A stretch of DNA of 64,000 nt from contig CM069142.1 of NCBI GenBank assembly GCA_035221665.1, forward strand, positions 30,070,001-30,134,000, read 5' to 3'. Of the stretch, positions 1-64,000 are shown one piece after another. Under the pieces are notes generated by a model. The model did no database searches, was not told the origin of the DNA, and worked only from the letters and a program-made list of their open reading frames with translations. A program made the translations under genes and the position numbers. This DNA is from Okamejei kenojei. Lineage: Eukaryota. Position 1 is the first letter of the stretch. Each line of letters begins with the position of its first letter.

Positions 1-205
1 TATATGGAACGAGCAGCCAGTGGAAGTTGATGAGGCAGGTACTACAGTATTACAGCATTTAAAAGACATTTGGACAGGTTAATGGATAGGAAAGGTTTAA
101 AGGTGTCGGCTAAATGCGGGAAGGTGGGTCTAGCGTAGATGGGGCATCGTGGTCAGTAATGGCAAGTTGGGCCGAAGGGCCTGTTGCCCTGTTGTATGAC
201 TCTAT
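1..205 (+). mobile_element. CR1 (HER1-like) LINE 3' fragment
   Basis: tggaacgagc..gaggcaggtact..catttaaaagacatttggacagg..gggccgaagggcctgt..tgtatgactcta tail. Confidence 0.75.
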
Positions 206-823
206 ACCATTGAGTTGACTTGTTTGGGTAATGGCTTTACATTGCTGAAGATGCACCAACACATCCCAGAGTCCTATGTGGCAGCAGCTGAGGCTGGAGA
301 ATAAACGCACGGAATAAAAGGTGACGGGATTCTGTTGCTAGGCAACCTCCATTACAGGGTTGTGCAGTCTACTAAATCTAATAAGGTTTACAGCTCGGAA
401 CGAGCCACCCTATATTGCTTCCTAGCAGAGCATCTTTGGATTTATGTTCTGGGCAGTAATGAACAATGGCTTCAATGGAAGGGATAGTGTTTTAATCATT
501 GGGTCACTATTGTTGCCAATATCACACTGGTTATCTTCCTTGTCCATGTAATAATAATCCATGAAATAAAAGAGAACGTCAAGTAGGTCTTTCACGTTTG
601 TTTTTGTTTTGGGTGCTCGTGGCAGTAAATGTAAATGGGCCAATTTTCCCAAAGAACCATTGTCCCGAGGCACGGCATTCGATTGCACTGTGAGCCTGAA
701 AAAGAGCGCAATTTTGCCTTTGACCATGGTTACCATGGCAAGCGCAGACATTAGGAGCAATTGAAGCCTGACTATTGCTTCACTGCTTTTTTAGGAAAGC
801 AAGTCTATACGGCCTCAAACTTT

Positions 824-1062
824 GGGCAGCACGGTGGCATAGCAGTAGAGTTGCTGCCTGACAGCGCCAGAGTCCCGGTTTCGATCCTGACTATGGGTGT
901 TGTCTGTGCAGTTGGTTAATCGGTTTGGTATAATTGTAAATTGTCCCTAGTGTGTATAGGATAATGTTAGTGTGTGGGGATCGCTGGTTGGCACCGACAC
1001 GGTGGGCTGAAAGGCCTGTTTCCATGCTGTATCTCAAAATTAAAACTCTAAACTAAACTAAA
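824..1062 (+). mobile_element. HE1-like V-SINE (internally deleted)
   Basis: tRNA-derived head (ggcagcacggtggc..ggtttcgatcc), CR1-like tail ggcctgtttccatgctgtatctc and (taaac)n. Confidence 0.8.
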
Positions 1063-1307
1063 TCACTGACCTGCCAAGGTCACCTGTGTTCGAAGGACAG
1101 ATTTCAGACTATACTAACTTTCCAGAAGAGCTTCTTGTTAATATGAAATACAAATATCTTTTTCCATCTGTGACCTGGATTCAAATTCAAATTAAGCCAA
1201 AACGCTTGGATAAGGTTCTCCCGTTTGACATGTGATGGGGCGCCAATTGAAATGAGGATAAAGGGATGTGAGTTCGGATGCGATAATGAGTGAAGCATAC
1301 AAAACAA

Positions 1308-1516
1308 ACGGTGCAGCTGGTGGAGCTGCTGTCTCATAGGGTTCGATCCTGACCTCGGATGCAGTCTGTGTGGAATTTGCAAGTTCTACCTGGGACGGCC
1401 TGAGTTACCTCGGGTGCTCCGGTTTTCTCCCACAACCCAAAGACGTGCAGGTTTGTACGTTAATCGGACTCAGCAAATTTCCCCTATTGTGTCCATGCTG
1501 TATCAATAAACTAAAA
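1308..1516 (+). mobile_element. HE1-like V-SINE
   Basis: B-box gggttcgatcc; V-domain gggtgctccggttttctcccacaacccaaagacgtgcagg. Confidence 0.75.
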
Positions 1517-1634
1517 TTGGAAGCATGCTATGTGCCAAATTATTATCCGTACAATTTGATGCTTTTTGACCTGGGTTAAATTTTAGCATTTTGTACTGTT
1601 TGGTAACATTTTGAGTCTGCTTGATTTATATTTG

Positions 1635-1836
1635 GACACAAAGTGCTGGAGTAACTCAGTGGGTCAGGCAGCATTTCTGGAGAACATGGATAGTTGACGT
1701 TTCGGGTCTAAAGAAGCATCTCTACCCAAAACACCACCTATCCATGCACTCCAGAGATGCTGCCTGACCCGCTGAGTTACTCCAGCACTTTGTGTCCTTT
1801 AGTGTATTAATGAACATCTGCAGTTCCTTGTTTCTA
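1635..1836. mobile_element. Penelope-like pseudo-LTR fold-back pair
   Basis: gacacaaagtgctggagtaactcag..gacgtttcggg followed by its reverse complement ..ctgagttactccagcactttgtgtc; ends 13 nt before OTC exon 5. Confidence 0.75.
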
Positions 1837-1849
1837 CCTTGTATTCCAG

Positions 1850-2003
1850 GGTGTTGAGTGGGATGACCGACGTGATCCTGGCCAGGGTGTACAAGCACTC
1901 TGATCTTGAGCAACTGGCGGAGGATGGTACAATCCCAGTGATCAATGGTCTGTCAGAGCTGTACCATCCCATCCAGATCCTGGCTGATTACCTCACGCTT
2001 CAG
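1850..2003 (+). CDS. OTC: Ornithine transcarbamylase, coding exon 5
   Basis: ttccag|G acceptor and CAG|gtaatc donor; 154 nt; translates (R)[51 protein letters not shown], with the carbamoyl-phosphate-binding HPxQ motif. Confidence 0.97.
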
Positions 2004-2129
2004 GTAATCTGGGAAATTTCTGATGGGTCACATTTAATAATTTTCCTGGGGGTAAAAAGGTATAATGTAACTGTATTCACTGTTTAAAGAAATGAACAAA
2101 CACTCTCTAATACCTGAAGTGGCTTAGGA

Positions 2130-2640
2130 ACAGGTCCATCCCAGACCACATGAAATTGCAGAGAATTGTGGACGTGGCTCAGACCATCACACAAACCAAC
2201 CTCCCTTCCATTGACTCCATTTACACCGCAGGCTGCCTCAGCAGGGCATCCAGCATAATCAAGGATGAGTCACACTTTGGCCACTTCCTCCTCCTCTCTC
2301 CCATCAGGCAAGAGGTGTAGAAGTGTGAAAACACACCTCCAGATTCAGGGAGTTTCTACACAGCTGTTAGCAGGCAACAACCGTCCTACCGACAACTAGA
2401 GAATGGCCCTGAGCTACTAACAACAACATTGGAGACCGTCATACTGTCTTTGATCGGACTTTATTGGACTTTATCTTGCACTAAAACGTTATCACGTTAT
2501 CACGTTATGCCCTTTATCATGTAATTGTACACTGTGGGTGTCTTGTAAACATGAATTGTATTTCCGCAACTGGTTAACATAAAACAAAAGCTTTTCGCTG
2601 TACACATGACAATAAACTAAACTCAAACTGAACTCAAACT
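2130..2640 (+). mobile_element. Rex1/Babar-like LINE 3' fragment
   Basis: Degenerate ORF end (cagcataatcaagga..ctctcccatcaggcaagagg..ccagattcagg) and tail ..tgacaataaac(taaac)n. Confidence 0.7.
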
Positions 2641-3279
2641 CAAGAGTTAATGTCTGAATAAGGGTCCCAACCAAAAATGTTGCCTATCCATGTTCTCCTC
2701 AAATGCTGCCTGCTCCGGTGAGTTACTCCAGCACTTTGTGCCTTGCTCAAAATTCCAACATCTGCAGTTCCTTGTGTCCCCAATTAGACGGCATATTGTT
2801 GTCAGCTGGGAGCAGCCAGCACAGAAACCTGACCCATTGAGTTACTCTTTGTATCCTTTTTGTAAACCAGCATCTGCCGTTCCTTGTGTCTCCCTAATGC
2901 CTAATTTGGAAATTGTTCTTCATTTTTATTGATGAGCCTCTGTGGCAACAATCAACATCAATCATGCTGAATATATATGTTCATTTTGCTTTAGGAATGT
3001 CACATGAGGCTTTCAATTTGACCACCGACCAATCCTGTTTTTTATGGGACTAGGTGATCAGTGATGTGACTGTGATGGGAAAGGCAAAAACTTGATGGAG
3101 AAACAAAATGAAGATTTTATTGAAGGAATATTTAAGCTGAAGCCAGAAGTAGTCTATATTTTATTGTGACTGATTTTGATTTAAAAAAATCTCAAGCTGT
3201 AAACTGTTTAACTTGTCTGGTGAGATATCACTGTCTAAGCATACAGCGGGTCAGCTGGAAAGTTGGCCCTGTTATCACT

Positions 3280-3490
3280 GCCTCAGAGGGCGGTGGAGGT
3301 AGGTTCTCTGGATGCTTTCAAGAGCGAGCTAGAGAGGGCTCTCAAAAATAGCAGAGTCAGGGGGTATGGGGAGAAGGCAGGAACGGGGTACTGATTGGGG
3401 ATGATCAGCCATGATCACATTGAATGGCGGTGCTGGCTCGAAGGGCTGAATGGCCTACTCATGCACCTTTTGTCTAGTGTCTATTGTTAT
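3280..3490 (+). mobile_element. CR1 LINE 3' fragment
   Basis: atggggagaaggcaggaacggggtactg..gatcagccatgatcacattgaatggcggtgctggctcgaagggctgaatggcctactc; the same tail recurs at 27540 (+), 30930 (-) and 62090 (-). Confidence 0.8.
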
Positions 3491-4123
3491 GTGCAGGCAG
3501 AGGGCATATGTTTAACCTGGGTTATGTTCGGCTGGGACATTGTGGGCTGAAGTGCCTGTTCCTGCACTGTACACTTCTATGTTTGAGGTTTCGGTGGAGG
3601 AACTCTGGGTCAGGCAGTATCTCTGGACAAAAAGGATGGGTGATGTTTTGGGTCGGAATCCTTCTTCAGACTCGTAACCCTAACCCTACTTCAGCTGCTG
3701 AGTCTGGAGATTTTTACCTTCTTGGAGCCTGTCATTTTAAAAGTTATTATCACTGTACATTGACGACAGAGACCGGCAGAAGGCTTTCAGAATAAGGCTC
3801 GTTAGTAAAGACCACTGCTGACATATACGTAAGGGGTTAACAACACAGCTATCTATTATGTTATGATGTTAATAGCATGCGTGTTGACAGAGGAATGTTG
3901 CTTTTGCCCCTGCACTCTCCTCAAGCGAAAGAGTGAAAAGCACTTTGTACTTCTTAGAACGTTTGGAAGATCAGTATGCCCAAGTTGCAAAAGCTTCCCA
4001 CATATCTAGTCTCCGATGGTGGCATGGGATGCTTCCTTAAATCTTAGTGGAGGAACAAAAATCTTTTGAATGTACAGATTTATCTATGCAGTTCAACATT
4101 AATCCTGTCTGTGTCCTTTTTAG

Positions 4124-4246
4124 GAACATTTTGGCTACCTGAATGGTCTGACCTTGTCTTGGATAGGAGATGGGAACAATGTGCTTCACTCCTTCATGAT
4201 GAGCGCTCCGAAACTTGGAATGCATCTCAATGTTGCTACTCCCAAG
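4124..4246 (+). CDS. OTC: Ornithine transcarbamylase, coding exon 6
   Basis: tttttag|GAA ... AAG|gtatgc; 123 nt; [41 protein letters not shown] (GDGNN motif). Confidence 0.97.
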
Positions 4247-4830
4247 GTATGCCCTCTGGTATAAAAGGTGTTTCTTCTCAATAAAGAGTGACCATATTTT
4301 AATTCATTATAAAGACTGTTTGTATAATTGTAAACTCCAACTTGGCACAAAGCCAACATTAAGGGTGCCAAAGATTATAGAGAGAAGGCAGGAGGATGGA
4401 GTTGAGAGGGAAAATAGATCAGCCATTATTGAATGGCGGAGTAGACCTGATGGGTTGAATGGCCTAATTTTGCTCTGATGACATGAACTTATCTGCAATG
4501 AATCTTGACAACTAATATAATTTGACTTGGTTCCAATGGACTGGTGCTTGGGACTGGACTACTTGCTACTCCAGATGGCATGCCCGCATGATGCGAAAGG
4601 CCAGGCCTCCTTAGTCTACGTCCAGCAGGTCTTTGGACTGAAATCCAGTGCCCTGGGCAACCCAGCTGCTGTAGTCTTCCAGCCAGAAGTATACCTTGAT
4701 GCACCGAGAGGGTCAATTTTCAACAGTAGTGGATTTATCGGATTTCTGTTGACAATCATTCCTATCGTTGAGTAAAACTGGCATTCAGGAAATGCTGTAA
4801 GCTTTGTTTATAGCACAGAATTATCATTTA

Positions 4831-5119
4831 ATTTAGTTTAGTTTAGAGCTACAGCGTAGAAACAGGCCCGTCGGCCCACCAAGTCCACACTGACCAGTGA
4901 TCACCCGAACACTAGTTCTATCCTACAAACTGGGGACAGTTTATAGAAGCCAATTAACCTAAACCTGCATGTCTTTGGAATGTGGGAGGAAACCGGAGCA
5001 TCCGAAAACCCACCCGACCACAGGGAGAACGTACAAACTCCACACAGACAGCATCCATAGTCAGGATCAAACCTGGCACTGTAAGGAAGTGACTCTACCG
5101 CTGCGTCACTGTGCCGCCC
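4831..5119 (-). mobile_element. HE1-like V-SINE, full length
   Basis: (gttta)n tail, gaaacaggcc, tgtgggaggaaaccggagca, ends gtgccgccc. Confidence 0.85.
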
Positions 5120-5337
5120 TTTTTCTCCTTCAGAGTAGCGTTTTGTGCCAAAGGTTCCCATTTTATAGCCCACATGGAAGACTGTGCATCAGTACCACAA
5201 AGTCAGAGATTAATCAGTTCTACTTCACCAGCATCACTAACACTGGCGACCAACTATCTATTTTACTACTGGGTTGTAATGTTCTGTTCAGTCCTTGCAA
5301 TAGGAATCAACATTGTTCAGTGGTCAAATAGAGAAGA

Positions 5338-5662
5338 GACAGTCTCGCAGCTGGTAGAGCTGCTGCCTCACAGCGCCAGTGAACGGGGTTCAATACTGAC
5401 CTCGGGTGCCGTCTGTGCGCAGTTTGCATATTCTCCCTGCGCATGGGTTTCTTCTGCGTGCATCGGTTTACCTCACACAACCCAAAGACGCGCGGGTAGT
5501 TAGTTGGTAGTTAATTGTAGGATAATTGGCCTCTGTAACTTTGACCTAGTGTGTAGGGAGGGAATGAGAAAGTGGGATAACGTGGAACTAGTGTGAATGG
5601 GTGGTGTGGACTCGGTGGGCTGAAGGCCCTGTTTCCTTGCTGCAACTTTCAATCAATCAATC
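5338..5662 (+). mobile_element. HE1-like V-SINE
   Basis: gcagctggtagagctgctgcctcacagcgccag..ggttcaat; tail (tcaa)n. Confidence 0.8.
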
Positions 5663-5749
5663 TGGATAGGATTACATGGTGTGAACTCAAAATGTTCTCA
5701 AACCCCATTGATTACTGCCTGTTATCAACATATCCTGATAGATATATCA

Positions 5750-6041
5750 TTTAGTTCAGAATAATGCATGGAAACAGGTCCTTCGGCCCACCAGGCCTAT
5801 GCCGACCATCGATCCCCTGCACACACTTTCACTCCTACACACTAGGGACAATTTACAGAAGCCAATTCACCTGCAAACCCATACCTCTTTGCAATGTGGG
5901 AGGAAACCAGAGCACCTGCACGAAACCCACGCGGACACAGGGAGAACATGTAAACTCTACACGGACAGTGCCTGCAGTCGTGATGGAACCCGGGTCTCTG
6001 GCACTGTGAGGCAGCAACTTTACCACTGCGCCACTGTACCG
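5750..6041 (-). mobile_element. HE1-like V-SINE
   Basis: Reverse-complement V-domain and tRNA head (gaacccgggtctctggcactgtgaggcagcaac). Confidence 0.8.
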
Positions 6042-6204
6042 CTGTTGACTGAGTGACTACAGACATCTGTTTAACTGTTTATGAAAACTCGTACCATCAC
6101 CACAGGAGAACGGTACATGAACCTCTGCAGCAAGGAACTGCCAGATGCTGGTTTACACTGAAGATAGACACAAAAAGCTGGAGTAACCTGTTGTCTCTTT
6201 ACAG

Positions 6205-6258
6205 GGCTTCGAACCCGATGCTGATGTCACCAAGTTTGCCAAGTCATTGGCTGGGGAG
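6205..6258 (+). CDS. OTC: Ornithine transcarbamylase, coding exon 7
   Basis: tttacag|GGC ... GAG|gtaatt; 54 nt; GFEPDADVTKFAKSLAGE. Confidence 0.95.
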
Positions 6259-6386
6259 GTAATTTATTTTTGTTATCTTTTGATATATTTTATGGAGGAG
6301 ATCAGGTGTTATTAATCTCACCGTTTTGCGGATGAAGTCGCATGTTTCTAAAGAGCTTTTCCTTTTACGTTTATCGTTGACGTTAG

Positions 6387-6536
6387 TGTGGAACCAAGTT
6401 GTTCTTCACCAACGATCCTATGGAAGCGGCAAGTGGAGCCAATGTCCTGGTCACAGACACGTGGGTCAGCATGGGGCAGGAAGAGGAGAAAGCAGAGAGG
6501 CTGAAGGCATTCCATGGTTATCAAATCACAATGAAG
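6387..6536 (+). CDS. OTC: Ornithine transcarbamylase, coding exon 8
   Basis: cgttag|TGT ... AAG|gtaagg; 150 nt; [50 protein letters not shown] (DxxxSMG loop); preceded by a short 128-nt intron. Confidence 0.97.
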
Positions 6537-6704
6537 GTAAGGCACGTGCAATCCGAAACAAAGTGCTGCAGCCATTTTCTCTTCAGCTTCTTCTACTTCT
6601 CTAACAACTTCCTATCATTTACCTCAGCGCAACACATCTCATCTCATCACCTCTGTGATAACTGGATTTTCAGTGTGAATTTTACATCGGGTAAAATTTA
6701 TTAT

Positions 6705-7290
6705 CGTATGCACAAGTGCGGCGAGGTGCAGGTAAAATGCAAATCTTGCTTGCAGCAGCATCACAGGTGCATAGACTCAAACATACACAAAAAAAGTAGC
6801 TTATACATGAATCGTACATTGGTTATACATAAATTCTACATGTCAATAAAATGAAAACATGATGCAAAGAACAAGACATTAATGCAAAGCACAATTAGAA
6901 AATATTTCCGTTGCTGTTCAGGAGATGGTCCATAATGTTCCGTTGCCGAGGTAGGATTAGGGTTGTGCAGTTTGTTTCAAGAACCTGATGGTTTAGAAAA
7001 ATAGTTGTTATTGAACCTGGTGGTGTGGGACTTCAGACTTATGTACCTCCAACACAGATGGTGAAGACCCAAAGGATGGATGCTGCCTCCTTGAGGCAGT
7101 GCCTCACGTAGATGTCTTTGATGGTGGGGAGGACTGTGGCTGTGATGGACTGGCCTCTTGTGCACCTGTGCATTGGAATTGCCATACCAGGCCATGATGC
7201 AACCAGTCATGGAGCTCCAGGACTTGGAGACTGGTGATGAGTTTGGAGCGGATGCTTGCTTTAAACGCTGAGCTGTAGTCAATGGCCAGC
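6705..7290 (-). mobile_element. Rex1/Babar-like LINE fragments
   Basis: Minus-strand peptide MLAIDYSSAFKASIRSKLITSLQVL resembles the Rex1 RT motif (MLFIDYSSAFNTI); ORF-end fragment nearby. Confidence 0.65.
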
Positions 7291-7292
7291 AA

Positions 7293-7593
7293 TGGCGGTA
7301 CATTGGTAGTGTAGTTGCCTAACAGTGCCGGAGACCCGGGTTCGATCCTGAACTCGGGTGCTTGTATTTACAAAGTTTGTCTGTTCTCATTGTGATCGTG
7401 TGGGTCTTATCTGGGTGCTCCGGTTTCCTCCACCTTCCAAAGACGTGCAGGTTTGTAGGTTAATTGACTTCTGTAAGTTGTCCCTAGTTCTGTAAGATGG
7501 AACTAGTGCACGAGGTTCGCTCGTTGGCGTGGGCTCTGTGGGTGGAAGGGCTGTTTCCTCGCTTTATCTCTAAACTAAAACAAAACTAACTAA
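7293..7593 (+). mobile_element. HE1-like V-SINE
   Basis: gagacccgggttcgatcc, gggtgctccggtttcctcc, (taaac)n tail. Confidence 0.8.
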
Positions 7594-8554
7594 GCAGCCT
7601 GATGTGTGTTCCTGTTATCCAGATGGACCAGAGCAGAGAACCAGTGAGATGGCATCTGCTGTGGACCTGATGTGCTGAGAGGCATATTGAAGCAGATCCA
7701 GATCACTGCACGTATTCATCTAGGTTTGTGAAAGGGAGACTCATAGTTTTGGGCATGGATGGACTAGTTATATTATTAAACTGACACTAGAGGTCTGCTT
7801 ACAAAAGATGAAAGTAAAATCATTTCACATGCTGATTTATAGATTTTTATCATTTGTGAACCACTATGCACCCCAATTTAATAATGTTACATAAATAGCA
7901 TTCAAACCTGCAGAACATGGTCCTGGCGGCACTCTTAAGTTCCTATTCAGGTTTTATGCCAATGCAAGGATGTGAATGGAAATGGCCGGATTAGAACTGA
8001 GAAGTTTCTACGTGACTTAATCGCCACAAAGCAATAATAGCCACTAATCTCAGTCATTTGGGCTTGTAGGTTAATGTCCTCTGTAAAATTGCCTTGGTGA
8101 GTAGTGAGAGGTTGAGAAAGTAGGGATAACATAGAACTAGTGTAAACAAGTGATCAATGGTCGTCGTGGATTCAGTTGGCCGAAGGTGTTTCGATGCTGT
8201 ATCTTTGAACTAAACTAAACCATTGCACCTTGATAAAACTATGAAACAAATGTTTTGCAGGAATTTAACAAGGTTTTTTTTAACAATAGCTCTCAAAACC
8301 AAGGTCTCGGTTAACAGGGAGGTCTAGGGAAACAGACACATGGGAACACCTGCACAAATAAGGTACTAATTTGACCGAGAAAGATTGCAGTTTAACATCC
8401 TTGAACTCCCTGCCTAAAATAGCTGTAGGAGAAAGTTCTGTGGTGTTCCTATGTGAATGTTTCTCTTGTCCTTCTTGGTAACTGAGACCTTGGGTTTGAA
8501 ATCTCCTGTTTAAAAAAAATAGCGCTTGAAAGCATTAAAAAATGTTACATAGTT

Positions 8555-8867
8555 AGGGTGGCACAGTGACGTAGCTGATGGAGCTGTTGCCACACAGCAC
8601 CAGAGACCCAGGTTCGATCCTGATGTCGGGTGCTGACTGTGCGGAGTTTGTACCTTCTCCCTGTGAGCGCGTGGGTTTCCTCTGAGTGCTCTAGTTTCCT
8701 TGCACATCCCAAAGGCATGTGGATGTTTAGGTAATCGGCCCTTGTAAAATTGCACTTAACCTGTTGGTAATGGATGGGAAAGTAGGATAACATGGAACAA
8801 GTGCGAATGTGCGACAGACGGTCGGCGTGGCCTCAGCGGGCCAAAGGCCCGTGTCTCTAAACTAAAC
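8555..8867 (+). mobile_element. HE1-like V-SINE
   Basis: gggtggcacagtg head, ggttcgatcc, V-domain and tail; a partial copy also lies at ~8060-8220. Confidence 0.8.
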
Positions 8868-9717
8868 CACAGTCAAGATGCAATAGTGATGGAGGGAGCA
8901 AAGATTTATAAAACAGACTGGGATAGTTGAAGATTCCCACTTTCTCAAGGACAGATTGGGATGATTGATAAATATTAGCCTTGAACACTAATGAAGAAAC
9001 ATTGAATACAACACTTGTCAATTATTCATTGTAATAATATTCCTGCCACATGCTTGTTTATACAGATGTTTTAAATCAGTTGTTTTATCCCTTCTATTAT
9101 CTGTTCTGGATTTTATGCCCATTCCCAGACATTTTCACTAACTTTTGACCAACTTTTAAAAGTAGTCCAGATTGAGGAATTAAGTCATTTCTGAATTTTT
9201 TTCATCTCCTGGCATAGTTGCAACTTCAGGAACATAATCTCTATTTCTGTACACTACCTATGCGCTCCCAATGAGCACCATTATGTGGTACAATAACAGC
9301 ATTTAAAATACATTTGAGCAGATACATGGGTAGGTAAGGTTTAGAGGGAAATGGCCAAACGCGGGTTGGTGGGACTAGCATAGATGGGGCATGACGGTCA
9401 GCGTAGGGACATTGGGCAGAAGGCCCTGTTTCCGTGCCGTATGACTCTATGTGCGAGTGAAAATACTGCATTAAATCTTTGTACCACTAGATAGCAGCAA
9501 GAGCCATCAGTCAGATCAGCTTGCACGCATCTCACTTCAGTAAAATAGGAGTATGATTTCAACACAAGTTACTTGCAACGCAACTTGAGATGTAAAATCC
9601 AATATCTACAAAGAATTTACTTTCTACTGGCGTTGCATTCTTTTTTGGCTAATATTCTGAACACCACAGGAAGGCTTTCCACAACAGAATATAATCACCA
9701 GTGAAGTATTGTAGTAG

Positions 9718-10195
9718 TCACAAAATGTTGGAGTATCTCAGCGGGTCAGGCAACATACCTGGAGAAAAGGAATAGGTAACATTTCAGGTCGGACCCGTTG
9801 AGTTACTCCAGCATTTTGTGTTTATCTTCGGTAGAAACCTGCATCTGAAGTTCCTTCCTATACACAAGTATGAAATTACTGTGTATCGATATTACAGGAA
9901 GTCCTTGCTTTGTAAACCTATATTGATAAACTTAAGTATTTGATTGTTAAAAGAAGAAACAGGTGGTTTCCAAAGAGATCTGAGGTACCTGTCTGAACAT
10001 TTCTTATGATACAAAACACAAAGTGCTAGAGGAATTCAGCAGGTCAGGCAGCATCTTCGAAAAGGTGGACAGGCAACGTTTTGGGTGGGAATGAATAATG
10101 GTCTGAAGAATTGTCCCAAAATGTCTGACCTGCTGAGTTCCTCCAGCACTCTGTGCTTTGCACAAAATCCTGACACCTGCAATTCCTCTGTCTCC
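9718..10195. mobile_element. Two Penelope-like pseudo-LTR fold-back pairs (9718-9862, 10010-10195)
   Basis: Inverted arms cacaaaatgttggag../..ctccagcattttgtg. Confidence 0.65.
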
Positions 10196-10519
10196 ATTAG
10201 ATGACACAAAAACGTTTCAGAGCAATGTATATCGATGAGGCAGATATATCATAAAATAGACCCTTGACATGTTGTAGAAACATTTCCAATGTTCAGATTG
10301 GTCTGTGGACAGACAGAAATCAAGATCTTTATACCTAACAGTGCTACTTTGCAGTTCAGAGAAATGTTTAAATCCTGACCATTGGCAAGGAGCGAGACGC
10401 AGCAAAAGGACATTAAAGTCAAAGCCAGTATTCAAAGTCATAAAGATACAGTGGGCAATCTATCAATTGATGCCTTGAAGCTTGCTTTTGGCCCATTTCA
10501 CAAACAGACCAAATTCAGT

Positions 10520-10803
10520 GTCCTAAATATATTTTCAGCGTCCCTCACCTTCTGTTTTTTCATCTCTGGCTCTTGTCCAACCATCTGCCTATGAAAACCC
10601 CACCTCGGCTGTGCTCCCCTATTACCTGCCGTGCTTTGTCCTGCCCCTTCTCTTTTATAGTTTTCTTCCCACCACAACCTATAATCAGTCTGAAGAAGGT
10701 TCCCGACCTGAAATATCACCTATGCATGTTCTCCAGTGATGCTGCCTGACCCACTGAGCTACTCCAGCACTATTTTTTGTAAACCAGCATCTGCAGTTCC
10801 TTG
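10520..10803 (+). mobile_element. Penelope-like 3'UTR plus pseudo-LTR
   Basis: Pyrimidine-rich UTR, then cagtctgaagaaggttcccgacctgaaatatcacc..gatgctgcctgaccc; reverse-complement match to 58320-58560. Confidence 0.7.
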
Positions 10804-10897
10804 CTATACTTCAACAGTTTCAGTGCAGTTGTCTGGCTGATGTTAAGTATTTTTCTCGGACAAGACTTTAAGAAAATTATGCTTTTTGGGAGATAGT

Positions 10898-11003
10898 ACA
10901 CAAAAAGCTGGAGAAACTCAGAGGGGTGCAGCAGCATCTAAGGAGCGAAGGAGATAGGCGACGTTTCGGGTCGAGACCCTTCTTCAGACTGGTCAGGGAT
11001 CAG
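10898..11003 (-). mobile_element. Penelope-like pseudo-LTR with intact minimal hammerhead core, flanked by a 40-bp direct repeat
   Basis: Minus strand reads CTGAAGAAGGGTCTCGACCCGAAACGTC (10960-10987); 10858-10897 is identical to 11004-11043. Confidence 0.8.
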
Positions 11004-11515
11004 GGACAAGACTTTAAGAAAATTATGCTTTTTGGGAGATAGTTTTCAATAATCGATAATATAACGAGATTAATATAACCGTGGGAGAAAATGGATTGGT
11101 GATGTTTCAGGTTAGGACCCTTATTCAGACTGATTGTAGTAGGGGAGGGGGAGAAGTCTGAGGATGCTGCCTGACCCGCTGAGTTACTCCAGCCTTTCAT
11201 ATCTATCCTTGGTATAAATCTGCAGTTCCTTTTCGTTACATTTCATATAATCTTGATAATTTTGCTTGCAGTATACTTTTGGGGTATATATTGTTACACC
11301 AGATTTGCATTGGAGCGCTAAACTATGTGGATTAAAAAAATATTAGTGCTTTCATGCCCAATTCAGTGATCTTATTATTCCATCAGTAGAAACAAGGAAC
11401 TACAGATGTTGGTTTACACCAAAGATAGACATAAAGTGCTGGATTAACTCTGCGGGTCGGGCAGTATCCCTGGAAAATAAAAGGTGATGTTTCGGGTCAG
11501 GATCCTTTTTTTTGT

Positions 11516-12686
11516 CGTGGCACTGAGTAGGATCAATGTACGTAAGGCTGCCGGCCCTGACGGCATCCCCGGGTGTGTCCTCAGGACCTGTGCTGCACAG
11601 CTGACAGACGTCTGGACTGACCTCTTCAACCTGTCACTTGCCCAGGCAGTTGTCCCCACGTGCCTTAAAACTACCTCCATCGTGCCGGTGCCAAAACACT
11701 CCACTGCGGCGAGCCTCGACGACTTCCGCCCAGTTGCACTCACCCCTATCATCGCCAAGTGCTTTGAAAGGCTGGTCATGGCACACCTCAAATGCTGCCT
11801 ACCTCCCACTCTGGACCCCTACCAGTTTGCATACCGCAAGAACAGGAGCACGGAGGATGCCATCTCAACGGCACTCCACTCCGCCCTCTCCCACCTCGAC
11901 AACAGAAACACTTATGTGAGAATGCTGTTCATCGACTACACCTCAGCATTCAACACCAATATCCCCTCGAAATTGATCACCAAACTCGATGACCTGGGCA
12001 TCAACCCCTCCCTCTGCAATTGGTTACTGGACTTTCTAATCAACAGACCACAGTCCTGTTTCGGTTGGATAACCACTCCTCTTCTACGCTCACCCTGAAC
12101 ACTGGCGTGCCCCAGGGCTGCGTGCTGAGCCCCCTCCTCTACTCCCTCTTCACCTACGACTGCATACCTGTACATGGTACCAACACCATCATCAAGTATG
12201 CAGATGACACGATGGTGATTGGCCTCATCAGCGACAACGATGAGTCGGCCTACAGGGAGGAGGTTCAGCTCCTAACAGCATGGTGTGCCAACAATAACCT
12301 GGCCCTCAACTCCAAGAAGACCAAGGAGCTCATTGTTGACTTCAGGAGATCGAGAGGTTGCACGCACAACCCCATCCATATCAACGGGGCAGAGGTGGAA
12401 CGTGTCTCCAGCTTCAGGTTCCTGGGGGTCAGCATCTCCGATGACCTCTCCTGGACCCACAACACATCCTCGCTGATCAAGAAGGCTCACCAGCATCTCT
12501 TCTTCCTGAGGAGACTTAAGAAGGTCCACCTGTCTCCCCAGATTCTGGTGAACCTCTACCGCTGCACCATCGAGAGACACTACAGGTCCCTCCGCTGCCG
12601 GACCAGCAGGCTCAATAACAGCTTCTTCCCTGCGGCTGTCACACTTCTCAACGCTGCACCTCAATGACTGCCTGTCTCCACCCCTC

Positions 12687-12728
<42 letters not shown>

Positions 12729-12880
12729 CCGGACTATCCAAACACCAGCAAATTGCATGGATACCACTGCATATGTATATGTATTACTTGTTTATTCGTA
12801 AGTTCGCCCTTCGGAGATACCAACTGCATTTCGTTGTCTCTGTATTGTACACTGCACAATGACAATTAAAGATTGAATTG
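11516..12880 (+). mobile_element. Rex1/Babar-clade LINE, 5'-truncated reverse transcriptase pseudogene
   Basis: [33 protein letters not shown] and KYADD motifs; frameshift near 12055; C-terminal deletion; poly-C and ..tgacaattaaa(gattga) tail. Confidence 0.9.
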
Positions 12881-13030
12881 AATATAGACAATTTTAAGCG
12901 CACTGATGTAATAGCATACACTGGTCCCCAATGTGTTTATACGAGCAGAATGGGTGGGTTTCATTGTACCCTGGCGTATAAGACACTAAACTTATCTGAA
13001 TTTGACTTGCTGAAGTGCTCTCATGCTGAT

Positions 13031-13128
13031 CAGTCTGAAGAAGGGTCTCGACCCGAAACGTCACCCGTTCCTTCTCTCCAGAGATGCTGCTTGTCCCGCT
13101 GAGTTCCTCCAGCATTTTGTGTCTATAT
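13031..13128 (+). mobile_element. Penelope-like pseudo-LTR with intact minimal hammerhead core
   Basis: CTGAAGA-A-GGGTC-TC-GACCC-GAAA-CG-TC at 13035-13062. Confidence 0.8.
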
Positions 13129-13207
13129 TTTACTTATGCTAACTGGTTAGGTCCACACATTAAAACAATTATTGCAAATTAGCATGAGATGAGCATTGGC
13201 TCTTCAA

Positions 13208-13720
13208 GTGTCCCGGGGAGCCTCGCGCGCGGCGTGAGTATCCCCCACGCGGGCCCAATCCACCCACCGAACAACCGCGCCGCCGATGGCAGGCCTCCCA
13301 GGGGACTGCGGTAAAGCCGGGCGGCGAGGTCTGTCTGGAGCCTCAGCGGTGGCGGCGATGGGGGCCTCGGTTGCGGTGGGGCTTCACAGTTTATGAGCCT
13401 GAGGGGGGGAGGGGAAGACAATGGGGACCCAGCGTGGGGGGATGGCTGTGAGGGGCGGTGGGAGAACAAAGGGGGACCCGGTGTGGCAGAGGGGGAGGAG
13501 GAGGCACTCTAGTTTAGAATCCTCTGCCCAGAGGATAAGTCTGTGTTTGTTTGTTCATTGGTTCTAGTGAAGGCGCTGTGCTCACAGCAGCCAGCCAACA
13601 GTCGCTTGTCTTTTTCTTTTCGTTTTCACTTTTAATTTCAAGTTTTTGTGTACCTTGTGTAATGTGACTGTTGGCAGACCAATTTCCCTCGGGGGATGAA
13701 TAAAGTTTTATCGTATCGTA
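13208..13720 (+). mobile_element. GC-rich non-autonomous retroelement, family A
   Basis: Colinear with 28346-29017: gtcccggggagcc head, gcactctagtttagaatcctctgccc, tail ggcagaccaatttccctc..gatgaataaagtttt(atcgt)n. Confidence 0.75.
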
Positions 13721-14329
13721 AACCATCATATATTTAGAATCATTATCTTAGTTAAGATGGGGAAATAACTCATAGATAGCAAGAACTTTTTTTATCTTTC
13801 ATTGGCTTTTTATATGCTTAGGGATGAGCTCTGGGCAGTACTACTTAAATATTGGTGAATATGGTGGTTTTAATGCTATAAGCAGCAAACATGAATAGCC
13901 TCTTTGTTACTGGTTACCAGTTTTTGTGATGTCTGTTATCTGAAAGAATGCACTAATTGCAGATTTTTTTTTTAGAAAACGCAGATATTGCAAAATATAT
14001 TGGTCCCAAGGTGTTAATTAGCACATCCTGTGATACTTCTAAAGGATTGGCTGTCTGGTAATCATTCCAAAGCAATATCTTAGATCTGCGAGCTTAAACC
14101 AACAAAGTGCTCAAGTGGTCACATTAGCAGAAAACAATATACTGCTTTTTGTTATTATTTGTTATATTACATGAATTCTGAAAACTGCTATCTCAAAAAT
14201 AATTAAATATATTGTAACCAGAACATTTGTAGGTGACATGATTGGAAGCTACAAATGATAGTATGAAGCTACAAATGGTCCATGGTAAGTATTGATAATT
14301 GAAGAAGTTGGACTGAATATGTTTTATTG

Positions 14330-14520
14330 ACATAGAACTGTGCTGCACAAAAACAGGCCCTTCAGTCTACAATGTCCATGCCGAACATGATGGCAAATCC
14401 CTTCCACCTGCACTTGATCCATATCCCTCCATTCGCTGCACATTCATGTGACTATCCAAAACCTCTTAAATGTCATTATCCCATGTGGTGTGTTCCTGGC
14501 ACCCACCACCCGGTGTAAAA
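14330..14520 (-). mobile_element. CR1 LINE 3' fragment
   Basis: aacaggcccttc..catatccctcc..ggcacccaccaccc; ends just before the OTC exon 9 pyrimidine tract. Confidence 0.65.
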
Positions 14521-14546
14521 ATAACTTTTTTTTTCCTGCTTTATAG

Positions 14547-14684
14547 ACTGGAAAGTCAGCAGCTCCAAACTGGACATTCTTGCATTGTTTGCCACGAAAA
14601 GCTGAAGAGGTTGATGATGAAGTATTTTACTCTCCACGATCACTGGTCTTCCAAGAAGCTGAAAATAGGAAATGGACGATCATG
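14547..14684 (+). CDS. OTC: Ornithine transcarbamylase, coding exon 9
   Basis: tttatag|ACT ... ATG|gtagga; 138 nt; [46 protein letters not shown] (HCLP and EAENR motifs). Confidence 0.97.
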
Positions 14685-16867
14685 GTAGGAAGACTAAGTA
14701 TATTGGAAATCACATCAATTTATTTTTAGATAACTATCACTGTGTTAGCCAGTTGTGAAGCTAGAGGGAGGAATGTAAGTGGATGGGGAAGGAACAAATA
14801 GATGTGAGTCCACGTGTGGCATAGGGGAGGGCGGGGGGAATTTAAAACCTCCTTAAAACATTTAATGTTCACATAAAAATCATATGCTTAAAATAATTAT
14901 TTACTTCATGTTGCTGGATGTATTGCACATGAAAACCAGAGTCTCACGTCATTAGATAAAGTACTACTATTTACGATTAGGAACCTGAGGGTCAACTTTA
15001 TCACTTGGTGGGTAGTGGGTATAGGATCGAGCTGCAAAAGGAGTAGTTGAGGCAGGTACTATATCAGCATTTAAAAGACACTTGGACAGATACACGAATA
15101 GGAAAGGTTTGGAAGGATTTGGGCCAACCTGGAACTAGCTTCATGACCGGCATGGACGATTGGGCCATTGGACATGTTTTCATAGACTCTTTTACGCTAT
15201 ATCTTTGAGATCTTTAAGAACAGTATATTTACCCATTGAAACCGCATAATGATGGGTGATAATCACAGTAGTTTCAGAAATAGTGAAATGAATCCCAGTT
15301 TTAGTTAATGGACTTTGATATCCTAAATCATTCTTCATGGTTGATTCAAAATTTGGTGAATCATGTAAAACCTGGTTTCTGAATTACTCTTATGCTCTCT
15401 GGACTTCAGAGCCGTGGCAATGGACAATCAATTATATATTACTACATTTGCAAAAGACAATTATAGTTTTAAAATATCCCTAGTTATTCATTGGATCTCC
15501 ATCACATTTCAAGTGGTTCGGATATTACACAATAGGACCGTCGACTCTTCAATAATAGCTGGCTTTTCAGTAGCTTGCAGCGCTATTGAGCAGACACTGG
15601 GAGGTGTAAAGAACTTGTGCGGTAAGGTCACGGGTGAAGGCCAATGTGGAGCTGGCTGTAACATTCATCACACATGACCTTTGCAGTACATCAGCAACAA
15701 TCCTCAAATTCAAATTGTCTCTATTGCTCAAACTAAGATTGTTTCAAGTGTTTGAAGTGATTTTGTGATGCGTCCTTTCTGCATAAGTCCAGTGAGACCA
15801 CCATTTACTCCGCTTGCCAACAAGCCCCTTCAGTTATCTATGTTACATACATCACCTCAACAAAGTTTCATGGAGGAGGTGTTTGATTCTTGCTATAAAT
15901 TATTCATCTCAACACGTTAAGATTATGATTTGTGTCAAATTTATTTATTTCCCTTCCACATTCATTCTGCAGGTATTGTGGCAAATGTTACGATATTTTC
16001 TTACCAGATTTCACTCAGAAGGTATACTCGTATGCAACTTGCAATTGTCGTGGTGTCGTCATAAACAGAATTTTTAGTATTAAATTGCTGTATGTTATGA
16101 AAAACCTCAAATTATTTTTAGTTTATTTATTGTCATGTTTATCGAGGTACAGGGAAAGGCTTTTGTTGCATGCTGACCAGTCAGTGGAAAGGTTATAATT
16201 CATTACAATTGAGCCATCCACAGTGAACAAAGAAATGGCTAAGAAATGTAAGCTGCACAATGAATTTTCCTCCATGGCTCTAATTAAAACCTCCTACTTT
16301 GTCTAAGTGGCTCAATTATCTCCTTCTGTGGGCCTTTGTCAGACTTTATTACATCATGGGTGCCCTATAAATTCAGGCTGCTGATTTTCTGGTTGAAATG
16401 GATTGAATACTAAGTAGCTGTGAGCAAGAAATGATAAATCTCACTTCCTAAAGAGCAGTCCATGAAATTCATGGTTCATTTCAGAGATTTCTCCATCAGA
16501 TAGGCAGTGAATTTGATTTGTCCATAACAAAGAATTGCTGGGTTAAATATTTTTCATATGAGAATGAGGTAAATTGGAAGTTATTGTTGAACCAGTTTTA
16601 AAGTATTTGTATTATGTCTCTTCTTAACAGTCCTTGTCATCTTCCAATCTTCTTAGCCACTCATCAACATCATAAATACTTGTGGTATAAAAGGGATTTT
16701 CTTACTTATTACTGTATGCAATTGCAAGGAGATTTTGTGGTTCTTATCTCCAGTAAGTTATTCACCTTGAAGGTTGGTAACAAATAGGAAACTCTAATCA
16801 GCAGTCTTTGATTATTATCATTGTTTAAATGTGCACTTTGTCTAATTGTTGATATGTTTTCTTACAG

Positions 16868-16927
16868 GGCGCAATGGTGAACATACTGACAGATTATTCT
16901 CCATTGAGTAACAAGCCAAAATTCTGA
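16868..16927 (+). CDS. OTC: Ornithine transcarbamylase, final coding exon 10
   Basis: tcttacag|GGC ... TTC TGA; GAMVNILTDYSPLSNKPKF*, matching the vertebrate OTC C-terminus (..TDYSP..KPKF). Confidence 0.95.
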   Translation, partial: GAMVNILTDYSPLSNKPKF

Positions 16928-17566
16928 ATCCTGTCCTACAGCTTAGCGTCCACAATGAAGGAACGTTCATGGGAGAATAAGATGTAAAGCTTCAAACAAT
17001 TGTGTAACTTTACAATTAATTGATATTAAATTACAGCATTTAACTAAATTATGATGATAATGCCCCTTGTTAGTGGTAATTAAATAGCAGCGGTCCATTT
17101 TTCAGATCCTTACATCAAAGGAAGCTACAATAATGTGTGAGCATAGTCCAGTTATTGAGGGTCACCACATCAGTTTGGTAATATTTTGGACGCAAATACA
17201 GTTTGCTAATTAAACTTTATTATCTGTGGAGATATTATTATGCGTTGAAGGAAACAAAGTGGTGGAGTAACTCAGCAGGTCAGGCAGCATCTATGGAGAA
17301 CATGGATAGGTGACATTTTGGGTTGAGACCCCTCTTCAGACATATATCAATCATACCTTAATCTCAATCATATCTTGCTGTCTCCATGTAATCTTCAGAA
17401 ATACTTGTTCGATGCTGATTGGGAGTAGGCACTTTGTACAGAATTTCCTATTTGATGTTATAATTGGAAACAGAAGTTTATGGTCTAATTAAATTTTCCT
17501 CCTGATATTTTGAAGTCATCTAGGTGTTTGAACTACAGATTTATCCTAGACCGCCTTATTTTGAAG

Positions 17567-17572
17567 AATAAA
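17567..17572 (+). terminator. Candidate OTC polyadenylation signal AATAAA
   Basis: AATAAA ~640 nt after the stop codon, followed by T-rich sequence; an earlier ATTAAA at 17025 is an alternative. Confidence 0.3.
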
Positions 17573-18787
17573 CAAAGGTTATGTTTTGACAGTCAATGTT
17601 TAGTACTGCTGAAAATGACACAAAGTGCTGGAGTATGTCAGCGGGTCAGGCAGCATCTCTGGAGAACATGGATAGCTGACGTTTCATGATCCTTCTTCAG
17701 CCATCTTTAGTACTGCTAACATTTGCATTGACACCACCAACAACAACAACAAGGCCCACACATGTATAACTTTAACACAACATAAATATCCCAGGGCATT
17801 TTCCAGGAAAACTACAAAGATTAATAATTCTATTGCAAAGTCCTAGCACTTGCCAAGCAATGATAACGCACAGCCAAGAATTTCCTATCAATTAATTTTA
17901 ATAGATAGAAAATAATACAAATTTTGCAAAGTTAGGAGTGCAAAAACGAATAATGTATCCTAATGTCCAAATGGCAGAGGTGTTTGAAGAGTTAATGTTA
18001 CGGTAAAATCAGCCAGTGAAACATTATACTCACCTAACCTAGTTCCAGCACTTTAGATACTAGCTGCTGACATAATCTTCTCAAAAATATTTTGTATTCA
18101 ACTTTAGGGACTCAAAGTGTCATCGTCATCTTTTACATTCACTGCACTCTCCCCTGATTTGAAGGAGTTAGAATAAGTGGATTGCCTATTCATAGATTAT
18201 CCTATTTTAATGACTTCCAAGGGATGTAGCTCACAGTAATCTTCATCTGTTCAGTGTGAAGGCAAGTACTGTTTGCTAATTAAACTGTATTATCTGTGAT
18301 ATTTTCTCTCAATCATACTCTGCTGTTTCCATTTAATCATGAGAATTGCAAGGTAGCGGTTAATTGGGAGTAGGCACTTTGTACAGAACTTCCTCGCTGA
18401 TATTATAAGCGAAGACAGGAGATTGTGGTACAATTAAGTCCCCACCTCAGAAATAATTGCGCTGCTTTGCTCCAGAAAGGAATTCATATGTATCAATTGG
18501 AATGAGCTTGTAAATTATAGAATTGTAGAAATTTGTGACAGAGAAGGAGGCTTTTAGGCCCATTTTATCTATTTTGATCCAGCACAACTTGTATAACTGT
18601 CCGTTCATGCCATGTTTAATGAAACGAGGCACCACCTCTACCATTTTACCCTCCTATTGACACATCCTGCGGCCTTTCATGGAACTGTGAACACACAATT
18701 GAAGGGCTATTTGTTCCTCCACAACATTCAATATCCACTGAATACTTTAATATCCAATCCTTTGCTTTATTATGCCAACACAAATTC

Positions 18788-19095
18788 ATTAGTTTAGAGA
18801 TACAGCGCGGAAATCGGCCCTTCAGCCCACCAATTCCTGCCGACCAGCCATCCCCACGCACTAACACTATCCTATGCACACTAGGGACAATTTAGAAATT
18901 TTCCAAAGCCAATTAGCCCACAAACCTGTATGTCTTTGGAGTGTGGGAGGTAACCGGAGCACCTGGAGAAAACCCACACAGATCACAAGGAGAATGTACA
19001 AACTCCATACAGACTGCAACTGTAGTAAGGATCGACCCCGGATCTCTGGCACTGTAAGTGTAAGGCAGCAACTCTACTGATGCACCACTGTGCCA
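18788..19095 (-). mobile_element. HE1-like V-SINE
   Basis: Full reverse-complement copy (tagtttagagatacagcgcggaaa..caccactgtgcc). Confidence 0.85.
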
Positions 19096-20289
19096 TAATT
19101 CTTTAATGTATTTCTGGATTACTATAAACTCTTGCAATAACGGGCCTCTATATACCGAATTTTGGTTATAGCGGACCAAGACTCCTGTTGCACACTCCCC
19201 GTTTCCGCCAGTTACCCAATGAGATGGCTCCATGTGATGTACCTCCAGCTGCGGGAGCGGAGAGAGCAAGCAGCGTGAATACTGGGCCCGTCCCCGGCGC
19301 ATCGTGTGTGGGGCTGGGGGTGCTGCGGATCCCCTGCCAGTGAATCCCACTTATTAAACCCCATCCCCCAGTACCGTGTTTCTTCCCTCATGGCCTTGGG
19401 TTCGACTTTACTCCCCTCGTTCAATGTTAACTGCATGGATTACTTCTTATCGACTGCAAACTTCTTTATTGTGGCCCCAAAACTTGGATATAATTACATC
19501 GAACAGTACTGCACAGCAACAGGCACTTTCTGTTGGCAAATGATGCCGAATTGAACTAATCCCTTCTGCCTGCACTTGATCTATATCCCTCCATTTCCCT
19601 CCATATTAATATACCTAGCCAAAAACCTCTTAAACACCGCTGTTGTATGTGCTTCCACCTCCACTCATCTCCTTAAGTTCAACCTCTCCTTATAGCTAAT
19701 AGCCTCTAAGCCAAGCAACATTCTGGTAAACCTCTTCTGCACCCTCTCCAAAGCCTTCACCTCCTTCCAGTAATGGGATGAGCCTTCCACAGTGCTAGAG
19801 TCTGTGTCGGCTACATTCCCTGGCAAATCTCTCCTGAATGAGTTTTCAGAACTGAATATTGGAAAGCAAGATGCCCTTGGAGTGACAAATGAACTATCTG
19901 CCTGCTCTTCTAGGTCTTACAATTTCTAACGCATTAATACTTGGAAATTCTTGTAAACTTTAGTTTGAACGGCAGTAGCAAATTCTTGACATATATTTCT
20001 GCAGCATTTGTTGTATACAAATACAATTACAACTGTTAAGAGACATTTGGACAGATATATGGGATGGAAGAGTTTCAAGGGAAATGGGTCAAATGCAGAC
20101 AAATTGGACTAGCCCAGTATGCCAGCTTGGTTGGCATGGACAAGATGGGCCGAAGGGCCTGTTGCTCAATGAGTCTAAGATATCCCAGGCACATTACGGG
20201 GGAATATCTGATGATGAAACTGAGCAGCAGTGAAAAACAGCAGAATTTTCTGGAAGGGTTAAACATACACTCACAAAAAGCAACCAATG

Positions 20290-20745
20290 CCTTTGGAATG
20301 AGAGGACAAGTCAGAGCATAGTGACTAAAAGTGCAACCCAGCGACATCAAGGTGGAAGGAACAGAGATAAGTTCAATAAATAAATAATATATATAGTGCA
20401 TTAACAAAAACTAGTGCTATCAAGGGGCAGCTTGTAGTTCAGAGTTTAGTTAGAGTTCATAGTGTTCAATGGCCTGCTGGTTGTTGTGAAGAAGCTGTTC
20501 CTAAACCTGGACGTTACCGTTTTCAGGATCCTAAACCATCTTCCCAATGGCAAGAGTGAAATGAGAGCATGACCCGAGTGTGTGGGTCCTTGACGATACT
20601 GGCTGTCTTTTTGAGGTCGCCCTTCGACAGTGGGGAGGTCAGTACCCGTGATGGACTGGGCAGTGCAGTGTTAACTACTTTTTGTAATCTCCTTCATGCC
20701 TGGACATTCGAGTTGTTAAACCAGGCCGTGATACAACCAGGCAAT
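20290..20745 (-). mobile_element. Rex1/Babar-like LINE 3' fragment
   Basis: gaagaagctgttcctaaacctggacg..cttcccaatggcaagagtg matches the reverse complement of 59900-60130. Confidence 0.7.
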
Positions 20746-21129
20746 ATCATATCCAATATCACGAATAAGGGCAGACCTTTGAAATAGATGCATCACAGGG
20801 AAACTTGATGTACAAATTGTTTCTTTTATGGATAATTTCCAGCTAATATTTATCTGAAACAAAGGGATATTTGCCTGCATTACTTTGGAACAGGCAGTGA
20901 TAACATCAAATTTGAACGATTGCCAGCAGCCTGTTGAAGAATGTTAGGTGCAGGGGACGCAAATATCAGCACTGATCAGATGGTGGGCATCTGTGCTGCG
21001 AACGTTATGTACAGGTTTTCCAATGGACTGTGTTTACGTATCCTGCTTCCATAGTCCATTTTCCAGCAGTACATGAAACGAGAGTGAAATCTTGCACCAC
21101 CACCATCGCCCACTTTCACACCCTGCTCC

Positions 21130-21525
21130 TAATGCGGAGCTGCGTGACCGCAGGAGCCCAGCCGCGGAGCTCCGCCACCCCGGCGGCCCATCGACTCCGA
21201 CCGCCAAGGCCACGGAGCTCCGCCACTCCAGCAGCCCTGCGCGACGCCAGCGGACCAGCGCAGAGCTCAAGCCGTTCAGCCGTGCCCACTCGGTCACGGT
21301 GGCCCAGCCTCGGAGCCGTGCCCTGCCCTGCCAGCGCCGCAGCGCGGAGCTGCTTCGCCGGGTTAGGCTGCGGGCGCCCACGCGTGTCCTTGGTCTGAGT
21401 GCGGAGCTGACGTCACGGGGGCTGGCGATTGGGCCGGTGATGCAGCGGCGCCGAGTGCTGCAGTCTCCCGGCGCTGGGAGGGGGAGGCAGACCAGGGGCA
21501 CTGGTGCGTAAGCGTATAGATTATT
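21130..21525 (+). promoter_or_regulatory. TSPAN7 CpG-island promoter/5'UTR with CRE and inverted CCAAT box
   Basis: CpG-dense stretch directly upstream of the ATG; full CRE palindrome TGACGTCA at 21408-21415; ATTGG at 21428-21432. Confidence 0.8.
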
Positions 21526-21606
21526 ATGGCATCGCGGCGAATGGAGACTAAACCGGTGATAACGTGTCTTAAAACGCTCCTTATCATCTACAGCTTCGTT
21601 TTCTGG
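21526..21606 (+). CDS. TSPAN7: Tetraspanin-7, coding exon 1
   Basis: ATG..TGG|gtgagg; MASRRMETKPVITCLKTLLIIYSFVFW matches the mammalian TSPAN7 N-terminus as recalled; OTC-TSPAN7 order as on human Xp11.4; no exon 2 (ITGVILL..) recognised in the window. Confidence 0.95.
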
Positions 21607-23398
21607 GTGAGGATCATGGATTATTTCCTTTTTTTCCAAACACTAAGATCGGCTAAAATAATGGGAATTGTGTTTAGCTTTTGCGGACGTGCACTTTGCA
21701 GAGAAAAATAAAAGGTTGCGGATGGCTTGCTCAGATTCAGGATGTATTGCATGCTTGGTCCATTTTTATTTATTAACGGAGAATTTTGTCGTAATGTTAA
21801 AAGATTGCAAGACAAATGGTGACGTTTGAAGATGTCTTTAACCCTGGTTACCGAGTGATTGGTACCTGGTTACCGAGTGATGTGCGAGGCGACTGCACCA
21901 AACATGGTCCACAATCTGATCCACAACCTCTCTCCCCAGCAGCCCACCCTCCCCTGCAACTTTCCCTGCCCAGTTTACAATATTCTCCTGCTGAGAAAAC
22001 CGATCATTTATTTGTAGTCGTGCTTATTCTGTGAATTGATACTTTCATTTTATATTATATTCATATTTCAAATAATATTACATCACGTTTTCATTTTATA
22101 TTGTATTATTAATATCATCTTTCTCATTGGGGTATTTTGCCGGTTGGAATAAACTGAGCAACTTGCTTCATATCCCTACCATTGTAATTATTTTTCTTCT
22201 TAGATACATTTACAATGTCGCGAATAATGTATTTGATTGTGCAATTCGTCTTGTTTGCAATAACACAGCAGGGACATGCCATCCAAATGTCGCATTTTTG
22301 GATTGCGTTGTAAATAAAAACGCTTTGAACTGATTCAGTCGACGTTATTTTCGGTCTTTGGATTGCAGTGTTTTTCACCTGCATGATAGATTTGTTGGGT
22401 AGGCTTTTGAAAAGCTGGAATAACTTGAAGACGAATGCTTAATTACACCCGAGTTAATACTGGTGCAATGTTTGCTTCTATGGATGTTTTTTTTAACCAT
22501 GATTTGATTATAAAAAGATTTGCAACTGAACAAAATAAATCCTTCCATTTAATTTTAGGTTCAGGACAGATCATCAGATAGTAGGTAACCATTGAATGCT
22601 TGGTATAAATTATGATAGTAGCCTGTAATGCAAGAAGGTTTTTTTTTAAATCCCGCTGTGGGAGGTTAGCAATGCAACTAGATTGCTATTGAATGTTTTA
22701 ATTACAGCTGTATAAAATAGTGCTATTTACAGCAGGAGTATTAGTTAATCCCTTGCAGAAAGCATATATATCCCGTTGTTTGGCTTGTCTGGTTGTTCTG
22801 CTGAGCACAGAATTTGTGACATAGACATGCAAATGCTTCTGAAAGGTTTGCAGCAATGTGTGGTATTTGATTTCCTGCTGCAAGATGCGGCAGTTTGTAA
22901 TCAGAGATACAGCTTATTGTTGATGGTAGAATTACGTTTTTACTTTGCATAAGGACTAGTACTTAAACTTGCAAAAGGAGCAAGCTTTCTGATCTTCAAT
23001 TCTTCAGTCACGCCGGCGAATTTGGCCCTGCTGATTATTTGTAAAGATGTAAAGAAACTATCTTTACATATATCAGCAGGGCCATTTAGGGAAACAATGC
23101 CTGGAACCAAGCCACGTACTTGGAGAGTAGGGCACTCGAGTGATGAAGAGGTTTAAGGGAGGATGACAGAAATTGGACCCATGGCAGCTGAAAGCTTTGA
23201 TGACAGCATAAGGATGATGAAAAAGTCAGTGACTGGCAACAGTGCAGAATTGGAGGAGAATGAAGATCAATTGTGAGGAGTTACAGCACAGGGAATGGAG
23301 AGTCCATGGAGGGGTTTAAAAACAGCAGCGTTTTACAACATTTGGCAAGATGAGAGCAAATGTAGGTCAGCACGCATGGTTAAATGGTTTCAGCACAT

Positions 23399-23735
23399 GA
23401 CACAGCTGGTGGAGCTGCTGCATCACAGCACCAGACACCTGGGTTTGATCCCGATCTCGGGTGCTGTCTGTGTTGCACATATCCTCCCTGTGACCGTGTG
23501 GGTATCTCCGGATTCATCACTTTTCTCTCACATTCCAAGGATGTATGGATTTGCAGGTTTATTGGCCTCTTCTAATTTGCCCCTAGTGTGAGTGAATGCA
23601 AAAGTACGATAACATGGAACTAATGTGAATGGGTGATTAATGATCGCCATGGAGTTGGTGGGTTGAAGGGTCAGCTTCCAACCTGTATCTTTCAATCAAT
23701 CATGTCAATCAATCAGTTAGGCAATCAATCAATCA
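23399..23735 (+). mobile_element. HE1-like V-SINE
   Basis: cagctggtggagctgctgcatcacagcaccagac..gggtttgatcc; (tcaa)n tail. Confidence 0.75.
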
Positions 23736-25149
23736 AAATGGGACATGGCAAATTAAAATATAGACAATAGTCCTGTGGATGAATGCAAGGTTGGAGGTCA
23801 GCAAATAGACAACATACGCACAAACAGACAGTTAGATATAGAGAGGTAAGCCATTTGGCCCTTAAAGGTTGCCTCTGCCATTTATCAAGATCAGGACTGA
23901 TCTTCTACCACAAGGCCAATTTCCAGCTGTATTCCAATATCTTCGATTCCCTCAATGTCCAGAAAACTATTCATTTACATTTTGAATGCAAATGGACTTC
24001 CATGACCTTCCAGGGCAGAGAATTTCAAAAGGTTCAATGCCCTCTCGTTTTTTTTTTACATACCTTCAATGAAAAAAAAAATCTAATTTCAGTCATAAAC
24101 TTGCTCCTTATTCTCAAATTGTTCTCCCTGGTAATGGGCCCCCATTCAGGGCGAACATCCTTCCTGCACCATATCTTCACTAGGTCTGAAAAAGGGCTCT
24201 GACTCGAAATATAGCCTATCCATGTTCTTCAGAGATGCTCACGATAAGCTGGAGTAACAACGGGACAGGCAGCATCTCTGGAGTGAAGGAATAGATGATG
24301 TTGCAACCCTTCTTCAGACTGTGAGTCAGGGGAGAGGGAAAACAGATATGGAAGGGGCAAAGAGAATGTAAGGTGTGAAAATGACAGATCAAAGCAGACG
24401 ATGATCAAAGAAATGAAGAATGGTTTGAAGGGATATGTCTTTGATCAAGTTTTTGGGAACTTGATTCATTGCTGCAATGGTACTTTTTTGCCCGATTATG
24501 TTCTAGCGAAATGCTTTGGCAAATCTCACTACAGCTCATTAAAAAGGTGATATATTCACGCGGCTTGCTGCGATATTTGTAAATGCAATTTAATTATAAC
24601 TTCTTTGTGTTAATGTTTTATTTACTTTTCCAAAACAAAATGCATTGTATTGCTTTGGATGGTGAATGGTTATCACAGCAGGCAGCCTATATTTTATACA
24701 GGTTCACAGTTGTTTTGGATATCCTAAAAATTAGAAACTCTAATCATTTTGATGGCATCAAGGCCATAAAATACAGGAATGGAGTGTCGCCATTTTATTA
24801 TGGATTAGATTGGCGTGAAATGTTAGTCAGGTGTGTCATCTGGTTAGTGTGGTAATTTCCATTGCCTCAATGTTTAGAAATGGTGAATGTTTAGTTTCCT
24901 GCCTGATTACTGAGAAAGCTAATGGGAAAATTACATCAGTGCTTTGCTAGTTATAATAAAGATTCCATATATAGGGAATTATAAGATGGGTTGAGAAATA
25001 AATTTGAATTTGTTCTTTGTTCTTGTTTCATGTGTTTCTTTTAATCCCCTTTCTGCATAGAGTGTATGATGTCCTTATTGGTTTCCAAGACAGTACATTG
25101 AAGTTTGAACCCAATCATAGGAAATTCAAGATTCTTAAGATTTCAGAAA

Positions 25150-25590
25150 CTAGAGTCACAAACTCACACAGCGTAGAAACAGGCCTTTAGGCCCAACTTG
25201 TTCATACTGAACCAAGGTGCATCCGTGAGCTCGTCCCATTTGCCTGCATTGGGCTCATATCATTCTCAATTTTCCCAATCTATGAATCTGTCCAAATGTC
25301 TTTTGAATATTGTACCTGTAGCTGCCTCTCCTACTTCCTCTGCCAGCTTGTAGCATGTACCCAGCACCCGGTCTGTGAAAGAATTGCCTCTCAGGTGCCC
25401 TTTAAATGTTTCCCTTCTCATCTTAAACCAATGCTCTCTAGTTTTTAGACTCCCTACCATGGGAAAAAGACTGTCTATCCACCTTATCTGTTCTGTTACG
25501 ATTTTATATACCTCTCAGGTCTCAACCTATCCAGTCTTTATTTATACTTCCAGCCCTGGCAACATCATTGTGAATCCTTTCTGCACTCTC
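25150..25590 (-). mobile_element. CR1 LINE 3' fragment
   Basis: Minus-strand peptide TREHWFKMRRETFKGHLRGNSFTDRV resembles the CR1 ORF2 C-terminus. Confidence 0.7.
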
Positions 25591-25749
25591 TACATTAGAG
25601 ACGTATATAAAAGCAACCAATGTATAGAAGCAGAAGATTAGGATTGGAACAAGCAGCATGTATACTCGCTTAGCTAACTAGGTAGACAAATAAGCTGTAT
25701 CATCATAAAACAGGAATGATAAGTCATCTAACTCTTTGTAAGAAGAAAG

Positions 25750-25945
25750 GGCACAGAGCGCTTGAGTAACTCAGCAGGTCAGGCAGCATTTCTGGGAAAC
25801 ATGGATAGGTGACGTTTCGGGTTGGGACCCTTCTTCAGACCCAAAGTGTCACCTGTCCATGTTCTCCAGAGATGCTGTCTGACCCACTGAGATACTCCAG
25901 CACATTGTGTCTTTTGTAAACTAGCATCTGCAGTTCCTTGTATCT
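25750..25945. mobile_element. Penelope-like pseudo-LTR fold-back pair with hammerhead core on the minus strand
   Basis: gacgtttcgggttgggacccttcttcagac, then the reverse arm gtcacctgtccatgttctccagagatgctg. Confidence 0.75.
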
Positions 25946-26455
25946 AATTATTTGTAAGCCTGCTCTGTTATTCATCAAGGACATGGCAAATCTTCTGCCT
26001 CAGCCCATTTGCCAGCACGATTCCCACAATCCCTTATGTGCAGAAATATGCTAAACTGTGTTTGGATTAACACAATGACTGAGTCCTCATAGAGCATAGA
26101 GAATTCCAAAGGTTCATTCTCTTTAAAGAAATTCCTCTTCATAAGTTCATGTTATAGGAGCAGAATTCAGTCCCTTCAGCCCATCGAGTCTATTCCGCCA
26201 TTCAATCATGGCTGACCTATCATTCCCTGTCAACCCCATTCTCCTGCCTTCTCCCTGTAACCTTTGATACTTTAATCAAGAACCTGTCAATCTCCACTTT
26301 AAAATTACCCAAAGACTTGGCTTCAACAGGCATCTGTGACAGTGCATTCCACAAATTCACCACCCTCTTGTTAAAGTCTTTGTCTCAGTACTAAATGGCC
26401 TGCCCTTATTGAACTATATTATCAGCGCACTCTGTATCTTTCCCTTTGTTCCACC

Positions 26456-26761
26456 TTTAGACTTTAGAGATACAGCACGGAAACAGGCCCTTTGGCCCAC
26501 TGAGTCTGTGCCGACCAGTGATCACCCCATACACTAGCACTATCCTACATACTTGGGACAATTTACAATTTACAGAAGCCAAATAATCTACTGACCAGCA
26601 TGTCTTTGGAGTGTGGGAGGAAACCATAGCACCCAAGGAAAACCCACAGGTCACAGGGAGACTGTTCAAACTCCCTACAGACAGCACCCATAGTCAGGAT
26701 TGAACCTGGGTATCTGGCGCTATAAGGTGGAAACTCTACCCCTGCGCCCCTGTGCCACCCC
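26456..26761 (-). mobile_element. HE1-like V-SINE nested in a CR1 fragment
   Basis: Full reverse copy; CR1 sequence ttccaca(a/g)attcaccaccctc..tctcagtactaaatggcctg is duplicated on both sides (~26345 and ~26785). Confidence 0.8.
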
Positions 26762-27039
26762 CACAGCCGTCTGCAGCAACGAATTCCACAGATTCACCAC
26801 CCTCTCGATAAATAGTCTTCATCTCAGTACTAAATGGCCTGTCGTTATTGAACTATGCGCTCTGTATTTTTCCTTCCACTCTACCTATTGTACTTGAGCT
26901 TGGCTCGATTATATTTCTGCATAGTATTACCTGATCCAATTGGATAGCATGCAAAACAAAGTTTTTCATTGTAACTTTGTACTCGTGACAATAATAAACC
27001 TAAATCATATTCTGAATCTGTGATCATCATCTCAGAGAG

Positions 27040-27652
27040 CTAGAATTCCAAAACAGGAATGTAATGCTGAGACTCTAGAAGGCGCTGGTCAGGCCAAATT
27101 TGGAGTATTGTGAGCAATTTGCGGCACCATATCTGAGGAAGGATGTGCTGACTCTGGAGAGGATCCAGAGGAGGTTTACAAGAGTGATCCCAGGAATGAG
27201 TGGGTTAACACATGATGAACAATTGATGGTACTGGGAGTGTACTCGATGGAGTTTAGAAGAATGAGGGCGGAACTCATTGAAACATACTGAATAGAGAAA
27301 GGCTTGGATAGACAGGATGTGGAGAGGATGGTTCCATTAGTGTGAGAGTCTAGGACTAGAGGACATAGCCTCAGAATTATAGGACTTCCTTTAGGAAGGA
27401 GATGAGGAGGAATTTCTGTGGGTGGTGGTGAATCTGTGGAATTCTTTACAACAGAAGGCTGTGGAGGCCGTCAATGGATATTTTAAAGGCAGAGATAGAT
27501 AGATTCTTGATTAGTATGGGTCAAAGGTGTCATGGGGAGAAGGCAGGAGAATGGGGTTAGGAGGGAGAGATAGATCAGCCATGATTGAATGGCGTAGTAG
27601 ACTTGATGGGCCGAATGGCCTAATTCTGCTCCTATCACTTATGACCTTATGA
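27040..27652 (+). mobile_element. CR1 LINE 3' part
   Basis: LEYCEQFAAPYLRKDVLTLERIQRRFTRVIPGM..LIETY peptide and CR1 3' tail. Confidence 0.85.
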
Positions 27653-28129
27653 TCTCCCTCCTCAACACCAGCCAACTGTCCCTCGACCACTCAGCCAGAC
27701 GAAGCAACATCCCTGCATCTGGCTTATTGCGCATCTTAGAATTTTGTACATTTTCATGAAACCTCATTCTTCTAAACTCTAATTCGAGTCAGTCTGTCCT
27801 TCTATGGCAAATCTGCCAATCCGGTAACCATCTGGTGAATCTATGCTGCATTTTCATGATGGCAAGTACATGGAGGAGTGCAAGTACAAAGATAACTTTC
27901 TCCAAACTTGAAAGAATAATTTATATGTGGAATGCATAAGCACATAATGAAATAAACTACGTATATTGTGGAATATCAGAGAAAATTTATATTTATGCAT
28001 TTTCATGACATTGGGATGTTTGAAAGCATTTTACAGCTAATTAAGTATTTTTAAAGGTATGTCTGTTATAATGCAGGAATAGATTTGATTGGGAATTATT
28101 TACAGACAGTAAGATCAATGGGGTGTGTA

Positions 28130-29082
28130 GGGGCGGCACGATGATGCAGTGGTAAAGTTGCTGCCTTACAGCGCCAGAGACTCGGGTTCAATCCTGACTA
28201 TGTGTTTGTACCTTCTCCCTGTGACCATGTGGGTTTTCTCGGGTGCTCCACTTTCCTCCCACACTCCAAAGATGTACAGGTTTGTCTGTTGATTGGCATC
28301 GGTAGAATTGAAAATTGTCTCTAGTGGGTAGGATATAGAACCCAGGGTGTCCCAGGGAGCCGCACCCACGGTGGGAGTGTCCGGGGGAGCTGGGCGCTCG
28401 GCGAGAGTGTCCCGGGGAGCCGCGCGAGCCCGATCCACACCCCGAACAACTGGAGCGATGACCGGAACGTGCCCCGGCATGCCCGACTCGCCCCACAGGC
28501 CTCCCAGGGACTGCGGAGAAGCCAGGCGGCGGCAAGGCCTGCCTGGGTCGAAGGAGTCTCAGCGGCGGCGGCAATGGGAGCCTCGGCAGCGGGAGGCTCG
28601 GCGGCAGCTTGAGCCTCGGCGGCAGCTTGAGCCTCAGCACTAACGGGAGCCTCGGCGATAATGGGGCCTCAGCAGGAGCCTCGGCAGCAGTGGGAACCTT
28701 GGCAGTGGTGGAAGACAATGGAGGACACGGTGTGGGGGGACTGCTGTGAGGGATGGTGGGAGAGCAAAGGGGGACACGGTGTGGGGGAAGGGGGGGGCAC
28801 TCTAGTTTTAGAATCCTCTGCCCCGGGGGATACGTCTGAGTTTGTTGTTCGTTCCGGTTTGTTCTGGTTTAGGCAGTGTGCACATGGCAGCCAGCTTGAC
28901 AGTCGCTTGTCTTTTTTTTTGCACTTTTAATTTTAAGTTTTTGTGTACCTTGTGTGTTGTGACTATCGGCAGACCAATTTCCCTCCGGAGATGAATAAAG
29001 TTTTATCGTATTGTATCATTACTGGTCAGCATGGGCCTGGTTCCATGCTGTATCTATAAACTAATGTAAAAGTAAACTAAAG
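28130..29082 (+). mobile_element. HE1-like V-SINE split by a family A GC-rich element (28346-29017)
   Basis: SINE head and core at 28130-28343, tail at 29018-29082; the insert carries tandem gagcctcggc(g/a)gcagc units. Confidence 0.8.
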
Positions 29083-30929
29083 TGTGTAGTCACTAACATT
29101 CGTCAGATTAGTAGCTACATTCACTTTATGTCATCATTAGATGGAATGCAATCAAGGGATTTATTCAGAATTCGCGGTAGAGAATTTTAAAATTATTTTC
29201 ATGATGGATTTTTTTTTCTTGCAAATAATCCCAGCAGAATCCTAGCAGATCTTGGCCATTTTTGGAGGGGGAGCAAGATGATGTAAATAGCCACCCATTG
29301 CTAACTTGCCACGTTTAGTTTAGCAGGGCAGTTTGAATCAGCATTATAAATATTTCTATTAATCAGATTATTCCAGACGTGCACTTTCGCTTTAATCAGT
29401 GATTGTTCCCCTGTGACCTCTCGCAGTGACCTTGCAGGACAGGACGAGCCATGTCTGGAAGAGCACACAAAGGATTTTTTTTTCTCCCATGTTCCAGTTA
29501 GTTGATGTCAATCAGCGAAATAGCTGGTTTGGAATGATGTGCTGGGTAGTTGCTGGCCCCCTCATGAACCAATTGCACGGCGACAGAGTGTTGGTGGGGC
29601 AACGATATGGTCATGGATAGATCACACCCTTTGAGGCGAAGTGGAGTGGTTTATAAAGAAGTCATCTCAAAATAAAGTTACTGTTTTGGCGGTCACAAGA
29701 ACGACAACTAAGTTTTGTAACTTATTTCATTCTCAAAATAGCTTCTTAGCTCACAGGTTCTTACAACACGTCTGGCCATAACAGCACGAAAAACCAGCAG
29801 CCCCTCCCGAGTCACGTGACCGCGGCTTCCAAACGCCGGGTTCGATACCTGCGTGCGCCAGCAGGCGCCGCCACACTGGAATGGGGAGTGACCTTCATCT
29901 TCCTCTTGCATTAATAAGACAGACTATCCATTCTGTATTCATCCGTAGTATAAAATGAGGTCAATTATCCTAAAAACCTTCTGCACGGCTGGCTATTACC
30001 GTAAACATTGACTGCTTAGCTGCTGTTATGATTGCAACTTTTGGCCTATATCTTGAAAGGTTGTGCCTTATATTTCCCTACAATTTCAGATGCAAGATAA
30101 TCTTCTTTCGTATTTTGCAACCGCATCTTGAGGATCAGACTATAGATATATAGAAGTTGGAATGATATCATTGATAACCAGATGATCTGGTCTTCACTTA
30201 AAGCATTCATTAAAAATGAACTATTCTGTTTTCTTGCCTTATCTTGTCTGTGACTAGATAAAGCTGAGCTTTATATAGAACATGCAATATAGAAACCAGC
30301 ATGTTAACCCAGTTAGTTTATTTAACACACAAAGGACATTAATAAGCAAATTTATACACAACAGTCCATCAGATTCTGGTGAAATGTTTGGTTGGGTATA
30401 GTTTACTATTGTCGCGTGCACCAAGATACAGTGAAACGAGTTGTTTTGTTTGTACTTCAACAAAATATAAGAGTATTAGTGCTCAGACTGCTTGTGTAAA
30501 GAGTTACTTCTGGAATTTCAGATCATCATAAATAGTTTGCTGCTTTGCACCATTATCAGCTGTCTAGTCGCAATTTAAAACCTAAATATTCACAAACACA
30601 TCTCCCTGAGGGGACACACTACAAGTTGACATTCTACACTGTTCCAGGCCAAAGGTTTATATTATGTATAAATATTTATATATAAATATCAGCTGATACA
30701 GTTATTTGAAAGTGTAAAAGTTGCAGAGTCAGTAATATATTTTTTAGTGCTGCATCTGGCAGACTGTTATTCCTTTGATGCTACTACGTGTAGTGCACAA
30801 GCTGCACTAGTATTGGCACATTGGCCTGCAGCAGTCAGAGTATTGAGTATAGAGGTTTGAAGGACATGTTTACAGTTGAACAATTTGGAGGCCAAATTTG
30901 GAGTATTGTGTTCAGTTTTGGTTACCCTA

Positions 30930-31877
30930 TGAGACAATAGGAGCAGGAGTAGGCCATGCGGCCCTTCGAGCCAGCACCGCCATTCACTGTGATCATGGCT
31001 GATCATCCACAATCAGTACCCCGTTCCTGCCTTCTCCCCATATCCCTTGATTCCACTATCTTTAAGAGCTCTATCTTAACTCTCTCTTGAAAGCCTCCAG
31101 AGAATTGGCCTCCACTGCGTTCTGAGGCAGAGAATTCCACAATTCACAACCCTCTGTGTGAAAAGGTTTTTCCTCTTCTTCGTTCTACGTGGCCTACCCC
31201 TTACTCTGTAGGCCCCTGGTTCTGGACTCCCCCACCATCGGGAACGTGTTTCCTGCCTCTAACGTGTCCAATCCCTTAATAATCTTATATGTTTCAATAA
31301 AATATCCTCTCATCCTTCTAAATTCCAGTGTATACATGCCCAGTCGCTCCATTCTTTCAACACATGACAGTCCCGCCTATCCCGGGAATTAACCTCGTGA
31401 ACCTACTCTGCCCTCCCTCAATTACAAGAATGTCCTTCCTCAAATTTGGAGACCAAAACTGCACACAATACTCCAGGTGTGGTCTCACTAGGGCCCTGTA
31501 CAACTGCAGAAGGACCTCTTTACTCCTATACTCCTCTTGTTATGAAGGCCAACATGCCATTAACTTTCTTCATTGCCTGCTGTACCTGCATGCTTAATTT
31601 CAGTGACTGATGAACAAGGACACCCAGATTTCGTTGTACTTCCCCTTTTCCGAACTTGACACCATTCAGATAATAATCTGCCTTCCTGTTCTTGCCACCA
31701 AAGTGGATAACCTCGCATTTATCCACATTAAACTGCATCTGCCAGGCATCTGCCCACTCACGAACCTGTCCACGTCACCCTGCATCTTCATAGCATCCTC
31801 CTCACAGTTCACACTGCCACCCAGCTTTGTGTCATCTGCAAATTCGCAAATGTTACTTTTAATCCCTTTGTCTAAAT
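30930..31877 (-). mobile_element. CR1 LINE ORF2 (RT) fragment
   Basis: Minus-strand peptides DLDKGIKSNICEFADDTKLGG and MQFNVDKCEVIHFG. Confidence 0.9.
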
Positions 31878-32342
31878 CAGGGGTCAGCAACCTTGTTCTG
31901 CATAGGGGCCAGGACGCATGTCTGTGAGCGGATGTCGGGCCACATCTACCACGTGTTCACATAGATCCCGCCCCTTTGAGGACGCCACCCAGAGCACTGG
32001 CCCCTAGTAATAGGCGCTCACGAACATGGCGCTCCTACAGACCATTGCCTTGGCTCTGTCCTGAAGACGGTGGCTCAAATACTCATACTCGTTCAAAAAA
32101 TATCTCAGATTGGTGAACAATTTTAGTAAAAAACTTGGGAAATAATTAATCAAATTTTCAGATGAGGCAATTTTTGAGATTGTGAGATAAGCCTCTACGT
32201 CTCTAGAGATAAGTCTCTATATGTAAAAATATCACCGTTACCGCATCGGGTTTTCGAGGAGATGTGAGTCAAAGAAAAAGCTCAAGCAAGCAAATATCCC
32301 CACAAGTAAACAGCCAAGATCAGAGTTTTATGTTATAATAGA
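31878..32342 (-). mobile_element. Composite insert: hAT-like end (caggggtcagcaacc, +) plus Helitron-like 5' end (-)
   Basis: Minus strand begins A|TCTATTATAACATAAAACTCTGATCTTG at 32342, similar to 62058 TCTATATAATTAAAAGTCTCATCTT; sits between two CR1 pieces. Confidence 0.5.
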
Positions 32343-32354
32343 TAGTTAGAGATG

Positions 32355-32560
32355 GTCACTACCTCCTAATGGCTCCTTTACCTCGAGTTCCCTTACACAA
32401 CAGTAAATCCAGAATTGCCTTCTCCTTGGTAGGCTCCAGTAGAAATTGCTCTAAGAATCCATCCCGGGGGCATTCCACAAACTCCCTTTCTTGTGGTCCA
32501 CTACCAACCTGATTTTCCCAGTCTACCTGCATGTCGATATATCCCATAACTGTAGCGATT
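32355..32560 (-). mobile_element. CR1 ORF2 endonuclease-region fragment
   Basis: DWENQVGSGPQEREFVECPRDGFLEQFLLEPTKEKAILDLLLC. Confidence 0.75.
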
Positions 32561-32609
32561 ACTTCTTATGACATACCAAGGAAAGATGTTGTTGAGCTGG
32601 AAAGGGTAC

Positions 32610-33481
32610 TAGCTGGTGGGGGCGCTACAAGCCAGCAGCCCTGCCAGCAGAGTGTTCGTTTTTTCTACTTTTTTAAAAATTTTATTTTTACGTAATGTAT
32701 GTTTTTAATGTCTCTCTGGGTGTCTTGTGTGGGGGGTGGTGTGAGGGGGGGTAAGGGGAAAACCGCGTCAGTCGCCTCCCCCGTGGCCTAACAGCGAGGA
32801 TCAGTGTGGCCTTTCCCGGAGACGTGCACGGGGCTTCAGCTTCTGCAGCGGGTGCAACGAGGACCCTTTCATCGCAGAGCAGGCGAGCCCTCGCCGGGGG
32901 TCGCCGTAGGGGAGCGCTCCGTTCGCTGGCCCGCAGCAGCTTGAAGCCACAGTCTGTAGAGCTCCAGATGGTGGCATCCTGGGCCTGGGATCCCTCGATG
33001 GGGACCTGGGAGGAGAAGAGCTCCGACCACTGGCCCGCGGCCAAGCCGTGGACTTACCATCCTGAGCAGGGTCCCTCGCCGGGGATCCCTGGAGAGGAGC
33101 TCCGACCGTTGGCCCTGCGGTCTGCGGTGCTTCTGGCTGCGGCGTTCGAGGACTTTAGATCTTCGACCGCCGGCCTGTGGCCTACACCAACTTGAAGCCG
33201 CGGTCTCCGGTGGGGAGGCACCGATTCAGGACTTACCTTGTCTGAACATCTGGACGCCCGCAGTGGCGCCTGCAGAGGGTTGAGGTCCCAACCACGGGTG
33301 AAAATGGCGGAGGACTGGCCAATTTTTGTGCCTTCCACCACAGTGATGAATGCTGTGGTGGATGTTTGTGTTAATTTTTTATTGTGTATTGTGTGTTCTT
33401 GTTTTATTGTACCGCTGCTGGCAAATTCATTTCACTTGCACTTTATGTGCAAGTGACAAATAAAACTTGACTTGACTTGAC
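32610..33481 (+). mobile_element. GC-rich non-autonomous retroelement, family B (longest copy), inserted in CR1
   Basis: Interrupts CR1 between gagctggaaagggtac and gagaagaattacagggatgttgccagg; tail atttcacttgcactttatgtgcaagtgacaaataaaa(cttga)n. Confidence 0.75.
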
Positions 33482-33929
33482 ATGAGAAGAATTACAGGGA
33501 TGTTGCCAGGACTCGAGGGCTTGAACTTAGAGGGAGTGGTTGAGCAGGCCAGGACTTTATGCCTTGGAGCGCAGGAGGAAGAGGGGTGGATCGTATGAGA
33601 GGAATATACTGTATATGGTAAGCGCACAGAGTCTTTTACCAAGAGTAGGGAAATCGAGAACCAGATGACATAGGTTTAAGTTAATGGGGAGGGGGAGATT
33701 TACTGGGAACCTGAGGGGCATCATTTTTACACAATGATGATAGGTGTATGGAACAAGCTGCTGAAGGAACTAATTGAGGCAGGTACCATCACAACTTTTA
33801 ACAAACATTTATACAGGTATAAGGATAGGATAAGTTTAGAGGGATATGGGCCAAAGGCAGGCAGGTAGGACTGGTGCAGATGGGGCATGTTGGTCGGTGT
33901 GGGTTTGTGTGACCAAAGGGCATTTCCAT

Positions 33930-35930
33930 TTGTGTATGACGAGGGGAATTGAGACATTAGTCAAAAACAAAAAGGATGCATGGGACAGGTATGGGCAGCT
34001 GGGATCAAGTGCATCCCTGGAGGTGTTTCGGGAGCTAAGGGGTAAACTAAAAAAGGAAATCAGAAGGGCAAAAAGGGGCCAGGAGATAGCTCTAGCTGGT
34101 AGCACTAAGGACAATCCCAAACGATTTTATAAATACTTAAGGGGGAAAAGGGTAAACTAGAGAGACAGTGGGACCTCACAGGAATAAAAGCGGTCACCTC
34201 TGTGTGGAGCCACAGGAGATGGGCAAGGCCCGAAATGAGTATTTCTCCTCTGTATTTACCGAGGAGAAAGACAGTAGGACGGAGGAAATTGGAGCAATTA
34301 CTGGAAGTGTCTTGCGAGCAGTCAGGGTTACCGTCGAAGAAGTACTGAAGGTACTGTCGTGTTTGAAGGTAGACAAATCTCCAGGGCCTGATCTGATATA
34401 TCCGAGGACATTGTGGGAAACTAGAGAGGAAATTGCAGGAGCCCTGGTTTAAATTTACAAGTCGTCCTTAAATACAGGAGAGGTGCCGGAAGAGGGTGGT
34501 AAATGTTGTACCTCTTTTCAAGAAGGGCTGTAGGGAAAATGCTGGGAACTATAGGCCGGTGAGCTTGACATCTGTAGTTGGTAAGTTACTGGAGAGTATT
34601 CTGAGGGATAGGATATACAGGCATTTGGATGGGCAAGGGCTGATTAGGGACAGTCAGCATGGTTTAGTACGTGGGTGGTCATGTCTCACAAATCTGCTAG
34701 ATTTTTTTGAAGACTTGACCAAAAAGGTTGATGTAGGCAGACCTGTAGATGTCGTGTACATGAACTTCAGTAAGGCGTTCAACAAGGTTCTGCATGGTAG
34801 GCTGCTCTGGAAGGTTAGATCGCATGGGATCGAAGGATATATAGCTGAATGGATAGCAAATTGGCTCCATAGAAGGAAGCAGAGGGTAATGGTGGAAGGT
34901 TGCTTCTCAGACTGGAGGCTTAAGACTAGTGGTGTGCCTCAGGATTTGGTGCTGGGCCCGTTACTGTTTGTCATCTATATCAATGATTTGGATGAGAACA
35001 TACAGGGCAAAATTAGCAAGTTTGTTTATGATACAAAAGTGAGTGGTTTTGCAGATAGTGAAGATGGTTGTGAACGTTTGCAGCAGGATCTGGATCGATT
35101 GGCCAGGTGGGCTGAGGAATGGTTGATGGAATTGAATACAGAGAAGTGCAAGGTGTTGCATTTTGGGATGTTGAACAAGGGCAGGACCTACACGGTAAAT
35201 GGTAGGCCTCTGGGTAGTGTTGCAGAGCAGAGGGATCTAGGAGTACAAGTGCAAGGTTCCTTGAAGGTCGAGCCGCAGGTAGACAAGGTGGTCAAAAATG
35301 CTTTTGGCACTTCATCAGTCAGAGTATTGAGTATAGAAGTTGGGAGGTCATGTTGCAGTTGTGTAAGGCCTTGGTGAGATCGCATTTTGAATATTGTGTT
35401 CAGTTCTGAGCATCATGTTATAGGAAAGATATTGTCAAACTTGAAAGGGCTCAGAAAAGATTTACGAGGATGTTGCCAGAACTAGAGGGTGTGAGCTATA
35501 CGGAGAGGTTGATTAGGCTGTGTCTTTATTCCATGGAACGCAGCAGGATAAGGGGTGATCCTATAGAGGGGTATAAGATAATGAGAGGAATAGATCGGAT
35601 AGATGCACGGATTCTTTGGCCCATAGGGGAATCGAGGACCAGAGGACATAGGTTCAGATGAAGGGGAAAAGATTTAATAGGAATCCGAGGGTTATGTTTT
35701 CACACAAAGTGTGGTGGGTGTATGGAACAAACTGCCAGAGGAGGTAGTTGAGGCTGGGACTATACCATCGTTTAAGAAACAGTTAGACAGGTTCATGGGT
35801 AGGACAGGTTTGGAGGGATATGGACATAGCGCAGGCAAGTGGGACTAGTGTAGCTGGGACATTTTTGGCCGGTGTGGGCGAGTTTGGCTGAAGGGCCTGT
35901 TTCCGCACTATCTGTGACTCTATGACTTAT
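33930..35930 (+). mobile_element. CR1 LINE, ~2 kb 5'-truncated ORF2 pseudogene
   Basis: DKSPGPDLIYPR, GNYRPVSLTS, SQHG, SGVPQ..VLGPLLF; catalytic FADD mutated to FVYD; stops and frameshifts; tail (tgactcta)n. Confidence 0.92.
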
Positions 35931-36195
35931 TTTCCAACAGCTCCAAAACCCTATTTTTATCCCATATTCCAGCTACATTAGTCAAGGGAGTCACTCCAGA
36001 GTGTTGATCCCATTTTGTCAGCAAATTTGGATGAAAATAAAAGAATAGTTTTGGTGAGGTGAGGATTTTGGCTCTTCTTGTCAATAACCTCTTTAGCATA
36101 AAAACACGTCGGAAACAATATTCACATACTTTTACTCACAGATGAAGAGAAGCATTTTTATCACATGCTGGAAAAAAACATTACTAGCAATGATA

Positions 36196-36493
36196 TTTGT
36201 GGCCTCAGTGGCCGTGGGACTTAACACCGCCCTCCTGGGGCTTCGACATCGGGGGAGAAATGGTGCGGGGGAGAGAGAAGAACTTTGCCTTCCATCACAG
36301 TGAGGGGGAGACGAACTTTGCCTTCCATCACAGTGAGGGGGAGACTCACTGTGATGGATGTTTGTGTGAATTGAATTGTTTGTGTGTGTTTTTTTATGAA
36401 TTGCTCTGTATGGTTTGTAGAAACAGAATTTCGTTCGAGCCTCTCTGAGGTGTGAATGACAAGTAATAAAATCTAATCTAATCTAATCTAATA
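36196..36493 (+). mobile_element. Family B-related GC-rich retroelement, 3' fragment
   Basis: tgccttccatcacagtg..ctgtgatggatgtttgtgt module, 33-bp tandem duplication at 36280-36345, (atcta)n tail. Confidence 0.7.
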
Positions 36494-36684
36494 TTGATGC
36501 CTATTCATGTGACTAGTGCACAATCGCTCTGGGGGTAATTTGTACTTTAAAAATAAACATTTTTAGTGGAAAAACGTAATATTTTACAGTAAACATTAAG
36601 TAAGAAAACCAAAGGACATAACATTTTAATCAATTCAATAATCACATTCTTTTTAACTTAACAATGTTATACCTTCTTTGCAGA

Positions 36685-36996
36685 GTTTAGTTTAGTTTAG
36701 AGATACAGCCTGGAAACAGGTTGTTTTGCCCACTGAGTCCATGCCGATCATCGATCACCGTTCACACTAGTGCTGTGTTATCCCATTTTCTCATCCACTA
36801 TGTGTGTGGTCAATTGCTATGGGCAATTTACCACACACACGCCTTTGGGATGTGGGAGGAAACCAGTGCACTCGGAGAAAAGCCACGTGGTCACAGGGAG
36901 AACGTGCAAACTCTACACTGACAGCACCCGAGGTCAGGATTGAACCTGGGTCTCTGTCTCTGTGAAGCAGCAGCTCTACCAGCTACGCCACTGTGA
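36685..36996 (-). mobile_element. HE1-like V-SINE
   Basis: Full reverse copy with (gttta)n tail. Confidence 0.85.
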
Positions 36997-37527
36997 TGCT
37001 CATGCCTGGACTGTTGTCACACTTAAAGTCAAGTTTGCTGTTACTCTCAAATTTCCTGTCACATGACAATTTCAGATATAGTTTCTCCAGAGCCTGATCC
37101 TAGTGTCTACTATCTGTCCTGGCAATTGGTCTTTGTAGGGAGTAAGATCTGGAATAAGTTAAGAAGTGGCAGCGCAGGTGAATTCAATTCCCTCCACATC
37201 TATATTTCATATTTGCACATCTCCCATAGGATTCATAGGTCACATATATACCAATGTTCACTTTTCAAATAAACTTTACAATCTTGATGTGAGTTTTTGT
37301 CCAGGAGGTCTTGGTGCCAATCAATTAAACCACTGACATAATTGTTTGAAGCCTATCAGAATTAATCAGTGTCATTTTATTCGGATGAGGTGGAAGAGGA
37401 AAGTGAGTGGTTGGTTTCTGACAGCTCTTAAATAGGTCGCTGCAGATTGTAACTCGGAAGAGAAAGCAGCAGATTGACTTGAAAGAGTCAGTGAAAGAAA
37501 TTTTTAAAAACCAAACCTCATTAAAGT

Positions 37528-37777
37528 AGTCACAAAATACTGGTATAACTCAGCGGGTCAGGCAGCATCTCTGGAGAAAAGGAATAGGTGACGTTTTGGG
37601 TCAAGACCCTTCTTCAGAATAGATGACGTTTTGGATCGAGACCCTTCTTCGGAAGAAGGGTCTTGACCCAAAACGTCACCTGTTCCTTTTCTCCAGAGAT
37701 GTTCCCTGACTCGCTGAGTTACTCCAGCATTTTGTGTCTATCTTCGGTCTAAACCAGCATCTCCAGTTCCTTCCTTC
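37528..37777. mobile_element. Penelope-like fold-back element with three hammerhead-like cores
   Basis: Two tandem minus-strand cores (37590-37617, 37625-37651) and one plus-strand core; long inverted arms. Confidence 0.8.
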
Positions 37778-38139
37778 GCATTAAAATAGTGGTGACCCAT
37801 CTTCCGTCCTATCATGAAACAAAAACTGAAAATCCTGGAAACATTGACAAGGTCCGACAAGCCTTCAGCCTGAAAGGTTAATTCTGTTCCTGTCTACAGA
37901 GGTGCTGCCTTATCTTCTGAGTCTTTTCAGAGCTTTTATTTTTGCTTCAGGTTACCAGCATCAGCAGTTTTTCTTGAGTGACTGTTAGACTCAGAGGGAT
38001 GGACAAATCTGGGGGTAGAGTGTTCCGTCTCGGGGTTGTTTGGGTTGCCTGGGCGGAGGGGGGCCTGTGGTATTTATGCTCGGGCTAGCAGGAGTTTGCC
38101 TTCTGCTTTTAGAGTCACAATATGGCACTGGGTGGAACA

Positions 38140-38443
38140 ATAGCGCTCTAGTAGAGTTGCTGCCTCACAGCTCTCGAGACCTTGGTCCGATCCCGACCTG
38201 AGTTTCTGTCTGTGTGGAATTTGCACGTTCTCCCTGTGACCATATGGTTTCTCCGGGTGCTCCCTTTTCCTCCCACATTCCAAAGACGTGCGGGTTTGTA
38301 GGTTAATTGACTTCTATAAGTTGCCCCTAGTGAGTAGGATGTGAACGTGGGATAACATGGAACTATTGTATGGGTGACCGATGCTCGGGGACTCGGTGGG
38401 CCAGAGGGCCTGTTTCTACTCTGTATCTCTAAATTAAACTAAA
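38140..38443 (+). mobile_element. HE1-like V-SINE
   Basis: gtagagttgctgcctcacagc..ctccgggtgctccc..ggcctgtttc..tgtatctctaaa. Confidence 0.85.
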
Positions 38444-39289
38444 GTACACCAACAAAAATTTTGTATGCTCATGCTAAATTTTAGTCTGTGCTATTTTTAT
38501 CTTATATTAAATGGGCTAATATTTGTAATCTGCCTCTAACATGTGCATGTATGTAGTGCAAATGTGCTAAATGAACATAGGAATATCTTTCTTCAATTAC
38601 TATTTCATTTCACAACAATAACTTTGTGGTCTTTTGTTTAATTTGTTTCGTTCTAGTTGGAATTAACAAATGAATACAAAAGAAAAGTGATTGAACTTGC
38701 ATTGAGATATTAATGTTTGCATTTCCTTTACTTTTCCATTTAAGCAGTGCATGGCAACACTAAGCAATGGCAGATCCTGGCATGTTTTATGAGTTCTCAC
38801 TTCCATTGTCTGCTAGTTTTGAAATGAGATTGTTTGGCAGAAATGCAAGCTATGAGTTTTAAACTGCTTCTTGTTGAGTACGTAAGATGGCAAGAAACAA
38901 TATTGCACTTACATAAATAAATATCTTACATTATGTTACAAAACCTTCGTTCAATCTGCTCCAGAGAAATATCTAAGATGATGGCTAAAAGAATCCTCAA
39001 AGATATTTGGAGATACTCTTGATTTGTTCACTTTTTCCTTTCTATGTTTTATTGACTGCACATGTTTTAAGCACATGCTTATTTGGGATGTTCTGTTGAG
39101 TCCTTTCATCAGTAAAACATTTCTACAAAAAACGTTTGATTTATAGCAATTATCTGAATGTTAAAATTGAGTACCAGTGACATACTATATTTGGATATCA
39201 CACATCATTGCTGAAATGTGAATGGAACAGCCATTTGCTAAATGCCAGATGTGTAAATAGACCATTACTAGCCCTATTAGAAAAACTGT

Positions 39290-39595
39290 AACCGCAGTTA
39301 AAACCAACCTAACAACAGCCAAACCAACCTAACCCCAAACCGGCCATAACCAAACAAATCAAAATCCAACCTGAATACAAATTGACTGCAGCAAAGCCCA
39401 ACCTAACCTGATGTTACCACAGCCAAAATGAACAGAACCATAGCCAAATGCAACCAACCCAAATCATAGCCAATCCATAAATGTCCCAAACTCAATCTGA
39501 CCACAGCCAAGCCAAAATCACCATGAATGCAACCCAACTATAGTCAATCCAAACTGACCCACACTCAATCCGACAGCAGCCAATCCAACTATGAC
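39290..39595. repeat. Degenerate pentamer-based simple repeat (aacca/aacct/agcca)
   Basis: A/C-rich periodic sequence. Confidence 0.65.
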
Positions 39596-39669
39596 ATGTG
39601 CCTGAATTTATGTTGTTATCTAATCCAATTTGAGCTCAAGATGAATTCATCGATTCCAAATCTGGCAGA

Positions 39670-40120
39670 AATCCCGAAGAAGGCTCCCGACCAGAAACAT
39701 TGCCTATCTGTGTTCTCCGGAGATGCTGCTTGACCCGATGAGTTATTCCAGCACTTTGTGTCTTTTTTTAACTCAATGTCTATGGTTGGTATTTTTTGAA
39801 TTTCTCCCAGATAGGTGAAGGCTAGTTGGAGGCCAAGCAATGCCAGCCACAGGTGTTCACCGGGATAGTTTCCCAAGGCCCAAATATCTTCAGCTTTTTG
39901 TAAAAACAAGAAGCTGCAAATGCTAGTTTACACAAAAGTACACAATGTGCAGGTCAGGCAGCATCTCCGGAAGACATGGATAGGTGACGTTTTGGGACAG
40001 GACCCTTCTTCAGACTCATTAAGGGTCTGAGTCAGAATTTGAAGATGGGTCCCAACCTGAAACATGTCTTCCAGAGATGCTGCCTGACCTGCTGAGTTAC
40101 TCCAGCACTTTGTGTCTGTC
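39670..40120. mobile_element. Penelope-like pseudo-LTR copies (single arm 39670-39765; pair 39905-40120)
   Basis: Same arm sequences as the other copies. Confidence 0.65.
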
Positions 40121-41399
40121 TTCAGCAGCTTCTTCGTTGGCCTTCCCTCCACGATTAGTTCAGAAATCCAGATGTCTGCAGAGAATTGCACCACGTTTAG
40201 CTCCACTTACAAGACCTCAGTTACGACAGCTGGCCATGCCCCCCAGCAAACAACTCCGTGGAAATCCAGGTTTCGACTGAGAAGGGGCAAGTAATCTTTG
40301 AATTTTGAATATGCCACCTCGGCACATGCCCACTCATCTGTATGAGCCATTTTGAGGAAATAAACAGAAAAATCATTTTTTTAAAGAGGGAGGATATATA
40401 ATCAGTAATATGCTCCAGTTCAAAGAGAGAACTTTCTGTGACAAATATAGATGAGTATCTGTACACCAAACCCTCATCTAAGTTCATATCTAAATAATAG
40501 CTCGTGCTCAAATAGAATATGTCCTAGCAACTCATTAAGGTTGCCAGGGACAACGGAATTTCTGCCACATTTGGTCTCTAAGCATTGTAAATGGTGTCAA
40601 TACAATAATCGAAGGGGGAATGGAAATGCGTGCAGAATGCAAGGAGATGAATTAACACGGTGTTGATTAAGAATAGGAGCAGAGTGCTATAAATTATTCA
40701 GTTCTATTTAAGACTACTGAGAAGGTGGCAACTCAATAATTACCAGTATCGAAAGATGTAATTAACATGCAGAAAGGATGATCCAGGGAGATCTTTGTAA
40801 ATTTTTCCCCCAGATTCAGATATATTTTGACATAGTGTATATCTTCTTACCCACTACTAGTGCAGTACTGTGTATTGAAATGTATTAATTTGTGTTTAAT
40901 GACAGCAGTAATCATTGCCACTTCCACCACTCAGTTGTGCATGCAAGATGTTTTTGATGCACGCCACTCATACAGATGTTGGGTTCACAGAGTCGGCTTC
41001 ATCTTAAGTTAAAGTAGAACCTAGCCTGTAAAGTCTGGCACCTGGATCTAGCGTCACAAAGGTCCACTTTAAGCCAAAAGCTTACTCTTTCTATCAAATG
41101 TCTTGAAGGAGGTCCAAAAGGTAAAGTCACAAAGTCATACAACTTGGAAAGAGGCACCTGAGCCCAACTTGCCCACACCAACCAACATGTCCCATCTACA
41201 CTAATCCCACCTGAAAGCCTTGCTCTTTCCTTCAGAGTGCTCCAACATCATCTTTTGACCCGGTCTAAACTATGAAGCAGGGTGAGATGTTTGTGCTTCT
41301 TCTTAGAAATAGATTTATGGAGGTAGTTCTGTGATCAGTGGCTTTACGGAAGAGGACAGTACAATATCATCCTTGTAGTCTAACATATTAGGGACCTAG

Positions 41400-41500
41400 G
41401 GTACACAAAAGGCTGGAGAAACTCAGCGGGTGCAGCAGCATCTAAGGAGCGAAGGAGATAGGCGACGTTTCGGGTCGAGACCCTTCTTCAGCCGTCTGAA
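41400..41500 (-). mobile_element. Penelope-like pseudo-LTR with intact hammerhead core
   Basis: ggcgacgtttcgggtcgagacccttcttcag; near-identical to the copy at 10898. Confidence 0.8.
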
Positions 41501-42032
41501 GGAAAAGGATAAAGGATAAAAGGCACAACATTTAGTGCAAGATAAAGTCCGATTAAAGAGAGTTCAAAGATCTCCAGTGAGATAGATGGGATGTCAGGAC
41601 AACAATCTAACTAATGAGAGAACTGTTCAGTTGTATGTTGACAGCTGGGAAGAAATTGTCCATGAATCTGGAAGTATGCATTTTCAAACTTTTGCTTATA
41701 TGCCAAGCTGCACAATTTAAAGGCCAGACAGCAAAGTGTTCAGAACTTTGTGTCCTTTATCGCAGAAATTTAAGAGGACGAGAGAGTACTCACCACCCTC
41801 TAACTATGGATGAGCTGACAAGCTCTTTCAATTCCTTTGAGATTAATCAACACTCGAAGCTAGGGCTTACTGGCTGAGTTGCACTTCATCATATAGGATT
41901 CAATGGGCCCAGACTGGATGGAAATGTTCAGCACTTTGCTTTCAGCTGCCAGTATGTAGGGATCCATGAAAAGGGACATCAACATCCTCATTCACATGCA
42001 GAAGTGAATCTTTTGTTATGAGAAACCGGCCA

Positions 42033-42594
42033 CAGAGATGCCAAGTGTCCCCGGATTCGCCGTATTTTATCCCGGCGAAATAAACTTTACGGTGTTCCGG
42101 CAGCATGCTGTTACGGAACACCGCCGCGCCGGTGTTCCTCCCGTGGTGAACGCCGGCGCCAACTTTGCCGGGCCCTAGTGGCCGCGCGCGCAGTGGGGGA
42201 GGGTTGCCGGGCCCCAGTGGCCGCGCGTGCGCAGTGGGGGAGGGTTGCCGGGCCTGGCGCTATTTCGAGCCACGCCACGCCCGGCCCAGAGCCCGGGCGG
42301 CGCCGGCCCGCGCGATCAGCGGCATTTTCTTGCCGCCAGCCGGCCGCTCGCGGCAGCCCCATCACCGGGCCTCCCCCCACCCCCACCCAGTGCGCAGGCG
42401 CAGACCCGCCGCAACCTTGCCAAGTGCGCATGTGCCGCCCGCCGGCAGCCCGCTGATCTGCACCAGTGCGCAGGCGCATAGCCGCCGGCAACAACCCCAG
42501 GTGAGTATGTTACGGAGAGAAAATGCATTTAACCCCATTTGTTACGGACAAATGGGTTAAATGTTACTGAACTAAATTTAGGGTTGGCATCTCT
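42033..42594. mobile_element. Non-autonomous DNA transposon (hAT/Tip100-like MITE) with GC-rich interior
   Basis: Terminal inverted repeats (c)agagatgccaa and ttggcatctct; subterminal ttacgg repeats; internal 35-bp tandem duplication; no clear target-site duplication. Confidence 0.65.
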
Positions 42595-42596
42595 TA

Positions 42597-42836
42597 GCCC
42601 ATAGCGGCGACTGCGGAGCGCTCCGGAGGCCCCGACCACGGGTGAACATCAGAGGAAGAGACTGACTTTGGTGCCTTCCCTCACAGTGGGAAACTTTAGA
42701 TTCTGCTGTGTGGGGATGTTTTATGTTGAACTCTATCGTGTGTTGTGTTCTTTATTTTATTGTATGGCTGTATGGTGACCACATTTCACTGTGCCAACTG
42801 GCATATGTGACAAATAAATGTATCTTGTATCTTGTA
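42597..42836 (+). mobile_element. Family B GC-rich retroelement, 3' fragment
   Basis: cccgaccacgggtgaa and tgccttccctcacagtg..ctgtgtggggatg modules shared with 33285-33365; (tgtatct)n tail. Confidence 0.7.
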
Positions 42837-43434
42837 AGGGGAGAAATTAGCATTTGGTAACCCATCTCAATGCTTACTCTTACCTGGCAGGAAGATCGCC
42901 GACAGCCTTTCACTATTTAGGGAAGTAATCAACTACGTAAAAAAACAAGGGGTAGACACACACTTATACGGCTTGTACCAGGAGATGAGTTCTGACAATT
43001 TCACACATGGCCATGATCAAAATGCTCACCCAAGTGAGGTTCGGGGATTGAATCAGAAATGTAATAAGAACGCTCTGCATGGTGATCAGAGTGCAGTCCT
43101 AATTTAAAGCTTCTCAATCAAATCTGATGTTAAGCAATTCTCACACCCTGCTTGTGTGCTGCCTAAGATTTCTTTTCTGGATCTTTCAGGAGAGAGGAGG
43201 ATGTAGAAGGGGTCCTAATGCCACTGCGGAAACTCACAATACAAAACCTTCCTGTACATGGGGGGCGTTACCATCTCTTACATGATCCAGTTAGTCTACA
43301 AACTGAGCATCTACAACCACATTAGAGACCACAGTTTCTCATAACAAAAGCAAGACCATATCCTTTGGCTGCTGGGCCAACCAACTGATAGAGTATCCTA
43401 TATTATGAGAATATTAATTAAACCCATATCAATA

Positions 43435-43737
43435 GGGGCGGTACAGTGGCACAGCATTAGAGTTACTGCTTTACTGCGCCAGAGACCCGGGTTCCATCCT
43501 GACTACGGGTGCTGTCTGTATGGAGTTTGTACGTTCTCCCCATGACCTGCGTGAGTTTTCTCCGGGTGCTCCAGTTTCCTTCCACACTGCAAAGACGTGC
43601 AGGTTTGTAGGTTAATTGGCTTTGGTAAAGTTGTAAATTGTCCCTAATGTGTAAGATAGTGCTCGTGTACAGGGTGATCGCTGGTCGCACAGACTCGGTG
43701 GGCCAAAGCGCTTGTTTCCGCGCTGTATCTCTGAAGT
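43435..43737 (+). mobile_element. HE1-like V-SINE, full length
   Basis: ggggcggtacagtggc head to gtttccgcgctgtatctct tail. Confidence 0.85.
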
Positions 43738-46039
43738 CTTGTCAAGATAAAGTCTGATATAGCCTGGCCCTCATCGCCCAGTGATATATTGTTCTACAAA
43801 ACAATCCTGAATGCAGTCTATGAATTTAAACTGTAAAGAACCTTTATGAGTGTAATTTTCCGAATCTACAGTATTTTAAGATTGAGGTTCCCTAAGGATT
43901 TTGCAATAAAATTCCATTCGCTTTTCTTAGTTATTGATTACAGGATATGAGAAAGGGAACAAAATAATAGAAAAACAAAACAAAGTGCAGTGCAATTTAG
44001 CAGGCCCGCCAGCATCGCTGGAGAACACGGATAACTGATGCTTCAGGTCGGAACCCTTCATCTTCTGTCGTGGGGTAGACTGACTGACCCCCTCCCCAAT
44101 CTTTGCACATCCCCAATCCTTTCCACTCGTCATTTTAATTTCATGTTTCTTGTTTTTTATGGCTGTTGGCAGATCAGGTTCCATCTCATCGTATCGTTTG
44201 AGCCAAAACGTCACCCATCCATGTTTTCCAGAGATGCTGCCTGACCCGCTGAGTTACCAAATGCTTTGTGCCGTTTTTTTAAACCAGCAGCTGCAATTCC
44301 TTGTTTCAACAATATAATGGAATAAGTTCTGGATAGCACGTGTTCAGCATTAACATGTATCCTTATGTGCTTCAAATTCAGGAACCCATTTGCCTTCTGT
44401 ATCTTAGCGTAGATACCATCATTGATGAAAGTAACCATCTATGATTACAATATTTCAAAAAGTTTGTGGTATCCTGTTCAATCTGAAGTGTTGAATGAAG
44501 AAAACATTTTGTTTGAAAATTCAGATCTGGTTAGTGATGTGATTTTCATGATGAGGTTGTGTTCACCTTCATGCTTTCACCATTGATGTCAATGGAATTA
44601 ATATCAGAATCAATATCAGAATACAAACTTCCGTATAAAATGGTGATCAATTTCTAGGCAGCGGTATCATCATTACTTATCAAATTTTTTACCTATTAAG
44701 AATCACATAGAGGGTTGTGAATCTGTGGAATTCTCTGCCTCAGAAGGCAGTGGAGGCCGGTTCTCTGGAGGCTTTACCATTTATTAATAGTCAATAAAAC
44801 AGGATGGTGCATTGAATAATGGAAATCATCATACCCAAAGGAAAATTGACACATTTAATTTTATTCTGACAAAGGCTTCCATAGCTTGTGCTCCGCGTGC
44901 TTCAACTCCATTTTGAACTGCTGGTATTGGTGAAGAGTTCTTGTCCCTTTGTTCTATGTTGACAATTAGAATCAAAGGAATATAAAGATGTGCAGCACAC
45001 TATATATTCATGCATATATACATACACACATGTCAGTATATGTACAATAGCTATACATATATATATATATAAGAATTCGTCTCATGTGGCATATAATTTT
45101 TGAACAAGATTACGAGAGAAATTGTTTTCAAAATGTAATCCAGAAATTAGATCAATTAGTATCCACCTATCAGGTGCTAAGTGCACAAAAATCAATTTTA
45201 CCTGGAGGAGATGGAGTTTTAATGATCGAACCTGGGTGCAATTACAGCCATTGCACATTTTGATTGGCCATAACCGTTGTGTCTGATCTAAATGCAGCTC
45301 AGGGGTCCACTTACTATGAAATCATGCTGCACCTGCACTGTATCTTTCACTCCCCACTCACAAAAACGAGACCTCTCATTTACAGAGAACAACTATCGTA
45401 CTGACATTCAGAGAAAGAGAGCAAAATTCACTGAAGTCTGGCGCTAGGGAGTGAATTGAATAATTTTCATCTTGCATTGTTGCAGACCGCATCTGCCAGC
45501 CTCACTTTGCGATGCTTGCAACTGTGACAAGCTCATTTGGTCCACTGATGATTAGTGCCTTTATGTTTTATGCACATCAGGGCAATGTACTGCCATCCCT
45601 GCCTCGCTGATCAGACAACACTGACAGTGGTGTGGGGCCACTGCCAGCATGGGACGCCACCAGAGCAGGCCATCACCTGGGAGATGGCCACACACAAAGG
45701 GGATCACCACGTTCCCCTCCCCCGTGACATTACATGGCAACCTATAATGAAATTGGTTATGGCTTCCATGGGGATAGGTCCTTTAAAGTTTAAAGGCTCT
45801 CCAGAGATCACTGTAGCAAAGACGTGTGAGTTGTGAACTTGTCCCGCAGGTCTCATAATCTAGAGGGAGGATATTTTCATTCATTTTAGAGATTTTGTTT
45901 CAGGAGGCCCCGATCTGCAGCCAGTGTTGCATGCAGCAGCATTTTACAGTGTCTAAATGAGGCCAATCCAGTTCACATGAGGGCAGAGAAGAGCTTCTTC
46001 AGCAGGTTATACTCCATTGTGTTCACACACACGCAATTA

Positions 46040-46326
46040 TTTAGTTTAGTTCAGAGATACAGTGTGGAAAAAGGCCCTTCAGCCCACTGAGTCCATGCTG
46101 GCCAGAGATCATCCATATTCAATCACCCATATTCTACCCTACACACTAGGGCCAATTTTATTTCACATAGGTCAATTAACCTATAAACCTGCATGTTTTT
46201 AGGATACCCGCGCGGTCACAGGGAGAATGTACAAACTGTGTACAGACAGCACCCTTAGTCAGGATAGAACCTGGGTCACTAGCACTGCAAGGCAGCAACT
46301 CTACCACTGCACCACTGTGCCACCCA
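46040..46326 (-). mobile_element. HE1-like V-SINE
   Basis: Reverse copy ending actgtgccaccc. Confidence 0.8.
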
Positions 46327-47449
46327 TGCAGCCCGTTTGCTTGTTTGATATTTAATTACATTATCACTTATCTGAGTCACTTTAATAAACTATTATATTT
46401 GATGCACAAACTCATTACCTTTTCTGCTCTGGAACAAGGCAAGAACTGAGAGGGATAAATTCAACTTTAATTACATGTGTTTAATTGTCACATGTGCCAA
46501 AAATGGAACAATTATATTTTTGTAGAAACAAAGAACTGGAGATGCTGGTGTAACACAGCAGGTCAGACAGTCTGAAGAACATTCCTGACCCAAAACATAA
46601 TCTATCCATGTTTTCCTGAGCTGCTGCCTGACCTACTCCAGCACTTTGTGTCTTTTCTTTAACAATGAAATTCTTACTTGCAGCAGCATAAAAAGTCTGT
46701 AAACACAGTATTCATGGATAACATAATACACAAAAAACAATAATTTTTTTTTTAAGAAGACAAGATTAGTGAAATAAAAGCCTAAACCCCCTCGTGCAAC
46801 CAAGACAGTTCGTAGTTCAAGAATTAGGTTACTGCATTCACAAAGAAATCGGATTGGAAGTCCTACGACATTCCTATAAATGCTGATATCATTCATCCCT
46901 CTTACATGATGCTTGGACTTGAAAGCAAAAGATTATTTTTGTTATTTTTATACCTAGTCACGTGTCATTCAGCTGTTCACTGGCTCAATTCTACATGTCT
47001 TAAATTTTTCACCTAAGAATCTCCTTGACGGCTTGGTATTAAGTTTACTGTCGGTCAACGGACACCCTGAAAGCAATACTCAACTATTTTTCAGTATGTT
47101 TATTTCTCCTGTTGAGCTAAGAGAGGATAAGATAATTTTTCACTTGAACTTACCAGTGAATAAACATTGAATCAAAACATCAAGGTATAATCAAAACTAA
47201 GTTAGTACATTTTATTTATTTTCTCCTGTAAATTAAAATATTGCTCTCAGTTTATTGAGAACTTGGGTAATTAGGATAGTAGAAAGGGCTCAAAATCAAA
47301 ATAATTGTGTGTGCAAGTGGCTGGGGATGAATTTGTGGAGTAGTGGTCTGCTGAGGGAAAACGTAGACAAGTTAAAGGACAAGGTAATACCACAGCTTAC
47401 CACATCAGTCATGTCAGCACAGACCAAGTGGTACCTAGTGCAACATGGA

Positions 47450-48100
47450 ACAGTACAGCACAAGAACAGGCCTTTCTGCCCACAATGTCTGTGCTGAACA
47501 TGTCAAGATCATAATACCTGCACATAATCCATATCCTTCCATTACCTGCATATCCATATGCCTATCCAAAAATGGCACTATTGTTTCTGCCTCTACCACC
47601 AATCCCAGCAGCACATTCCACGTGCTCACCACCCGTTGTGTAAAAAAGAAAATTGGCCTGAATATCTCCTTTAAACTTTGCCCCTTTCACCTTAAAGCTC
47701 TGCCCTCTAATATTTGATTTTTCCATCCTGGGAAAAAGGTTCTGACTGTCTACCCTATCTACGCCTCTCGTAATTTTATATACTTCTATCGGGTCTCCCC
47801 ACAACCTCCGGCGTTTCGGACAAAACAACCCGATTCTGTCCAATCTCTCCCTGTGGCTAATACCCTCTAACCCAGACGTCATTCAGGTAAACTTCCTCTG
47901 CATCCTTTTCAAAGCCTTCACATCCTTCCTGTAATGGGCCGACCATTACAGGAAGGATGTGATAGTCCAAAAAATTGGCCGAACCAAAGTCCTATAAAGC
48001 TGCATCATGACTTCCTGACTCTTACGCTCAATGCCCTGACCTATGAAAGCATGCATACCATATGCCTTAACCACTCTCTCTACTTCTGTTGCCACTTTCA
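47450..48100 (-). mobile_element. CR1 LINE 3' part
   Basis: Minus-strand peptide GLEGISHRERLDRIGLF..RRLWGDPIEVYKITRG. Confidence 0.85.
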
Positions 48101-48509
48101 GAGAGGGCATTTAGAAAATTGTCAATCTAGGGATGTGAACAGATGTAAGGGTGGGATTTGATTGTAAATGAGTAGAAAACATAGATCACATCTCGTTAGC
48201 AAAATATTTTTGCACATAAACTTTAAAAAAACGAATTTAAGCTTAAATTTATTGCAGGTCCCCCTCCCCAGACTTGATATTAGTGGAGGAAATCTCTATA
48301 GATGCAGTGGTTAAAGAGAACATTTCAAATTGCTTTCATCTTTTTGGTACACAGAACTTACTAGGCAGTTCTGGAGCGAAGGAATGTGTCACTCTATTAA
48401 ATGCTGAGTCAAATTACCTCACACCCAAGTAAAATGATCAAATGTGGTATTTCCTTTTAAACCATCAGTGGCCACATGTGAACTGCTCATTAGTCACCCG
48501 CGCTGCTCT

Positions 48510-48668
48510 NNNNNNNNNNNNNNNNNNNNNNNNNNNNNNNNNNNNNNNNNNNNNNNNNNNNNNNNNNNNNNNNNNNNNNNNNNNNNNNNNNNNNNNNNNN
48601 NNNNNNNNNNNNNNNNNNNNNNNNNNNNNNNNNNNNNNNNNNNNNNNNNNNNNNNNNNNNNNNNNNNN
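48510..48668. other. Assembly gap
   Basis: Run of N. Confidence 1.
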
Positions 48669-49679
48669 ACGGCCGCTCAATGTCAGTCATGCTTCCTTTT
48701 TTAAAATTATTTAAAATAGAGATCCATTGCAAAAAAGTATTTAAAAACATACTTTCATCATGGTTAATTCATCATTTGGGACGTTTAATTTAAATTACAC
48801 CTTCAATTGTTCAATTTCAGGGGCTTTTCAGACATAATATCCATATTGTGTCCAAAAAGGGTATTCTATCCTTGTTTCTATTTTGCTAATTTTCCCTTTT
48901 TTACATTCTTTTCTCATACTTGTTTAAATTTGTATCAAATCTCTAGTCCACTACAGTGGTTACTCTCAAAGATAAAGTACAGGAATTCAGCAAATAGTCC
49001 TGCAAATGCAATCAGGTTGTGTTGTATTTGTCACCTATGCATAACCTTTATGTTCTGAAAAAGCCATAATTTGTTTGTCATTCTCTTATCAACAGTGGGT
49101 GAGATTTAAGAGTTGGGTAACAGCAGATTCCATATTTGCATTTACTAATTATGTTTGTTAAGTGCTAATTAAATAAATCAATGCCTAAAGCTGACCTATC
49201 TATAAACTTCTTACAAGGCACAGATAAAGTACGAGCCAGCAGGTTCTTTCTAAGGTGTTACTATTCATACTGATGAAAAGCATACTGAGGAGCAGATGCA
49301 ATGTCCAATTTTCTAAATGCCCTCTCTGAAGTGCTTTCCATTAGTTGTAAACTATGGAATGTAACCAGAAGAATGTTTACTTTTGGTACAGCTATGTTGA
49401 AAGTGAGATTGAGTCACGGTGCTACTGACATGCCTATTACAAATTTGTTCACACGGTCTTGATAATGAAAATAACACATAGACAGCAAGAAGGATGGTTT
49501 TTATGTAGGTCAAGGAGGGAGAAGACAAAATGAAATGGTGAAGAAATTAACATTTTTGATCAAAATGGAAATAGAATTATTGGAAAGTATGCATTACATT
49601 TGAAATGGTGTTCTATTTAGAGTCTTTGTCATAAAGTAATACTGCGGAATATAGCAGACAGATATGCCTGGCTCATCCA

Positions 49680-50290
49680 GGCTAAGATGCCCCATCTAAG
49701 CTGGTCCCATTTGTTTGTATTTGCCCCATTTCCTTATAAACCCTTCCTATCCATGTATCTTTTTAAATGTTGTTATTGTACCTGCCTCCTTCACTTCCTC
49801 TGGCAACTCTTTCCATATTTGTAGCGCCCTCTGTGTGGAAAAGGTTGTCCCTCAGAGTCCTATTAAATCTTTCCACTCTCACTTTAAACCTATGACCTTC
49901 AGTTCTTGATTTCCCAATTATGGGGAAAAAAATTGTGCATTCCCCTAGCTGTGTCCCTCATGATTTTATATACTTCTATAACATCATCCCTCAGTCACTA
50001 ATGCTCCAATGAATAAAGCCTGTCCACCTTCTCCCCATAACTCATGCTCACAAGTCCTGGCAACATTCTCGTATATCTTTTTTGAACTTTTTCCCGCCTT
50101 TCCAGCAGGGTAACTAAAACGGAATACAGTGCTCCAGTGCGGCTTCACCAACATCTTGTACAAATGCAACGTAACGTCCTAACACCTATACTCAATGCCC
50201 TGTCAGATGAAGGCCAACGTACCAAACGGCTTCTTCACTACTCTGTCCACATTTGATGCCACTTTCAGGGAACTATGTACTTGTACTTCT
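49680..50290 (-). mobile_element. CR1 LINE 3' part, degenerate
   Basis: Minus-strand LYKMLVKPH.. and CR1 3' UTR. Confidence 0.75.
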
Positions 50291-51438
50291 AGAATTTTAT
50301 ACATTTCAATTAGATTTAGTTAAATTCTATTCTGTTTGCTTTATGGTTGCACTGTTAGACAGTTCATGCCTTGAGCGATTGGACTCAGCTGCGATGTTCA
50401 TTAGAGTTGAATTGATTGACACTTATCTGTGAAGAATAACACGATGTATTTCCACTAGGGTGCAATGTCAGAGCATAACCAGGTCCCAGAGAACCACGCA
50501 CTAGCACAATGTTAACAGTTTTAGAAGAAGCTGAGAAGACTGGAGCAAAAGCAAAATAACCTGCACTAAAACATTAATTAAAACATCCAACAATAATTCA
50601 GTAAGAATTCCCCAGATTATTGTTCAGAGAGAATGAGCACATGGGATTAAACATTACATTTATTAAACTGCTGCAGATTTACCTTGGCAAATTAGATTTG
50701 ATTCCAGCCCCAGTTGTGGCAATGATATCTCAATGCTCAACGAGTTCTTACTGAAATTATTTACGTGAATTTACAGCAAAAAACTTCCATAATCTGATGT
50801 TAATTGTTCGTCCCAGAATTGATTGAGGTTTTGAAAGGATTATTGTACTCATCTGGCACTCTATCCTCTGTAGTTTAGGTTGGCAACCATGGATATTTGT
50901 ACTGCTTATAGGTTAAACAAAGGCAAGTGTTGCTGCTTATTGAAGCCAGAATTCTGTGCCAGGTCCAAATTGGAGCTGGAATTTCTTATTGCTGCAGAGT
51001 GTTTGTTTAATTATGTGCAGTGCAGAATTGTTTTGTTGCTGTGGCTTACCTGCATTTATACACTCCTCGTTTTGTACATCCTTTACATTTTGTTCACCCA
51101 AATTCAAAACCTGAAAGGAAACGCAAACATCATGTAACCTGATATCAAACCACCCACATTCATCCACCATCTCAGAAAGGTTAATCTAGGTATCTTCTTC
51201 TTTTCGTGTCCATCTTGTTACAAGCTTCCGGCGACAATCAGTGGGAGCCATCACTTGTTGCAATAGATGATGGTAGTTGCAGAATTAGCTCAGGATACTT
51301 CCAGTTTCCAGCCCCGCAACATGGACGCTTCTGCTATGGGGCCAGTCTAGGTATGACAACATTGTATTCCGAGGTGTTGGTCTCCGAATTGTGCCCTTCC
51401 CTTAAGACCAGATTTGATGCCAATCCAGCCTGATTTAG

Positions 51439-51660
51439 AACACACGTGCTGGAGTAACTCTGTGGGTCAGGAGGTATATCTGGAGAACATGGATAGGTGA
51501 TGTTTCAGGTCGGGACCCTTCTTCAGACTGCAGTTAAAGAAGGGTCCTGAACGGAAACATCCCCTATCCATGTTCTCCAGATATACTGCCTGACCCTCCA
51601 AATTACTCCAGCAATTTGTGTCCTTTGGTGTAAACCAGCATCTGCAGTTTCTTGTTTCTG
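51439..51660. mobile_element. Penelope-like fold-back element with 14-bp flanking direct repeat
   Basis: ccagcctgatttag at 51425-51438 and 51661-51674; inverted arms between. Confidence 0.8.
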
Positions 51661-52901
51661 CCAGCCTGATTTAGTCCTGCCAGTAGTTTTTAATCCTAAA
51701 GCTTCTCCTGTCCCCTTGATTGTGTAATTAGAGGAATTTACCAGATAAGTTTAACTTCTGTAGTAAAACTGTATGCAGATGCAGTGAGTCAATGTCAACA
51801 GTTGCACGTTTATCTGGTAAGTGGTATTTGATAAGTGCTTCGATTCTTTGAATTTCGGAGTGTATCTGATGTATATGATGGAAGAAAGAAAGCAAGTCTA
51901 GAAATCCTGTTGGGTCCTGGTAAGCATGCAGCATGGTTTAGGCTTTAAATATTCTGCTTGCAGTGCTAGCAAAGGCAGGCAGCCCTCCAGTGATGCAGAA
52001 ACAAAGAACTGCAGATGCAAGCGAATTAATAAAAGTGTATGTTTGTGTAAATCTGCAACTGCAGTTCCTTGTATCGCCAAGCAATAGAATGCTGCTGCCG
52101 GTAAGAGGATATATTAAAGTACAAAGGACATTTGGGAAATTGTACCTGTTATTTGAACAGAGGTGGTATTTGATAGAGGTGATTAAAATGATGAAGAATA
52201 GATCGAAACAGACTCTTTCCAATGGTTAGGTATTTAGAACAAAGACGTGTAGATATCAGGTTAAATGTAAAAGATCTAGTGTGGTAAACAGGATTTTTGT
52301 AAACATGTACATTGTGAGAAAATGGCTGCAACTAAGTAATTATAGTTGAGAAAACTATTTTGGTATAGATTAAACGGGTGGGAGAGGTGTAGGACTTAAT
52401 AAGGCGCAGAGGAATTGATTTCATTGCTTAATGTAAAGGCCATATCAACCATTTAAATTGTAATTTATTGGCAAAAATTAAAATTTAAAGTGCATGTGCA
52501 AATAGCCACGTTACCCCATTTTGACAATTTCAATGAAATGTTTGTACTGCCAACTTCGTATCATTAAATTGTAAGTTCAATTGCTGCTCTAGTAACTTTT
52601 TTGGTTCCAAGTTAAAACAGAAAAGTTCCTCTCCCTTACGTAACTTTGGCGTGAATGAAGGTATGTTTTATTAAAGCAACAATGAACTTCTTCATAGAAA
52701 ATGAATAATGCCCTGCCCTGTTGGCATCGAGTTGACCCACGAGTACCCCGAGTGACTCCGTGTTGTGTGAGTAACCAAGTTGTTTTTATGTTTTTAAAAA
52801 CTTTTTTGCATTGATCTCTATTTTGAGCGGCCGCGGACACCGACAGCAGACACACACCCAATAAAAATTTTTAAGGAAGAAGCTCGGGTGAACGACATTG
52901 A

Positions 52902-53030
52902 NNNNNNNNNNNNNNNNNNNNNNNNNNNNNNNNNNNNNNNNNNNNNNNNNNNNNNNNNNNNNNNNNNNNNNNNNNNNNNNNNNNNNNNNNNNNNNNNNNN
53001 NNNNNNNNNNNNNNNNNNNNNNNNNNNNNN
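52902..53030. other. Assembly gap
   Basis: Run of N. Confidence 1.
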
Positions 53031-53264
53031 GACTGGCTTCAGAGGAAGGAACATTTCACACAGATACAAACAGATAGAGTTATATTTACTATCAGACAAT
53101 CCAATGTCCCATAATATGTTCTTTAAATATTAACTGTTGAAAGTGTGGTGCCGTGGAGAAGGGATGATGAGGTCTGGTACAAGTTGACTTTGTTTCAGTA
53201 AGCCGATGTCTGGTTGATCGAAAAGACGAGAGGAGGATTTGAAGGATTATGCTGGAGAATCGAG

Positions 53265-53432
53265 GGTACACAAAAAGCTGGAGAAACTCAGCAGCATGCA
53301 GCAGCAACTAAAGCGAAGGAGATACGTTTCGGGTCGAGACCCTTCTTCCTAATAAGGAAGAAGGGTCCGACCCGAAACGTCGCCTATCCCCTTCGCTCCT
53401 TAGCTGCTGCAAGTTTCTCCAGCTTTTTGTGC
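53265..53432. mobile_element. Penelope-like fold-back pair
   Basis: cacaaaaagctggagaaact..cgtttcgggtcgagacccttcttc / gaagaagggtccgacccgaaacgtc..agtttctccagctttttgtg. Confidence 0.75.
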
Positions 53433-54719
53433 CAAATAGAGCCGCGAAGCCTCTTCATTGTTCCCCTGGTTTGGATTGCTCCCAGGAGAGGGGGCACAAA
53501 GAAAAATTTGGCATTTTTTCTGTGGAAGGGGAGGGCAGTATAAAATCGAAAGCATTGTGCAGTCTTAAACAATTAAACAGCTTCACTTTTAAAAGCAAAG
53601 ATACACGTTAAATTACACGGCCCCCCACAAATCGCCTCTCAATTGCTTCCCATATTATACTACTTTGGTTCATTCAGATTATAACCACGATTCTATGGTT
53701 AAACGCCACGGGCCATTACGTTACTGCAACAGTTTCCACTTTTAACTTGCTAATTTGTTGGAAAAAATCAAACAAGTCACGAGAGTTTTTCCCGAGTAGT
53801 TAGCGCCACGAACAAGTTTTTTTTGGCTACGTGATCAACGAGTGAAAACTCGGGGTCACTCGTGGGCCAACTCGCACAGTGAGACAGGGGTTTAAGTGTT
53901 AGCAGATTTGAGAGTATTGCTCCTTCACAGACACTTGTCAAATATCCAAAAATAATCTAACAATTAAAAATGAAACCCCATAAATATTCAACAAATCTTA
54001 AACCCATTTCACATTGGAACTTCAAATTAATATTTCAGACAGGAAAACTTTGTCAAATGAAATTTAAATCACTTGGAAATAATTTCTGCCTCTCTCATTT
54101 CAAAGTACACAGGAAAGTCAGTAGCTCCTGATAGTACTGCAGTCTGTTGAAATAGGCTGGGATATTTAGCGGGTCTTGTTCAACAATATATTAGAGAATT
54201 AGAATCAGAATATAGCAATCTTATCTCACTCCCAGATTTTTGACGCGCAAAATCATTTTGGGTATCTTTCCCGCAATCCTGCACTAAAATGCAGGAGATG
54301 AAGTAGAAATGTCACAATGAAGAGAGTAATTCTGATTTTAACGAGTGTCAGGCAATGTGTTTGAACAAAGTGTGTATTGATTGAATGTCCGACAGTGTGG
54401 GGTTTGGATGTGAAGCTTGGATTAGCAAGCATGCATGGAACGGTATAATGGGATGTGGCGAGTCAAATAGTATCTGAAGCGAGTGGTCAGCTGGTGGAAG
54501 AATTAACTCAGTAGGTCAGGCAGCATCTCTGGAGAACATGGATAATGAGTGTGTAGCTTGCACTTCTATTTCAAGATAAAGGCACTAACTGCTAACATTG
54601 ACACCTTAGCATTCTACTGAAAGCAATGAATAATTTCCACTTTATTATCTTTCTTTTTCACATGCTTTTTATTTTCCTTTATCTAGCCTTTTTCCCTCAG
54701 TTTATCAAATCCCTTCGCT

Positions 54720-54974
54720 TTTAGTTTAGTTTAGTTTAGAGATACAGCATGGAAACAGGCCCTTCAGTCCACGCACACTAGGGACAATTTACAGAAGCCC
54801 ATTAACCTCCCTATGTCTTTGGAATGTGGGAGGAATCCAGAGCACCCAGAGAAAACCCACGCGGTTATTGGGAGAACATGCAAACTCCACACATACAGCA
54901 CCTGAGGTCCGGATCAAACCTGGGTCTCTGGTGCTTGAGGGCAGCAACTCTACTGCTGTGCCACTGTGCTGCCC
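54720..54974 (-). mobile_element. HE1-like V-SINE
   Basis: (gttta)n tail to actgtgctgccc. Confidence 0.8.
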
Positions 54975-55019
54975 ACAGAATTCTAAATTATTGTCACAGC
55001 TGTGACCGTGAATAGTGCT

Positions 55020-55465
55020 CCTGTCATCTCATCTCCGCCACTTTTTCATTATTTCTCATCCACGTCTCTCTGTACACTCTCACCTACCTCTTCTGCCATC
55101 AACAGCACTCTCATCACCACCTCTATCTTGCATCCCATTTTCATCTCATGCTTTAGCATCTCTTGCTGCTCTGCATCGCCACTTTCTCAAACATGCCTTC
55201 TCTTGCTATCCATTTCTTCGCTCCTCATTCTTTCCTTCTCTCCCCCCACTCTTGGCACCTCCTCATTCACTCTCTCGTTTTCACCCCATTCTTTCAACTC
55301 ACTTATCTCCCTAACTCTCCCTTTATCTTGTTCCATCTCTTTTCAATCTTTTTACACTTCTGTTCGCCCATTTTCACAATAATATGTCCACCCTCTTTAC
55401 CTTCTCATCTTTATTCCCTTCTACGTCTTCGCTCGCATGCAAGTTCTTTAAACTCCTGCCTCGCT
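55020..55465. repeat. Pyrimidine-rich low-complexity tract
   Basis: C/T-dominated degenerate sequence. Confidence 0.7.
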
Positions 55466-56574
55466 CCTGACCATGACTATTGGAAGAGGAGCAGTTTACA
55501 TCTTTTTGTCTTACTTATATTTATCTTAAATCAACCAAAACCACAACTTGTTAACAAGTTATTTATCTCATTTACTATTTGCAGGCATTATTATGAATAA
55601 ATTGGCTGTTGCATTTGCCTTCAACAGTAACTATGTTTAACTGTCCTGAAACTCACTGACCTGGTCAGTGGTCATGCATGTCAGTTGATAACAGCATTTA
55701 CCTTACATCTCTCGTTTTGATCTGTTGCACGTTAATTCCTCACTTTCACACACACATGCTGTCCCATCCCTTCTCTCACCATCATGATGTGAATCAGGAA
55801 ACACAAGAAACTGCACGTGCTGGAGGAACTCAGTGAGTCAGGCAACATCTGGGGAGAGAATGGACAGGCAATGTTTCAGGTGAATCTAATCTGTCTGAGA
55901 TGGGTCCCAAGCCCAGTTTTACCTGTTCATTCCATCCCCAGATGCTACCTGGCCTGCTGAGTACCTCCTGCACTTTGTGCTTTGCTCACGATGTGAACAG
56001 TGCAGCATGAAAAAGGAAGCAATATAGCACTGAGCTCCTGACCTGTCACCCATGTAACTTATATTTGTATTACTTTTTTGAAACATATTGAACTATTTTT
56101 AGATCCTGATTTCAGTTCAGTTCATGGATTTTACAAGGGACATTAGCAGCTCATTTCTCTGCACAGAGGGTGGTGGGTATATAGAAAGAGCTTCCAGAGG
56201 AAGCAGCAAAGAAGGATATAATTAGGTTTAAAAGTCAATTAGACAAGCACATGCATGGGAACGATTTTGAGGGATATGGGCCAAACACAGGCAAATGGGA
56301 CTAGCTCAGATAGACGTCTTGGTTGCCATAGATGAGTTGGTCTGAAGGGCCTGTTTCTGTGCAGTATGATTCTATGTACATTAACCCCATTTGGTGATTT
56401 ACAACAAAACATTATATTTGTTGTAAATATTAGTTTTTTTTTTGTAAATGCAAGGAATTGTGCAAGTGGAGTTGGCATAGCCAATGCATTTGTTAAAAAA
56501 TATTTTATATTATTACCCATATCACACATCTGAGCTATGCTTTTACAAAATTGTATTCCCTTCGTTTTGAGTGC

Positions 56575-57170
56575 CAGCAGGGTTAACAGGGGAATATTTT
56601 CTTGTATTCCCCTTTCTTGCGAACGCCTATGGACTTTACGTGTTAAAACAGCGGTAAATATAGTGTTATATTCCCCTGGTCTCACATCCGGGAACTTGGC
56701 AATGTAGCGCTGCGTGGGAAATTTAGAATTTGTTCTCGACAAAACAAGCAAAATGGCAGCCTCCTGCGAGAAGAGGTTCGCGACTTTTGACGAACAGCAA
56801 TTTGACGAGATTTTACAAAACAAAGACGCGCAGAACACGAAGAAGGCAATGAAACAAGCTGTAACAATATTCAAGGAATATTTGATGGAGAAGGGTCTAG
56901 ATGTCGATATTCAAACGGCAGACAGGAAGACTTTGGCGTCCATTTTGGCTAAATTTTACGTGGAAGTCGCCGAGCTGAGATGTTGAGATTTTCCTCTAGA
57001 TGTCTGATATGGGTAATAATAACAATATTGACTGTCCTCTTTCGGGGGATACGACATATATTGCCCTCACTAGATCCATATTGCCCTCGTCTTCGACTCG
57101 GGCAATATGAATCTACTTCAGGCAATATATGTCGTATCCCCCTCAAGGCCAGTCAATATTCTATTATTAT
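56575..57170 (+). mobile_element. Crypton-like (tyrosine recombinase) transposon relic
   Basis: ATG at 56753: MAASCEKRFATFDEQQFDEILQNKDAQNTKKAMKQAVTIFKEYL..LASILAKFYVEV resembles the N-terminus of Crypton/DUF3504 proteins; truncated; long palindrome at 57014-57169. Confidence 0.7.
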
Positions 57171-58019
57171 TACTCTTAGCTCATGCTATCATCTAATAGA
57201 TTTTGTGCAGAAAAAGGTCTGCTTCCAACTACTACAGGGAGAATGAGAGCCACGTATCAATGTTATCAGTGACTCTGAACTGAAAACCTCATCTAGTAAG
57301 AAGCACAAGAATTGTATTGTGTATATTCCAAGTATTCATAGGCCATTTGTAATCTAATCTAAATTCATGGGACAATATTTCAGACTGAAATACATCAAAC
57401 TTTCTTGTAAATTAATTGTATTCACATTTATGATAAATTGCACACTCAAAACCATGCACTCTTGTTACTTGATAGTGGGTCTTAAAATTTGAGGAAACAT
57501 TTGTATTTCCTTGCATATGAAAAACAATTTGAGGTTTTTCATCAGACTCATGCGTTACTCCAATGATTTAACAGAGCACCACAGTAATATTTGTAAACAG
57601 TGATTTTGAATTAATAGTAAAAAACCTCAATTTTTAATACTGTGAAACACTGCTGCCTGTGAGAAACCTATTTGACCTTGGAATAGTTAATTTTCCAGCT
57701 AAATGTTTGCTTTCCAGGGTTTATAGTGAGATCTTGTGGTTTATGTAAACAGAGGCAGCGGCTTAATGTCATGTGTAATGAATGATCTGACTGAAGAAAA
57801 TATATCAAGAGCATAAACTGCAAAAAAACTTTTTAGAATGTTAGGGCTTTTTATCCAGTTTGAAGTTTTTTCTTCCTTACAAAATATCAGGGAGTGTAGA
57901 TATATTTTAAATATTAACAATGCAAGTTCTGTTTCCTGCAACCTCACAAATGAAATAAGTTGCTCAGCACATTTGTTGAAGGATTTCAATAAATCTTAAT
58001 GCAATTTAGAATAAAAAGC

Positions 58020-58300
58020 AATATGTATTTATATAATGTCCTCACAAATTCAGGATAGTCTAAATTTGCTTCATCTCCTTGGGTATCTTCCGGAAGTGTG
58101 GCCACTGCTGCAGAACAGGAAACATCCAAGCCAATTTCACAGGATAGCGCCACAAATAGCAATGTAATAATGTCCGGATAATTTGTTTCAGTGATATTGG
58201 TTACATGATAAATGTTAGCAATGAAACCAGAAACATTTTCCTCTGATCTTTTTCAAAATAGTACTTTGTAATCCCATACATCCATCTGGGAGGACAGGCA
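58020..58300 (-). mobile_element. Ancient Deu-SINE (SacSINE1-like) remnant
   Basis: gaagtgtggccactgctg..agccaattt..cacaaatagcaatgtaataatg..caaaatagtac..catccatctgggagg resembles the reverse complement of shark DeuSINE as recalled; highly diverged. Confidence 0.55.
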
Positions 58301-58321
58301 TACATTTTATTTTCTAGACAG

Positions 58322-58945
58322 AATGAACTGCAGATGATGGTTTACAAAAAAAGACACAAAATGCTGGAGGAACTCAGCAGGCAAAGCAACATGTTTCCTG
58401 TCAGGACCCTTCTTTAGACTTGAGTTGGGAGGGGGGGGGGGGGGGGAGAAAGCTGGAAGAGAGGTGGGTGATGGGACAAAGTCTGGCAAGTGATAGGTGG
58501 ATACAGGTGAGAGGTTTTTTTTTGATGGGCAAAGGCCAGAGTGGAAAAGACAAAAAAGCATGAGATAATAATATAAGGATGAAGGGCTGTGAAATGTGAA
58601 TCAGATGAAGGACAAGGTAGGCTGAAGGGCTGTATAGCTCCAATAGTCTCTGACTCGTGATTATCTGAAAGAAAGGGCAGAGTAGCTGCGCATCCAGGTG
58701 GGGCACAGGCAAGATTGTTTGTACGTTAGTTACCTAAAATTGGAGAATTCAATGTTAATATCTTTGGGTTGTAAGCTTGGGTTGTAAGCTGCCGAAGTGG
58801 AATATGAGGTGCTGTTCCTCCAGTTTGCATGTGGCCTCATTCTGGCAATGGAGGAGGCCCAGGACAGAAAGGTCAGAATGGGAAGGGAAGAAAATATGAT
58901 TAGCAACCGGGAGATCCAGCAGGCCTTGGTGGACTGCTGAGTGCT
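58322..58945 (-). mobile_element. Penelope-like retroelement 3' end: GIY-YIG C-terminus, 3'UTR and pseudo-LTR
   Basis: Minus-strand DLPVANHIFFPSHSDLSVLGLLHCQNEATCKLEEQHLIFHFGSLQP/KDINIEFSNFR* (a 13-bp duplication causes a frameshift), followed by the same pseudo-LTR arm. Confidence 0.85.
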
Positions 58946-59499
58946 AGTGTTTGATGAACCTGTTGCCTTTACTACCTTATCTGCAAAACAGCACATATAA
59001 AGGGGCAGAGGCCTCCTTGTTTCTGGAGTAGGTTGAACCTTGAGCTTTTTCACCATAGATAATGTTTAACCACACCTGGGGCTTAAAATATAGCAGCATA
59101 TTTTCTGAGGTGAAATATCTTTCATTACTTTTTTCCTCGCAAGTAGTCTTTGTTGTTAAAGAAATGTTTGAAATTATGTCTATTCTTGATTAAGTTCAGG
59201 GCACAATTGGGGCTAGACTATACCTTGAGGTTTACAGGGAAAAAAGTAATGGGACCAGACAGCTTACATAGACTGAAGGCTACATTTGTAATGACTGCAG
59301 ATATTAACAATTCCACGTTATTTATACAGAATGTATGATACATTTCTTATAGTTTTGCTCCTGGAGCATGGGCATATAAGCCTCTGCGTGATAAGGGTAT
59401 TTCTGCCAAGTGATAAATAATATTAAGGCCTATCACAAATGAATGAGTGGAATTGTTTGGTGAATGAATTGTGAAACATTGCGTGCAACATTGCGAACC

Positions 59500-60342
59500 A
59501 CTGATGGTGATGCGGCAGAGTATAGAAGTGAGATCGACCGATTGACCACATGGTGCCAGCACAACAACCTGGCTCTCAACACCAGCGAAACCAAGGAACT
59601 GATTGTGGATTTTGGAAGGGGTAGGATAGGGACCAAAATCCCGTTTCTATCAACGGATGGTGGGAAGGGTAAAGAAATTCAAATTCCTGGGCGTGCATAT
59701 TTCCGAAGACCTTTCCTGGTCCCAGCACACTGATGCAATTATAAAGATGGCACATCAGCGCCTCTACTTCCTGAGAAGATTACGGAGAGTCGGTATGTCA
59801 AGGAGGACTCTCTCAAACTTCTACAGGTGCACAGTGGAGAGCATACTGACTGGCTGCATCGTGGCTTGGTTCGGCAACTTGAACGTCCAGGAGCGGAAAA
59901 GAATGCAGAACGTTGTGACCACTGCCCAGTCCATCATCGGCTCTGACCTCCCCACCATCGAAGGGATCTATTGCAGTCGCTGCCTCAAAAAGGCTGCCAA
60001 CATCATCAAAGACCCACACCATCCTGGCCGCACACTCATCTCTCCGTTGCCATCGGGAAGAAGGTACAGGAGCTTGAAATCTGGAACATCCAGGTTCAGG
60101 AACAGCTTCTTCCCCACAGCCATCAGGCTATTAAACATGACATCAAACAAACTCTGAACAATAACAGCCTATTGCACTTTATCTGTTTATTGATTGTGTA
60201 TATATATGGTCTATGGTATATAGACACACTGAACTTTTATCTCCTGTTCTGTATTATGTTTACATATTCTGTTGTGCTGCAGCAAGCAAGAATTTCATTG
60301 TCCTGTCTGGGACACATGACAATAAAACTCTCTTGACTTGAC
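59500..60342 (+). mobile_element. Rex1/Babar-clade LINE 3' part
   Basis: WCQHNNLALNTSETKELIVDF and FKFLGVHISEDLSW..AHQRLYFLRRL..RFRNSFFPTAIRLLN; tail atttcattgtcc..ggacacatgacaataaa(cttga)n. Confidence 0.9.
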
Positions 60343-60941
60343 CAGTGATTGGATTAGTGGGAAGTGTAAAATATGATGTTATTATTGCTAGCCCCTCATT
60401 CTATTCTCTGTCCATCATTTAATTGACCTGTTCCAGTTTCTATCCACTTGTGTAATCTTTACTCTGTCTTATCCCAGCAACCTGCTCAAATCCCCAAGGA
60501 AATTCACAGTCTTGCTATTAATAAAACAGCAAAATGAGATTAGAGATCTGCTGTTGACATTTGGTCACAAGCTAATTGACATCTCTTGACTACAGCGCAG
60601 CCTTGAGGTTTAATATCCTGGATGCTGAAGAGCTTTATTTTCTGGCTTTTCTCTTCTCTGCAAATTCCACTTCCATTATTGCCCCAGTATGTGCATATTT
60701 TGTTCTTTTTCTGTTCTCTTACAGTGGTACTCTTTCTCTCTCACTGTTTCTCGCTCACACAGTTTCCAACTTTCCCTTCATTCCTCACACTCATCACTTG
60801 CTGTGCTACTGGCTAATTATAATTTTATTACTGGAAAACAAAAACTTCACCATAAAGTTCTTGAGAAATCTTTTTCCATTTGTGTGACTAACATTTAGCC
60901 AATTAAATGGCACTGAAACGTACTGGATAATTGCTTAGTGT

Positions 60942-61227
60942 TTTAGAGTTTAGAGTTACAGCATTGAAACAGGTCCTTTGGCCCACCGAACGCATGCCGA
61001 CAATTGGTCACCTGTTCACACGAGTTCCATGTTATCCCACCTTCTCATCCATTCCCGACACGCTAGTGGTCATTTACAGAGACCAAATAACCTACAAAAC
61101 TGCATGTTTTTTGGATGTGGGAGGAAAACGGAGCACCCGGAGGAAACCCATGTAGTCACAGGGAGACTCAACTCAGACAGCACCCGAGGTCACGATCAGA
61201 ACCAGTTCTCTGTTGGTGTGAGGCAGC
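60942..61227 (-). mobile_element. HE1-like V-SINE
   Basis: Reverse copy (tgtgggaggaaaacggagcacccggaggaaaccca). Confidence 0.8.
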
Positions 61228-62057
61228 GATTTCATCGACAAAGAAAAAAATAATGTTCATCAGACCCTAAACACATAAATCAAGCTCTTCCAGCGACACT
61301 AGTCTTATGACTGGATGTGTTAGAACATGAGCTGAGCTAGTTAAGCACTGCTGGGTCTCTTCATAATCCAACATGTAAAAACAGAAGTAACAGAGAACTG
61401 CAGATCCTGGTTTGCAAAAATCATAAAAGCAGAAAGCGGTTCCATCTCAGAAAGTCTTCTTTACAATCTAACTAGTTGGAGGCTCCACCTCAACCACTTG
61501 GGCACTGAAAAAGGGCACATGACAAAGAGATGAAGCAAACATTGGCTTTTATTAACAAATATTTGTTTGCAATTTATTTTACTTGAAACATGGCAGCTTC
61601 TTAGCATTCTGTACCATGGGAATTAGCAGAAGACGAACAGCGGTAGAGTTTACTTATACTATAACTGTGAATATTCTTCAAAAGTAGTTATTAGCTGTGA
61701 AATGCTTTAGTATGTTCTTCAGTCATAAAAAGGGCTTTTTATAAATGCAAGGAAATTCTTTCTTTGGAATAGTGATTTAGCAAGAATCACTTTAGGCTGA
61801 TTGTTTTCATTGTACTGTCTCCTGCATAAGAGTGAGTAACCTCCTCTGAATACACTTCTTCCAAACTTAAGCTACACAGAACACTTAATATTGTTCCCTG
61901 AAAATCAAGGAAATCTAAAATAAAGACAAAAAATGTTGGTAATACTCTCAGCAGGTCAGGCCATATCTGTGGGAAGAATTCACGTTTCAGGTCAAACACC
62001 TTTTGTCAGAACTGGGGGAGGAAGTTGCAGGGGGGGGGGGGTGGAGAGGAAATTATA

Positions 62058-63303
62058 TCTATATAATTAAAAGTCTCATCTTACATAGAAACATAGAAAT
62101 TAGGTGCAGGAGTAGGCCATTCAGCCCTTCGAGCCTGCACCGCCATTCAATATGATCATGGCTGATCATCCAACTCAGTATCCCGTACCTGCCTTCTCTC
62201 CATACCCTCTGATCCCCTTAGCCACAAGGGCCACATCCAACTCACTCTTAAATATAGCTAAGACTTCCTGTCTGCACTGTATGTTGATTTTAGAAAAAAC
62301 GCTACCATATATCGCTATGATATTTGGCCATCTTACAGTCCTCCTCCGCTGTGCAGGCCCCGAAGAATTTTCCCATTGATGAAAAATAAAAAAAAGTTAT
62401 GAGTGTTTAAAAAGCCTTGAGATTCTCTTGCCTGTCAATCCCCGCGGTGAAGGTAACGCCCCTTCAGGGGGGAGGGGGGGTTGGGGGGGTGGGCGGGACA
62501 GGACTATAAAACCCCGGATGCCCGGACGTGACTCTGTCACACTGCAAGATCGGAGGGAGAGGCCACGACTCTCATTCTAAGCTGTGAATCAACTGAACTG
62601 TGAGTCTGCAATGTACTTGCAATAAATGATTTGTTAGCCCTCATTGACAATGCCATGAGTTGTTCGACCTGTTGTCCTGCCTGTGCTTGAAACTGCAATG
62701 CTTTATTAGGTCCGACTGTGTTTGGAAGGAATAAATGCTTTATTTGGTCTGACTGTGTTTGGAAGGAATAACTGCTTTATTAGGTCCGACTGTTTGGTTC
62801 AAAAGTCCCGCTCATTTCGTGACTTCCACTTAGTGGACAGCTCGCGCTGATTGCGGAAGTGCCGCTGACTGCGGAATCCCCAAAGTGGAGAGGCCGCGCT
62901 CAGCCGTGTGAGTATTCAAGAAAGCTTACTGCTGTGTGAGTCANNNNNNNNNNNNNNNNNNNNNNNNNNNNNNNNNNNNNNNNNNNNNNNNNNNNNNNNN
63001 NNNNNNNNNNNNNNNNNNNNNNNNNNNNNNNNNNNNNNNNNNNNNNNNNNNNNNNNNNNNNNNNNNNNNNNNNNNNNNNNNNNNNNNNNNNNNNNNNNNN
63101 NNNNNNNNNNNNNNNNNNNNNNNNNGTATGTGTTTGTGAGTGTATGTATGTGTTTGAGTGTGTGTGTGTGTCTGAGTGTGTGAATGGTCTCAGTGACTGG
63201 GCTGCCAAAACAAGAATCCATTCGGCCCACAATTTGCTTACTAGCCCACTGGAAACCAGTCCCTTTGGCCTACAACACCATGCTAGTGCTCCAGAAAGCG
63301 CCC

Positions 63304-63335
<32 letters not shown>

Positions 63336-63428
63336 ACTGGCCAGCAATATTGGAATTGATGGAGAAGTGGAATATTGTGTTGGGGGACCAGCCCTCCCGT
63401 GTGAAGCTGGGACCCCCACTTAGTCTAG
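62058..63428 (+). mobile_element. Non-autonomous Helitron-like element
   Basis: A|TCTATATAATTAAAAGTCTCATCTT start and ..CCCACTTAGTCTAG|T end; nested CR1 fragment at 62084-62260; 37-bp minisatellite at 62697-62797; contains a gap. Confidence 0.65.
62944..63125. other. Assembly gap
   Basis: Run of N. Confidence 1.
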
Positions 63429-63723
63429 TTGTTAAATTATAAGGTAGGGTGGGAGGCTGTTTCTGATAGGGTTAAACTGGAGACTGTTGAAATCTGATCA
63501 CTTTCTCCAGATCAAAGGTACAGTCATTTGAAGTGCCCAAGGTCTGCCTGCCCTTTGTAAGATATGTGGAACAGCATTCTTTCATGGCTCTTTATATTCG
63601 TATTCCACTCCCTCTTGCTCTCTCAACGAGTGTTATGTCTCTGACAGTCTTGTTCAACTTCTGCTATGTTATTTTTCTGAGATTCATAGAGTCATACAGA
63701 CTGAAACAGACACTTCAGCCCAA

Positions 63724-63848
63724 CTGAAGAAGGGTTTCGGCCCGAAACGTTACCTATCTCCTTCGCTCCATAGATGCTGCTGCATCCGCTGAGTTTCTCC
63801 AGCATTTTGTGTACCCTCGATTTTCCAGCATCTGCAGTTCCTTCTTTA
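63724..63848 (+). mobile_element. Penelope-like pseudo-LTR with hammerhead core, 15-bp direct repeat, nested in a CR1 tail
   Basis: CTGAAGA-A-GGGT-TTCG-GCCC-GAAA-CG-TTA; acacttcagcccaac at 63710-63724 and 63849-63863. Confidence 0.8.
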
Positions 63849-64000
63849 ACACTTCAGCCCAACCTGCCCATGTTGACCAAGATGTCGCTTCTACGCTAGT
63901 CCCATTTGCCTGCTTTTGGTCTTTTAAATGTTGTTATAGTACCTTCCTCAACTACCTATCTCGTAGCTCATAGCATATACCCACCACACTGAGTGAAAAA

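Follow-up and report, generated by a model that had tools for sequence, protein, structure and literature searches.

The question raised by this locus is what the short hammerhead-bearing repeats that crowd it are, how they were inserted, and whether they could act on the transcripts of the genes in which they lie. The window, namely the whole stretch of 64,000 nucleotides from contig CM069142.1 of Okamejei kenojei to which all counts below refer, carries on its plus strand exons of OTC (Pfam OTCace) and exon 1 of TSPAN7, the two host genes named in a preliminary description of this DNA. That description interpreted the repeats as a non-autonomous, retrozyme-like or MITE-like element amplified by Penelope machinery and placing potential self-cleavage sites and RNA hairpins in both pre-mRNAs. 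The reading favoured here, with a probability of roughly 85%, is that they are short pieces of the 3' end of a Penelope element containing a minimal hammerhead, inserted singly and dead on arrival by the enzyme of full-length elements, and decaying without selection.

The repeat family and its relation to Penelope-like elements

A profile built from the window copies (E < 0.01) detects 46 arms at 32 loci, covering 6.7% of the window, in agreement with the about 30 copies initially counted; applied to the reversed window, the same profile gives no match below E 0.5. These loci consist of 19 singles (8 on the plus strand and 11 on the minus strand), 12 head-to-head pairs and one tail-to-tail pair. 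The unit had been described as ~100-130 bp long; it comprises ~90 bases followed by an optional 3' tail of ~40 bases, the 3' ends being bimodal (19 of 46 arms stop at the core end, 20 at the tail end and 7 elsewhere). A coarse sorting by motif distinguishes at least four sequence subfamilies, all with the same 5'-end pattern, and the five tailed arms translated have no reading frame in common that crosses the unit without a stop. More than 100 bases of upstream sequence are present at only 2 of the 32 loci. The single loci are the following, starting with the two long copies and those with an intact core.

58312..58943, minus: longest copy; the decayed C-terminus of a Penelope coding region of GIY-YIG type (58730-58943, its frame shifted by a short duplication), then ~310 bases of 3' region, then unit and tail; core mutated and partly deleted
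10441..10808, plus: second long copy, in which ~250 bases of that Penelope 3' body precede the unit and its tail; the core at 10690 is intact and sense to OTC, with the palindrome AUAU and a 2-bp helix I
10898..11003, minus: young, tailless solo arm of 106 bases with its core intact at 10987; exact 40-base duplication on both sides (10858-10897 and 11004-11043)
13024..13129, plus: tailless solo arm; core at 13035-13062 intact, with a 2-bp helix I, sense in an OTC intron
41401..41499, minus: tailless solo arm; core at 41491 intact but lacking helix I
63720..63849, plus: tailed solo arm with its core intact at 63724; starts at the CUGA box directly after a 15-base duplication and therefore lacks helix I
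2645..2780, plus: solo arm with tail; core mutated
2828..2892, plus: 3' fragment with tail; profile match
3594..3676, minus: solo arm; G12>A
6126..6187, minus: 3' fragment with tail; profile match
11385..11510, minus: solo arm with tail, lacking the 5' core
17246..17345, minus: solo arm; G12>A
17610..17705, minus: solo arm with a deletion of stem II; exact duplication of 12 bases
37865..37970, plus: old, diverged arm with tail; profile match
39663..39768, plus: solo arm; core mutated
52036..52079, plus: tail-only fragment; profile match
54502..54544, minus: internal fragment; profile match
61387..61421, minus: tail-only fragment; weakest match (E 0.003)
61919..62035, minus: solo arm; ~25 bases of C-rich upstream body; core mutated

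The Penelope origin, already proposed, is borne out by the longest copy, in which the arm at 58417 comes after the decayed reading frame of a Penelope coding end. A run of 56 residues of this frame matches 14 database proteins with 58-69% identity; in these relatives, the match is the C-terminus, preceded by a CX4CxxC finger and by a C-C..YIGET motif, and GIY-YIG matches were obtained in 4 of the 7 relatives scanned, all below the Pfam cut-off. In addition, the copy with the arm at 10690 and the longest copy have ~250 bases of body in common (E 6e-17). This sequence context identifies the unit as the pLTR, the terminal repeat of a Penelope-like retroelement. It lies directly 3' of a GIY-YIG-type coding end, as is characteristic of endonuclease-positive Penelope-like elements, whose other marks, namely inverted 5'-truncated head-to-head copies, a one-sided tail and variable target duplications, are found here as well. 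Since neither a full-length element nor a reverse transcriptase region was seen in the window, the limits of the pLTR and its clade are putative. The Neptune clade, marked by such a finger ahead of a C-terminal endonuclease with the CCHH motif, is a possible affiliation: the relatives of the remnant carry a CX2-5CxxC linker finger before the C-terminal GIY-YIG domain, although the window fragment (58730-58943) itself spans none of this finger. According to the available sections of PMC8557442, the combination is shared by Neptune and Nematis, whereas Penelope/Poseidon lack it.

The motif within the unit is, as first recognised, the minimal type I hammerhead of Penelope elements: the majority letters of the alignment give the core boxes, the extra base after A9, the G10.1-C11.1 pair and the palindromic helix III stretch. 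The available text of PMC4209133 reports the same features for metazoan Penelope hammerheads (CUGANGA and GAAA boxes, an extra base A9/10.1, the G10.1-C11.1 pair and a palindromic 15.1-16.1 stretch), together with mostly single truncated copies and some close pairs on opposite strands. Helix I of 2 bp is like that of D. virilis in the same source, whereas stem II measures 4-5 bp here and 7-8 bp in Schistosoma. No cartilaginous fish is named in the main-text sections of that article that were consulted, and a search of the shark and skate literature returned no relevant title on this family, which may be named in Repbase or Dfam, both outside the scope of the search.

Inverted pairs, target duplications and 5' ends

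All eleven inverted pairs noticed previously are present, and a twelfth, at 43972-44311, is added to them. Together with the tail-to-tail pair, they are:

1630..1837: head-to-head; tail on plus arm; no intact core
9714..9862: head-to-head; tail on plus arm
10011..10187: head-to-head; tail on plus arm
11084..11233: head-to-head; tail on plus arm; minus arm retains ~25 bases of upstream body
24160..24344: sole tail-to-tail pair; both cores mutated
25744..25947: head-to-head; tail on plus arm; duplication of 17 bases, 2 of them mismatched; core at 25838 (minus) intact, predicted to be buried in the hairpin
37524..37780: head-to-head; 35-base tandem duplication of the core on minus arm; 12-base duplication with 1 mismatch; G12>A in all three cores
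39898..40126: head-to-head; tail on minus arm; 8-base duplication
43972..44311: head-to-head; 120-base centre; tail on plus arm
46521..46657: head-to-head; tail on minus arm
51440..51661: head-to-head; tail on plus arm; exact duplication of 14 bases; core at 51526 (minus) intact, predicted to be buried in the hairpin
53249..53435: head-to-head, youngest-looking subfamily; partial tail on minus arm; both arms lack C3-U4
55795..55988: head-to-head, degenerate; tail remnant on minus arm, by eye

A full tail is carried by exactly one arm in 10 of the 12 head-to-head pairs and by both arms in none of the 12, and the central junctions of all 12 differ. The two arms of a pair are more similar to each other (0.81, 10 pairs) than unrelated arms are (0.74, 661 comparisons; p 0.0015). 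Significant target duplications of 8-40 bases flank 7 of the 32 loci, compared with 4 among 256 control pairings of mismatched flanks (p 2.6e-5), those around pairs measuring 8, 12, 14 and 17 bases; the remaining 25 loci have none that is significant.

Inverted pLTRs with a one-sided tail are a known product of Penelope insertion. For endonuclease-positive Penelope-like elements, the available sections of PMC3846280, PMC8557442 and PMC11167929 describe 5' truncation, inverted head-to-head copies, solo pLTRs, a tail of 30-40 bases at one end with two discrete 3' ends, and target duplications that vary or are missing. The family is thus real and largely ordinary, a good local example of a pattern already described. 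The window nevertheless differs from these published insertions in that nearly all copies consist only of the pLTR, with a density of roughly one locus every 2 kb, that one duplication is 40 bases long, and that the 5' ends cluster at the hammerhead edge, a clustering that those sections do not describe. The window shows the one-sided tail and the inverted copy at high density. The sharply clustered 5' ends and a young copy with an apparent empty allele (see below) would make such a genome useful for studying how cDNA synthesis by Penelope elements terminates and how their inverted copies arise, a question that the same sections leave open.

The preferred origin can be laid out in steps. With the unit as the end of a Penelope element, the element's endonuclease would, in line with published biochemistry, nick A+T-rich DNA, and its reverse transcriptase would start on uncleaved RNA at one of two sites ~40 bases apart, thereby giving rise to the two 3' ends. 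Synthesis would mostly halt close to the hammerhead's 5' edge, and roughly one event in three would include a second, inverted copy made from the same template, yielding a head-to-head pair with its one-sided tail. Insertion would leave variable target duplications such as those seen at several loci, after which the cores would accumulate the mutations that most of them now show.

The 5' ends had been noticed to lie at or near the CUGA box and are indeed non-random: among the 29 arms reaching the zone, 23 end between -13 and +3 of C3, compared with 7 of 36 in the 24 bases that follow this zone (p 1.5e-6), and the singles bounded by duplications start at -16, -5 and 0. This pile-up lies at the 5' edge of the ribozyme rather than at its cleavage site, and it is sharper than random truncation predicts. 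Ends defined by ribozyme cleavage were considered and rejected, with only 1 of 37 arms starting near the cleavage site. Another explanation is that the template was a short RNA starting at the hammerhead 5' edge, from a transcription start or a splice junction within the pLTR, and copied in trans by Penelope enzymes in a SINE-like manner. The tight 5' ends are in its favour, as are the pyrimidine-rich tract and AG found directly before the core in the five longest copies, the D. virilis Penelope intron that ends at the 5' side of helix I, and the excess of short over long copies. We nonetheless consider it unlikely, for the single arms have in common no upstream sequence resembling a spliced exon, which was looked for, the 5' ends spread over ~20 bases, the coarsely sorted subfamilies all display the same pattern, and hundreds of contigs per sequencing run extend into the C-rich upstream body (loose ends 10991 and 11006); stalling in this C-rich tract would account for the pile-up equally well. 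The broader proposal that a short RNA or a strong-stop cDNA, beginning at the hammerhead edge behind a splice-acceptor-like tract, is inserted alone and en masse and is still moving is doubtful to the same degree. Were it true, the ribozyme fold or a splice site, rather than cleavage, would determine how long a SINE-like by-product of the Penelope elements of this lineage is, and this by-product would seed introns with long hairpins by the thousand.

A contig of run X4 joins 10857 to 11004, without the arm at 10898..11003 and one copy of its duplication; this young copy appears to be absent in another sample. As repeat copies swamp the contigs of the four runs over 9500-11560, a stretch that does not include 13035 and in which depth is not copy number, a single junction is readable. 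None of the metagenome contigs scanned contained a 32-base motif of the unit, and the sequencing runs found with 6000-7300 included no RNA run among those listed.

Core decay and the host pre-mRNAs

The four best-preserved cores (13035, 10987, 41491 and 63724) read as originally stated. Altogether, 7 of the 29 arms spanning the core have it intact, close to a rough neutral expectation of ~5, with 3 in the sense orientation (10690, 13035 and 63724) and 4 antisense. Helix I is confirmed to be ~2 bp in most arms; it measures 0 bp at 41491 and 63724 and reaches 5 bp at 24185 and 25838 only by means of flanking sequence. The 5-bp helix I pointed out at 24181-24218 does exist and, as was said, adjoins a mutated core (G8>A).

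As at any other CpG, decay has affected the essential G12: it is mutated in 13 of 37 arms, versus 78 of 242 at other CpG positions (p 0.71), and rare substitutions are as frequent in the core (12/310) as in the rest (109/2460; p 0.77). Non-CpG core positions, on the other hand, show 93% consensus identity versus 80% for the rest, and fewer departures when scored by subfamily (18/310 versus 274/2460; p 0.003), these positions being more conserved in two of three tests. We read this conservation as constraint on the master elements combined with end-trimming by the profile, and it also fits some selection on the copies. Rfam hammerhead models gave no match up to E 10 in the window, while Rfam microRNA and plastid matches over the pairs were set aside as reflecting long hairpins, far below gathering scores. 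Most copies are mutated and likely inactive, and the family is likely decaying without selection; the window illustrates that inserted hammerheads decay.

With regard to folding, the pairs are predicted, as anticipated, to form long RNA hairpins in host introns; that of 51440-51661 reaches -130 kcal/mol (z -16), a value that none of 200 shuffles matched. Stem II has a probability of at most 0.18 in five monomers, and for 13035 and 10987 the predicted catalytic dimer, the form addressed for minimal Penelope hammerheads by Lunse et al. (as cited in the available text of PMC6765202), lies ~20 kcal/mol above the best dimer fold. Such energies ignore tertiary contacts and proteins, and the available sections of PMC11167929 report cleavage by a Penelope hammerhead with its protein present.

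Working self-cleavage sites in the two pre-mRNAs, first envisaged as potential ones, are improbable: one of the three sense intact cores lacks helix I, and the palindromes of the other two (AUAU at 10690, ACGU at 13035) mismatch each other. Cleavage of OTC or TSPAN7 pre-mRNA is therefore judged unlikely, given the small share of intact cores, the CpG-like decay of G12 and the predicted burial of the core in the pairs. The few intact cores would cleave rarely, since helix I of solo arms is 0-2 bp, a matching sense partner is needed and the pairs would bury the core. Retention of intact intronic cores for cleaving or regulating these transcripts might be suspected from the three sense cores, two of them 2.3 kb apart in the same OTC intron, and from the conserved non-CpG positions. 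It appears highly improbable in view of the near-neutral number of intact cores in both orientations, the mismatched palindromes, the low predicted stem II probabilities and the unfavourable predicted dimer. Any action of the hairpins or cores on host pre-mRNA would matter for gene regulation, and no sign of it was seen here.

Retrozymes and MITEs

A separate retrozyme-like or MITE-like family does not agree with the absence of head-to-tail arrays of the full unit, the individual junction of each pair and the duplications of 8-40 bases. Non-LTR retrozymes (PMC7229834; bioRxiv 10.64898/2026.07.22.740005) are likewise short, non-coding and related to pLTRs, carry a type I hammerhead, also occur as monomers and have been reported in the one chondrichthyan sampled (bioRxiv 10.64898/2026.07.22.740005). 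However, they are arranged head to tail in arrays whose units measure 150-450 bases, and they have canonical hammerheads and circular RNAs, whereas the window copies are dispersed, inverted and minimal. That these would be dispersed retrozyme monomers spreading through circular RNA is very hard to uphold, because the window holds no tandem array of the full unit; moreover, the hammerhead is of the minimal form, with a solo helix I of 0-2 bp, and not of the canonical form with loop 1-loop 2 contacts, the long copies lead into a Penelope coding end instead of another unit, and the copies do not start at the cleavage site. The sole tandem repeat in the window is the 35-base duplication at 37582-37654, in which both cores are mutated.

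MITE copies are typically uniform in structure: they share one internal junction, their terminal inverted repeats are symmetric, and the duplication around them has a fixed length. A palindromic element of this type moving as a unit is scarcely credible here: although long inverted repeats make up 12 of the 32 loci, with a significant duplication around the whole pair in 4 cases, no two pairs have a central junction in common, the ends are unequal since the tail is on one side only, the duplications around pairs vary from 8 to 17 bases, and the arms are the end of a retroelement. Separately from this family, the window contains a lone HDV-like ribozyme candidate at 51278-51343.

Extent of the family and its Penelope origin

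The hammerhead sequences reported in the preliminary description were present at its named places as described when the window was read directly. Searching the window with an iterated core profile yielded 42 arms, an arm being one copy of the ~90-base repeat with or without a ~40-base 3' tail, and a longer profile including upstream bases and the tail found 46 at E<0.01, the reversed window giving none below E 0.5. The arms occupy 4294 bases (6.7% of the window) and form 32 loci, namely 19 singles (8 forward, 11 reverse), 12 head-to-head pairs and one tail-to-tail pair. OTC exons lie at about 4170, 6400 and 14570 and the first exon of TSPAN7 near 21540, all on the forward strand; since no further TSPAN7 exon was found in the window with one motif, the loci beyond 21620 probably sit in the first intron of this gene. 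In four sequencing runs bearing four organism labels, 164,000-187,000 contigs per run match a 2-kb stretch of the window, nearly all on arms; this is not a copy number, but it shows a very high abundance of the family in the genomes behind these runs. Judged from the other repeats of the window, the source is probably a cartilaginous fish. A literature search, judged by title, gave nothing relevant on the family in sharks or skates.

The family is real, was correctly spotted, and is mostly explained by known Penelope biology. Upstream of the reverse-strand arm at 58417 lie about 310 bases, preceded by a decayed reading-frame end at 58730-58943, whose stop-free 56 residues share 58-69% identity with 14 of 17 candidate proteins. 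In an alignment of nine of these 14, the matched part is the C-terminus of the relatives, behind a CX4CxxC finger and a C-x2-C..YIGET motif; such a finger marks Neptune and Nematis elements (PMC8557442, excerpt). Four of the seven relatives scanned matched Pfam GIY-YIG, each under the curated cut-off, and the window's own coding piece gave no Pfam match. Besides, about 250 bases of the body upstream of 58417 are also present at arm 10690. These similarities identify the unit as the terminal repeat at the 3' end of a Penelope-like element with an endonuclease, likely of Neptune type, and the Penelope derivation first proposed is thereby borne out.

The same proposal had likened the units to retrozymes or MITEs, and neither likeness is supported by the copies in the window. 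These lack the uniform structure of MITEs and, in contrast to retrozymes (PMC7229834, in part), they lack tandem-array organisation and canonical hammerheads. By the features testable in the window, the family is truncated and inverted debris of the terminal repeats (pseudo-LTRs, pLTRs) of Penelope-like elements.

Truncation, pairing and insertion

The 3' ends are bimodal, 19 of 46 lying at the core end, 20 about 40 bases beyond and 7 elsewhere. In 10 of the 12 head-to-head pairs the full tail is carried by exactly one arm, the remaining two having a partial tail on one arm, and in none by both. Likewise, published Penelope-like elements include inverted 5'-truncated copies that lie head-to-head and carry a tail of 30-40 bases on one side (PMC3846280 and PMC8557442, excerpts), and the tail has been linked to two internal reverse-transcription start sites, uncleaved RNA being the main template (PMC11167929, in part). 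Arms of one pair are more alike than arms from different loci (compared for the 10 pairs whose arms overlap sufficiently, leaving out two), and the centres of all 12 head-to-head pairs differ; each inverted pair therefore arose separately, both arms likely coming from one template.

Significant target duplications (8, 12, 12, 14, 15, 17 and 40 bases) were detected at 7 of the 32 loci, versus 4 of 256 mismatched flank pairs. The longest is exact and flanks a 106-base copy at 10898-11003 (duplication and insert, 10858-11043), exceeding the 8-10 bases given for Penelope copies in rotifers. In one 203-base contig of X4, one of the four runs, 10857 is joined to 11004. This looks like an empty allele, but a single contig may also result from an assembler skipping from one duplicate to the other.

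The 5' ends pile up a short way upstream of the core. Of the 29 arms reaching this zone, 23 stop within -13..+3 of C3 (hammerhead numbering), compared with 7 of 36 ending in the 24 bases downstream of it, and no more than 1 of 37 begins close to the cleavage site. Because the profile is a poor model of the upstream sequence, a number of 5' ends may lie further up; arm 10987 reaches -16 as judged from its duplication. Pairs with short centres have the same 5' limit. We favour either stalling, which could occur in the C-rich tract, or ordinary element transcripts whose RNA 5' end lies nearby. A splice junction could also produce the clustering. Longer copies carry, directly before the core, a pyrimidine-rich tract and AG, possibly the acceptor site of an intron in the pLTR:

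10660-10689, pyrimidine-rich tract and AG
11129-11155, pyrimidine-rich tract and AG
24318-24345, pyrimidine-rich tract and AG
58418-58445, pyrimidine-rich tract and AG
62011-62040, pyrimidine-rich tract and AG

The D. virilis Penelope intron terminates at this same position relative to the hammerhead (PMC4209133, in part); no common upstream exon was found among the window arms. Lastly, a transcription start site could account for the clustering. The D. virilis intron and promoter have both been described (PMC2377424, excerpt).

State of the hammerhead cores

The majority sequence of the arms shows every feature listed for the minimal Penelope hammerhead, namely the two boxes, one additional base following A9, the G10.1-C11.1 pair and a palindromic stretch at 15.1-16.1 (PMC4209133, excerpt). 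The core is intact in 7 of the 29 arms spanning it (17 further arms do not), about 5 being roughly expected under neutrality. Two of these seven have no helix I, and two lie within inverted pairs for which stem II has a predicted probability of 0. The essential G12, within a CpG, has mutated in 13 of 37 arms, which matches the rate at other CpG positions (78/242). With rare substitutions as a proxy for post-insertion changes, the core is not depleted (12/310 versus 109/2460 outside). Against a reading of neutral decay, non-CpG core positions match both the overall consensus and that of the subfamily more closely than other positions do. Active lineages that retain the ribozyme and diverge in other parts would be expected to leave such a pattern; weak selection on inserted copies may also be compatible with this.

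Dimer cleavage requires two sense copies, and one inverted pair supplies one. Intact cores on the sense strand are those of 10690, 13035 and 63724, the palindromes of the first two mismatching each other, and the sole tandem cores in the window (37582-37654) are both mutated. In the pair 37524-37780, G12>A is common to all three cores and a loop change to two of them, either because the template ribozyme was already dead or because the arms were homogenised. Reported activity is low even for dimers (PMC4209133, in part), and 8 of 9 frog dimers tested did not cleave (preprint 10.64898/2026.07.22.740005, excerpt). In a lizard Penelope element, the hammerhead needed the element's protein in order to cleave (PMC11167929, excerpt), which leaves activity likely for full-length elements.

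Other elements in the window

A candidate HDV-like ribozyme, single in the window and antisense within the presumed TSPAN7 intron, scores 30.4 bits (E 4.5e-4) with the Rfam mammalian CPEB3 model, whose gathering score is 35. By eye, it has P1 of 6 bp (first pair G-U), P2 of 6 bp, P3 of 3 bp, a 2-bp P1.1, a weak P4 and a C in J4/2, with CPEB3-consensus-like sequence around P2-P3-L3. No retroelement frame was seen behind it, and literature titles gave no shark example.

51278-51343, reverse strand, candidate HDV-like ribozyme
11481-12667, 34472-35377, 56239-56910, 59630-60157, decayed LINE-type reverse transcriptase frames
48510-48668, 52902-53030, 62944-63125, three assembly gaps totalling 470 N
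824-1480, 4831-6042, 18782-19063, 26452-26761, copies of a repeat of roughly 300 bases
36685-36998, 43436-43739, 46039-46325, 54724-54975, and others, further copies of this repeat

This second abundant family (our repeat families D6, D8-D10, D12 and D14) looks like a tRNA-derived SINE, possibly HE1-like.
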